Part shown: positions 1 through 31,105 of the stretch, piece by piece
How the letters are laid out: each line of letters opens with the position of its first letter
Position numbering within the stretch: the first letter of the stretch is position 1
From: Thermoleophilaceae bacterium
GTDB taxonomy: Bacteria; Actinomycetota; Thermoleophilia; Solirubrobacterales; Thermoleophilaceae
Length of the DNA stretch: 31,105 bases
Assembly: GCA_036280695.1 (NCBI GenBank)
Contig: DASUQG010000354.1
Location: 1 to 31,105, forward strand
Direction of reading: 5' to 3'
Made by a program: the position numbers and the translations under genes
The notes under the pieces: generated by a model
What the model was told of the DNA's origin: nothing
Databases searched by the model: none
Seen by the model: only the letters and a program-made list of their open reading frames with translations

Positions 1-831
1 CTCGCGTCGTTCTGCCTGACGGAGCCCGAAGCCGGCTCAGACGTGTCGGCCATGCGCACCACCGCCGTGCGCCGGGGTGACAAGTACGTGATCAACGGAT
101 CGAAGGTGTTCATCAGCAACGGTGGCTACGCCGACTGGTACACGGTCTATGCCAAGACCGACAGGGACGCGGGCCATCGGGGCATCTCCGCCTTCGTCGT
201 CCCGCGCGACGACAGCGTGACGGTCGACAAGCATGAGGACAAGATGGGCCTCCGGGCCTCGAACACCGCGGGGATCAGCTTCAACGACACAGAGGTGCCG
301 GTGGGGAACCTGCTCGGCGACGAGAACCACGGTTTCAAGCTCGCGATGATGACGCTCGACCGTTCGCGCCCCGGCGTCGCCGCGATGGCCACCGGCATAG
401 CCCGCGCCGCCTTCGAGTTCGCCACCGACTACTCGAAACAGCGCGTCCAGTTCGGCGTCCCGATCGCCATGCACCAGGCGATCCAGTTCATGATCGCCGA
501 CATGGCCACCGAGATCGAGGCCGCCCGGCTGCTCACGTGGCAGTCGGCGGTGCTCCTGGATCAGGGCAAGCGCAACACCCTCCAGTCCTCACACGCCAAG
601 CGCTTCGCCGCCGACACGGCCATGAAGGTCGCCACCGACGCCGTGCAGATCTACGGCGGCTACGGCTTCATCAAGGACTACCCGGTCGAGAAGCTGATGC
701 GCGACGCGAAGATCATGCAGCTCTACGAGGGGACCTCGCAGATTCAGCGCCTCGTGATCGCCCGGGAGATCCTCATGCCGCGCACCGTCGAGGAGCCGAC
801 ACGTGCCACACAGCTCGCAGCCGCGGCGTAA
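1..831 (+). CDS. Acyl-CoA dehydrogenase, 5'-truncated by the window edge
   Basis: Frame 1 is open from base 1 (LASFCLTEPEAGSDVSAM). Family motifs: FCLTEPEAGSD, NGSKVFISNG, KMGLRAS, QIYGGYGFIKDYPVEKLMRDAK, YEGTSQIQR. Stop TAA at 829-831. Confidence 0.95.
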   Translation, partial: LASFCLTEPEAGSDVSAMRTTAVRRGDKYVINGSKVFISNGGYADWYTVYAKTDRDAGHRGISAFVVPRDDSVTVDKHEDKMGLRASNTAGISFNDTEVPVGNLLGDENHGFKLAMMTLDRSRPGVAAMATGIARAAFEFATDYSKQRVQFGVPIAMHQAIQFMIADMATEIEAARLLTWQSAVLLDQGKRNTLQSSHAKRFAADTAMKVATDAVQIYGGYGFIKDYPVEKLMRDAKIMQLYEGTSQIQRLVIAREILMPRTVEEPTRATQLAAAA

Positions 832-1234
832 CGAGGGCCAGCCGCTCGAGCTGATCCTGGCACGCAACCTGGTGTCGATCGTCTCGCTGGCCGCGGTCCT
901 CGTCGACGTGGACGGCCAGATCGTCTTCTACAACGACGCCGCGGCCGAGCTTCTGGGGAGCCGCTTCGAGGAGGTCGGCATCATGAGCCGCGCCGAGTGG
1001 AGTGCCCGCTACGGCCCAGTGGACGCGCAGGGGGCGGCCCTTGCACCCGATGAGCTTCCACTGGCGGTTGCGGTGCGCGAGGGCCGGCCCGCCTATGCCC
1101 GTTTCCGAGTCCGCGCCGAGCGCGGCCTTGTGGAGGTCGAGGCCGGTGCGCTTCCGCTGCTCGGCCCCGCGGGGTATCACGGCGCGATGGTGGCCTTCTG
1201 GGTGGTCGGCGAGGACGCCGAGGGCACGCCCTGA
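803..1234 (+). CDS. Stand-alone PAS domain protein (start uncertain)
   Basis: The pattern VLVDVDGQIVFYNDAAAELLG...G...PLLGPAGYHGAMVAFW is typical of a PAS fold. Its stop overlaps the next ATG (TGATG, 1232-1236). Confidence 0.75.
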   Translation: MPHSSQPRRNEGQPLELILARNLVSIVSLAAVLVDVDGQIVFYNDAAAELLGSRFEEVGIMSRAEWSARYGPVDAQGAALAPDELPLAVAVREGRPAYARFRVRAERGLVEVEAGALPLLGPAGYHGAMVAFWVVGEDAEGTP

Positions 1235-2088
1235 TGCAGGCGAGGCTTTGGGGCGTGCGCGGCTCGGTCCCGGTGCCGGGACCAGCGACCGAGCAGTTCG
1301 GAGGGAACACCTCGTGCGTGCAGGTCATCGGCGAGGACGGGTCTCAGTTCGTCCTAGACGCCGGGACGGGCATCCGCGACCTGGGCGCGGCGCTCGCAGG
1401 GCGTTCGCGCCGGTTGCACGTTCTACTCACGCACCTGCACCTCGATCACATTCAGGGCCTGATGTTCTTCGCCCCCTTCTTCGATCCCGAGGTCGAGATC
1501 ACCGTCTGGGGTCCGCCCGCCGCAGGACGCGCGCTGCGCAAGCGTCTGGCTCGCTACATCTCCAACCCGCTTTCCCCGATCGAGATCGGCGAGCTTCCCG
1601 CCCGGGTGACATTCCGGGATGTCCCCTCAGAGCCGTGGCGGATCGGCACGGTCGAGTTGAGGGCGTCGCTCGTCTCCCACCGGGGACCGACGCTGGGCTA
1701 CAGGCTCAGTGAGAACGGGACCAGCCTCTGCTACCTGCCCGACCACGAGCCGGCGCTCGGCCAGGACCTCGCCGTCGCGCCTGCGGACTGGATCTCCGGA
1801 CACGAGCTCGCCCGAGGCGCCTCACTGCTGATCCACGACGGCCAGTACACCGAGCGTGAGTATCACGCGCACCGCGGTTGGGGGCACTCAAGTGTTCCCG
1901 ACGCGCTGGCGTTCGCTCAACGCAGCGAGGTTCAGGGCCTTGCGCTCTTCCACCACGATCCCTGGCACGAGGACGATTTCCTCGAGGGCTTGGAACGGGA
2001 GGCATCCGAGCGCTGGGCTCTGCAGGGCGGCGACGGTCGGGTCGGGCTGGGCCGCGAAGGAGCGCTGTTCGAGCTGGCGGCCGCCTAG
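1234..2088 (+). CDS. MBL-fold metallo-hydrolase (RNase Z / phosphodiesterase-like)
   Basis: N-terminal WGVRGSVPVPG and GGNTSC; LDAGTG; metal motif THLHLDH; later VSHRG, IHDGQY, GHS and FHHDP. Confidence 0.9.
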   Translation: MQARLWGVRGSVPVPGPATEQFGGNTSCVQVIGEDGSQFVLDAGTGIRDLGAALAGRSRRLHVLLTHLHLDHIQGLMFFAPFFDPEVEITVWGPPAAGRALRKRLARYISNPLSPIEIGELPARVTFRDVPSEPWRIGTVELRASLVSHRGPTLGYRLSENGTSLCYLPDHEPALGQDLAVAPADWISGHELARGASLLIHDGQYTEREYHAHRGWGHSSVPDALAFAQRSEVQGLALFHHDPWHEDDFLEGLEREASERWALQGGDGRVGLGREGALFELAAA

Positions 2089-2137
2089 TGCTCCGCTTGT
2101 CGCCGCACTTGCGGACTGGGCATGGGGGACCGGCCGA

Positions 2138-2183
2138 ATGCAGGCCGGCACCCATTCCCCTCGACCCGACCGGCGCCGACAAT
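2138..2183 (+). promoter_or_regulatory. Motif-1 promoter: ATGCAG-GCCGGC-ACCCAT, N22, GACAAT
   Basis: Palindrome at 2138-2155, -10-like hexamer at 2178-2183, ATG at 2190. Same geometry as 7 other sites. Confidence 0.75.
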
Positions 2184-2189
2184 TAGGAG

Positions 2190-2750
2190 ATGACCCACCG
2201 TACGACCCGCTGCCACCCCCGCTTGGGGCTTCGCTTCCGGGTGTGGGCAAGCGAGCATGAACTGGACGCCGCGCTCGCACACGGTAAGGATCCAGGCGCA
2301 ACCGAGGAGCTACAGCTTCGGGCGGAGCGGCTCGCCCGCCCGGAGCAACGTTTCCGCCTGGCCGACGCAATCGAGGAGCTCCTGGAGCTTGCCGGGGGGC
2401 ATGAGGTGCTCGCCAACCCCGAGGCGCTCGCGGCGGCGACCTCCCCTCAACTCCAGCTCGCGCAGATTCGGACGAGCCGCTCGGCACTGATCCAACTCGT
2501 GAACCGGCTGCGGGACAAGTGCACCGCTGACGTTCAGGGGCTGGCGCAGGTCCGCTGCCTGCTGAGTGACGACCGTGGCCCCCTCTATCACCGCGACGCG
2601 TCGGCTTCGTTGGACGAGGCGGTCGCCGCCGCGATCGGCGGCCTCGATCGCCGCGATCGTGGGCCCGCTCGATCACGCCTGGGGCATTCGGATCGGCTGA
2701 ATATGGACGTTTGTGCCCATGGTGGGACGGGGCTCGGGAGGCGACGATGA
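2190..2750 (+). CDS. Hypothetical protein, paralog of 29696..30199
   Basis: Shares LD..L..G.DP....L..RA..L and L..L..RL.D....DV.G.A....L.SD..GPLY with the ORF at 29696..30199. Preceded by motif 1. Confidence 0.75.
   Translation: MTHRTTRCHPRLGLRFRVWASEHELDAALAHGKDPGATEELQLRAERLARPEQRFRLADAIEELLELAGGHEVLANPEALAAATSPQLQLAQIRTSRSALIQLVNRLRDKCTADVQGLAQVRCLLSDDRGPLYHRDASASLDEAVAAAIGGLDRRDRGPARSRLGHSDRLNMDVCAHGGTGLGRRR
2703..2748 (+). promoter_or_regulatory. Motif-1 promoter: ATGGAC-GTTTGT-GCCCAT, N22, GACGAT
   Basis: Palindrome at 2703-2720, hexamer at 2743-2748, ATG at 2755 after a 6-nt gap. Lies inside the 3' end of the upstream ORF. Confidence 0.7.
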
Positions 2751-2754
2751 AGTC

Positions 2755-3267
2755 ATGACCTCGACCGATCACATCGATCATCCCCCGTCCGCGGACCGTG
2801 ACGGTCCGCTGCTCATCGGCTACGACGGATCCGAACATGCAAAGCACGCGATTGCGAGCGCTGCAGGCCTGCTCGCCGCAAAGGATGCGATCGTCCTGAC
2901 CGTCTGGCAGCCGGTCTCCGACGTCGGCGCCTTCGCCTGGTACGGGGCGGGTCCAAACATGGTCAATTTCGCCGAGCTCGATCGCGCAGGGGCCGAAGCC
3001 GGCGGGCGCGTCGCCGAGGAGGGCGCTCAGATCGCACGGGAGGCAGGCCTACGGGCCGAGGCCATCGCCATCGAGGCGACCCCGCCCGTCTGGAAGACGA
3101 TTGTCGATACCGCCGATCTCCACGACGCGGCAGCGATCGTGATGGGCTCGCGTGGGCTTTCGGGGCTCCGCTCGCTGCTATTGGGCAGCGTCTCGAACGC
3201 TGTCGTGCACCACGCCGACCGTCCGACACTGGTCATCCACCGCCCCGGCGACGACCACGAGGACTGA
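2755..3267 (+). CDS. Universal stress protein (USP)
   Basis: LLIGYDGSEHAKHA at the N-terminus and IVMGSRGLSGLRSLLLGSVSNAVVHHADRPTLVI at the C-terminus. Start moved from 2713 to the ATG at 2755 based on the promoter position. Confidence 0.92.
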   Translation: MTSTDHIDHPPSADRDGPLLIGYDGSEHAKHAIASAAGLLAAKDAIVLTVWQPVSDVGAFAWYGAGPNMVNFAELDRAGAEAGGRVAEEGAQIAREAGLRAEAIAIEATPPVWKTIVDTADLHDAAAIVMGSRGLSGLRSLLLGSVSNAVVHHADRPTLVIHRPGDDHED

Positions 3268-3316
3268 TTCTCAGCGCGCGCCACGCATCTTGACCCGAGA
3301 CCCCCGGAGGTGCCAG

Positions 3317-3664
3317 ATGACCCACCCCGTCTACCCCGCTCCGACCAGAGACCTGGCCGCTCGCCGTGCGGAGCTTGCGCCCGCCACCCAGGACGCCTTC
3401 GAGGCCTTCAGCAGGCAGGTGTTCGCCGAGGGAGCCCTGTCAGAGAAGACCAAGCAGCTGATCGCCGTGGCCGCGGCCCACGTGACGCAGTGCCCTTACT
3501 GCATCCGCAGCCACACTCGGTGGGCGCAGCGCAAGGGCGCCAGCGACCAGGAGATCATGGAGGCGATCTGGGTGGCGGCCGAGATGCGCGCCGGCGGCGC
3601 CTATGCCCACTCGGTGATCGCCCTGGAGGCCACCGCAGCGAGAGCGGAAGGCGACGGCCACTGA
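3317..3664 (+). CDS. Carboxymuconolactone decarboxylase / AhpD-like protein
   Basis: GALSEKTKQLIAVAAAHVTQCPYCIRSH contains the CxxC motif. GGAGG RBS precedes the ATG at 3317. Confidence 0.9.
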   Translation: MTHPVYPAPTRDLAARRAELAPATQDAFEAFSRQVFAEGALSEKTKQLIAVAAAHVTQCPYCIRSHTRWAQRKGASDQEIMEAIWVAAEMRAGGAYAHSVIALEATAARAEGDGH

Positions 3665-3673
3665 CAACCCGGC

Positions 3674-4279
3674 TCAGCCGCCCGGAGCTCGCGAGTCGAG
3701 CTCGAACGTTTCGACGAGGAGCCCGGTGAGGTCGAGGGGATCGACGCGCATCGCGATCCCTCCGTTCTCCCCGCGGGGCCATTCAGTGTCGGGGCGGTCG
3801 ACCATCAGCTCGACCCCGTTGCCGTCCGGGTCGCGCAGGTAAACGGCGATGTTCACCCCGTGGTCCGTCGCTCCCTGCAGTTCGTGACCGGCCTGCAGGA
3901 TGCGGACAACCACCTCGGCGAGCGCAGCCTCGTCTGGTAGACGCAGCGCGAAATGATGGAGCCCGGCCGCCCCAGGCGGTGCGGCCCGCGCAGCCGTGCC
4001 CCAAACGTTCAGGGCGAGGTGGTGGTGGTACTCGCCGGCCGCGAGAAAGACCGACTCTGCGTCTCGCTGGGTTACGTGGAGCCCGAGCACGTCTCGGTAG
4101 AAGGCGAGGGAGCGCGCCAGGTCGGTGACCCGAAGGTTCACGTGACCGACATCGGCGCCCGCGCTGATCTCGCGTGACTCGAGAACAATCTCGCCCACGT
4201 CGCCCGCGCCTGGCAGGCGGCTGTCGGGATGTCCGCGAAGCGGATCGTTCCCGCTCGGCTGGCGGAGCGGGGCGGCCAC
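3674..4279 (-). CDS. VOC / glyoxalase family protein (CatE-like); start uncertain
   Basis: VGHVNLRVTDLARSLAFYRDVLG, AAGEYHHHLALNVW, GLHHFAL, DHGVNIAVYLRDPDGNGVEL. Confidence 0.88.
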   Translation of the reverse strand: MAAPLRQPSGNDPLRGHPDSRLPGAGDVGEIVLESREISAGADVGHVNLRVTDLARSLAFYRDVLGLHVTQRDAESVFLAAGEYHHHLALNVWGTAARAAPPGAAGLHHFALRLPDEAALAEVVVRILQAGHELQGATDHGVNIAVYLRDPDGNGVELMVDRPDTEWPRGENGGIAMRVDPLDLTGLLVETFELDSRAPGG

Positions 4280-4281
4280 CG

Positions 4282-4665
4282 TCAGCGATCTCGGTGGCCG
4301 TCCGGGTGACCGCCGGCCCGCTCGCGCGCCGCCAGGATCTCGGGGAGGTGAGCTTCGGCCCAGTCGCGGATCGCCGCCAGCGGCTCGCGCAGGGTGAGCC
4401 CCAGCGGCGTCAGCTCGTACTCGACCCGGGGCGGGGACTCGTCGTAGGCGGTCCGCCTGATGAGGCCGTCGCGCTCGAGCGCGCGGAGCGTCTGGGTCAG
4501 TACCTTGGGCGCAATGCCCATCGCGTTGCGGATCTCGCTGAACCGGCGCGGGCCGTCCTCGAGAACGCCGACGATCAGTGCCGTCCAGCGGTCGCCGATC
4601 CGGTCCAGCACCACCCTGCTCGGGCAGTCACGCGAGTAGACGTCGGCTGGCTGGTAGAGACCCAC
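4282..4665 (-). CDS. HxlR (DUF24) winged-helix transcriptional regulator
   Basis: CPSRVVLDRIGDRWTALIV, RRFSEI, KVLTQTLRALERDGLIRR and PPRVEYELTPLG. Carries an N-terminal Cys. Confidence 0.93.
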   Translation of the reverse strand: MGLYQPADVYSRDCPSRVVLDRIGDRWTALIVGVLEDGPRRFSEIRNAMGIAPKVLTQTLRALERDGLIRRTAYDESPPRVEYELTPLGLTLREPLAAIRDWAEAHLPEILAARERAGGHPDGHRDR

Positions 4666-4669
4666 TGGT

Positions 4670-4681
4670 TACCTTGAGGTA
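4670..4681. promoter_or_regulatory. Possible HxlR operator TACC-TTGA-GGTA
   Basis: 12-bp inverted repeat in the AT-richer divergent spacer, directly before the HxlR start. It is short, so it could be chance. Confidence 0.35.
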
Positions 4682-4732
4682 CTTAGTCCCCGCCGGGTAT
4701 TTTAGCCGCGCACTCGACCAGGGGGAGAAGCG

Positions 4733-5176
4733 ATGGCGACGACCGAGGAGCGCAACGCCGAGCTGATGCAGACGCTCGACGACGCCTGGAACGGCCGGGA
4801 CATGGAGGTCTTCCAAGCCCGCCACAAGCCGGACGTGGTCGTGCGCTGGCCGGGCCAGCCCGAGCCGACCAAGGGGATCGAGGACCACACGACCGAGTCG
4901 CAGTGGTTCTGGGACGCGTTCCCCGACCAGCACCTCGACAACCGGCCCTACCGGATCTTCTTGGCCTCCGGCGACTACACCTGCTCGGTCGCGCGCTTCA
5001 CCGGCACGATGACCGGGACGCTGAAGACATGGGACGGAAGCGAGATCCCGCCCACCGGCAAGAAGTTCGAGGTCGACTTCTATACCGTCGCCCAGTGGGA
5101 CGACGGGCAGATCGTCGAGGAGAACCTGATGTACGACCTCGTCACCTTCATGCAGCAACTCGGCCTCGGCGGATAG
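4733..5176 (+). CDS. SnoaL-like / NTF2-fold ester cyclase family protein
   Basis: LDDAWNGRDME, FWDAFPDQH, ARFTGTMTG, IPPTGKKFEVDFYTVAQWDDGQIVEE. GGAG RBS. Confidence 0.88.
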   Translation: MATTEERNAELMQTLDDAWNGRDMEVFQARHKPDVVVRWPGQPEPTKGIEDHTTESQWFWDAFPDQHLDNRPYRIFLASGDYTCSVARFTGTMTGTLKTWDGSEIPPTGKKFEVDFYTVAQWDDGQIVEENLMYDLVTFMQQLGLGG

Positions 5177-5673
5177 TGAAGCCGCTCGCGCCGCTGCTGC
5201 TCCGCGCGACCGTGGGAACGATCTTCGTCGTCCACGGCACCCAGAAGCTGTTCGGCTCGTTCGGCGGGCACGGACTCGACGGGACGGGACAGTTCTTCGA
5301 GTCGCTCGGCCTCGGGCCCGGACGGCGCCAAGCGCTCGCGGCCGGCGCCACCGAGACCGGCGGCGGCGTGCTGGTGACTGTCGGCCTGGCAACCCCAGCG
5401 GCGGCCGCCGGACTCACGGCAGTGATGATCACGGCGCTGCGAACGGCGATCTGGAAAGACGGCTTCCAGCCGGGCACGGGAGAGTTCGAAGTCCTGTTGG
5501 CCGCCGCGGCACTGTCGCTGGCGGCCGGCGGACCGGGCCCCTGGTCCCTCGACGCGGCGCTCGGACAGGAGCGCAGCGGCGCCGGTTGGGCGCTCGCCGC
5601 GCTGGGCGCGGCCGCCGCCGGCTCGGGACTCGCGGTCGCTTCCGGGCGCCGGCGGCCGCCCGGCGATACTTGA
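5176..5673 (+). CDS. DoxX family membrane protein
   Basis: GTG overlaps the SnoaL stop. LLLRATVGTIFVVHGTQKLFGSFGGHG, ETGGGVLVTVGL, GPGPWSLD. Confidence 0.9.
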   Translation: MKPLAPLLLRATVGTIFVVHGTQKLFGSFGGHGLDGTGQFFESLGLGPGRRQALAAGATETGGGVLVTVGLATPAAAAGLTAVMITALRTAIWKDGFQPGTGEFEVLLAAAALSLAAGGPGPWSLDAALGQERSGAGWALAALGAAAAGSGLAVASGRRRPPGDT

Positions 5674-5676
5674 GCA

Positions 5677-6642
5677 GTGAGCCTCCTCTGGGGCAGGTTC
5701 GGGCTGGATCTCCCGATCGTCCAGGCGGGGATGGGCGGTGGTCTCGCCGGGCACGAGCTGGCGGGAGCCGTGTCGGCCGCCGGCGGTCTCGGGACGATCG
5801 GCATTCTCGCCCCGCAGGACTTGCGCCAGGAGATCGCCGCGTGCCGCCGGCTGACTGACCGCCCCGTGGCCGTCAACCTCCTGCTGCCGTTCGCCCGCGG
5901 CGCCCACTTCGAGGCGGCCTCCGAGGCTGATGCCGTCGTGACCTTCTGGGGACGGCCGAAGCGCCGAACTGCAAAGGTCTGGCTTCATCAGTGCGGCTCG
6001 GTGGAGGAAGCGCGCGCGGCCCGAGCGGGCGGGGCCGATGCGGTGATCGCTCAGGGGATCGAGGCTGGTGGCCACGTGCGAGGCACCCTGCCGGCGCTCG
6101 AGCTGCTCGCTCGGGTCCGGGCGGCCGTGCCAGACGACTATCCGATCCTCTCAGCCGGCGGGGTCTTTGACGCCGCCGGCGTCAAGGAGCGACTCGATGC
6201 GGGGGCCGCGGCGGTGGTCTGCGGGACCCGTTTCCTGATGACTCACGAGAGCGGCGCCCACCCGGCCTACAAGGCGCGCCTGCTCGAGGGACGTGAGACG
6301 GTCGTGACGGAACTGTTCGGCGCTGGTTGGCCCGCTCCACACCGTGTCGTCCCGAACGCGGCGACCGCCCGCTGGCTGGGGGCAGGCTCGCGCGGGCCGG
6401 GCTGGTTGCGGGCGTTCCACAGGATGACCGCGCCCGCTTTCTCCCGGATCCCGGTGCAGGCGCAGCTCCGGCTGGCGGCGACGCAGCGCGCAACCCGGCC
6501 GATGTTCGGCCCGGTCGCGGCGACCGTCGACGGTCCTCCGAACCTGGTCGAGGCGGGTCCACTGTATGCCGGGGAGTGCATCGAGCGCATCGACAAGCTG
6601 CGCGCGGCGGGCGAGCTCGTGCGCGAGCTGGCGCCCCGATGA
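5677..6642 (+). CDS. Nitronate monooxygenase (2-nitropropane dioxygenase-like) flavoprotein
   Basis: PIVQAGMGGG, AVSAAGGLGTIG, VIAQGIEAGGH, PILSAGGV, VCGTRFLMTHES. Confidence 0.9.
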   Translation: MSLLWGRFGLDLPIVQAGMGGGLAGHELAGAVSAAGGLGTIGILAPQDLRQEIAACRRLTDRPVAVNLLLPFARGAHFEAASEADAVVTFWGRPKRRTAKVWLHQCGSVEEARAARAGGADAVIAQGIEAGGHVRGTLPALELLARVRAAVPDDYPILSAGGVFDAAGVKERLDAGAAAVVCGTRFLMTHESGAHPAYKARLLEGRETVVTELFGAGWPAPHRVVPNAATARWLGAGSRGPGWLRAFHRMTAPAFSRIPVQAQLRLAATQRATRPMFGPVAATVDGPPNLVEAGPLYAGECIERIDKLRAAGELVRELAPR

Positions 6643-6672
6643 GAAACCGCGCGCCGGGAGGCCGCGGCGCCG

Positions 6673-8064
6673 TTACGCGCGCTCGGCAGTCGTGCGGTAG
6701 CGCTCGACGAGCTCCGGCGTGATCCGCTTGAGCTCGCCGGCGGGGAATGCCGCGAGCAACTCCCACGCGAGGTCGAGCGTCTCGATGATCGAGCGCCGCT
6801 GGGTGTCCTGCCCAACGAAGCGCCGCTCGAACTGGTCGACGAAGGCGAGGATGCGGCGGTCGTCGTCGGAGAGCGCCTGCTCGCCGACGATCGAGATCAG
6901 GTTCCGCAACTCGCGGCCGCGCCCGAGGAATGCGGAGATCTGATCGGCGACGCCTCGGTGGTCCTCGCGCGTGTTCCCGTCGCCGATGCCGGCGTTCATC
7001 AGACGGCTGAGAGACGGGAGCACGTCGATGGGAGGCGCGATCCCGCGCCGGTCGAGCTCGCGCGAGAGGACGATCTGGCCCTCGGTGATGTAGCCGGTCA
7101 CGTCGGGTATCGGATGCGTGACGTCGTCGTCGGGCATCGAGAGGATGGGGATCTGCGTCAGTGAGCCCGGCCGGCCGCGGATGCGCCCCGCGCGCTCGAA
7201 CAGCGAGGCGAGATCGGAGTACATGTAGCCCGGATAGCCACGCCGGCCCGGCACCTCGTCGCGAGCGGCGGCAGCCTCGCGCAGCGCCTCACAGTAGTTC
7301 GTCATGTCGACGAGTACGACGAGGACGTGCATTCCGCGCTCGAAGGCGAGGTACTCCGCAGCTGTCAGGGCGGCGCGCGGGCAACTGATCCGCTCCGCTG
7401 CGGGCTCGTCCGCGCGGTTCACGAACAGCACGGAGCGCTCGAGAGCGGCACCCTCGGCGAAGCGCGCGCGCAGGAAGGCGGCCTCGCGATCTGTCACGCC
7501 GATCGCGGCGAAGACCACCACGAACCCCTCGTCCGATGAGGGCACGCGCGCGCTCTCCGCGATCTGCGCAGCCAGTTCGAGCCCCGGCAGGCCGTAGCCG
7601 GAGAAGACCGGCAGCTTCTGGCCGCGGACGAGCGTATGCAGCCCGTCGATCGCCGAGATCCCGGTCTCGATGAACTCGGCCGGATGCGCGCGTGCCACCG
7701 GATTCACCGGCCGCCCGTTGAGGTCGCGCTCCGCCTCGGGCAGAAGCTCGGGCCCGCCGTCGGCGGGCCTGCCCATACCGTCGAAGATCCGCCCGACGAG
7801 GTCGGGACCGACCGGCATGCGTGCCGCGCGGGCGCGGACGAGCACCGCCGTGGAGTCGATGTCGAGCCCGCGCGTGCCGCCGAGCACCTGGACGACCATC
7901 CGGTCGCCCTCGATCTCCAGCACCTGGCCCAGCCGTCGCTCCCCGGAGGGAGTGACCACATCGACGAGCTCGTCGTACGCGACGTGCTCCGCGTGCTCGG
8001 CAATCAGCAGCGGGCCCGACACGTACGTGGTGGTGCGATGTTCGGTCGTGTACAGCCGCGTCAT
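6673..8064 (-). CDS. ntpB: A/V-type ATPase subunit B
   Basis: Start MTRLYTTEH at 8064. ETGISAIDGLHTLVRGQKLPVFSG, DMTNYCEALRE, PGRRGYPGYMYSDL, THPIPDVTGYITEGQI, LPSLSRLM. Confidence 0.96.
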   Translation of the reverse strand: MTRLYTTEHRTTTYVSGPLLIAEHAEHVAYDELVDVVTPSGERRLGQVLEIEGDRMVVQVLGGTRGLDIDSTAVLVRARAARMPVGPDLVGRIFDGMGRPADGGPELLPEAERDLNGRPVNPVARAHPAEFIETGISAIDGLHTLVRGQKLPVFSGYGLPGLELAAQIAESARVPSSDEGFVVVFAAIGVTDREAAFLRARFAEGAALERSVLFVNRADEPAAERISCPRAALTAAEYLAFERGMHVLVVLVDMTNYCEALREAAAARDEVPGRRGYPGYMYSDLASLFERAGRIRGRPGSLTQIPILSMPDDDVTHPIPDVTGYITEGQIVLSRELDRRGIAPPIDVLPSLSRLMNAGIGDGNTREDHRGVADQISAFLGRGRELRNLISIVGEQALSDDDRRILAFVDQFERRFVGQDTQRRSIIETLDLAWELLAAFPAGELKRITPELVERYRTTAERA

Positions 8065-9815
8065 CCGACGGCCTCCAGTTCGCGCTCGATGTCCTTGATC
8101 AGCTCGGCGGCGCGCTCCTCCGCCTGCTCGGCAGGCCACTCGTGCATCCGCGCGAGCGCCGCCAGCGACGGTGCCGCGCCGGCTTCGTCAACCGGTGCGC
8201 CGCGGGTCACCGCGGCGCTCATGGCGGCGTCGGTACGCCGGATCGCCCGCAGCATCGCCAGCTGCTTGGGCGCAGCGCAGTAGGCGTCGCGCTCGTCGAA
8301 CGCGGACTGCTGGAGGAAGTCCTCGCGCAGCAGTCGACCGGTGCGGAGCGTGAGGCGCTCGGGCGGCGCCAGCGTGTCAGGGCCGAGGAGCTGGACGACC
8401 TCGAGCAGCTGCGCCTCGCGCTGGAGCAGCTCGCGAGCCCAGGCGCGCTGCTCCTCCCAGTCGGCCGCCACCTCGCGCTCGAACCAGGCCGCGAAGTCGA
8501 AGAGCGTGTAGCTGCGGTTCCAGTCGATCGCGGGGAAGTGCCGCTGGCGAGCCAGAGTGGTGTCGAGCGCCCAGAACGTGCCCGCCAGGCGCAACGAGTG
8601 CTGCGTGATCGGCTCCGAGAAGTCGCCACCGGCCGGCGAGACCGCGCCGATGATGGTCACCGAGCCCTCGCGGACATCGGATCCCAGGCAGCGGACCGCG
8701 GCAGCCCGCTCGTAGAACTCGGCGAGCCGCGACGACAGGTACGCGGGATAACCCTCCTCGGCCGGCATCTCCTCGAGTCGGCTGGAGACCTCGCGCAGCG
8801 CCTCGCCCCAGCGGCTCGTCGAGTCGGCCATCAGCGCGACGTGGTAGCCCTGGTCGCGGAAGTACTCCGCCAGCGTGACGCCGGTGTAGATCGACGCCTC
8901 CCTGGCAGCGACCGGCATGTTGGACGTGTTCGCGATCAGGATCGTGCGCTCCATCAGGGACGCACCGGTGCGCGGGTCGACGAGCTCCGGGAACTCCTGG
9001 AGCACCTCGGTGAGCTCGTTACCGCGCTCTCCGCACCCGACGTAGATCACCACGTCGGCGTGCGCCCACTTGGCCAGCGACTGCTGGAGCACGGTCTTGC
9101 CGGTGCCGAACCCGCCGGGGATCGTCGCGGCTCCTCCGCGCGCGAGCGGGAACAGGACGTCGATGGCCCGCTGCCCAGTGATCAGCGGCGTCGACGCATC
9201 GAGACGGCCGGCAGCCGGGCGCGGGTCCCGGACGGGCCAGCGGCTCAGCATCTTGAGCGGCTGATCGTCGACCCATACGACCGGGTCGTCCAGCCGCGCC
9301 GGGCCGCGGCGGACGGCTGTGACGACTCCGGCGGTATCCACGGGCACGAGGATCCGGTGCTCGAGTGCTCCCTCGGCGACGATTCCAAGTACGTCCCCGG
9401 CTACCACGGAGTCCCCCGTCGCGACACGCGGCTCGAACGCCCAGGTGCGCTCGCGATCGAGCGCGGGCACGTCGCTGCCGCTTGAGAGCAGCGGCTGCCC
9501 GAACGGGTCGTCCCCGGCTCGGGCGAGCACGTCGAGCGGGCGCTGGGTCCCATCGAAGATGCGGCCGAGCAGGCCGGGACCGAGCTCGACCTCCAACGGA
9601 CGGCCGGTGTCCAGCACGGGCTCGCCGACCCGCAGGCCCGCAGTGTCCTCGTAGACCTGGATCGTGACCCGCTCGCCCTCGAGGCGAATGACCTCGCCTG
9701 GCAGGGCCGCGTCACCTACGCGCACGACGTTGTACAGCCGCACGCCGTCGAGGCCGCGGGCAACCACCACGGGGCCGGCCACCCGCCAGATCTCGCCGTG
9801 CGAGCCGGTCGTCAT
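8061..9815 (-). CDS. ntpA: A/V-type ATPase catalytic subunit A
   Basis: Start MTTGSHGEIWRVAGPVVVA at 9815. P-loop GGFGTGKT, GCGERGNE, ANTSNMPVAAREAS, DSTSRWGEALRE, EEGYPAYL. The longer 832-aa ORF is a spurious extension. Confidence 0.97.
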   Translation of the reverse strand: MTTGSHGEIWRVAGPVVVARGLDGVRLYNVVRVGDAALPGEVIRLEGERVTIQVYEDTAGLRVGEPVLDTGRPLEVELGPGLLGRIFDGTQRPLDVLARAGDDPFGQPLLSSGSDVPALDRERTWAFEPRVATGDSVVAGDVLGIVAEGALEHRILVPVDTAGVVTAVRRGPARLDDPVVWVDDQPLKMLSRWPVRDPRPAAGRLDASTPLITGQRAIDVLFPLARGGAATIPGGFGTGKTVLQQSLAKWAHADVVIYVGCGERGNELTEVLQEFPELVDPRTGASLMERTILIANTSNMPVAAREASIYTGVTLAEYFRDQGYHVALMADSTSRWGEALREVSSRLEEMPAEEGYPAYLSSRLAEFYERAAAVRCLGSDVREGSVTIIGAVSPAGGDFSEPITQHSLRLAGTFWALDTTLARQRHFPAIDWNRSYTLFDFAAWFEREVAADWEEQRAWARELLQREAQLLEVVQLLGPDTLAPPERLTLRTGRLLREDFLQQSAFDERDAYCAAPKQLAMLRAIRRTDAAMSAAVTRGAPVDEAGAAPSLAALARMHEWPAEQAEERAAELIKDIERELEAVG

Positions 9816-10153
9816 TGCCCGCCGCCTTCCTGGCCGAAGGTGATCTCGTACCCGACCGCCTGGCGCAGCATCTGGAGCAGCTGTTCCCGGCGGTCCTGGG
9901 ACTCCTCGACCGTCGTTCCTGCTGGAAGCGCCACCACGAGCGGCGTATCGAGAGCGTCGAGCCGCCGCCGGAGCGGCCGCTCGAGCGCGTGGAAGTACGG
10001 AGCGTGGACCGCGATCACGCCGTCCTCGTGCTCCACCAGCTCCTCGAGCCGAGCGGCGGTCTCCGCGGGCGAGGCGACCTCGAGCGCAGCGGCGCCGGCC
10101 AGCCGGTAGCCGGCCGCCAGCTCTCGCGTCGTCAGGACGAGTAAGCGGCTCAT
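9812..10153 (-). CDS. ntpF: A/V-type ATPase subunit F
   Basis: MSRLLVLTTRELAAGYRLAG matches the GFRLAG-type signature; ends LRQAVGYEI. 4-bp overlaps with both neighbours. Confidence 0.88.
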   Translation of the reverse strand: MSRLLVLTTRELAAGYRLAGAAALEVASPAETAARLEELVEHEDGVIAVHAPYFHALERPLRRRLDALDTPLVVALPAGTTVEESQDRREQLLQMLRQAVGYEITFGQEGGGQ

Positions 10154-11226
10154 GCGCGCGCCTCCGGCATGAGGAGCTCGCGACGGACCACCTCGGGGTG
10201 GATGCCGCGCACGCTCGCCTCGCCAAGGAGCCGGAGGTTCCGCGCCTCGGTCTGCTTGGCGGCGGTGAACGCGATCGGCACGTCGAGCGTGAGCGGGTCG
10301 CCCATGCGGAACAACGCGGCGGCGTCCGCGATGCGGCGCCGCTCCAGCTCGCGTTCCAGGGCGGGAAGGTCGCCGCTCCGCGCCCACCGCTCGAGCGAAG
10401 CCTGCCAGTCGCTGCCGGCACTGCGCGGGAGCGCGCTGATGACCGCGGCCGGCGCGGGGGCGCGCACGGCCGCCACGAAGCGAGCGAGCGGAACTGACCC
10501 GCCCGGAAGCAGCGCGCGCTCCGGCACCATGTCAACGGCGGCGCCCGAAGCCCGGGCATCGTGCACCCGCAGCGCCACTAACAGGTTGCGCTCGTCGATT
10601 GCCCGCCGCGCGAACCGCAGCAGCGTCCGGGCGTCCGGCCCGGCGGACGCGAGCGTGGCGGTCACGTGCGCGGCGTGGGCGGCGAGGACAGCGTGCTCGA
10701 GCGCCGCGAGGTTCCCCGTGCGTTCGAATTCGCCGAGCGCCGTACGTAAGGCGCCGGTCTGCTCGGTGTCTGGGATCCGGCGCAAGATCAGGTCGACCGC
10801 GCCCGCGAGCTCCGGCCCGCGAAGGATCTCGCTGGCGAGCGGCTCGACCAGCCAGCCCACCGGCAAGAGCGAGGCAAGCGCCTCGTCGGCCGGGCGCTGT
10901 GTGCCCGCCCGGGCGCGCAGCATGAGGACGACGTTCTCGACGTCGAAGCGCGAGAGCATGAGGTTGACGAGCTCGCGCGCCCGGTCGGCATAGAAGCCGC
11001 GCATCTCCTCGAGCGATCGGCCAAGGTGGGCTCTGATCGCCTCGTGGAGGCGACGAAGACCTGTCTCGTCGCGGGCCAGCACGATGTCGGACGCGTACGG
11101 GGTTCGCTCGAGCGCAGCGAGGAGGGCATCGATGTCCTCGCCGAGAAGCTGCTCGTAGTCAGCGACGTCCAGCAGCGCCGCACGGCGTGCGTGCAGACGC
11201 GTATTGCCGTAGACGAAGTCGCTCAT
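10150..11226 (-). CDS. ntpC: A/V-type ATPase subunit C (d/AC39)
   Basis: Starts FVYGNTRLHARRAALL; RFDVENVVLMLR; C-terminal EARNLRLL. Size and operon position also fit. Confidence 0.88.
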   Translation of the reverse strand: MSDFVYGNTRLHARRAALLDVADYEQLLGEDIDALLAALERTPYASDIVLARDETGLRRLHEAIRAHLGRSLEEMRGFYADRARELVNLMLSRFDVENVVLMLRARAGTQRPADEALASLLPVGWLVEPLASEILRGPELAGAVDLILRRIPDTEQTGALRTALGEFERTGNLAALEHAVLAAHAAHVTATLASAGPDARTLLRFARRAIDERNLLVALRVHDARASGAAVDMVPERALLPGGSVPLARFVAAVRAPAPAAVISALPRSAGSDWQASLERWARSGDLPALERELERRRIADAAALFRMGDPLTLDVPIAFTAAKQTEARNLRLLGEASVRGIHPEVVRRELLMPEARA

Positions 11227-11783
11227 TTGAGCCTTTCCGCGAAGCGCTGGCGGAGCAGCAGCTCGGCGTTGGCAAGTCGCTCCTCGAGCGTGTCCCGGAT
11301 CGTTCGCCCGTCATCGCTCGCCAGCTCGACGCCACCCCAGGTGTCGAGCGTCGGCTCGATGCGGAGATCGGGGGCAACAGTGCCGGCGAGGTCGGCATCG
11401 AGCGGGTCGACGTGGAGCTCGCACGCATTTGGCAATCCGGCCCGGCTCTCGGCGACGAGCGCGTGGAAGAGCTTGGGGTAGGCGCTCGTCTCGCGCACGG
11501 CAGCGAGCTCGGCCCGGATCCCGGACAGCAGCGACAAGAATGCCTGCTCGCGTGCCGACCGAACAGTGGCCGCGGCGTCGAGGCGCGCCAGGGCAAGCTC
11601 ATGCGCGGCCGCGCGGCGACCCTCGGCCGCGCCCGCCTCGGTGAGCTCCGCCTCGAGCGCCCGAGCGTCGCGGCGGGCGTCCTCGACCACGGCTGCCGCC
11701 GCGGCCGCCGCCTCGTCGGCGGCGCGAGCGCGGTCCGCATCCGCCTCGGTCTCGATGGCTCGCAATAGGTCCCTGAGCGCCAT
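11223..11783 (-). CDS. ntpE: A/V-type ATPase subunit E
   Basis: Ala/Glu-rich coiled-coil N-terminus and C-terminal WGGVELASDDGRTIRDTLEERL. Confidence 0.85.
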   Translation of the reverse strand: MALRDLLRAIETEADADRARAADEAAAAAAAVVEDARRDARALEAELTEAGAAEGRRAAAHELALARLDAAATVRSAREQAFLSLLSGIRAELAAVRETSAYPKLFHALVAESRAGLPNACELHVDPLDADLAGTVAPDLRIEPTLDTWGGVELASDDGRTIRDTLEERLANAELLLRQRFAERLK

Positions 11784-11785
11784 GG

Positions 11786-12001
11786 TCAGAGCAGCACGAT
11801 CAGCATTGCCGCCACCGCGAAGCCGAGGATGACGAGGGTCTCGGGGATAGCCACCAGCAGGATCGCGCGACCGGCCATCTCGGGCCGCTCAGCGATCAGC
11901 CCCATCGCCGCCGCGCCGATGCGCGCCTGCGCGTAGCCGGTCGCGAGGCCGGCGAGCCCGACCGCCAGCGCCGCCCCGATCGCAATCAGTCCTGTCTCCA
12001 T
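11786..12001 (-). CDS. ntpK: A/V-type ATPase proteolipid subunit K/c (single hairpin, 71 aa)
   Basis: METGLIAIGAALAVGLAGLATGYAQARIGAAAMG...AIPETLVILGF, with one conserved Glu. GGAG RBS. Confidence 0.93.
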   Translation of the reverse strand: METGLIAIGAALAVGLAGLATGYAQARIGAAAMGLIAERPEMAGRAILLVAIPETLVILGFAVAAMLIVLL

Positions 12002-12012
12002 CTTCTGCTCCT

Positions 12013-13944
12013 TCAGCTCGTGGGTTGGGTATCGGCGCCGGGTGGGCGCCCGAAGGGTGTGAACTCGCGGCCGCCGCCGACGAAGAACGTGTCGAAGAAC
12101 TCGACGTAGTGGAGGCGCAGCGCCTGGATCGTGGGACTGAACGCGGCCAGGGCGACGTTCATCGCGTGGAAGAAGGTCGCGACGAGCACGCCCATCCAGA
12201 TCGGACCGATCGTCCCCAGCTCGTTGGCGACGGCCGCCAGGTGTGCGGACGCCAGCCCGACGGCCGCGATCCGGAGGTAGGAGAGCACCTTGCCGAGCGT
12301 GCCGATCAGCTCCAGCGGGCCCGTGATCATGCCGATCGCCCCGTGCAGTGACATCACGAGAACCACCCCGACGACCGCTGCGGCCACCGCGGGGGTGAGG
12401 GCGCCGGACGGGAGATGGCCAGCCGCCCACCCGGCGAGGCCGAACAGGCCGCCGAGCACGAGCAGCACGCCGAGCTTGTCGAACAGCTCGCGACCCTCCC
12501 CGAAGCGGATCGCCTCCAACGCGCCCAGTGCGAGCCCGAGGACCACGTGGGCTGCGCCCATCGCTACGGCGAGCAGGAGCAGCGGCTCGAGCGTGTCGGC
12601 GGCGGGCCTGTAGCGCCACACTGCCCAGTCTCCGAACACCCGCTGGCCGAGATCCCCGAAGAGCTCGCCGAACAGGACGCCGAAGACGATCGACCACACC
12701 GCGCCCGCAACCAGGACCCAACTGAGGCGCGCGAGAAGCGGCGTGCGCACGCGATACGCGCGACGGGCGACGAGCGCGATGGCCAGCAGCACCGCGCCGT
12801 AGCCGACGTCTCCGACCATGGCCCCGAACATCAGCGGGAGGAACAGCGCCATCATGAGCGTGGGGTCGAGCGCGCCGGCGCGCGGAAGCTCGAGGAAGCT
12901 GACCAGCGGCTCGAACGGGCGGGCGAGGCGCGAGTTCCGCATCAGCACCGGCGCGTCGGGGTCGCGTGGGGAGGGCGCCGTGTCCTCGACGACGACCGCC
13001 GTGCCGAGCCGAGCCTCGACCTCCTCGCGCAGCGCCGCGAGCTGGCGGCGGGGCACCCAGCAGTCGGCGATGAAGGCGCGCTGTGTGACGCCCACCCGTC
13101 CGACGGCCTCGAGCCGCTCGAGCTCACCGGCGATGCCCGCGCGCAGCTCACGGAGCCGCCCGGCATGCGGCACCAGCAGCGCCCGGCGCCGGTCTTCGGC
13201 AGCGGCGATCGCCTGCGGGAGCTCGGCCAAGCGGCGCTCGATCGCGTCGACGGCTGCGTGCAGCGAGAGATGCTCGAACGCCTCGGGGAGCGCGACATGG
13301 CGAACCTGCGCGCGCCCGAGCAGCGCCTGCACGGCGGCGCGGTCGGCGTAGGGGAACACGATCAGGCAGCCGATGGCGCCCGCCTCGATGCGCGTCGACA
13401 GCAGCGCGAACTTCTTGCCGAGCTCCTCGCTCAGCTGCCCGCGGAGCGTCTGCACCACAAGCTCGTCCTCGGTGTTGAGCACCAGCGCGACGGTGCCCAG
13501 TCGAAGCTGGCGAAGAGCCTCGTCGTCGAGCTCGGCGAGCTCGGGAACCAGCGGCAACAGCCGCCGCAGCGGCTCGAGATAGCCGGGAAGCACGAGACGC
13601 TCGTCGCGGAGCGCCTCCAGGCACCGCCGCAGCTCATCGACAGGGGTGGAGATTCGATCGAGCTCATCCTTGAGCGCGTTGAGATCGAGCGCGTGCTCGA
13701 CCCTGTCCGCCTGCCCCGCGCCTGCCGCGTCGAGCTCCGCCAACAGGCCGTCCGCCTGCGCCGCGAGGGAACGGAGATCGTCGCGGCGCGACGCACGCAG
13801 CTTCTCGCCGCGCAGTCCCTCGATCCCGTTCGCACCCCGGGCGTCGGCGATCTCCACGCGTCCGAGACGCTGGAGCTCGGTGACGGCGCGCTCGACCTCG
13901 CGGCGGGGGCCGAGTATCTGGGCTTTCGTCATCGGTACGAGCAC
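12013..13944 (-). CDS. ntpI: A/V-type ATPase subunit I (a)
   Basis: Soluble N-terminal half, then LDPT...FLPLMFGAMVGDVGYG, multiple TM segments, essential Arg in LSYLRIAAVGL, and IQALRLHYVEFF. Confidence 0.95.
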   Translation of the reverse strand: MLVPMTKAQILGPRREVERAVTELQRLGRVEIADARGANGIEGLRGEKLRASRRDDLRSLAAQADGLLAELDAAGAGQADRVEHALDLNALKDELDRISTPVDELRRCLEALRDERLVLPGYLEPLRRLLPLVPELAELDDEALRQLRLGTVALVLNTEDELVVQTLRGQLSEELGKKFALLSTRIEAGAIGCLIVFPYADRAAVQALLGRAQVRHVALPEAFEHLSLHAAVDAIERRLAELPQAIAAAEDRRRALLVPHAGRLRELRAGIAGELERLEAVGRVGVTQRAFIADCWVPRRQLAALREEVEARLGTAVVVEDTAPSPRDPDAPVLMRNSRLARPFEPLVSFLELPRAGALDPTLMMALFLPLMFGAMVGDVGYGAVLLAIALVARRAYRVRTPLLARLSWVLVAGAVWSIVFGVLFGELFGDLGQRVFGDWAVWRYRPAADTLEPLLLLAVAMGAAHVVLGLALGALEAIRFGEGRELFDKLGVLLVLGGLFGLAGWAAGHLPSGALTPAVAAAVVGVVLVMSLHGAIGMITGPLELIGTLGKVLSYLRIAAVGLASAHLAAVANELGTIGPIWMGVLVATFFHAMNVALAAFSPTIQALRLHYVEFFDTFFVGGGREFTPFGRPPGADTQPTS

Positions 13945-13947
13945 GCT

Positions 13948-14286
13948 CTATGCCCCCACATGCAGCAACAGCTCCGTGAGCTCGGCGATCAACGGTTCGC
14001 GGTCGGCGGACGAGCGCCGGCGGAGCTCCTCCGCCCGAGCGATGCCGTCGGCGCGGATCGCGGCGGCCTCCGCCTCCGCCTCGGCCACCAGCGCGCTCTG
14101 GCGACCGCGGGCCGCCTTGCGCCCGGCCTCGCGCGCGCTCGCGAGCAGGCGATCAGCCTCCGCGCGGGCCGCGGCGAGCGCGTCCTCGGCCACGTCACGC
14201 GCGCCGTCGCGCTCCTCGAGCGCGCTCTCGAGTCGCTGGACGGCTGTCAGCGCATCGAGTGGCGGAGGATCCCTCTGGACAGTCAT
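13948..14286 (-). CDS. Probable A/V-type ATPase peripheral stalk subunit G/H
   Basis: 112-aa Ala/Glu/Arg coiled coil (AARAEADRLLASARE...AEAEAEAAAIRA) directly upstream of subunit I. Assigned by position and composition. Confidence 0.7.
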   Translation of the reverse strand: MTVQRDPPPLDALTAVQRLESALEERDGARDVAEDALAAARAEADRLLASAREAGRKAARGRQSALVAEAEAEAAAIRADGIARAEELRRRSSADREPLIAELTELLLHVGA

Positions 14287-14921
14287 CGCCCGACACCCGC
14301 CAGGGCGCCCTTGGAGCGCATGCGACGCAGCCGCACGCGATCCTCCATCTCGCGCTCCTCGAGGACCAGCGCGATGCGCGCGCGCTCTGCCTCGAGCCTC
14401 GGGACGACCACGTGCTCGAGCGCGTTCATCCGGCGCGTGGTTCGCGCGATCTCGTTCGCAAGCCGGCGTACCGAGAGCTCTAGCGCCGCAACGTCGAGCA
14501 GCCGGTCCAGCACCGCCTCGAAGCGCTCGGCCACGCTGTCGATGCGCGCGGTCGTGCCCGCGAGGCTGTAGCCGCGATCAGTCCGTGCCCGGGCGACTGT
14601 GCCCTTCGCGATCTCGACGACCCCGATCCCGGCCACGTTCCGCGTCTGCAGGCTCAGCTCGACCTCCCCCTGGGCGGCGAACGCCGCCGACTCGACCGGC
14701 TCGAGGCCACTCGCGGCGACCGTCAGCCCGAGGAACCGCCCGGCGTCGGCCGCGTCACGGTCGAGCACGTCCAGCGACTCGAGGGCCGAGGCGCCGAGGT
14801 GATTGAACTCGCGCACCAACGCGCTGCGTCGCTCCTTGAGCAGGTCCCGCCCCTGAGCGGCAAGCCGGATCTCCGCCTTGCGGGCGAGCAACTCGCTCCT
14901 CGTCGGACTCACTGGGGCCAT
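14283..14921 (-). CDS. ntpD: A/V-type ATPase subunit D
   Basis: PTRSELLARK...QGRDLLKERRSAL; LANEIARTTRRMNALEHVVVP; LEERE. Start placed at the ATG at 14921 because the 14930 ATG lies inside the -10 hexamer. Confidence 0.93.
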   Translation of the reverse strand: MAPVSPTRSELLARKAEIRLAAQGRDLLKERRSALVREFNHLGASALESLDVLDRDAADAGRFLGLTVAASGLEPVESAAFAAQGEVELSLQTRNVAGIGVVEIAKGTVARARTDRGYSLAGTTARIDSVAERFEAVLDRLLDVAALELSVRRLANEIARTTRRMNALEHVVVPRLEAERARIALVLEEREMEDRVRLRRMRSKGALAGVGR

Positions 14922-14928
14922 ACACGAC

Positions 14929-14974
14929 ATCGTGCACCCCGGCCGTCCTCGCGACTATGGGTCTGAATACCGAT
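14929..14974 (-). promoter_or_regulatory. Motif-1 promoter of the ATPase operon: ATCGGT-ATTCAG-ACCCAT, N22, CACGAT
   Basis: The plus strand at 14957-14974 reads ATGGGT-CTGAAT-ACCGAT, the best palindrome of the set. The -10 is at 14934-14929 and the ATG at 14921. Confidence 0.8.
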
Positions 14975-15045
14975 CTGGGCCCCGGGCGCGTACCACGGTG
15001 CCTGTCTCAGCTATCGCGATCGGGTCTCCTCATGGCGCCGGTCGC

Positions 15046-15717
15046 TCATCGCTCCGGGGGTTCGGCGATCTCGTAGAGGTCGTCGCCGAGCTGCCTGATC
15101 CTTCCGCTGGAGACGGCGTCGGCGACGGCCCGCCTGCCGCCCCCATCGGACCAGTGCGCCGCTCCGCACAGCGCGAGGAGGCGTGCGCGAGTGAGGACTC
15201 CGTATCCGCTGAGCGTGCGCACGACGGCCTCGACTTCGGCCTCCTGTCGGCTGTGAGACCGTCGCGACGAATGGTCTGGCGAAAGCTCGCTGCGCACGCT
15301 GATCTTCACGTTGCCGCGCAGCGCGTTGGAGACTGGGCAGAGATCGCCTGCCGATTCGACGATCCGCGTGAGGTCGGCCGCCTGGAGACCGGGCACCTGT
15401 GCCCGGATCGCGAGTTCGATCGTGGTTATGCGCGGCGCACCGTCCACCTCGTCGAGTGTGCAGGTGGCCTTCACCGCCAGGCGCTCCGGCGGCGTCTTGT
15501 TCTTTCCGAGGACAAGGGCAAGGGCCATCGCGAAGCAGCTCGCATGCGCGGCCGCGATCAGCTCCTCGGGGCTCGTCTGGCCTTCCGGTCGCCCGGTCCG
15601 CGACGCCCACGTCACCCGGAGCTTGTTCAGGGCGTCGCTTCCGCTCGTCAGCCTCCCGGTTCCGCCTCCCAGCGGCCCCTCCCAGAGGATCTCGGCTTCA
15701 CGTAGTGCTACCGGCAT
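15046..15717 (-). CDS. osmC: OsmC-family peroxiredoxin with a C-terminal extra domain of about 80 aa
   Basis: AEILWEGPLGGGTG, TSPEELIAAAHASCFAMAL and LCPVSNAL, with both Cys present. The frame continues without a stop into EAEVEAVVRTL...LYEIAEPPER. Confidence 0.85.
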   Translation of the reverse strand: MPVALREAEILWEGPLGGGTGRLTSGSDALNKLRVTWASRTGRPEGQTSPEELIAAAHASCFAMALALVLGKNKTPPERLAVKATCTLDEVDGAPRITTIELAIRAQVPGLQAADLTRIVESAGDLCPVSNALRGNVKISVRSELSPDHSSRRSHSRQEAEVEAVVRTLSGYGVLTRARLLALCGAAHWSDGGGRRAVADAVSSGRIRQLGDDLYEIAEPPER

Positions 15718-16231
15718 GGTTCGCCTTCCTGTTTGCGTGGGGCCGGTGCGGTGACGCGTATGCGCCCACCGGCGCCCGCATCGAGATCGCCAACCGGTTC
15801 CAGCCGTTGATGGCCACGACAGCGAGCGTGAGCGCGACGATCTCTTCCGCCGAGAAGCTCTCCTCGAGCTTCTCGTAGACGGCGTCGGGCGCACCAGCTT
15901 CAGAGATCAAGGTGAGGTGCTCGCACCAGGCCAAGGCCGCCCGCTCACGCTCGTCGTAGCAGGGGGCGTCGCGCCACGCGGCGAGCAGGTGCAGCCGCTG
16001 CTCCGACTCGCCGAGCGCGCGGGCGTCCTTGGAGTGCACGTCGAGGCAATGCGCGCAGCCGTTGATCTGCGACGCCCTGATCTTCACGAGCTCGAGCAGC
16101 CGTGGCTCGAGCTCGGCCACGTCGACGGCGCGCTGCAGGCCGACCATGGCACGAACGCCAGCCGGGAAGACCCTGGTGTAGTCGATCCGCGGTGGCTCGG
16201 CTGGAGTGGTTGTCGGCTCGTCGGTATGCAT
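15698..16231 (-). CDS. CMD / AhpD-like protein (YdfG-like)
   Basis: LLELVKIRASQINGCAHCLDVH, YDERERAALAWCEHLT, INGWNRLAI. Start at M19 of the track ORF (16231) or at 16237. Confidence 0.9.
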   Translation of the reverse strand: MHTDEPTTTPAEPPRIDYTRVFPAGVRAMVGLQRAVDVAELEPRLLELVKIRASQINGCAHCLDVHSKDARALGESEQRLHLLAAWRDAPCYDERERAALAWCEHLTLISEAGAPDAVYEKLEESFSAEEIVALTLAVVAINGWNRLAISMRAPVGAYASPHRPHANRKANHAGSTT

Positions 16232-16239
16232 CTCCATGA

Positions 16240-16285
16240 AGCGTGCCGACGCGAGGACTCCTACGGTATGGACGAAACCGCCCAT
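16240..16285 (-). promoter_or_regulatory. Motif-1 promoter: ATGGGC-GGTTTC-GTCCAT, N22, CACGCT
   Basis: Palindrome at 16268-16285, hexamer at 16245-16240, ATG at 16231. Faces the CMD-osmC pair. Confidence 0.6.
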
Positions 16286-16322
16286 TCGGGGTCGGCAACA
16301 GGCCCCACGTCGGGTGCGACGC

Positions 16323-16556
16323 TCAGTAGGCGCGGCGCTCGTGGTCGAGCGGCGCGAGGATCCGCGCCGCGAGCGGTGGCGGGCAACCGCGTTCGACCAA
16401 CCCGGTCAGCGCGTGCAGGTCCACACCCAGCTCCCGCGACAGTTCCTCAGCGAGTGCCGAGTCGAAGCCGGCGTGGCGAAGCCTCGCGCGGCGCCAGGCG
16501 ACTACGTTGGCCGCTTCTTGCTCGGCCCCGGTCTGTTGTCCGGTTCTAAGTTCCAC
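16323..16556 (-). CDS. Small hypothetical protein (77 aa)
   Basis: VVAWRRARLRHAGF...VDLHALTGLVERGCPPPLAARIL looks like an ordered helical protein. It has its own motif-2 promoter 5 nt upstream of the GTG. Confidence 0.7.
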   Translation of the reverse strand: MELRTGQQTGAEQEAANVVAWRRARLRHAGFDSALAEELSRELGVDLHALTGLVERGCPPPLAARILAPLDHERRAY

Positions 16557-16561
16557 GTCCT

Positions 16562-16591
16562 ATTAGCGCACCCCAACCGGGCTCTCTTACC
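16562..16591 (-). promoter_or_regulatory. Motif-2 promoter GGTAAG-N18-GCTAAT
   Basis: Same spacing as three other sites; 5 nt before the GTG at 16556. Confidence 0.6.
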
Positions 16592-16618
16592 AGCCGAAGA
16601 TGCCGGCAAGCGGCGGCG

Positions 16619-18346
16619 TCAGAGGCTGCGAGGCGCGATCGGCTGCGCCACAGTGCCGGCGGCCGAGTGCGCCGCGCCGACCTCGCGCCGGATGTCTTTC
16701 ATGGGTTCGACGCTGCGCACTCTCGGGATAACGTCGAAGTTGTTCGGGGGCGGCGGGGACTGGGTGAACCACTCGAGGGTGTTGCCCTGCCACGGGTCGT
16801 TCCCGGCCCGCGGGCCGTGCCTGCTGCTCCACAGCAGGTTCACCACGACCATCACCACGCCGATGGCGAGCACGAACGATCCGATGGTCGAGATCAGGTT
16901 GTAGGTGGACACGCCGAGCGACGAGTCGTAGTCGTAAATGCGTCGTGGCATTCCCGACAGGCCCGCCGAGTGCTGGATCAGGAAGGTGACGTTGAACCCC
17001 ACGAACATGGTCCAGAACGACAGCTTGCCGAGCGCCTCCGAGAACATCCGGCCGGTGAACTTGGGGAACCAGTAGTAGAGCCCGCCCATGAGCGCGAAGG
17101 CGGAGCCTCCGAACAGCACGTAGTGGAAGTGGGCGACGATGAAGTAGGTGTCGTGCAGGTACCAGTCGACAGGAAAGATGGCCATCATCACGCCCGTGAT
17201 GCCGCCGATCGGAAACAGCGCGAGGAAGCCTGCCGCGAACAACAACGGTGTCTTGAGGAGGATCGAGCCGCGCCAGAGCGTGGCGATCCAGTTGAAGATC
17301 TTGATGCCGGTCGGCACCGCGATCGTGAACGACGAGAGCATGAAGAACGCCAGCACGACGGTCGGCGTCGGGGTCGCGAACATGTGGTGCGCCCAGACCA
17401 GCGCACTGAGGAATGCGATCGCCACGGTCGAGACCGCGATCGCCTTGTAGCCGAAGATCGGCTTGCGGGCGAACACCGGCAAGACCTCCGAGATGATGCC
17501 GAACGCGGGCAGCACCATGATGTAGACCTCGGGGTGGCCGAAGAACCAGAACAGGTGCTGCCACAGCAGCGGGTCGCCGCCGGCGGAGGGGTCGAAGAAG
17601 CCGGTGCCGAAGTGGCGGTCTGTGAGCAGCATGGTCACCGCGGCAGTGAGCGACGGGAGCGCCAGGATCAGCAGGTAGGCGTAGACCAGCATCGACCAGA
17701 TGAACAGCGGCAGGCGGCCCCAGCTCATACCCGGTGCCCGCATGTTGTGGATCGTGGCTACGAAGTTGATCGCGCCGAGGATCGAGGACAGGCTGGTTAG
17801 GTGCACCATCATGATCCACGCATCGATCCCGCCGCCGGGCGAGTAGGCGTCGTCGGAAAGCGGTGCGTAGGAGGTCCAGCCCGCCTGCGGGGGCTCAAAG
17901 AAGAGGCTGGCGTAGAACACGACGCCGCCGAACAGCAGTAGCCAGAACGAGAGCGCGTTCAGCTTCGGGAACGCCATGTCGCGGGCCCCGATCATCAGCG
18001 GCACCAGGTAGTTGCCGAAGCCGGCCCATATCGGCACGAGCGACAGGAAGATCATCGTTGACCCGTGCATGGAGAGGAGGCCGTTGTATGTCTCCGGGTC
18101 GATCAGCGTGTTGTTGGGCGCCGCGAGCTGTGAGCGCATCAGGAGCGCCTCGACTCCGCCCAACAGCAGGAACAGCACGGTGAGGACCAGGTACATGATC
18201 CCGATCCGCTTGTGGTCCGTCGTCGTAAGCCAGCCGAGCCAGCCGCGCGGCTCCGACCTCAGCCCGTGCAGGGCCAGCTCGGGACGCGCGGTGGCTGACC
18301 CCGTGCGTGTCGAGGCATGCGCTGACGTCGAGAGCCGCACCTTCAC
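16619..18346 (-). CDS. ctaD: Cytochrome c oxidase subunit I (heme-copper oxidase, A1 type); start approximate (GTG at 18346 or 18340)
   Basis: TTTDHKRIG, SMHGSTM, GARDMAFPKLN, WFFGHPEVY, VWAHHMF, IAVPTGIKIF, VAHFHYV, GMPRRI. The track's 660-aa ORF includes a non-homologous N-terminal extension. Confidence 0.95.
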   Translation of the reverse strand: MKVRLSTSAHASTRTGSATARPELALHGLRSEPRGWLGWLTTTDHKRIGIMYLVLTVLFLLLGGVEALLMRSQLAAPNNTLIDPETYNGLLSMHGSTMIFLSLVPIWAGFGNYLVPLMIGARDMAFPKLNALSFWLLLFGGVVFYASLFFEPPQAGWTSYAPLSDDAYSPGGGIDAWIMMVHLTSLSSILGAINFVATIHNMRAPGMSWGRLPLFIWSMLVYAYLLILALPSLTAAVTMLLTDRHFGTGFFDPSAGGDPLLWQHLFWFFGHPEVYIMVLPAFGIISEVLPVFARKPIFGYKAIAVSTVAIAFLSALVWAHHMFATPTPTVVLAFFMLSSFTIAVPTGIKIFNWIATLWRGSILLKTPLLFAAGFLALFPIGGITGVMMAIFPVDWYLHDTYFIVAHFHYVLFGGSAFALMGGLYYWFPKFTGRMFSEALGKLSFWTMFVGFNVTFLIQHSAGLSGMPRRIYDYDSSLGVSTYNLISTIGSFVLAIGVVMVVVNLLWSSRHGPRAGNDPWQGNTLEWFTQSPPPPNNFDVIPRVRSVEPMKDIRREVGAAHSAAGTVAQPIAPRSL

Positions 18347-18365
18347 ATCGGGATGGTTGGCGACC

Positions 18366-18821
18366 TTACAGAGACTCGGGCGTGCGTGGCCCCTCGGAAT
18401 GGCGGGCGCGCCCGGTGCTGAGGTGCCGTCGAGCTGGACCGCCGGCCGGCGCGTGAGCGATTCGAGCCGGTAGGGGGGAAGGTCGCGCCCTTTCAATCGA
18501 CGATGCGCCTGGCCGTCTACCGGCCCTGAGCCGACGCTCAACCGGGTTGCTCTCATCGCACGCTCGGCCGCCGGGGGCCTGCCCTTCCGCATCGGGCTCA
18601 TCGCCCTCAGACAGCGCCGCGCCGACCGCGCTCACCAGTACTGCGATCGCGACGATCAGGTACAGGACAGCGAGCCCCAGTACCCAGCCGGCGTCCGTCA
18701 GGCCCAGCAGCGCGACGGGCGCGACCACCAATCCGAGGCAAACCGCGCTGACGATCAGCAGAGCCGGGTAGCCTGCCGTCTCCGCCGCGCGGAGGGAATT
18801 GAGGATGGGGTTGCCTCGCAT
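18366..18821 (-). CDS. Small two-TM membrane protein with a low-quality tail
   Basis: MRGNPILNSL, then two long hydrophobic stretches (PALLIVSAVCLGLVVAPVALLG; WVLGLAVLYLIVAIAVLVSAVGAAL). The last ~70 codons use many A/T-ending codons. Confidence 0.5.
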   Translation of the reverse strand: MRGNPILNSLRAAETAGYPALLIVSAVCLGLVVAPVALLGLTDAGWVLGLAVLYLIVAIAVLVSAVGAALSEGDEPDAEGQAPGGRACDESNPVERRLRAGRRPGASSIERARPSPLPARIAHAPAGGPARRHLSTGRARHSEGPRTPESL

Positions 18822-18937
18822 CGAGGTCTCCCGGAGTCGGGGACTCGGTCGCCTCCCATGCTCGAGGGTCAAGGCGCTTGCTCCTATCCGGACAAAGGAC
18901 CATCCGTGCTGAGGCTGTGCGGCCTGGGCTGGGCTGG

Positions 18938-18955
18938 ATGCACCCTGAGACCCAT
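18938..18955. promoter_or_regulatory. Motif-1 palindrome ATGCAC-CCTGAG-ACCCAT, upstream of a motif-2 promoter
   Basis: Matches the 18-bp pattern but has no -10 at N22. Its centre lies 61.5 nt before the patatin ATG. Confidence 0.55.
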
Positions 18956-18972
18956 TGCGGCGGCACGAGCGC

Positions 18973-19002
18973 GGTAAGGATCCGCCCGCTCGGGGCGCAT
19001 AA
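18973..19002 (+). promoter_or_regulatory. Motif-2 promoter GGTAAG-N18-GCATAA
   Basis: 5 nt before the ATG at 19008; same spacing as the other three sites. Confidence 0.65.
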
Positions 19003-19007
19003 CAGTC

Positions 19008-19940
19008 ATGCCGCGAAAAAAGCAGCCCAAGGTGGGGTTTGTGCTCTCCGGAGGAGCCAGTCTGGGCGCGATTCAGGTCGGAATGCTGCGTGCGCTCTAC
19101 GAGCGCGACATCAGGCCGGATCTGATCGTGGGCACCTCTGCGGGCGCGCTCAACGGCGCCTACATCGCATCGCGCCCCCAGACGCCCGCGACCGCTGAGA
19201 GCCTCGCGCGGATCTGGCGCGAGCTGCGTCGCGGGCAGGTGTTCCCGCTTAATCCGCTGACCGGCTTGCTCGGCTTCCTTGGTACCCGCGACCATCTCGT
19301 CCCCGAGTCAGGGCTGCGGCGCCTGATCGAGCGACATGTCGAGTTTGAGCAGCTCGAAGAGATGCCGATTCCGCTCCACGTTGTCACGGTCGACGTGGTG
19401 ACCGGACAGGAGCTTCGTCTCTCGCACGGCCCGGTACTCGATGCGGTTCTCGCCAGCGCCGCGATCCCGGGTGTGCTCGAGCCCGTCTCCTGGGAGGGCC
19501 GCGCCCTCATGGACGGCGGCGTGGCAAACAACACGCCGATCTCCCACGCGGTCGAGCTCGGCGCGGAGCGCATATACGTACTCCCCACGGGTCACGCCTG
19601 CTCACTCGATGAGCCACCGCACGGAGCGTTGGCGATGGCGCTGCACGCGATCAGCCTGCTGACCCACCGTCGCCTGATCGACGACATCGAGCGACATCGC
19701 GCCGACGCTCACCTGATCGTCATGCCGCCGCCGTGCCCGCTGAACATCCAGCCGATCGACTTCGCCCACGCGGACGAGTTGATCGACGTCGCGCTGCTGG
19801 ACGCGCGCGATTTCCTCGACGGCGGCGGCGAGGCGCGCGAGCCCATCCGCATGCGCATGCACCGGCATTCGAGCATGCCTGGCCGGAGGCCGCGCGCTCA
19901 GCCGGTAATCGAGGCGAAGCCGCCGACGATCGCGCCATAG
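19008..19940 (+). CDS. Patatin-like phospholipase
   Basis: LSGGASLG, nucleophile GTSAG, ASAAIPG, catalytic MDGG. Confidence 0.93.
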   Translation: MPRKKQPKVGFVLSGGASLGAIQVGMLRALYERDIRPDLIVGTSAGALNGAYIASRPQTPATAESLARIWRELRRGQVFPLNPLTGLLGFLGTRDHLVPESGLRRLIERHVEFEQLEEMPIPLHVVTVDVVTGQELRLSHGPVLDAVLASAAIPGVLEPVSWEGRALMDGGVANNTPISHAVELGAERIYVLPTGHACSLDEPPHGALAMALHAISLLTHRRLIDDIERHRADAHLIVMPPPCPLNIQPIDFAHADELIDVALLDARDFLDGGGEAREPIRMRMHRHSSMPGRRPRAQPVIEAKPPTIAP

Positions 19941-20380
19941 GCCACGTGGGCGAGCAGGGTCGCGATTGGCGTGCCGCGCCCGTAGTTGCGCAGCAGGAAG
20001 CCCGGGGGCTCGAGCAGCGGGCTGCTGTTCGCCGCGGTGAGCTCGTTCCCCATGCGGGGGTGAACCGCGGGCAGCAGGACGTTGACGAGCGCCGTCGCCG
20101 AGACGATTCCGTGGAGAAGCCCGAGCAGCGCTCCGAGCGCCCACCCACTCGTGTCAGTGGCCACGAAGATCGCGTAGTAGGCGAGCGCGAACAGCTCGCC
20201 GGCCGCCAGGTGCATCAGGTACCCGAGTGCCTTGGCGCGCGCGCGGTCCCGGGTCAGCGCGGTGCCGAGCAGGAACGGCAGGTCGATGCGGGTGAGGCCC
20301 AGCTCGTTGGCCGCCCGCAATGCGGTGGTGAGCACCAGCGTGCCGATGAAGCCGCCGGCAAGCGCGCCCCAGATGCTCAC
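19898..20380 (-). CDS. Hypothetical membrane protein (about 4 TM)
   Basis: Hydrophobic helices with HLAAG, LLHG and AHVAYG. Its start overlaps the GH15 stop by 4 bp. Confidence 0.75.
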   Translation of the reverse strand: MSIWGALAGGFIGTLVLTTALRAANELGLTRIDLPFLLGTALTRDRARAKALGYLMHLAAGELFALAYYAIFVATDTSGWALGALLGLLHGIVSATALVNVLLPAVHPRMGNELTAANSSPLLEPPGFLLRNYGRGTPIATLLAHVAYGAIVGGFASITG

Positions 20381-22188
20381 GACGCGTTCGCGTTCGAGAT
20401 CGATACCGCGGCCGTGATCAGCGCGAGGTGCACCAGCCCCTGTGGCGTGTTGCCCAGAAACTCGTTCGTGACGGGGTCGATCTCCTCGGCGAACAGGCCG
20501 ACGTCGTTCGCGAGGGTGACCAGCTCGTCCATAAGGGCAGTGGCCTCGTCGGGCTGCCCGATCCGGGCGAGTGCGTCGGCGAGCCAGAACGAGCAGCAGA
20601 GGAAGGCGCCCTCGCCGCCGCGCAGCCCATCGTCTCCGCTGTAGCGCAAGAGCAGCGGACCGCGCCCGAGCTCGCGCCGTATGGCCTCGACCGTCCTCGG
20701 GAGTCGATCGGGGCGGCCGGCGTCGTAGCCGAGCAGGACCCCTAGAAGCAGGCTCGCGTCGAGCTCTTCGCGGCCGGCCTCGCGCGTGTAACTGCCGAGC
20801 TGGTCGGACCAGCAGCGCGTCTCGATGAAGTGGCCGATCGCCTTCCTTTCACGCCGCCACGTCGATTCGTGGTCGCGGGGGAGGTGGCCCGCCTCGGCCA
20901 GCCGCAGAGCGCGGTCGAGCGCCACCCAGCACATCATCTTGGAATGGGTGAAATGCCCCGATTCACGCCTCACCTCCCAGATTCCGGAGTCGGGCTCGCC
21001 CCAGATGCGGCACACCAGGTCGGCGGTCCCGGCGAGGCGCTTGCCCGTCTCGCGGTCGAGTCGTCCTCCGGCCTGCGTGTAGACCAATGCGGTCTGGAGA
21101 AGGTCGCCGTAGATGTCGAGCTGCGTTTGCCCCGCGGCGTCGTTGCCAATGCGTACCGGGCGCGAGCCCCGGTAGCCGTGCAGCTCGAGCGTCCGCTCGC
21201 GAGCCCGCTCCCCACCGTTCAGCCGGTACAGGACCTGGAGGCGTGGGTGGGTGAGCTGCGAAGCGTGCAGCAGCCACCAGAAGAACGCCTCGGCCTCGCT
21301 CGGGCAGCCGAGCTCCAGCAACGCGCCGAGCGTGAAGGCCGAATCACGCACCCAGCAGAAGCGGTAGTCCCAGTTGCGCTCGCCGCCGATCTCCTCCGGT
21401 AGGGAGGCGCTTGCCGCCGCCGCGATGGCCCCCGACGGAGCGTGCACGAGCAGCTTGAGCGCCAGCGCGCTGCGGATCACGGCATCGCGCCACGGTCCGC
21501 CATACGCGCGCTGTCCCGCCCAGCGGCGCCAGTACGCGCTGGTTGCCTCCAGGCGCCCCTCGACGTCCTCACGCCTCGGAAAGACGAGCGGCTCCTGGTG
21601 GGCCGCGCACAGCGCGATCAGAGCCGAGCTGCCCTCGCGGGCGTCGAAGCGCCCGAAGATCGCCTCATCGGCGACCTGCGCCTCACCCGCGTCCCACGAA
21701 CAGACCGCCAGCGCGTGCGGGCCGTCGGTGGCGACCGGAGTCACTCCCCGTCTCTCCAGTCGCGGCGTCCTCGCCCCATAGCCGAAGGCGGGGGTGATCC
21801 GCCAGCGCATCGGAACCTGTCCGCTGAGGCCGTCCACTCGCCGGATGAGCTCGCGCGTCGGCCCCAGCTCGGCGTCCGGCAGGGCCATGGCGTCGGTGAC
21901 ACGGACCACACCCCGCCCGGTGGTGAACGTGGTCTCGAGAAGGTTCGTGTCGGGAAGGTAGCGCCGGCTCACCTTCGCTTCGATCTCAGGCTCCAGCGCG
22001 AAGCGCCCGCCGCGGTCGGCGTCGAGAGCCGCGGCGAACACGCTGGGGGAATCGAGCTCGGGGAGGCACAGCCAGTCGATAGACCCGTCACGTGCGACCA
22101 GGGCGACGGTTCGCCCGTCCCCGATCGCCGCGTAGTCCCGGATTGGGACATAGCGCCGCCCGTTATCGCTGCTGAGCGCTTGTGGCAT
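20377..22188 (-). CDS. Glycoside hydrolase family 15 (glucoamylase / trehalase-like)
   Basis: PIRDYAAIGDGRTVALVARDGSIDWLC, SLPEEIGGERNWDYRFCWVRDS, QLDIYG, GIWEVR, FAEEID, GNTPQGLVH. Likely start is MPQAL at 22188. Confidence 0.94.
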   Translation of the reverse strand: MPQALSSDNGRRYVPIRDYAAIGDGRTVALVARDGSIDWLCLPELDSPSVFAAALDADRGGRFALEPEIEAKVSRRYLPDTNLLETTFTTGRGVVRVTDAMALPDAELGPTRELIRRVDGLSGQVPMRWRITPAFGYGARTPRLERRGVTPVATDGPHALAVCSWDAGEAQVADEAIFGRFDAREGSSALIALCAAHQEPLVFPRREDVEGRLEATSAYWRRWAGQRAYGGPWRDAVIRSALALKLLVHAPSGAIAAAASASLPEEIGGERNWDYRFCWVRDSAFTLGALLELGCPSEAEAFFWWLLHASQLTHPRLQVLYRLNGGERARERTLELHGYRGSRPVRIGNDAAGQTQLDIYGDLLQTALVYTQAGGRLDRETGKRLAGTADLVCRIWGEPDSGIWEVRRESGHFTHSKMMCWVALDRALRLAEAGHLPRDHESTWRRERKAIGHFIETRCWSDQLGSYTREAGREELDASLLLGVLLGYDAGRPDRLPRTVEAIRRELGRGPLLLRYSGDDGLRGGEGAFLCCSFWLADALARIGQPDEATALMDELVTLANDVGLFAEEIDPVTNEFLGNTPQGLVHLALITAAVSISNANAS

Positions 22189-22624
22189 GCCCGCGCGGGT
22201 CCACCGCGTAGCTGGTGAGCGGCAGGCCGAAGCGCTTCTCCAAACGCTCCTCGAGCGCGCGCTCCTGCCAATTCGCATGCTCGGAGCTCCGCAGGGCGAG
22301 CAGCATGTGATCGGGCTTGAAGTCGTCGACCGCGTCGGCGATGACCGTCAGGACGCTGCCGCGGTTGTGCGCTCCAATGGCGTGGGCGCCGACGGCCCGC
22401 ATGTGGCCGAGCACCGTGTCGAGGCGCTCGTCAGCAAGGTGGCGGACCTGATCCACATCGTCCGCAAGCCAGGCGAGCCGTCCGGGGAGGGTGGGCGTCA
22501 CAACGTAAACCTCAGCGGCCGCGCTGAGAAGCGCGCGGACCTCAGGCGGCAGGTCGTGCACTTCAGCGACGGCGGCATCGGCGACGAACAGCAGCCGCCG
22601 TATGGGGGCTTCCGAAGCGCTCAT
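22163..22624 (-). CDS. Hypothetical protein, possibly USP-like fold
   Basis: Alternating beta/alpha pattern (LLFVADA, EVYVVTP, ADERLDTVL, IADAVDDFKPDHMLL, WQE). Operonic overlaps with both neighbours. Confidence 0.65.
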   Translation of the reverse strand: MSASEAPIRRLLFVADAAVAEVHDLPPEVRALLSAAAEVYVVTPTLPGRLAWLADDVDQVRHLADERLDTVLGHMRAVGAHAIGAHNRGSVLTVIADAVDDFKPDHMLLALRSSEHANWQERALEERLEKRFGLPLTSYAVDPRGHATSAQQR

Positions 22625-22824
22625 GGCCGGCTCGAGAGCTCGGCATGGGGCGGACGCTCAGTCGCGGTCCAGGTGTCGTGGTGGCAGCTGTCGAGGATGT
22701 GGCTCGTCGCGAAGTGAGCTGCCGTCGCGCGCAGGTGGTCGAGGCAGAGCCCGGCGTTGCAGCTGCGACACAGCGCGACCGCGGGCCGCTCGTTCCCCAG
22801 CTCGAAGCAGGAATAGCACAGCAT
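22621..22824 (-). CDS. DUF2180-like small Cys/His zinc-binding protein
   Basis: MLCYSC...PAVALCRSCNAGLCLDH gives a CxxC...CxxC-x4-CxxH pattern. AGGA RBS. Confidence 0.75.
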   Translation of the reverse strand: MLCYSCFELGNERPAVALCRSCNAGLCLDHLRATAAHFATSHILDSCHHDTWTATERPPHAELSSRP

Positions 22825-22827
22825 GAT

Positions 22828-24033
22828 TCACGTCCTTTCGAGGTCGTGGAGGGGGGTATCGACTTCGATCGCGCCCTGGTCCTGGGGCATGACATCAGCG
22901 GCCTCGCCCGTCTTGCTGCTGAGGTAGGGAGCGAGATAACGGCCGGAGAGCTTGTTGGGCGGCCACCACAGCGCATCATCCGAGACTGTGGAGTCGTCGC
23001 CCGCGCCGCCGCTGATGTCTGCCCGCAGGTAGCGCGCGGCGCCGCCGGTGAGCAGCGTGCCGCGCAGTACAGGCCGGAACGGCTGTGGCTCGATCTGGAC
23101 GCCCGCGCCGGCGGCGATCGCCTCGGCGACGGCATCGGCCTGTTGGGCGGCGAGGCCGCCCTGTTTGACTGGGAAGGTCGTCGCATCGCCCGCTGCGAAC
23201 ACGTCGTCGAGGCCCGGAACCCGGCCGTGCGCGTCGGTGTGGATGAAACCCTCGTGTTCCGAGGGGATGCCACGCAGTGACGGACCGACCAGGCGCGGCT
23301 CGGTGACGATGCGGTCCACGACCAGGCACTGGTGGCCGGGGGAGATGTAGAGCTTTCCTGGAGGGCCCGGTCGTCCGTAGCTGCACGTGTGCAGGGTCAC
23401 CCCGGATTCGTCCAGGATCGTGCGGATCGCGGCGCCGGCCACGTGGCCGAAGACACCGAGGGGCTCCTCCTCGGGCGTGATAAGGCTCAGCTCGACGCCC
23501 GGATGGCTGTGCGCGGCGCACTCGGCCGCCGTCATCAAGGCCAGGTCGTACAGGGGCAGCGGCCAGCTCGCCCCGGCCGGCTTGACGAATGCCACCTTCT
23601 CGATCCGGCCCTCGCGCAGCTGGTGGAGCAGCATGCGGTACGTGGGTCCGTCGCGACCACCGCGGTAGGTGAGCACTCCCTCGGAGTGCCACTCGCGCTG
23701 CGGACGGGCGCCCAGGGCCAGCACGAGCGTGTCGTAGCTGAGTGAGTCACGATCCCTGGTGACCACACGGTGCTCGGCATGTACCACGCGGTCGAGCGCT
23801 CCACGGTGCCAGTGAGCGCCGAGCTCCGTCGCGGTGTCCTCCAGGCGGAACCCTCGTCCTCGCTGGACCTTGAACGGCTGCTGCGCGGACATCGAGCGAT
23901 TGACGAACTTCAGCTCCGGAGCCACGATCGTTATGTCCAGGCGATCCCCGGCCAACGCACGCAGCGCGAGTAGCGTCTCCAGCCCCGCGACGCCTCCGCC
24001 GGCGATCAACACCTGTCGTCGGGTGCGGGTCAT
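22828..24033 (-). CDS. FAD/NAD(P)-dependent oxidoreductase (SQR / NDH-2-like fold)
   Basis: VLIAGGGVAG, YDTLVLALGA, DVFAAGDAT, FPVKQGGLAAQQA. Confidence 0.85.
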   Translation of the reverse strand: MTRTRRQVLIAGGGVAGLETLLALRALAGDRLDITIVAPELKFVNRSMSAQQPFKVQRGRGFRLEDTATELGAHWHRGALDRVVHAEHRVVTRDRDSLSYDTLVLALGARPQREWHSEGVLTYRGGRDGPTYRMLLHQLREGRIEKVAFVKPAGASWPLPLYDLALMTAAECAAHSHPGVELSLITPEEEPLGVFGHVAGAAIRTILDESGVTLHTCSYGRPGPPGKLYISPGHQCLVVDRIVTEPRLVGPSLRGIPSEHEGFIHTDAHGRVPGLDDVFAAGDATTFPVKQGGLAAQQADAVAEAIAAGAGVQIEPQPFRPVLRGTLLTGGAARYLRADISGGAGDDSTVSDDALWWPPNKLSGRYLAPYLSSKTGEAADVMPQDQGAIEVDTPLHDLERT

Positions 24034-24395
24034 GTTCTCGCTTTCGGCAGGCCGCGCCGCAGGACTTCAGCGAGGACCACCGCGTCGTTGTGTTCGGCGT
24101 CATGGGCCGAGTAGACGAGCGTCAGCGTGCCTTCGCGCGCCCGGCGCCGGAGCCCCGCGAGGCGCGGGCGCTGGTCCCGGAGCTCCTCGATGTAGCGTCG
24201 GCGGAAATCGTCGAAACGCCTGGGCTCATGCCCGAACCACTGTCTCAGGGGAGTGCTCGGCGCCAGCTTCTTGTCCCAGTCGTCGAGCTTGGCCTGCTGG
24301 CGCGAGAGCCCACGCGGCCACAGCCGGTCGATCAGCACGCGATACCCGTCTGCGGGTGCGGCGGGCTCATATGCGCGCTTCAAGCGGACGTCCAT
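24030..24395 (-). CDS. DUF488 family protein (YeaO-like)
   Basis: LKRAYE...DGYRVLIDRLWPRG...LAPSTPLRQWFGH...FRRRYIEEL...TLVYSAHD. Confidence 0.92.
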   Translation of the reverse strand: MDVRLKRAYEPAAPADGYRVLIDRLWPRGLSRQQAKLDDWDKKLAPSTPLRQWFGHEPRRFDDFRRRYIEELRDQRPRLAGLRRRAREGTLTLVYSAHDAEHNDAVVLAEVLRRGLPKART

Positions 24396-24401
24396 ATGAA
24401 C

Positions 24402-24431
24402 GTATGCGTCGGTCCGGGTCGCCCTCTTACC
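24402..24431 (-). promoter_or_regulatory. Motif-2 promoter GGTAAG-N18-GCATAC
   Basis: 6 nt before the ATG at 24395; back-to-back with the folE promoter. Confidence 0.65.
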
Positions 24432-24452
24432 GCTCGCGATCAGGAAGCCGTT

Positions 24453-24482
24453 GGTAAGAACTGGCCGGCTCGGCGCGCAAAC
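24453..24482 (+). promoter_or_regulatory. Motif-2 promoter GGTAAG-N18-GCAAAC
   Basis: 5 nt before the ATG at 24488. Confidence 0.65.
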
Positions 24483-24487
24483 TCCCC

Positions 24488-25123
24488 ATGAGCTTGAACG
24501 ATCCGCGCGTCTCCGCGCTCGCGTTGGCCGAGCCGGTGCCCGCCGACGCAGAGCCCCGTTCCCTTGACCACGAGGCGGTGCAGCGCGCGGCGCGCGACCT
24601 TCTGCGCGCGCTCGGCGCCGATGTCGACGCCGAGGCGCTCGAGGAGACGCCGCGCCGGGTCGCCGACGCGTACGCCGAGCTGCTGACGCCGCGGCCCTTT
24701 CGGGCGACCAGCTTTCCCAACGACGAGGGCTACGACGAGCTGATCGTTGCTCGGTCGATCCCCTTCCACTCGCTGTGCATGCACCACCTACTCCCGTTCC
24801 AGGGTGTGGCGCACGTGGGCTATTTGCCGGGCGAGCGGATCATCGGGCTCAGCAAGCTTGGGCGCATCGTCGAGTTCTTCAGCCGCGACCTCCAGATCCA
24901 GGAGCGGCTGACGACGCAGGTCGCCGACTGGCTCCAGCGCGAGCTCGAGCCCAAGGGAGTCGGTGTCGTCCTCGAGGCGGAGCACATGTGCATGTCGCTG
25001 CGCGGCGTCCAGAAGCTCGGCGCCACGACCGTTACCTCGGCGCTACGCGGCCTCGTGCGCGACGACGCCCGCACCCGCCAGGAGTTCTTGGCCCTTACCA
25101 CGAGGAGTTCCCATGAGCACTGA
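24488..25123 (+). CDS. folE: GTP cyclohydrolase I
   Basis: LEETPRRVA, zinc ligands SLCMHHLLPF, GLSKLGR, QIQERLT, EAEHMCMSLRGV. Confidence 0.96.
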   Translation: MSLNDPRVSALALAEPVPADAEPRSLDHEAVQRAARDLLRALGADVDAEALEETPRRVADAYAELLTPRPFRATSFPNDEGYDELIVARSIPFHSLCMHHLLPFQGVAHVGYLPGERIIGLSKLGRIVEFFSRDLQIQERLTTQVADWLQRELEPKGVGVVLEAEHMCMSLRGVQKLGATTVTSALRGLVRDDARTRQEFLALTTRSSHEH

Positions 25124-26357
25124 CCAGACGCACGTGATCGTCGGCGCAAGCCTCGCCGGCGCCAAGGCTGCCGAGACGCTCCGCGAGGAGGGCTTCGAGG
25201 GGCGCGTCGTCTTGGTGGGCTCGGAGGAGGAGCGCCCGTACGAGCGCCCGCCGCTGTCCAAGGACTACCTGCGCGGCGAGGTGGGCCGCGAGAAGGTCTA
25301 CGTCCACGAGGAGAATTTCTACGTCGAGCACGAAATCGAGCTACAGCTTGGCCGCACCGCGGTGGGCCTCGACACCCAGAGTTGTGAGTTGGAGCTCGAC
25401 GGTGGCGAGCGGCTGAGCTACGACCGCCTCCTGTTGACGACGGGCGCCGAGCCGCGCCGGCTCTCCGTCCCGGGCGCCGAGCTCGACGGGGTCCTCTACC
25501 TTCGTAGCGTCAGCGACTCCGACGCGCTGCGCGAGCGATTCGACCGCGGCGGCGCGGTGGTCGTCGTCGGCGCCGGCTGGATCGGCGCCGAGGTCGCCGC
25601 GTCCGCCCGCCAGCGCGGCCTCGACGTGACCGTCATCGAGCCTGCTTCCGTACCGCTTGAGCGCGTGCTCGGCAAGGAAATCGGCGCCGTCTACGGCGAG
25701 ATCCACGTGGATCACGGCGTCCGGATGCTGATGGGCACCGGCGTCGAGGCGCTCGAGGGGGACGGCGCGGTCGAGCGTGTGCGAACCAGCGACGGCCGTG
25801 TCATCGACACCGACTTCGTCGTCGTGGGGGTGGGTGTGCAGCCGCGCACCGCCCTGGCGGCCGACGCCGGTCTGGCCATCTGGAATGGCGTTCTCGTTGA
25901 CGAGCGACTTCGGACAAACGCGCCGGGTGTGTTCGCCGCCGGCGACGTGGCCAATGCGCAGCATCCCTTCTACGACGAGCCGATCCGCGTCGAGCACTGG
26001 GCCAATGCGCTCAACCAGGCGCCGGCCGCCGCCCGGAACATGCTCGGCCAGTCGATCCCCTACGATCGCCTGCCGTACTTCTTCTCCGACCAGTACGACG
26101 TCGGCATGGAGTACTCCGGCTTGGCCCGCGGCTGCGACCGAGTCGTCGTCCGGGGGGATCCCGCAGAGCGAGAGTTCGTCGCCTTCTGGATGTTCCAGGA
26201 TCGCGTGATGGCGGGCATGAACGTCAACGTCTGGGACGTGACCGACCCCATCAGGCGTCTCATCGGAGAGCGGATTCCCGTCGACGACCGGCAGCTCGCC
26301 GACATCGACCTACCGCTCGACCAGCTCGCCGCCGCGACGCGACGGCGCGTGGCATGA
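25113..26357 (+). CDS. Ferredoxin reductase-like FAD-dependent pyridine nucleotide oxidoreductase
   Basis: Start MSTDQTHVIVGASLAG after GAGGAG. YERPPLSKDYL, VVVGAGWIGAE, FAAGDVA, RVEHW, PYFFSDQYD. Confidence 0.93.
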   Translation: MSTDQTHVIVGASLAGAKAAETLREEGFEGRVVLVGSEEERPYERPPLSKDYLRGEVGREKVYVHEENFYVEHEIELQLGRTAVGLDTQSCELELDGGERLSYDRLLLTTGAEPRRLSVPGAELDGVLYLRSVSDSDALRERFDRGGAVVVVGAGWIGAEVAASARQRGLDVTVIEPASVPLERVLGKEIGAVYGEIHVDHGVRMLMGTGVEALEGDGAVERVRTSDGRVIDTDFVVVGVGVQPRTALAADAGLAIWNGVLVDERLRTNAPGVFAAGDVANAQHPFYDEPIRVEHWANALNQAPAAARNMLGQSIPYDRLPYFFSDQYDVGMEYSGLARGCDRVVVRGDPAEREFVAFWMFQDRVMAGMNVNVWDVTDPIRRLIGERIPVDDRQLADIDLPLDQLAAATRRRVA

Positions 26358-27478
26358 ACCGCCTGCGGGCCCTGCACGACGCCGGCGTCTCGATCTGGCT
26401 TGACACGCTCTCGCGAGAGTTGCTGGACAGCGGCGACTTCGCCCGACTGGTAGCGGACTGTGCGGTGACGGGGGCGACCTCGAATCCGACGATCTTCGCG
26501 AAGGCGATCACCGGTTCCGAGCGCTACGACGCCCAGTTGCGGGATGCCGTCGCCCAGGGAACGGAGAACGCCCAGGAGCTGTTCTTCGCACTCGCGCTCG
26601 AGGACATCCGCCGCGCAGCCGACCTGCTTCGCCCCGCCTACGACGAGAGCGACGGCCGCGACGGGTTCGTCTCCTTCGAATGCACCCCCGACCTCGCCTA
26701 CGACACAGATGCGACGATTGCGCAGGCGATCGAGCTGTGGGAGCGCATCGACCGGCCGAACGTGATGATCAAGGTCCCCGCCACCGAGGCGGGGATCCCC
26801 GCCATCGAGGAGCTGATCGCGCGGGGGATCAACGTCAACATCACTCTGCTGTTCTCACTCGCCCGCTACGAGCAGGTGATCGACGCCTACGTCGCGGGCC
26901 TCGCGCAACGGCTCGAGGCCGGCGAGCGCGTTGACGTGATCTCGTCCGTCGCGTCGTTCTTCGTCTCACGCGTCGACGCCAAGGCCGACCCGCTGCTACC
27001 CGTCGGGTCCGACCTGCGCGGCCGCGTCGCGATCGCCAACGCCCACCGCGCCTACGCGCGCTACCGCGAGCGCTTCGCAGATGACCGCTGGCTTACGCTG
27101 CACGAGGCGGGCGCCCGACCGCAGCGGCCGCTGTGGGCGAGTACCGGCACCAAGGACCCCAGCTACTCCGACGTGCTCTACGTGGAGGAGCTGATCGCCC
27201 CGGAGGTCATCAACACGATGCCGGAGGCCACCCTGCGCGCCTTTGCCGAGCACGGCAACGTGGGCCGCGCGCTCAGCGTCGATGCTGAGGCGGCCGCCGA
27301 GACCCTCCTCCGGGCCGATCGCGCCGGGGTCGACGTCGCTGCCATCACGGCCGCCCTGGAACGCGAGGGAGTGCGCTCCTTCTGCGACTCCTACCACCAG
27401 CTGCTCCAATGCATCGAGGCAAAGAAGGCGCAGATCGCTTCCGCCAGCGGAGGCCCGGGCGCACGTTCCGACCGGTGA
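26354..27478 (+). CDS. tal: Transaldolase
   Basis: SIWLDTLSR, GATSNPTIF, Schiff-base Lys in NVMIKVPAT, NVNITLLFS, RPQRPLWASTGTK, NTMPEAT. Confidence 0.95.
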   Translation: MNRLRALHDAGVSIWLDTLSRELLDSGDFARLVADCAVTGATSNPTIFAKAITGSERYDAQLRDAVAQGTENAQELFFALALEDIRRAADLLRPAYDESDGRDGFVSFECTPDLAYDTDATIAQAIELWERIDRPNVMIKVPATEAGIPAIEELIARGINVNITLLFSLARYEQVIDAYVAGLAQRLEAGERVDVISSVASFFVSRVDAKADPLLPVGSDLRGRVAIANAHRAYARYRERFADDRWLTLHEAGARPQRPLWASTGTKDPSYSDVLYVEELIAPEVINTMPEATLRAFAEHGNVGRALSVDAEAAAETLLRADRAGVDVAAITAALEREGVRSFCDSYHQLLQCIEAKKAQIASASGGPGARSDR

Positions 27479-27491
27479 GCCCACGTCCGAG

Positions 27492-27537
27492 ATGCAGGCT
27501 GGTACCCATTCACATCGCGCCCGCGGGCGGCGACCAT
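27492..27537 (+). promoter_or_regulatory. Motif-1 promoter: ATGCAG-GCTGGT-ACCCAT, N22, GACCAT
   Basis: ATG at 27545 after a 7-nt gap. Near-identical to the 2138 site over about 25 bp. Confidence 0.75.
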
Positions 27538-27544
27538 TGGGTAC

Positions 27545-27949
27545 ATGGTCCACCACGACATCAGCCGGCCCAGATCCGGGACTTCCGGACCGAATTCTGC
27601 CGTTGCGCAGGCCACGCTTGATCGCATACTCGAGCTGTTCGAACGGCGCAAGCTTTCCGCCACGGAACTGCGCGTACTGCTTGCCCTGATCGATCGCGGA
27701 GCGGGGGTGTCGGATCTGGCCGAGGCGCTCGATCAGAGCCCCGATGAGATCACCCGCGTGGGCCGAAGCCTCTCCATGCGCGGGCTGATCCGCTGGCATC
27801 ACGTGGGCCCGCGCAAAGAGACGCGTTTCGACATCACCAGCGCCGGGTTGACGACGGCGCGCGCGCTGCTCACAGCGGTCGGTGCGACCGACGCTGACGC
27901 TGACAGACCCGAGGCGGCCACGACGACATCTCCACTACGTGCTACGTGA
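27545..27949 (+). CDS. MarR-family winged-helix regulator
   Basis: LSATELRVLLAL, VSDLAEAL, ITRVGRSLSMRGLIR, FDITSAG. Confidence 0.8.
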   Translation: MVHHDISRPRSGTSGPNSAVAQATLDRILELFERRKLSATELRVLLALIDRGAGVSDLAEALDQSPDEITRVGRSLSMRGLIRWHHVGPRKETRFDITSAGLTTARALLTAVGATDADADRPEAATTTSPLRAT

Positions 27950-27957
27950 GCTCCGCC

Positions 27958-28485
27958 TTAGCGCCGCGGCGGGATGATCAGCACCGGACGCTCCGAGTTG
28001 TTGACGACGCCGTACGAGACGCTGCCGAGCACCATGGAGGTGACCGGAGAGCGTCCGCGGCTCCCGAGCACTATGAGTTCGGCGGCTTCCTCCTCTGCCG
28101 CGTCGAGGATCGCACGCCAGACGGTCACCGCCTTGCGCTCGGCCGCTCGCGCGAGTGCCCGGCACGCCACTGGTCGGGCTGCGAAACCGGCGGTGGTCGC
28201 CAGCGCGGCGCCTTCGGCTGCCACCGTCTTCGCTCCCTCGGCGGTGGCCGCGTCAAGCTCGTCCATTACATCCTCGGCGATCCCGCGGGCGTCGCGACCC
28301 AGTTCTGTCGTGCCCGACGGCAGGTTGCGCAGAATCGCGGAACCAAGCGATTCCCACACGGTGACTACGACGGCCTCGCGGCCACCGAGCACGCGGCCGG
28401 CGCCGGCGATAGCTCCTCGCGCGCCGTCCGAGCCGTCGTAGCCGAGCAGCACGGGCCCCAGGACTTCGTCGGTGACTGCGTTCAT
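27958..28485 (-). CDS. Universal stress protein (USP)
   Basis: GPVLLGYDGSDGARGA and LIVLGSRGRSPVTSMVLGSVSYGVV...RPVLII. Close paralog of 2755..3267. Confidence 0.92.
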   Translation of the reverse strand: MNAVTDEVLGPVLLGYDGSDGARGAIAGAGRVLGGREAVVVTVWESLGSAILRNLPSGTTELGRDARGIAEDVMDELDAATAEGAKTVAAEGAALATTAGFAARPVACRALARAAERKAVTVWRAILDAAEEEAAELIVLGSRGRSPVTSMVLGSVSYGVVNNSERPVLIIPPRR

Positions 28486-28539
28486 CGCCTCATTCTCCTC
28501 GTCTTAGTCAGTCCGTGATGGGGAGGCCTTGGCCTTCGT

Positions 28540-28585
28540 CTACATCCCTACACCCATAGAAGCCGAGGCGCCTCCGCTTCAGCAT
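28540..28585 (+). promoter_or_regulatory. Motif-1 promoter (weak distal half): CTACAT-CCCTAC-ACCCAT, N22, CAGCAT
   Basis: Proximal half-site and spacing are conserved. Lies between divergent USP genes. Confidence 0.55.
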
Positions 28586-28611
28586 CGGGGGCACACCGGA
28601 AGGGAGACGAC

Positions 28612-28707
28612 GTGGCAGCGATCAGTTGGAACGTGCTCTGGGTCGGCGTCGGCTGGGCGCCGGCCCGCGCAGGCGCCCCCGACAAGTGTCAGGGCAGCCG
28701 GCGATGA
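28612..28707 (+). CDS. Possible 31-aa leader ORF coupled to the tandem USP
   Basis: GGGAG then GTG at 28612; MAAISWNVLWVGVGWAPARAGAPDKCQGSRR. Its TGA overlaps the USP ATG (ATGA, 28704-28707). Confidence 0.35.
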   Translation: MAAISWNVLWVGVGWAPARAGAPDKCQGSRR

Positions 28708-29699
28708 GCGGCCCCGTGATCGCGTGCTTGGACGAGGGTCGCGCCGGGCCCGCAGCGGCACGCGTCGCTGCGGCATTCTCGAGAAGGTTGTGCTCGCCCT
28801 TGGTGCTCGCCACCGTGACCACCGCCAGAGCGCCGGGGGTGGGCCGGCAGCGCGATCCGTCTCCCGTCGCACGCGCCCGATCGGTCCTGCTGAGTCAGGG
28901 GGCGTCCATCCTTGCGGACGCCGCTGACGGAGTGGGTCCAGACCCGGAGCTTCGCGTCGAGCTGGGCGAACCGGCAGAGCGGCTTGCGTCGCTCGCCCAC
29001 CAGACTGGCGCGCGCCTTCTGGTCCTCGGCGTCCCGGACGATTGCGCCGCTCCTGGGCGCGCGCTCGGGAACGCGTACATCGGGCTCGCGGGCACGTCGC
29101 CCTGCCCGGTGGTAGTCGTGCCGCCGCCGATGGAAGCGATTCAGCCATCCGGCGCGCCGATCCTCTGTGGTGTCGACGGCTCGGACGAGTCGTTGGCCGC
29201 CGCGCGCGTCGCGGTCGACCTCGGACGGCGCCTCGACGCGCCCGTCCAGCTCATCCACGTCACTGAGCGACCGGGCCTGTCCGGGAGCCGGCTGACCGAC
29301 GGCGACTACGGGGCGCGTCTCGTCGCAAGCCACGCCGCGGCGATGCGGGTGCTGCTGCGTGCGGCGGACATCCCGCAGACGGCGCTCGACCTGCGTGTGG
29401 AGCTCGGCGGCGTGGCCGAGCGCCTGGCGGACATTGCGGCGCGCGAGGGCGCCCAGCTGATCGTCAGCGGCTCCAGCGGGCGCAGCGCTCATAACGGCAC
29501 GCTGCTCGGCTCGGTCGCGTCCTGCCTCGCGCTCACGGCGTCGCAGCCAGTCGTGCTCGTGCGCGCGCATGGGAGGGCCGCCGTCGTCGCCGCTGGCAGC
29601 AACGAGACGCGCTCTGCGGACGCGACGCGCCGGGGGGTGCGGCCTCGATCGACCGGCGTGCGCGGCGTCGCGCGGGTCCCTAGTCGACTCGATCGCTAG
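28704..29699 (+). CDS. Tandem (two-domain) universal stress protein
   Basis: Domain 1 runs MSGPVIACLDE...ARLLVLG...SPCPVVVVP. Domain 2 runs PILCGVDGSDES...QLIVSGSSG...LLGSVASCLAL...QPVVLV. Confidence 0.9.
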   Translation: MSGPVIACLDEGRAGPAAARVAAAFSRRLCSPLVLATVTTARAPGVGRQRDPSPVARARSVLLSQGASILADAADGVGPDPELRVELGEPAERLASLAHQTGARLLVLGVPDDCAAPGRALGNAYIGLAGTSPCPVVVVPPPMEAIQPSGAPILCGVDGSDESLAAARVAVDLGRRLDAPVQLIHVTERPGLSGSRLTDGDYGARLVASHAAAMRVLLRAADIPQTALDLRVELGGVAERLADIAAREGAQLIVSGSSGRSAHNGTLLGSVASCLALTASQPVVLVRAHGRAAVVAAGSNETRSADATRRGVRPRSTGVRGVARVPSRLDR

Positions 29700-30199
29700 G
29701 CCGCGCGTTGAAGCTGCCAGCCGCCCGCGCCTGGCTCATCGAGCGCCATGCGGGCGGAGCGGAGAGCGTGACGGAGGTCGCCCTCCCGATAGAGCGGGCC
29801 TTGCGTGTCGCTGACCAAACGGGCCGTCATGGCGGCACCGCGCACGTCGATCGGACGCCCGTCGCACAGACGCTCTATGAGCGGGACGAGCTCGTCGAGG
29901 TTTCGCTTGAGAGCTGTGCGCCTCGGTCGTGCTCCGACTGTCAGGAGCTCACGAGTACGGCCGGCAACCAAGGGGTCAACGAGCGTGTTGGCGAGCCCAG
30001 CCCGTACGGGTTCGGAACGAAGCTGCGACGCACGCACGCTGAGGTCCGCGCTGGCGCGTGGGTCGGCACCCGCTGAGAGCTCCTCGTCAAGCTGCTTGCG
30101 TCTCCATCGGGTCCGCATCCGCGCCGAGGGGCGAGAAGGCTCGCGGGCGGGGCGCGGCGGCGTGTCGAATTCGGGGAGTGGGAACGGCCCGAGCGGCAT
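29696..30199 (-). CDS. Hypothetical protein, paralog of 2190..2750
   Basis: QLDEELSAGADPRASADLSVRASQL and LIERLCDGRPIDVRGAAMTARLVSDTQGPLY. AGGAG RBS and a motif-1 promoter. Confidence 0.78.
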   Translation of the reverse strand: MPLGPFPLPEFDTPPRPAREPSRPSARMRTRWRRKQLDEELSAGADPRASADLSVRASQLRSEPVRAGLANTLVDPLVAGRTRELLTVGARPRRTALKRNLDELVPLIERLCDGRPIDVRGAAMTARLVSDTQGPLYREGDLRHALRSARMALDEPGAGGWQLQRAA

Positions 30200-30228
30200 G
30201 ATGGTCTCCTTTGGTCGCGGTAGCCACC

Positions 30229-30274
30229 ATCGTGCGCTGCGGGCCGTGCGTTCCCTATGGGTACGAGTGTGGAT
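30229..30274 (-). promoter_or_regulatory. Motif-1 promoter: ATCCAC-ACTCGT-ACCCAT, N22, CACGAT
   Basis: Half-site at 30262-30257 and -10 at 30234-30229, followed by a short leader with an RBS. Confidence 0.72.
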
Positions 30275-30319
30275 TTCTGGTCCTGCGCGGACCCCACCGG
30301 CCCGCCTGGCCCGCGCGAG

Positions 30320-30895
30320 TCACGCCCCGCCCGTCGCCTTGGGCGGCATCCTGACGGCGACGAGCCGCACCCTGCGGGATCGACCATCCGGCAGGTCGAT
30401 CGTCGCGACCGCTCCCGCCCTCGCGCCCATCAGCGCCTTACCCATGGGCGAGGCCGCCGAGATGGCGTCCGGGGTCAGTGTCTGATGGGCGCCGGACAGC
30501 CGGTGGCGACTTCTCAGCCCGGACTCGAGGTCCTCGATCGTCACCGTCGCCCCAATCACGGCCGTGCCGCGCCTCGCGTTCTCGGCGTCGACGACCACGG
30601 CGCGGTCGATCGTGTCCTCGAGCGCAGCCAGGCGCGCTTCGAGCACCATCTGCTCCTCGCGTACGTCGTGGTACTCGTCGTTGTTCGAGCCCTCACCGTA
30701 CGGCCGCGCCTCGCGCAGCCGCTGCTCGACGTAGTTGCGCGTCTGCCGGCGGAGTCGCTCGAGCTCGCTTTGCAGCTCGTCCAGGCCGGCGGCGGTCATG
30801 AGCGCCGCGCCGGGCGGGTACGGCGGGCGGCCGTTGGCATCCCGGCCGTCGCGGCGGGTGTTCACGGTTTCAGCTGTCGGGGTGTGCGTTGTCAT
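30320..30895 (-). CDS. GreA/GreB-family protein with an atypical acidic tip
   Basis: LMTAAGLDELQSELERL...EARPYGEGSNNDEY..REEQMVLEARL..LE; C-terminal AVIGATVTIED, ISAASPMGKALMG. Confidence 0.88.
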   Translation of the reverse strand: MTTHTPTAETVNTRRDGRDANGRPPYPPGAALMTAAGLDELQSELERLRRQTRNYVEQRLREARPYGEGSNNDEYHDVREEQMVLEARLAALEDTIDRAVVVDAENARRGTAVIGATVTIEDLESGLRSRHRLSGAHQTLTPDAISAASPMGKALMGARAGAVATIDLPDGRSRRVRLVAVRMPPKATGGA

Positions 30896-30901
30896 GGAAC
30901 T

Positions 30902-30947
30902 ATCGTGGACGTCGCAAGGGCCCCCGCCCATGGGTACAGACGACCAT
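30902..30947 (-). promoter_or_regulatory. Motif-1 promoter: ATGGTC-GTCTGT-ACCCAT, N22, CACGAT
   Basis: ATG at 30895 after a 6-nt gap. Confidence 0.75.
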
Positions 30948-30987
30948 TCGCCCAGCTACGCGCTGGCCGTGCGGGCGGCGCTCCTAC

Positions 30988-31104
30988 CTAATCCCTGACG
31001 ATGCCCTGCGATCGGTCCCGGCGGGCGCCGTAGACGTAGCTCACGAACACGAAGATGCTCAACGCCACGATCTCACCGGTCCGCGCTGTAGCCACGCGAC
31101 GCGC
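30988..31104 (-). CDS. Possible C-terminal fragment of a membrane protein cut by the window edge
   Basis: Open frame ...EIVALSIFVFVSYVYGARRDRSQGIVRD* containing one hydrophobic segment. Too short to assign. Confidence 0.35.
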   Translation of the reverse strand, partial: ARRVATARTGEIVALSIFVFVSYVYGARRDRSQGIVRD

Positions 31105-31105
31105 C

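Follow-up and report, generated by a model that had tools for sequence, protein, structure and literature searches.

A repeated box-and-hexamer promoter layout in a Thermoleophilaceae genome and its candidate NarL/FixJ-type regulator

The window analysed here, a 31,105-nt stretch of a Thermoleophilaceae genome, raises the question of whether a palindrome recurring in front of its genes marks a set of co-regulated promoters and, if so, which factor reads it. A first-pass annotation had described eight imperfect copies of ATGGGT-N6-ACCCAT, each at a fixed distance from a weak -10, as a window-wide candidate regulon. The repeated promoter layout is real. It spans 46 bp and consists of an 18-bp box, exactly 22 nt and a -10-like hexamer, usually followed 6-8 nt later by a start codon, and all eight sites were recovered where they had been placed, each aimed at a gene start. 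The observation as a whole stands in part: sites and layout hold, whereas the literal palindrome is valid as a family consensus and not for most left arms in the window. A literal search finds only two window sites with at most two mismatches to ATGGGT-N6-ACCCAT; the eight sites carry one to four mismatches, nearly all in the left arm, which within the window amounts to little more than ATG/ATC. Nor does the regulon take in every gene of the window; it comprises about ten promoters there and extends to contigs C238, C255 and C395. The density of ACCCAT in the window is 3.6 times that of the genome. The sites and their predicted targets are as follows, with leave-one-out (LOO) scores.

2138-2183 (+): box 2138-2155, N22, hexamer GACAAT 2178-2183; LOO 23.4 bits, rank at most 4 of 5.4 million; putatively leaderless ATG 2190 (+) of a 186-aa protein of an unrecognised family.
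2703-2748 (+): box 2703-2720, N22, GACGAT; LOO 32.0; distal TGGGG about 23 nt upstream of the box; putatively leaderless ATG 2755 (+) of a USP.
14929-14974 (-): box 14957-14974, N22, CACGAT; LOO 23.1; likely leaderless ATG 14921 (-) of V/A-ATPase subunit D, first gene of an operon on the minus strand extending down to about 6673.
16240-16285 (-): weaker box (right arm GTCCAT), N22, CACGCT; LOO 11.2, rank about 37; ATG 16231 (-) of a CMD/AhpD-like protein.
18858-18903 (-): box 18886-18903, ATGGTCCTTTGTCCGGAT, N22, GAGCAT; 15.7 bits; predicted leadered transcript with SD, small 2-TM ORF, then COX1 (16619-18601).
18938-18955 (+): box without N22 hexamer, 34 bp from the 18903 (-) box.
27492-27537 (+): box, N22, GACCAT; LOO 29.1; putatively leaderless ATG 27545 (+) of a 134-aa winged-HTH (wHTH) protein (27545-27949).
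28518-28585 (+): weak box 28540-28557 with distal ATGGGG at 28518, N22, CAGCAT; LOO 12.3, rank about 26; predicted leadered transcript in which a 31-codon uORF (GTG 28612) overlaps, via ATGA, the ATG 28704 of a tandem USP.
30229-30274 (-): box, N22, CACGAT; LOO 30.7; predicted short leader with SD, ATG 30199 (-) of a 167-aa protein of an unrecognised family; paralogous promoter and gene at C395:13248 (-).
30902-30947 (-): box, N22, CACGAT; LOO 29.2; putatively leaderless ATG 30895 (-) of a GreA-like protein; paralogous copy of the promoter-gene pair at C255:9458, 89% identity.

The sites at 16285 and 28540, two of the eight, are weaker members. The 18903 (-) site was absent from the original list and has homologous sites in related loci (L012 12870- and L018 5991-). 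The ninth palindrome reported at 18938 was found as a box lacking the N22 hexamer, and its equivalent would drive a 104-aa 'MVQLAIRC' gene in relatives; the four ACCCAT/ATGGGT copies said to lie in coding regions without the hexamer do indeed lack it.

The layout as a whole is highly non-random. The pattern WTS-N10-CCCAT-N22-SANNMT, which like the other search patterns was derived post hoc from the sites themselves, matches six of the eight sites exactly, against 0.00 matches in 100 shuffles, and gives seven window matches against 0.44 when up to one mismatch is allowed. Scored with a leave-one-out PWM against the 5.4 million other positions of the genome, six sites each rank at 1-4 and the weaker 16285 and 28540 at about 30-40. 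An unbiased offset test on related loci placed NANNNT at offset 22 exactly in 135 of 252 loose boxes, versus about 5 for each other offset, these related genomes not being independent samples. When right arm and hexamer served as the sole anchors, the left arm A/T-T-G-G/C-G/A was recovered at -12 to -8. Boxes with at most two mismatches number 126 in 640 kb of loci holding the response regulator (RR) described below, compared with 0.31 per 31 kb in shuffles of the window.

From 137 related promoters came the family consensus ATGGGy-N6-(A/C)CCCAT, that is GGG-N8-CCC, with a right arm CCCCAT instead of ACCCAT in about a third of island boxes. The hexamer consensus is sAnn(A/C)T, without the usual T at -12. 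This absence was already remarked on in the first-pass annotation: T occupies the first position in 1 of 133 regulon promoters, whereas 51% of 259 putative leaderless promoters elsewhere in this genome have it there. There is a conserved G at -33 and no full -35. Counting from a +1 placed at leaderless start codons, the box is centred on -43.5 with a hexamer-to-ATG spacing of 6 nt and on -44.5 with 7 nt; it lies entirely upstream of -35 and never overlaps -10 or +1. The earlier proposal of a single factor at a fixed, class II-like position is supported, with the centre at -43.5 if the A of the leaderless ATG is +1. A distal element has its peak at -21/-22 (20 of 136 promoters); about 10 of 14 sites of this genome have it 22 nt upstream.

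No regulator of the NarL or Crp type is encoded in the window, as had been stated, and the candidate lies on another contig (C238) of the same assembly, a MAG that is 70% complete. The candidate, RR1 (C238 1162-503 (-)), has 219 aa with Pfam Response_reg (1.7e-28) and GerE (2e-21) domains, and the Asp in its 'AVLDVTMP' aligns with the phospho-acceptor D54 of DevR in 'AVLDVRLP'. Just upstream lies a histidine kinase gene (HK; L001:2343-1159) whose product has HAMP, HisKA_3 (5.9e-16) and HATPase_c as its only Pfam domains, with no GAF or haem domain, behind an N-terminus of two TM helices joined by a loop of about 8 residues. Boxes flank this operon: past the RR stop a strong one follows after 46 nt, and ahead of HK stands a weaker one (-10 GAAGCT). 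A second, orphan kinase paralogue (C395:11639-12631) is 71% identical. The genome holds 31 GerE-domain hits, among them RR2, a 56%-identical paralogue on C127 with its own very similar box, ATGGGGTCTCCACCCCAT.

Co-localisation of this pair with the boxes, here, across the genus and in Streptomyces, favours the NarL/LuxR alternative that had been offered alongside CRP/FNR. In same-genus islands RR1 is 89-95% identical and the arrangement HK-RR-box-'MVQLAIRC' recurs; synteny of the HK-RR pair is kept in 76 of 80 related loci, and in the remaining four no same-strand HK match adjoins the RR, in one of them because of a contig end. Throughout related loci, the recognition helix keeps the pattern S.KTV[DEQ]RHRANxLxKLG. 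When 41 related genomes were scanned in full, 25 of 29 RR1 or RR1-like genes, identified independently of the hits, had pattern hits no more than about 3 kb away; the reversed pattern, as control, gave 0-2 hits per genome. Most hits fall in one island in five genomes, with the RR in the same island. Of the 34 most divergent loci, which have an RR identity of about 75% at most and include Streptomyces, Micromonospora and Plantactinospora, 22 by hand count have a box with at most two mismatches within about 150 nt of the HK start. Boxes precede the orthologous kinase operon in all three named genera, and distant loci include perfect 18-bp palindromes and, in several cases, an N22 CAsrCT hexamer. 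The sequencing runs that hold the window are DNA (meta)genomes from soil, rhizosphere and roots, with no RNA run among them.

We consider it probable that the NarL/FixJ-type RR on C238 activates these candidate promoters in a DosR-like but separate system. The sites would be activator-dependent promoters of the sigma-70 type. About 60% of them are predicted to be transcribed from the A of the start codon itself, giving leaderless mRNA; the box would then occupy -52 to -35, centred on -43.5. A further box or half-site would be present at a subset of promoters, 22 nt and at times 34 nt upstream of the first. The bound factor would most likely be a phosphorylated dimer of the 219-aa regulator (REC plus GerE). 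Since the promoter-proximal half-site, the better conserved one, abuts the -35 position, the downstream monomer would recruit RNA polymerase through contact with sigma region 4, in the way shown for DosR. The system appears autoregulated, given the box that precedes the kinase gene. The island under its putative control covers 25-30 kb with USPs, the A/V-ATPase operon, a COX1 paralogue, AhpD-like, Gre-like and wHTH proteins and two unknown families.

Several known systems share features with this one. NarL heptamers follow TACYYMT, and the 7-2-7 sites of Escherichia coli read TACYYMT-NN-AKRRGTA. NarL/NarP belong to the same regulator family, the right arm TACCCAT fits TACYYMT and the left ATGGGTA its complement; the order here is inverted, however, with a 4-bp gap (AKRRGTA-N4-TACYYMT), and the periplasmic nitrate-sensing domain of NarX/NarQ is absent from the present kinase. 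LiaSR/VraSR resemble it in having a kinase with two TM helices a few residues apart, HAMP, HisKA_3 and HATPase, and LiaS is a weak NCBIfam match of the kinase without reaching the equivalog score; the regulon here, in contrast, consists of energy and stress genes, not envelope genes. To our knowledge, the published LiaR/VraR boxes are unrelated to the present one. Against solved structures RR1 matches VraR best (2e-37), followed by DevR (3c3w, 5e-35) and NarL (4e-34), without preference. Neither RR nor HK reaches an NCBIfam equivalog cut-off, the nearest matches (MctR/MctS, NarL, MadR and LiaS) all being far below it.

The DosR/DevR-DosS/DosT system of Mycobacterium tuberculosis likewise has a NarL-family RR and an inverted repeat of about 18 bp with GGG-N8-CCC spacing. 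Its proximal box near -43.5 abuts a poor -35, and its tandem boxes are separated by 3-4 bp, their centres lying about two helical turns from each other; some are common to divergent promoters. The geometry predicted here, with +1 placed at leaderless start codons, agrees with this. DosR boxes centred at -43.5 contact sigma-A region 4 (PMC13486717), and a pair of boxes at -42.5 and -63.5, with 3 bp between them, lies in helical phase (PMC3177182). Apparent autoregulation and a USP-rich regulon clustered around the regulator would be shared too, and the orphan kinase paralogue is reminiscent of DosT. The present kinase differs: it lacks GAF and haem domains and has HAMP behind two TM helices joined by a short loop. 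The RR resembles DevR no more closely than it does VraR or NarL. Where DevR has KTVKNYVS in the recognition helix, the present regulator has KTVDRHRAN, with D-R at the K-N positions, and the box is ATGGGy..rCCCAT versus GGGACT..AGTCCC (GGGACT-N2-AGTCCC); the candidate targets, unlike those of DosR, include A/V-ATPase, a Gre-like factor and COX1. In Streptomyces coelicolor, OsdR/OsdK (SCO0204/SCO0203) is an actinobacterial NarL-type two-component system controlling a USP-rich genomic region via the 16-bp palindrome AGGGCCGATCGGCCCT (PMC5069765). That box has the GGG-N8-CCC spacing of the present one and different flanking bases, and OsdK is a DevS/DosT homologue, unlike the present kinase. OsdR/OsdK is a separate system because the Streptomyces orthologue of RR1, about 70% identical, is paired with a HAMP plus HisKA_3 kinase in HK-RR order. 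Orthology to OsdR or DevR was rejected, as kinase type and box sequence differ. A homologous-protein search from the Streptomyces orthologue returned generic names alone, such as 'response regulator transcription factor', and literature and protein-name searches found no named orthologue or published motif for box or regulator. A review of S. coelicolor two-component systems lists many unnamed NarL-type HK-RR pairs and yielded no SCO number for the orthologue.

Binding of the box by another regulator, be it a CRP/FNR-family protein, the wHTH protein (27545-27949) or RR2, is unlikely. TGGGT-N6-ACCCA does share the 5-6-5 geometry of TGTGA-N6-TCACA, and in the distant loci L048, L051, L063 and L067 a Crp-family gene lies directly behind a box, beside the RR. 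None of the genome's three Crp-family genes, however, is on its island contigs, and none above the Pfam cut-off is in the islands of five relatives (G010, G013, G014, G016 and G019), so that the first-pass suggestion of a CRP/FNR class II activator was dropped for lack of co-localisation of such genes with the sites; the class II centre of -41.5 also differs from the -43.5 or -44.5 inferred here. The wHTH gene itself stands behind a box and is a conserved target in some islands, but the protein is 43-65% conserved, was found in 3 of an initial set of 11 island stretches from the genus (L004-L014) and is absent from Streptomyces loci, where boxes persist. As for RR2, its box is near-identical to island boxes, yet is found once per genome, beside RR2, also in genomes without island-type sites. 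This similarity and the CCCCAT arm in about a third of island boxes make cross-regulation or mis-assignment between the paralogues possible.

It is quite improbable that the NarL-type regulator binds mainly to repress or roadblock, or that its unphosphorylated form represses and phosphorylation merely relieves this. Autoregulated NarL-family regulators with dual roles are known elsewhere, but the box lies wholly upstream of -35, clear of -10 and +1, repression would not need the base-pair-rigid spacing of 135 of 252 boxes, the missing T at -12 and full -35 are as expected of recruitment-dependent promoters, and DosR at the same position is an activator. We see very little chance that an alternative sigma factor reads ACCCAT-N22-sACGAT directly as a bipartite promoter, with an incidental palindrome: exact spacing is usual for sigma promoter elements and the first -10 position shows a strict preference for G or C, whereas the 22-nt spacer exceeds the 15-20 nt of sigma-70-family promoters, the left arm emerges at a fixed 6-nt gap from right-arm and hexamer anchors, distant loci have perfect palindromes, and some boxes (18938; L049-L059) have no N22 hexamer. 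A reading of the sites as chance matches, or as duplicated or mobile DNA copied without any regulatory role, is barely credible. The pairs 30274/C395:13248 and 30947/C255:9458 are paralogous, but shuffles gave 0.00 expected matches for six found, sequence between and around the conserved columns is unrelated, the genes behind the sites are unrelated, and the layout is kept across classes of Actinomycetota; the offset-22 test and the hits in 41 genomes likewise contradict this reading.

For the preferred reading, activation by the C238 regulator, a broader and more doubtful extension may be sketched: the HAMP-kinase/NarL-type pair could be an unrecognised Actinomycetota-wide stress or dormancy switch parallel to DosRS/OsdKR, in which an intramembrane-sensing kinase reads a membrane-level cue and drives a gene-swapping 'stress island' through a box that stands in for -35, locked 22 nt from a crippled -10, acquired operons such as the A/V-ATPase joining by capture of a box-promoter cassette. 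If activation by this regulator holds, a two-component system kept from Thermoleophilia to Streptomyces and apparently unstudied, so far bearing generic names in the sources searched, would be given its DNA motif, its promoter architecture and a first regulon. It would offer a further, independent case of class II activation in the manner of DosR, with a phased tandem box at -43.5, and a clean natural system for the study of activator-dependent leaderless promoters, as the spacing is unusually rigid and T at -12 is counter-selected. The prediction is directly testable in genetically tractable Streptomyces. For uncultured soil Thermoleophilia, it would mean a survival island in which USPs are co-regulated with a Gre-like factor and with an alternative ATPase and oxidase.

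The metagenome-assembled genome (MAG) studied here, G000, comprises 414 contigs and 2.74 Mb at 71% G+C and is ~70% complete. Its closest named relatives are Thermoleophilaceae MAGs, and the sequence of the window, which is its contig C354, is present in soil, rhizosphere and root metagenomes. The first-pass annotation had described eight sites sharing one layout, consisting of an 18-bp inverted repeat (box), a 22-nt spacer (N22) and a -10-like hexamer, and all eight, at 2138(+), 2703(+), 14974(-), 16285(-), 27492(+), 28540(+), 30274(-) and 30947(-), were verified in the window with their orientation. The palindrome ATGGGT-N6-ACCCAT describes the sites poorly inside the window, where only 14974 and 30947 match it with at most two mismatches and the left arm is mostly just ATG or ATC, next to a strong right arm, (A/G)(C/T)CCAT. 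Taken whole, the layout is far beyond chance in the window: WTS-N10-CCCAT-N22-SANNMT matched 6 window sites versus 0.00 in 100 shuffles, and 7 sites, including 16285, versus 0.44 in shuffles when one mismatch was allowed. Using leave-one-out position weight matrices, six sites placed between first and fourth when compared with 5.4 million positions outside the window, and what little outscored them proved to be further copies of this layout on contigs C255, C395 and C238; 16285 and 28540 ranked about 30-40. The window is 3.6-fold enriched in ACCCAT; the four copies noticed in coding regions indeed lack the N22 hexamer, as does the ninth box at 18938.

Further features in the window and on other contigs of the MAG
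Window 18903, minus strand: additional site unnoticed in the first-pass annotation, box-N22-GAGCAT
Window, box target: unrecognised family, two members of 186 and 167 aa
Window, box target: universal-stress-type protein (USP); tandem USP behind a putatively translationally coupled 31-codon uORF
Window, box target: A/V-ATPase operon
Window, box target: AhpD/CMD-like protein; winged-HTH protein; Gre-like factor
Window, box target: small transmembrane protein, then COX1
C395:13231-13270: two boxes 4 bp apart, divergent promoters
C238 (3.7 kb): kinase with HAMP, HisKA_3 and HATPase_c domains, then a 219-aa REC+GerE response regulator

The architecture was tested independently in islands (stretches rich in box-promoters) of same-genus genomes and in 80 loci encoding relatives of the candidate regulator. 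With 252 loosely defined boxes and the downstream sequence left unconditioned, NANNNT occurred at offset 22 in 135, compared with 9 at offset 21, 11 at offset 23 and about 5 at other offsets. When 137 sites were anchored by the right arm and N22 hexamer only, the left arm was recovered at a fixed 6-nt gap (A 98, T 128, G 113, then G 86 or C 44, then G 79 or A 35). Because it emerges from these anchors alone, the dyad is real and the consensus first given stands for the family. Perfect 18-mers, e.g. ATGGGTGTTAGTACCCAT, were found in Solirubrobacterales loci. In 83 of 133 promoters the start codon lies 6-9 nt past the hexamer, pointing to leaderless mRNAs; the remainder have leaders of 25-60 nt. 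The first hexamer base is T in 1/133 regulon promoters versus 133/259 (51%) of the other putative leaderless promoters of G000, so that the lack of T at -12, pointed out in the first-pass annotation, is systematic rather than incidental. As judged from putative leaderless promoters outside the island, G000 uses the usual actinobacterial TANNNT -10, against which the regulon's G/C first base stands out. A conserved G follows 2 nt past the box in 105/133 promoters, corresponding to -33 when the hexamer is placed at -12 to -7. Distal TGGG(G/T) elements peak at 21-22 nt before the first base of the box (20/136 promoters), with a minor peak at 33-34 nt, and are present in about 10 of 14 G000 sites, counted by reading.

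No regulator of NarL- or Crp-type is encoded in the window, as had been noted. The candidate is the NarL-type response regulator on C238 (RR1), whose gene is directly followed by a strong box-promoter ahead of a 104-aa protein gene (MVQLAIRC); a weaker box-promoter with the hexamer GAAGCT lies upstream of the kinase gene. This order of box, kinase, regulator, box and MVQLAIRC gene is repeated in same-genus genomes, where the regulator is 89-95% identical, compared with 67-72% identity in the kinase and about 70% in the targets. The two predicted TM helices of the C238 kinase are ~8 residues apart, so the kinase lacks an extracytoplasmic sensor domain, and its architecture suggests a membrane-level cue as the signal. 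An orphan kinase paralogue (C395:11639-12631), 71% identical to the C238 kinase and without an adjoining response regulator, is located beside two divergent box-promoters, reminiscent of DosT beside DosS.

Of the two regulator types initially considered, CRP/FNR-like and NarL/LuxR-like, the co-localisation data favor the latter. A genome-wide pattern search of 41 genomes of 2-5 Mb yielded only 2-10 matches per genome (reversed-pattern control, 0-2), regulators being found by a separate protein search. Matches lie within about 3 kb of 25/29 RR1 or RR1-like genes (at least 67% identity; read off two tables), and in G010, G013, G014, G016 and G019 most matches fall in one 15-30 kb island holding the regulator. 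Crp-family genes above the Pfam cut-off lie outside the islands of these five genomes and outside the G000 island contigs, which speaks against the CRP/FNR alternative. In distant Solirubrobacterales/Thermoleophilaceae loci (L048:2683, L051:4676, L063:4709), a Crp-family gene is found directly behind a box just downstream of the regulator gene, and in L067 the same gene follows the regulator, with no box there in our scans. A Crp-type regulator may thus be a target of the system in these lineages.

NarL 7-2-7 sites pair the heptamer TACYYMT in a defined relative order. The heptamer fits each arm of the present box, but the arm order is opposite to that of the 7-2-7 site. The GGG-N8-CCC spacing is common to the present box and those of DevR and OsdR (PMC5069765). 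Identity with DosR was rejected: the kinase is without GAF domains, the regulator is no nearer DevR than VraR or NarL, and the box sequence is unlike DosR's.

Orthologues of the regulator (68-79% identity), always accompanied by a HAMP/HisKA_3 kinase, occur in Solirubrobacteraceae, Conexibacteraceae, Capillimicrobium, Gaiellales, Streptomyces, Micromonospora and Plantactinospora, and the recognition helix is conserved across all of them. Boxes with at most two mismatches number 126 in 640 kb of regulator loci, window shuffles giving 0.31 per 31 kb. Of the 34 most distant loci, 22 (counted by reading) have such a box no more than about 150 nt from the extrapolated start of the kinase gene, often together with a CAsrCT hexamer at N22 and a second ATGGGT-like element 22-23 nt upstream. 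An NCBIfam search of regulator and kinase returned no equivalog, orthologues carry generic database names only, and the literature searched yielded no matching motif or named orthologue; the Streptomyces orthologue is without a mapped locus tag, so it may have been characterised earlier under another name. A 56% identical paralogue (RR2) is encoded in its own kinase-regulator pair on C127 and has a nearly invariant box, ATGGGGTCTnCACCCCAT-N22-GAAA(C/A)T, at C127:1967-2012 in G000 and also in G001-G024. Almost all genomes of the genus, even those without island-type sites, have this box 1-2 kb from the RR2 gene. These data suggest a pair of sister systems whose operators are closely related and between which cross-talk is possible.

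We read the sites as predicted class II, recruitment-type promoters dependent on the phosphorylated NarL-type regulator. Assuming that +1 is the A of the leaderless ATG, 6 nt past the hexamer, the hexamer would occupy -12 to -7 and the box -52 to -35, centred at -43.5, with an optional distal box centred near -65.5; the class II-like fixed position proposed earlier is thereby retained as a sequence-based prediction. Recruitment is preferred over repression because the base-exact N22, the absent T-12 and the rudimentary -35 all fit it, and the class II reading because the predicted geometry matches that of DosR and the DevR/OsdR box spacing is shared. On hspX, the DosR box is centred at -43.5, and the dimer contacts sigma-A region 4, alpha-CTD and alpha-NTD (PMC13486717). 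Tandem DosR boxes at -42.5 and -63.5 are 3 bp apart and need helical phasing for cooperative binding and activation (PMC3177182).

The boxes assigned to the A/V-ATPase, USPs, CMD-like protein, Gre-like factor and unknown family are in place, whereas co-regulation of these genes is a prediction. No box was found for the island genes encoding a GH15/trehalase-like enzyme, two flavin oxidoreductases, GTP cyclohydrolase I, transaldolase and another USP. Downstream of 18903(-), which has homologues in two same-genus loci, an SD-containing leader precedes a small 2-TM ORF and COX1. The uORF (28612-28707) starts at GTG 28612, preceded by GGAAGGGAG, and its stop codon overlaps the tandem-USP ATG at 28704 in the sequence ATGA, suggesting translational coupling; ORF calling instead places the USP start at TTG 28626. 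Three target ORFs have their first in-frame ATG, at 14930, 16285 and 30931, within the -10 hexamer or the box, so automatic gene calls likely over-extend these genes, and leaderless ATGs at 14921, 16231 and 30895 agree with the promoter geometry. The contig ends at window 30843-31046 and C255:9360-9562 are 89% identical over 205 bp spanning the Gre-like promoter and gene start; the assembly was broken here by a diverged second copy or else by a strain variant. Tblastn with four A/V-ATPase subunits (D, I, B-type, putative A; operon at 6673-14974) gave no match in island stretches of eight same-genus genomes, and the operon's box, ATCGGTATTCAGACCCAT, is almost identical to G019 and G013 boxes ahead of other genes. 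The A/V-ATPase operon thus looks like an insertion behind a pre-existing box-promoter.

Follow-up and report, generated by a model that had tools for sequence, protein, structure and literature searches.

What is a complete set of genes for an A/V-type ATPase doing in a Thermoleophilaceae bacterium, a member of a phylum in which F1Fo was thought to be the general rule, and how would such an enzyme be regulated and in which direction would it work? The genes lie in a 31,105-nt stretch of DNA from a MAG of this organism (hereafter the window). As a whole, the locus is probably best explained as encoding an accessory, Thermus-type V/A-ATPase of an Actinomycetota subfamily, driven by a stress-type promoter that was captured from a gap gene. 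Because the enzyme family is well known and is already annotated automatically in related bacteria, what is new is its setting and its regulation rather than the machine itself.

On the minus strand, positions 6673-14921 hold nine intact genes, all in one orientation and in the order D, H/G-like, I, K, E, C, F, A, B (Table 1), which together probably encode every subunit type of the Thermus-type V/A-ATPase. The nine contiguous genes reported in the first-pass annotation were borne out, seven of them by Pfam identifications on this strand, and its description of the junctions as mostly 4-bp overlaps holds for five of the eight when starts and stops are mapped. Two starts were corrected by comparison with relatives. 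The D subunits of relatives begin M(T/R)QVSPTRSELL, making the ATG at 14921 the most likely start; an alternative start at 14930, where the bases form a -10-like hexamer, was rejected in its favour. For subunit I, the corrected call at ATG 13932 most likely gives the same 639-aa length as in relatives. A search for an intrinsic terminator downstream of B found none.

Table 1. Features of the ATPase locus, with positions counted from the first nucleotide of the window
Feature	Position	Strand	Details
Variable segment, 15.7 kb	3254..18967		absent from the syntenic site of genus-mates G011, G049 and G014
Non-catalytic subunit B	6673..8064	-	PF00006, PF22919, PF02874
Catalytic subunit A	8061..9815	-	PF00006, PF16886, PF22919, PF02874
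Subunit F (central stalk)	9812..10153	-	PF01990, 31.8 bits
Subunit C (d), rotor socket	10150..11226	-	PF01992, 141 bits
Probable subunit E (peripheral stalk)	11223..11783	-	186 aa; weak PF01991 match, E=0.0011, below cut-off; position and size fit
Subunit K (c)	11786..12001	-	71 aa, single hairpin; Q25, P53-E54-T55; PF00137
Subunit I (a), membrane stator	12013..13932	-	PF01496; arginine motif SYLRIAAVGLA
Probable H (archaeal name) / G (Thermus name) peripheral-stalk subunit	13948..14286	-	112 aa, Ala/Arg/Glu-rich, helical-looking sequence
Subunit D (central stalk)	14283..14921	-	212 aa; PF01813, 137 bits
-10-like hexamer CACGAT	14929..14934	-	22 nt downstream of palindrome, 7 nt upstream of ATG 14921
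Imperfect palindrome, 18 bp	14957..14974	-	ATGGGTCTGAATACCGAT; gene strand ATCGGTATTCAGACCCAT; candidate activator site

The translated catalytic subunit A contains a Walker A motif (GGFGTGKT), the GERGNE motif and MADSTSRW, and matches the A subunit of Thermus thermophilus over its full length (E=1e-202). All Pfam matches of the rotor subunits D, F and C(d) exceed their cut-offs, and the membrane sector is complete by sequence, with the essential arginine in I and the ion-binding carboxylate E54 in K. Subunit E and the G/H-like protein are assigned by position and size, and the latter also by the JGI label of its homologues, ‘vacuolar-type H+-ATPase subunit H’. This 112-aa protein has neither a Pfam match nor a PDB sequence match (the PDB search returned chance coiled-coil matches only), and its gene stands directly upstream of I, the place of G/H in canonical operons. 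A gene matching E was found by tblastn in Rubrobacter, Deinococcus and Sysuimicrobiota loci. The assembled enzyme would consist of an A3B3 head, a D-F-C(d) rotor, E and H/G stalks, an I(a) stator and a c ring of single-hairpin 71-aa subunits, each with one carboxylate (E54).

The same nine subunit types make up the T. thermophilus V/A-type ATP synthase (A3B3DF-d-c12-a-E2G2); A and B show 56% identity to their counterparts in a Thermus locus, and I, C, F and D show 27-39%. In the PDB, K is most similar to the T. thermophilus V/A c subunit, also a single hairpin, which has the AQARIGAA and PETLVI motifs and the Q...PET ion-site motif in common with it. Because the ion-site residues match those of a proton-coupled ATP synthase, we predict that the enzyme most likely couples to H+, can synthesise ATP and is in principle reversible. 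We regard it as possible, though on balance unlikely, that it chiefly runs in the opposite direction and, instead of acting as a synthase, pumps H+ or cations at the expense of ATP so as to maintain proton-motive force, pH or ionic balance in stressed cells, in the manner of the Enterococcus hirae V-ATPase. That enzyme likewise exists beside a housekeeping F1Fo and is conditionally induced, and coexistence with F1Fo (see below) would suit a pump, as would the P-type cation ATPase that adjoins the operon, or is translationally coupled to it, in other members of the clade (JGI contig L145, Gaiellaceae contig L144, Rubrobacter radiotolerans plasmid 1 and a Pseudonocardia broussonetiae plasmid). 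In mycobacteria F1Fo is poor at ATP hydrolysis, a weakness that would give a specialised pump a place. However, the single-hairpin c subunit bears one carboxylate for its two helices and the ion-site motif of the T. thermophilus synthase, whereas dedicated pumps, including the eukaryotic V-ATPases and the Na+-translocating ntp enzyme of E. hirae (A subunit match, E=1e-182), have duplicated four-helix c subunits, as in the Na+-binding NtpK (2bl2); moreover, Pfam scans detected no P-type ATPase in the window. We infer that the enzyme may be co-induced with a stress-type gene set and would keep ATP or the proton-motive force going under limited respiration.

The regulation of the operon was examined from its upstream region. 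The first-pass annotation had placed the window's best palindrome directly upstream of the operon, and this stands: the 18-bp element has one mismatch to ATGGGT-N6-ACCCAT, and no site in the window matches better. A composite element, CCAT-N22-SACNAT, occurs six times in the window where 0.22 are expected, with none of 100 shuffles reaching six, and an ATG follows SACNAT by 6-7 nt in five of the copies and by 29 nt in one. The ATPase promoter is one of these six exact matches and that of a USP gene at ~2748 is another, in agreement with the earlier proposal that the operon and USPs have a promoter motif in common, which here concerns one USP gene; the others precede two paralogues of unknown family, a small winged-helix regulator at 27545-27949 and a Gre-factor paralogue. 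About a dozen promoters of this class are found on four contigs of the assembly. Judged by its sequence statistics, the palindrome-N22-SACNAT-N6/7-ATG promoter class is real. At the ATPase operon, the predicted promoter has no -35 element and would consist of the palindrome, 22 nt, CACGAT, 7 nt and the ATG, yielding a leaderless mRNA from which D is probably translated. The palindrome's centre would lie ~42-44 nt ahead of the predicted start of transcription, a geometry that suggests a dimeric activator bound there, but across the class the left half-palindrome shows little conservation, and the element is thus perhaps no true dimer site.

Several known regulators were compared with this arrangement. 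The best match to the 20-bp DevR/DosR box (TTSGGGACTWWAGTCCCSAA) in the 350 nt upstream of the operon is 14/20 and lacks GGG-N8-CCC, and none of nine related loci scanned exceeds 14/20. The consensus ATGGGT-N6-ACCCAT has the GGG/CCC spacing of the DevR box, and the ATPase copy reads CGG in its left half. An island-linked NarL-family response regulator, with a 95% orthologue on another contig (C238) of the assembly, was considered as a DevR orthologue and found no closer to DevR than to VraR/NarL. A SigF/SigB-type promoter, with GGGTAT as its -10, was dropped because the sequence fits neither strand.

It is improbable, in our view, that the element belongs instead to an alternative-sigma (ECF-type) promoter, or is a leftover of the duplicated gap promoter without regulatory meaning for the ATPase. 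Such an explanation would account for the weakly conserved left half-site across the class and for the GGTAAG-N18-GTATTC that relatives read across the left half of the palindrome. On the other hand, the GGTAAG-like hexamer is not conserved in the other ATPase-bearing species of the genus (G073) or in the genus-mate G070, whereas the palindrome is invariant; and the fixed 22-nt spacing to SACNAT, with the start codon 6-7 nt further on, recurs at five of the six window promoters (29 nt at the sixth), which are otherwise unrelated in sequence.

We found the ATPase promoter to be homologous to the gap (GAPDH) promoter of G070, and in an alignment the palindrome is invariant among the ATPase-bearing relatives and this gap promoter. 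Between the promoter and D, a remnant of the gap N-terminus persists as 27 codons in G073 and as 8-9 codons in two metagenomic contigs, with none left in this genome. This homology, together with the decaying remnants in relatives, indicates that the promoter was captured from a host gap gene, and along with the promoter class common to the operon and a USP gene, it supports the earlier suggestion that the operon is wired into a host regulon. Regulation appears to be lineage-specific, since ATGGGT-N6-ACCCAT is absent upstream of the Pseudonocardia operon, the sole locus scanned outside the genus. Short contigs in two RNA libraries (X19 and X20) match parts of the operon with 90-97% identity, a single one of them being identical across 237 nt; we rejected these as proof of its transcription here, as they could be DNA carry-over or derive from relatives.

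We then asked whether the organism has an F1Fo as well. A second contig of the same MAG (C348, 7674 nt) carries F-type a, c, b and delta and ends 86 nt past delta, before alpha; the F-type alpha, gamma, beta and epsilon genes were not found in the assembly, which is 69.6% complete. We infer a complete F1Fo in this organism, with the F1 genes missing from the partial assembly. The presence of a, c, b and delta in the same MAG makes the V/A enzyme accessory, as the first-pass annotation had proposed; the circumstance that would have refuted its proposal, a genome without an F1Fo operon, does not hold. The rarity of the V-type in the genus points the same way: its C subunit occurs in two of 81 species genomes, while 21 of 24 genus-mates have F-type gamma. 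G073, the second carrier, combines the V/A genes with F-type b, delta and alpha, and both enzyme types also occur together in Rubrobacter marinus and in one MAG each of Actinomycetes and Caldilineaceae. That F1Fo was lost and the V/A enzyme is the sole housekeeping ATP synthase, as it is in Thermus, might be read from the missing gamma, alpha and beta, but is very improbable given the partial assembly, a contig that breaks off 86 nt after delta, and the F-type genes of the fellow carrier. The background statement that Actinobacteria generally use F1Fo proved overstated, with the V-type C subunit detected in 72 of 296 high-quality genomes sampled across the phylum.

The canonical order, (G/H)-I-K-E-C-F-A-B-D, is not found here: the Thermus operon (atpG-I-L-E-C-F-A-B-D) has the order H/G-I-K-E-C-F-A-B in common with ours, but D is last in Thermus and first here. 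This is an operon rearrangement and not a missing component. D is first in all Actinomycetota-clade loci examined and only in that clade, and last in the Thermus, Deinococcus, Sysuimicrobiota and Caldilineaceae loci. In a tree of subunit A, the Rubrobacter, Gaiellaceae, Thermoleophilaceae and Pseudonocardiales sequences form an Actinomycetota-only clade (SH-aLRT 100), with a Caldilineaceae MAG as sister and Deinococcota next. The operon would thus belong to an Actinomycetota-confined subfamily, with the move of D from last to first position as its hallmark. Annotated operons of this group (Pseudonocardia sp. Cha107L01, R. marinus, R. radiotolerans plasmid 1, and Thermoleophilaceae and Gaiellaceae MAGs) are also D-first, with a 71-aa c subunit, an H/G-like gene of ~112 aa and A subunits 68-95% identical, and several have a USP gene nearby; the Pseudonocardia locus differs in its upstream regulatory DNA, and many of these operons have an adjacent P-type cation ATPase.

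Within the genus, the operon sits on a 15.7-kb segment together with CMD, glyoxalase, HxlR, SnoaL, NMO, OsmC, a second CMD and a COX1 paralogue. In three genus-mates the site is empty, and DNA matching window positions 1-797, 2754-3253 and 18968 onward is contiguous. Neither a tRNA gene nor a direct or inverted repeat of at least 10 nt flanks the segment, and Pfam scans of the window revealed no integrase or transposase. The V/A operon would thus be an accessory trait in the genus, carried on a variable segment by few species, and this organism would have kept its F1Fo beside it. The suggestion that it was possibly acquired laterally is supported in part, by this indel and by plasmid-borne copies in Rubrobacter (R. 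radiotolerans plasmid 1) and P. broussonetiae, but the nearest relatives are all Actinomycetota and operon GC is native (72.0% versus 70.9 +/- 1.3% for the genome), so that any transfer must have stayed inside the phylum, or else loss explains the patchiness. Between this MAG and G073, F-type delta shows 73% identity and the V-type subunits 80-94%; we dropped this gap as a sign of transfer because subunits differ in evolutionary rate. On the available sequences, the operon is not a recent foreign import. Although the patchy distribution and an estimated MAG contamination of 2.1% would fit a misbinned contig or a recent import from Archaea or Deinococcota, we give this almost no credence, as both contig flanks have 79-91% DNA identity and the same gene order as several genus-mates, GC is native, and among the matches listed the nearest A subunits are all from Actinomycetota (78-95% identity), with Deinococcota and archaea at 50-58%.

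Whole rotary-ATPase operons have moved as accessory adaptive modules elsewhere, in the V-type operons of acidophilic and deep-sea Thaumarchaeota and in the bacterial N-ATPases; these belong to different lineages and subunit families, and the thaumarchaeal A subunits are ~50-55% identical among the matches listed and placed elsewhere in the tree. Our literature searches returned no paper on the actinobacterial V/A clade, the sole mention being a passing one of an A/V-type ‘gain’ in Melissospora (PMC12451618). Metagenomes of soil, rhizosphere and roots, drawn from about ten studies, contain nearly identical DNA.

The gap remnants catch promoter capture part-way, with 27, 8-9 and no codons left of the gene formerly driven, a series that shows the stepwise entry of an acquired operon into a resident regulon. 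A wider reading, speculative and rather doubtful at present, is that soil Actinomycetota have a mobile, sometimes plasmid-borne second V/A ATP synthase that different lineages connect to stress or dormancy regulons of their own, in this case through a hijacked gap promoter, and that would allow ATP synthesis at low proton-motive force if its c ring is large. If this is true and the ring is as large as that of Thermus, the enzyme would have a higher H+/ATP ratio than F1Fo, and dormant or starved cells could go on making ATP when the proton-motive force has fallen below what the F-type needs. For the question of how non-growing soil bacteria supply themselves with energy, a stress-wired second rotary ATPase beside F1Fo is a concrete candidate, and a testable one because cultured carriers such as Rubrobacter radiotolerans and Pseudonocardia exist.

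The nine uninterrupted minus-strand genes of the window (GC 70%) all have the same orientation, and five of their eight junctions are 4-bp overlaps by start-codon mapping. Subunits D, I, K, C, F, A and B have Pfam matches above cut-off and E a weak one; the second gene, encoding 112 amino acids, gave no Pfam or PDB sequence match, but it lies directly upstream of I, the G/H position in canonical operons, and its homologues carry the JGI label 'vacuolar-type H+-ATPase subunit H'. In translation, subunit A contains the catalytic P-loop and the GERGNE and MADSTSRW motifs and matches Thermus thermophilus A over its full length (E=1e-202), subunit I has the SYLRIAAVGLA helix with its arginine, and the 71-residue c subunit (K) places E54 within a PET motif and aligns with the T. 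thermophilus c subunit, AQARIGAA and PETLVI being common to both. The Pfam assignments, motifs and T. thermophilus matches confirm the nine-gene A/V-type ATPase operon proposed in the first-pass annotation, which apparently encodes a complete, functional Thermus-type V/A-ATPase. The enzyme is most likely H+-coupled and of synthase-like build, with predicted single-hairpin c subunits carrying one carboxylate each. This enzyme type is well known and already annotated by pipelines in these bacteria. Gene calling splits subunit A of L129, a 99-kb metagenomic relative, into pieces of 507 and 64 amino acids, reflecting either an assembly frameshift or a real disruption.

The metagenome-assembled genome (MAG) holding the window (2.74 Mb, 414 contigs, 69.6% complete) is not devoid of an F1Fo operon, because F-type a, c, b and delta lie on its contig C348 (7674 nt), which ends 86 nt past delta. 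F-type gamma, alpha and beta were not found in this 69.6%-complete assembly, and we infer a complete F1 from the partial operon, whose contig ends after delta. Among genus-mates, 21 of 24 have F-type gamma, and the V-type C subunit occurs in 2 of 81 genomes of the genus, this MAG and G073, and in none of the 27 that are at least 90% complete. In G073 the V-type subunit coexists with F-type b, delta and alpha, and F-type gamma is present in carriers of related V/A operons (Rubrobacter marinus, an Actinomycetes MAG and a Caldilineaceae MAG). The F-type genes on C348, in most genus-mates and in other V/A carriers thus support the reading of this ATPase as accessory. V/A enzymes are hardly exotic among Actinomycetota: a V-type C subunit is encoded in 72 of the 296 high-quality genomes sampled across the phylum.

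Directly upstream of the operon, as first noted, is the window's best match to motif 1 (ATGGGT-N6-ACCCAT); it has one mismatch. About 80 nt around this palindrome are conserved between the ATPase promoters of our MAG, G073 and the metagenomic contigs L009 and L129, and the promoter of the GAPDH gene gap in the genus-mate G070. One G070 copy precedes full-length gap and the second a truncated gap fragment upstream of OsmC. Between promoter and D, G073 has a 27-codon open frame (MTVREGINGFGRTGR...) corresponding to the GAPDH N-terminus, L009 and L129 have 8-9 codons left (MTQVAIV...), and our MAG has none, the ATG of D (14921) standing 7 nt after the -10-like hexamer. This series, from 27 through 8-9 to 0 codons, is direct sequence evidence for placement of the ATPase operon behind a copy of the host gap promoter, with subsequent decay of the leftover gene fragment. 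The ATPase promoter is, judged by its sequence, a duplicated gap promoter, and the idea that the operon was wired into a host regulon gains support from this homology and the gap remnants in relatives.

The plain palindrome by itself exceeds chance only slightly in the window (10 copies, 4.4 expected). Aligned on the palindrome, the sites read imperfect palindrome, 22 nt, SACNAT, 6-7 nt and ATG, with 29 nt in one of six promoters; the composite CCAT-N22-SACNAT occurs six times against 0.22 expected, a count reached in 0 of 100 shuffles. The whole assembly has about a dozen such promoters, on C354 (the window), C395, C255 and C285. The class has no -35 element and its palindrome centre lies ~42-44 nt upstream of the putative leaderless start, a geometry that points to possible class II-type activation by a dimeric factor; the arrangement also suggests that the genes behind it are leaderless. 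The claim that the operon shares its motif with USP genes holds for one of the three in the window, and a second has a degenerate variant. One palindrome overlaps the first ATG of a long CMD open frame, whose real start would by the spacing rule be near 16237.

No DevR/DosR box was found upstream of the operon (best match 14/20). Motif-1-type promoters flank a NarL-family response regulator and its HisKA_3 kinase next to USP genes in L009; our MAG has a 95% orthologue of this regulator on a short contig (G000:C238), again adjacent to the same promoter. The NarL-family regulator, a candidate regulator of the promoter class, and the self-targeted winged-helix protein are candidate binding factors.

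Coordinates of features in the window and in related loci (G000, MAG holding the window)
Feature	Location	Remark
Acyl-CoA dehydrogenase	window 1-797	matched in G011, G049, G014
USP	window 2754-3253	matched in G011, G049, G014
Patatin, GH15 and others	window 18968 onward	matched in G011, G049, G014
ATPase operon (D, H/G-like, I, K, E, C, F, A, B)	window 6673-14921	minus strand
Motif 1 copy of operon	window 14957-14974	
Promoter, gene of unknown function at 2190	window 2152-2183	composite match
Promoter, USP gene at ~2748	window 2717-2748	composite match
Promoter, ATPase operon	window 14929-14960	composite match
Promoter, winged-helix regulator at 27545	window 27506-27537	composite match
Promoter, unknown-family paralogue ending 30199	window 30229-30260	composite match
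Promoter, Gre-factor paralogue	window 30902-30933	composite match
OsmC open frame	window 15046-15894	
Palindrome at first ATG of CMD open frame	window 16268-16285	region considered, 16231-16285
Extra COX1	window 16619-18601	
Second COX1 copy	G000:C387 1171-2846	
gap promoter copies	L140 (G070:C2) 4697-4714, 12372-12389	
gap remnant	L141 (G073:C24), region 40-247	
Regulator and kinase promoters	L009 16266-16283, 18408-18491	
DNA glycosylase	intervals L009 829-1770 and L129 3836-4780, compared with window 14931-15045	
Split subunit A	L129 10001-11756	
P-type cation ATPase	L145 (JGI contig) 12161-14950	4-bp overlap with B
P-type cation ATPase	L144 (Gaiellaceae contig) 16921 onward	after B
P-type cation ATPase	L150 (R. 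radiotolerans plasmid 1) 12393-15176	
P-type cation ATPase	L151 (P. broussonetiae plasmid) 12324-15176	

Both flanks of the island have 79-91% DNA identity to genus-mates. In three of these the DNA matching the flanking stretches runs contiguously, and 3254-18967 (15.7 kb) is therefore an indel, containing CMD, glyoxalase, HxlR, SnoaL, NMO, the ATPase operon, OsmC, a further CMD and a COX1 paralogue. Searches around this segment gave no tRNA gene, flanking repeat or integrase. The GC content of the operon, 72.0%, compares with 70.9 +/- 1.3% genome-wide. L009 and L129 (A subunits 92-95% identical) have the same island context; in both, a gene for an HhH-GPD (AlkA-like) DNA glycosylase separates OsmC from the ATPase promoter, a gene that this genome lacks (window 14931-15045). 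The OsmC open frame extends ~80 codons beyond its domain in a tail without Pfam match, and the island's extra cytochrome oxidase subunit I gene has 82% DNA identity to the copy elsewhere in the MAG. Soil, rhizosphere and root metagenomes from some ten studies contain near-identical DNA. Contigs from RNA libraries align to stretches of the operon with 90-97% identity, which hints at transcription weakly at most.

Among the matches listed, the closest A subunits are metagenomic proteins (91-95% identity) and that of a Thermoleophilaceae MAG (91%), followed by Pseudonocardia, Actinophytocola and Actinoplanes (80-82%), a Gaiellaceae MAG (78%) and Rubrobacter marinus (70%). In a maximum-likelihood tree of subunit A (quick search, LG+G4), all these actinomycetotal sequences form one clade (SH-aLRT 100), with a Caldilineaceae MAG as sister, then Deinococcota and allies; Archaea, Chloroflexota, Spirochaetota and Bacillota are placed elsewhere. 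The data do not support a recent import from beyond the phylum, the closest A subunits being actinomycetotal and within this single clade. Every locus examined in the clade has the order D-H-I-K-E-C-F-A-B, whereas D is last in the sister groups, so the rearrangement marks the clade. Plasmid 1 of Rubrobacter radiotolerans (NZ_CP007515.1) carries a complete D-first operon flanked by USP, GAF and P-type ATPase genes, and a Pseudonocardia broussonetiae plasmid (NZ_CP053565.1) a truncated F-A-B remnant adjoining an integrase (tyrosine recombinase), making spread on plasmids within Actinomycetota plausible. Of the proposed lateral acquisition, what stands, given the plasmid copies and the indel, is an operon either mobile within the phylum or patchily lost. 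The D-first marker and the gap-promoter capture series are additions of the present analysis.

The window's neighbouring genes (USPs, AhpD-like CMD, OsmC, GH15 trehalase-like, patatin, transaldolase, GTP cyclohydrolase I, extra COX1 and Gre paralogue) suggest a general stress or dormancy set. In other clade members a P-type cation ATPase, placed after subunit B, often adjoins the operon or is translationally coupled to it, and both plasmid copies have one. Although the window contains none, these neighbours in relatives would keep an ion-pumping role in play.

Follow-up and report, generated by a model that had tools for sequence, protein, structure and literature searches.

A GTAAG-type promoter motif in a Thermoleophilaceae genome and its probable use by an autoregulated ECF sigma factor

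ECF (group 4) sigma factors consist of regions 2 and 4 only and are about 200 aa long. Among those whose promoters have been described, the ECF40 group (SigD of Mycobacterium and Corynebacterium, ShbA of Streptomyces) comes closest to the motif analysed here. The promoters of SigD and ShbA have been given as GTAAC-N17-18-CGAT and CGTAAC-N16-CGATGA, with C-12 and G-11 conserved, and the -10 element of shbAp1 is CGCATC (PMC12019637). A further point of comparison is provided by the regulons of SigR, SigE and SigW, which, like the one proposed below, are small, cluster near the gene of their sigma, have a promoter specific to the ECF group before the sigma operon and look stress-related in content. 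Thermoleophilia are abundant soil actinobacteria and, to our knowledge, almost none of their gene regulation has been studied experimentally.

The DNA studied is a stretch of 31,105 nt (the window) from a Thermoleophilaceae MAG (G000, 2.74 Mb, about 70% complete). The pattern GGTAAG-N18-GCWWA occurs in it exactly four times, at 16563-16591 (-), 18973-19001 (+), 24403-24431 (-) and 24453-24481 (+), and not once in 100 dinucleotide-preserving shuffles. All four copies of GGTAAG-N18-GC(A/T)(A/T)A reported in a first-pass annotation of this DNA were therefore recovered. Its statement that they lie 5-6 nt before start codons was also borne out, the gap between the -10 element and the start codon being only 5, 5, 6 and 5 nt. 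TAAG and CGC are read in every copy, and the folE and DUF488 promoters stand back to back with 21 nt between their -35 elements. The sites and the genes that follow them are listed in the table, together with the sigma factor gene discussed below.

Table. Positions of the promoter sites, the genes behind them and the ECF sigma factor gene (window coordinates unless a contig is named; bits for sites are from the relative-trained matrix)
Feature	Position	Strand	Sequence, match or remark
Promoter of 77-aa gene unit	16562..16591	-	GGTAAG-N18-GCTAAT, 5 nt, GTG at 16556; 22.0 bits
77-aa protein, uncharacterised small helical family	16323..16556	-	without Pfam or NCBIfam match
CMD/AhpD-like gene, downstream in 77-aa unit	15698-16285	-	Pfam
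OsmC-like gene, downstream in 77-aa unit	within ORF 15046-15894, start uncertain	-	Pfam
Patatin promoter	18973..19002	+	GGTAAG-N18-GCATAA, 5 nt, ATG at 19008; 20.7 bits
Patatin-like phospholipase gene	19008..19940	+	Pfam PF01734, E=3.7e-36
DUF488 operon promoter	24402..24431	-	GGTAAG-N18-GCATAC, 6 nt, ATG at 24395; 14.7 bits
DUF488	24030-24395	-	Pfam
Pyr_redox_2 oxidoreductase	22828-24033	-	Pfam
DUF2180	22621-22824	-	Pfam
153-aa protein of unknown kind, between DUF2180 and GH15	22163-22624	-	ORF in DUF488 operon
GH15/trehalase-like	20377 to about 22160-22278	-	Pfam
folE operon promoter	24453..24482	+	GGTAAG-N18-GCAAAC, 5 nt, ATG at 24488; 29.6 bits
folE, GTP cyclohydrolase I	24488-25123	+	Pfam
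Ferredoxin-reductase-like flavoprotein	about 25120-26357	+	Pfam
Transaldolase	26354-27478	+	Pfam
218-aa ECF sigma factor	G000:C255:2726-3382	-	TIGR02937 55.3 bits vs cut-off 42.9

Pfam agrees with the gene names given previously (patatin, DUF488, oxidoreductase, DUF2180, GH15, folE, reductase and tal). The gene between DUF2180 and GH15 and the two genes after the 77-aa gene had not been mentioned before. The DUF488 operon comprises five same-strand genes (20377..24395, -) whose junctions abut or overlap, and the folE operon three genes with overlapping ends (24488..27478, +). In the remaining multigene unit, the same-strand order with short gaps only suggests that the 77-aa gene is co-transcribed with the CMD/AhpD-like and OsmC-like genes (15046..16285 for the latter two).

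The motif was defined by a weight matrix trained on 32 sites, all from relatives and so independent of G000. Its best consensus form is sGTAAGAA-N15-CGC(T/A)AAs, with GTAAGAA and CGCTAA as the conserved blocks. A genome-wide scan, which had been proposed as a check, was carried out with this matrix and gave 8 sites of at least 20 bits in G000, 3 of them in the window, against 0 in the reversed control. The weakest of the four window sites, that of the DUF488 operon, has to be read against the 4 reversed-control matches that reach 14 bits. The strict pattern GGTAAG-N18-GCWWA occurs 7 times in the whole genome; spacers of 16, 17, 19 and 20 nt and scrambled hexamers gave 0 occurrences genome-wide. 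Two paralogs of window genes in G000 are also preceded by related sequences: a strong motif site stands before a second folE on contig C169 (75% identity), whereas the sequence before another GH15 copy, on C11, is a weaker look-alike. The histogram of distances from GGTAAG to start codons has only a modest peak, at 35-36. Positional k-mers did no more than hint at a -10 of the GGGTA/TAnnnT type and at AGGAG as a ribosome-binding site, and when base composition was taken position by position near crudely called gene starts, coding signal dominated it. An Rfam search downstream of the top-scoring site, on contig C104, gave no match.

The same motif was found before a sigma factor operon on contig C255. 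There a terminator-like hairpin is followed by CGTAAG-N18-GCTAAG, 5 nt, the GTG of an 83-aa gene and then the sigma gene, the two genes overlapping at TGA/TTG. Pfam matches of the 218-aa sigma are to region 4 only and region 3 is absent. As far as searched, its family is confined to Thermoleophilia. It was considered as a ShbA/SigD (ECF40) member and rejected, as it scores only 25 bits with NF007230 against a cut-off of 209. A PDB sequence search with it gave no match, a full-text literature search for ECF plus GTAAG returned nothing relevant, and the main text of the ECF reclassification paper (PMC7826278) contains nothing on Thermoleophilia taxa or TAAG; a promoter prediction for the ECF group of this sigma may already have been described elsewhere.

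The motif shares with ECF40 promoters a bipartite ECF architecture, a -35 core of GTAA plus one base, a spacer of 16-18 nt and a -10 element opening with CG at -12/-11. Autoregulation of the sigma, proposed for the present case, is a further point in common, as is a host among the Actinomycetota. The last base of the -35 element, in contrast, is G followed by AA here and C in ECF40, and the -10 element is CGC(T/A)AA rather than CGAT. In the 32-site matrix these deviations, GTAAG and CGC(T/A), fall at conserved, information-rich positions. The targets also differ, being stress and metabolic genes here and not hrdB, and many of the transcripts here are predicted to be leaderless.

The four window sites thus probably serve a single small regulon as its promoters, and the C255-type ECF (group 4) sigma, which is encoded outside the window, is the one most likely to read them. 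Region 4 of the sigma would bind the -35 element sGTAAGAA and region 2 the -10 element CGC(T/A)AA, 15 nt beyond it. If CG occupies -12/-11, its place in ECF promoters of the ShbA and SigD types, the transcript would begin at the start codon or one base ahead of it. Positive autoregulation would follow from the copy of this promoter in front of the sigma operon. The first-pass annotation had assigned the four units to a group 3 or ECF sigma; the motif upstream of the ECF sigma operon, its enrichment with the sigma family and its retention in orthologs support that proposal and narrow it to an ECF sigma.

Retention was seen both at the sigma operon and at the window genes. In same-genus orthologs of the C255 operon the motif is kept while the spacer sequence varies. 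The 80 sigma loci sampled belong to Thermoleophilaceae, Solirubrobacterales, Gaiellales and Miltoncostaeaceae. In 50 of them (about 60%) a site of at least 14 bits, in the orientation of the sigma gene, lies in the 500 nt before it, and matches totalled 102 against 0 in reversed controls. The motif and its 5-nt spacing to the start are conserved before folE orthologs in three relatives (G010, G002 and G014), in one of which (G014) the divergent DUF488/folE pair is preserved back to back, with AGTAAG-N18-GCTTAC on the DUF488 side. Patatin orthologs in G011 and G016 keep the motif and spacing within differing flanking sequence, 153-aa orthologs in G016 and G014 have their own motif copy upstream, and orthologous small-protein genes in many relatives are preceded by the same motif. 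The position of the ATG relative to the motif is conserved in orthologs of the window genes.

Co-occurrence was tallied by hand over 121 genomes of the order, which, being related, are not independent samples. In the 40 with the sigma family, strict sites numbered about 87 and control hits about 48; in the 81 without it, the corresponding numbers were about 37 and about 188. Enrichment of the motif is thus confined to genomes with the C255-type family. In sigma-positive relatives about 63 of 80 sites lie on the contig of the sigma gene, within about 15 kb. A closer sigma paralog may stand beside the window island, as in G011, G014 and G016, and be unassembled in the roughly 70% complete G000.

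Autoregulation and co-occurrence are the usual grounds on which a promoter is assigned to an ECF sigma, and they are no proof of which sigma reads it. In a cascade, one of three SigB/F/G-type sigmas or another of the roughly 15 ECF sigmas would read the motif, and the regulon and the ECF operon would both depend on it. The inventory of sigma-70-family genes suggested in the first-pass annotation gave at least 23 matches in the genome, three of them SigB/F/G members above cut-off, and about 40% of sigma loci have no detectable site. The SigB/F consensus, GTTT-N-GGGTAT, is however unlike the motif, and SigB/F/G sigmas are present in 108 of the 121 genomes, yet no enrichment of the motif is seen beyond the 40 with the C255-type family, next to whose sigma gene it stands. 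A cascade therefore seems unlikely, even with the precedent of ShbA, which transcribes hrdB (PMC12019637).

The geometry of the sites bears on whether the motif is a promoter at all. It is bipartite and asymmetric and always lies on the strand of its gene, and in 64 of 129 unique sites the start codon begins 12-13 nt beyond the C that opens CGC, which is the predicted +1/+2. If that C is -12, the GTG at 16556 is itself the predicted +1 of its site. Conserved upstream elements can in principle be operators, and the commonest form has TAAG in both halves (GTAAG ... GCTAAG), as might be expected of a repressor or activator site overlapping housekeeping promoters. The orientation with the gene, the strict spacer and the fixed distance to the start codon in half of the sites are instead those of a promoter. 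Moreover, no correctly placed TANNNT -10 is found beside the window sites, the second TAAG varies across the family (CGCAAAC, CACCAAT), and the motif is linked to a sigma gene and not to that of a DNA-binding regulator. An operator is thus rather improbable. For the promoters of the proposed ECF regulon, a start codon at the predicted +1/+2 in half of the 129 sites implies that the mRNAs are probably leaderless. RNA-library contigs cover small shares of the region, one exact contig of 186 nt spanning the whole divergent promoter region (24314-24499); since DNA carry-over is possible in such libraries, they say nothing on starts, ends or expression.

The proposed regulon comprises redox proteins of the AhpD/OsmC/DoxX kind, GTP cyclohydrolase I alongside a flavoprotein reductase and a transaldolase, a trehalase-like GH15 and a patatin. 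This content suggests a response to an oxidative, desiccation or starvation-type stress in a soil bacterium, and the inducing signal would be of that kind. An autoregulated ECF regulon is a known, textbook mechanism, of which the present case is a new and well-supported instance. For Thermoleophilia the outcome is a promoter consensus with a candidate cognate sigma, a conserved target set, a candidate partner protein and a number of ECF-driven mRNAs that are probably leaderless. The unusual -35 (GTAAG) and -10 (CGCTAA) elements might also make an orthogonal sigma/promoter part.

The candidate partner is the small protein encoded before the sigma. The SigR, SigE and SigW regulons differ from the present one in this respect: no anti-sigma of the ZAS or transmembrane type is recognisable next to the sigma, and a translationally coupled 60-90-aa protein of no known family stands upstream of it instead in 35 of the 80 loci. 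The 83-aa protein on C255 and the 77-aa protein of the window are paralogs with 74% identity. The family, which comprises 1974 representative clusters at E<=1e-3, shows W, R, H, C and P residues that do not vary in its alignment, and a structure model of the small protein has four helices (mean pLDDT 68). Foldseek of this model against the PDB gave nothing at E<=0.001, and a PDB sequence search with the small protein gave no match. A complex predicted for the ECF sigma and the 83-aa protein scored 0.00, which speaks neither for nor against binding. It is conceivable, if doubtful, that the family is a new kind of ECF regulator, for example a redox-sensing anti-sigma or co-factor, within a Thermoleophilia-specific module that drives a wholly leaderless regulon. 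If so, these abundant soil bacteria would possess an ECF signalling module of their own.

The first-pass annotation had also remarked on an inexact likeness to the sigma-28/FliA/WhiG consensus (TAAA-N15/16-GCCGATAA). The likeness exists, TAAG-N15-GGCGCTAA agreeing with TAAA-N15-GCCGATAA at 9 of 12 positions, and a true WhiG is encoded in the genome (NF004935, 348.9 bits against a cut-off of 343). It is superficial, however, and fails as an explanation. WhiG targets have been defined by a -35 of exactly T(A/C)AA and a -10 of GCCGA with an invariant central CGA (bioRxiv 10.64898/2026.01.14.699351), and the window sites miss both the exact T(A/C)AA and the CGA. Canonical T(A/C)AA-N16-GCCGATA sites are found elsewhere in the genome, the motif tracks the ECF gene and not whiG, and its targets are folE, patatin, DUF488 and GH15 rather than flagellar, pilus, chemotaxis or c-di-GMP genes. 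That the four sites are WhiG/FliA promoters is thus most improbable.

Canonical sigma-28 patterns in the genome mostly match coding sequence, and the analysis concentrated on the few GCCGATA sites where GC3 is low. On contig C74, two of three canonical WhiG-type sites stand before genes whose products have the N-terminal methylation motif of pilins (N_methyl), in agreement with the link between WhiG and pili in Rubrobacter (PMC8325347).

Scanning the window with the strict pattern GGTAAG-N18-GCWWA returned the four copies listed in the first-pass annotation, ahead of the 77-aa gene unit, the patatin gene, the DUF488 operon and the folE operon, against none in 100 dinucleotide-preserving shuffles. 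When the DNA was read directly, the gap to the start codon was 5 or 6 nt at all four sites, as had been claimed, and the ORF behind each is long with high third-position G+C. The observation of the four sites is secure. Pfam confirmed the gene identities already assigned and added a 153-aa gene within the DUF488 operon, and CMD/AhpD-like and OsmC-like genes downstream of the 77-aa gene. The window makes up all of contig C354. In the whole assembly (2.74 Mb, 414 contigs, 71% G+C, ca. 70% complete) the strict pattern has just 7 matches, and other spacers or scrambled hexamers gave none genome-wide.

Sites and associated features (C, contig and L, excerpted locus, of the MAG that contains the window)
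Feature	Location	Observation
Strict site	window 16591-16562 (-)	start codon GTG 16556
Strict site	window 18973-19002 (+)	start codon ATG 19008
Strict site	window 24431-24402 (-)	start codon ATG 24395
Strict site	window 24453-24482 (+)	start codon ATG 24488
Small-protein family member	window 16323-16556 (-)	
Small-protein family member	L012 3412-3663 (-)	
83-aa protein	C255	behind motif copy; 74% identity to window 77-aa protein
DoxX-like gene and 165-aa unknown	C255	also behind motif copies
Second GTP cyclohydrolase I	C169	behind motif copy; 75% identity to window's
Second GH15	C11	43% identity; preceded by weaker look-alike site
Sigma-28-type sites	C74:2527-5045 (L134)	two of three precede proteins with pilin-type N-terminal methylation motif

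Relaxed scans of the MAG found more copies on other contigs (see table). On contig C255 a terminator-like hairpin is followed by CGTAAG-N18-GCTAAG, 5 nt and the GTG of the 83-aa gene, which overlaps a 218-aa ORF at TGA/TTG. Judged by its sequence, this ORF is an ECF sigma factor (TIGR02937, 55.3 bits against a cut-off of 42.9; Pfam detects region 4 only). The motif thus precedes an operon that encodes a sigma factor, as is classically the case for ECF promoters under autoregulation. The small protein belongs to a large, uncharacterised family (60-135 aa, 1974 clusters at 50% identity) with four helices predicted by a structure model and invariant W, R, H, C and P positions. There is no Pfam entry for the family, and neither a fold search nor complex prediction with the sigma gave a usable result.

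A weight matrix was trained on 32 sites from relatives only, the MAG being excluded. Its consensus, nGTAAGAAc-N12-GnCGCTAAs, carries information at bases outside the search pattern, namely the AA that follows GTAAG and the C ahead of GC. The window sites scored 29.6, 22.0, 20.7 and 14.7 bits, and the MAG contained 8 sites of at least 20 bits against 0 in the reversed control.

Orthologs of the sigma were present in 19 of 24 sampled same-genus genomes and, where the motif was found upstream of them, it was kept with a variable spacer. Strict sites numbered 1-6 per genome in five good relatives, against 0-3 control hits, and almost always lay ca. 10 kb or less from a copy of the sigma. Downstream of the sites were orthologs of the small protein and sigma, DoxX, the window's 153-aa gene and transaldolase. 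Orthologs of the window folE lay behind the motif in three relatives' genomes with an identical 5-nt gap, and the back-to-back DUF488/folE double promoter was retained in relative G014. The genus yielded only two patatin orthologs, in G011 and G016; each shows motif, 5 nt and ATG, with flanks that otherwise differ.

A sigma-alignment scan of GTDB species genomes gave at least 503 relatives, from which 80 loci were kept, bearing the labels Thermoleophilaceae, Solirubrobacterales, Gaiellales, Miltoncostaeaceae or unclassified Actinomycetota; Anaeromyxobacteraceae is the label of one record, and Thermoleophilaceae that of the relatives in the same genus as the MAG. At 50 of the 80 loci the 500 nt upstream of the sigma contained a site of at least 14 bits on the same strand as the sigma, with 102 matrix matches in total against 0 in reversed controls. 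Divergent back-to-back site pairs were recurrent, and a small-protein gene was directly upstream of the sigma at 35 loci.

Sites and sigma family were also tallied by hand in 121 genomes of the order. Where the family was present (40 genomes) there were ca. 87 strict sites against ca. 48 control hits, and where it was absent (81 genomes) ca. 37 against ca. 188, a tally that is descriptive and carries no statistical test because related genomes are non-independent samples. In sigma-positive relatives ca. 63 of 80 sites were on the sigma's contig, within ca. 15 kb. The main rival to direct control by this sigma is a cascade through another one; SigB/F/G-type sigmas are present in 108 of the 121 genomes and so do not track the motif. 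Very probably the sites serve as promoters of a single regulon under an alternative sigma. The proposal that an alternative sigma drives the four units can be narrowed to an ECF sigma, given the conserved motif ahead of the ECF sigma operon, and the best-supported reading is that the C255-type family is probably the cognate one.

The suggested resemblance to sigma-28/FliA/WhiG promoters did not hold. By published criteria a WhiG target has T(A/C)AA exactly and CGA at the centre (bioRxiv 10.64898/2026.01.14.699351); the window sites have TAAG and CGC, failing both. A genuine WhiG is encoded in the MAG (NF004935, 348.9 bits, cut-off 343; TIGR02479, 285 bits), and canonical T(A/C)AA-N16-GCCGATA sites occur in its non-coding DNA on C74 (three), C55 and C169. 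Those at pilin-like genes on C74 agree with what is described for Rubrobacter, a WhiG-pilus regulon (PMC8325347), so WhiG seems to own a separate regulon here, to which the canonical sites probably belong. The third C74 site precedes a GT87-like membrane protein.

The closest match among described promoters is to those of ECF40 SigD and ShbA (GTAAC-N17-18-CGAT and CGTAAC-N16-CGATGA; shbAp1 has the -10 CGCATC), in which C-12 and G-11 are conserved (PMC12019637). The window-type promoter differs from them at conserved positions. Membership of the C255 sigma in the ShbA/SigD subfamily was ruled out (25 bits, cut-off 209). In the ShbA-type register the start codon would be +1 at three window sites and +2 at the fourth. 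With 5-6 nt behind the -10 there is no space for a ribosome-binding site, and leaderless mRNAs are predicted. In relatives, the distance from the C of CGC to the start codon's first base was 12 nt at 42 of 129 unique sites and 13 nt at 22. Most of the others had leaders of ca. 20-50 nt, and 9 had no ORF within 120 nt. The system would be filed, from sequence, as an autoregulated ECF regulon of a known kind, less usual in that its targets are predicted to be leaderless and that its small partner protein falls in no known family.

Some further observations were made. In G011 (C18), G014 (C8) and G016 (C1) folE, patatin and 153-aa island genes lie no more than a few kb from a copy of the sigma; in the MAG the window island and the sole assembled sigma copy are on separate contigs, and a second paralog may be missing from the incomplete assembly. 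The top-scoring site of the MAG (C104:13420-13451 (-), L014 ca. 4421-4452, 33.8 bits) is followed by just a 16-codon ORF and then ca. 300 nt without a convincing gene, where an Rfam search gave no match; G010 and G141 have a comparable orphan site, and the product may be a small peptide or else a small RNA under ECF control. Upstream of the G011 patatin gene (L137) is a perfect GGTGATCACC palindrome, which may be related to the palindrome called motif 1 in the first-pass annotation. Across the MAG, enrichment ca. 35-37 nt ahead of crude gene starts was seen for the k-mers CGTGA, GTGAT and TGATC.

A COX1 (cytochrome oxidase subunit I) gene at window 16619-18601 (-) (E = 1.8e-169) stops 27 nt short of the 77-aa gene promoter, on its upstream side; RNA-library contigs, probably of many organisms, accumulate over its conserved core. 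Window 24314-24499, covering both divergent promoters, exactly matches a 186-nt soil metatranscriptome contig, which could be read-through RNA, antisense RNA or DNA carry-over, three sources that contigs cannot separate. Near-identical DNA was present in 19 metagenome runs of soil, rhizosphere and roots, which come from ca. 10 studies.
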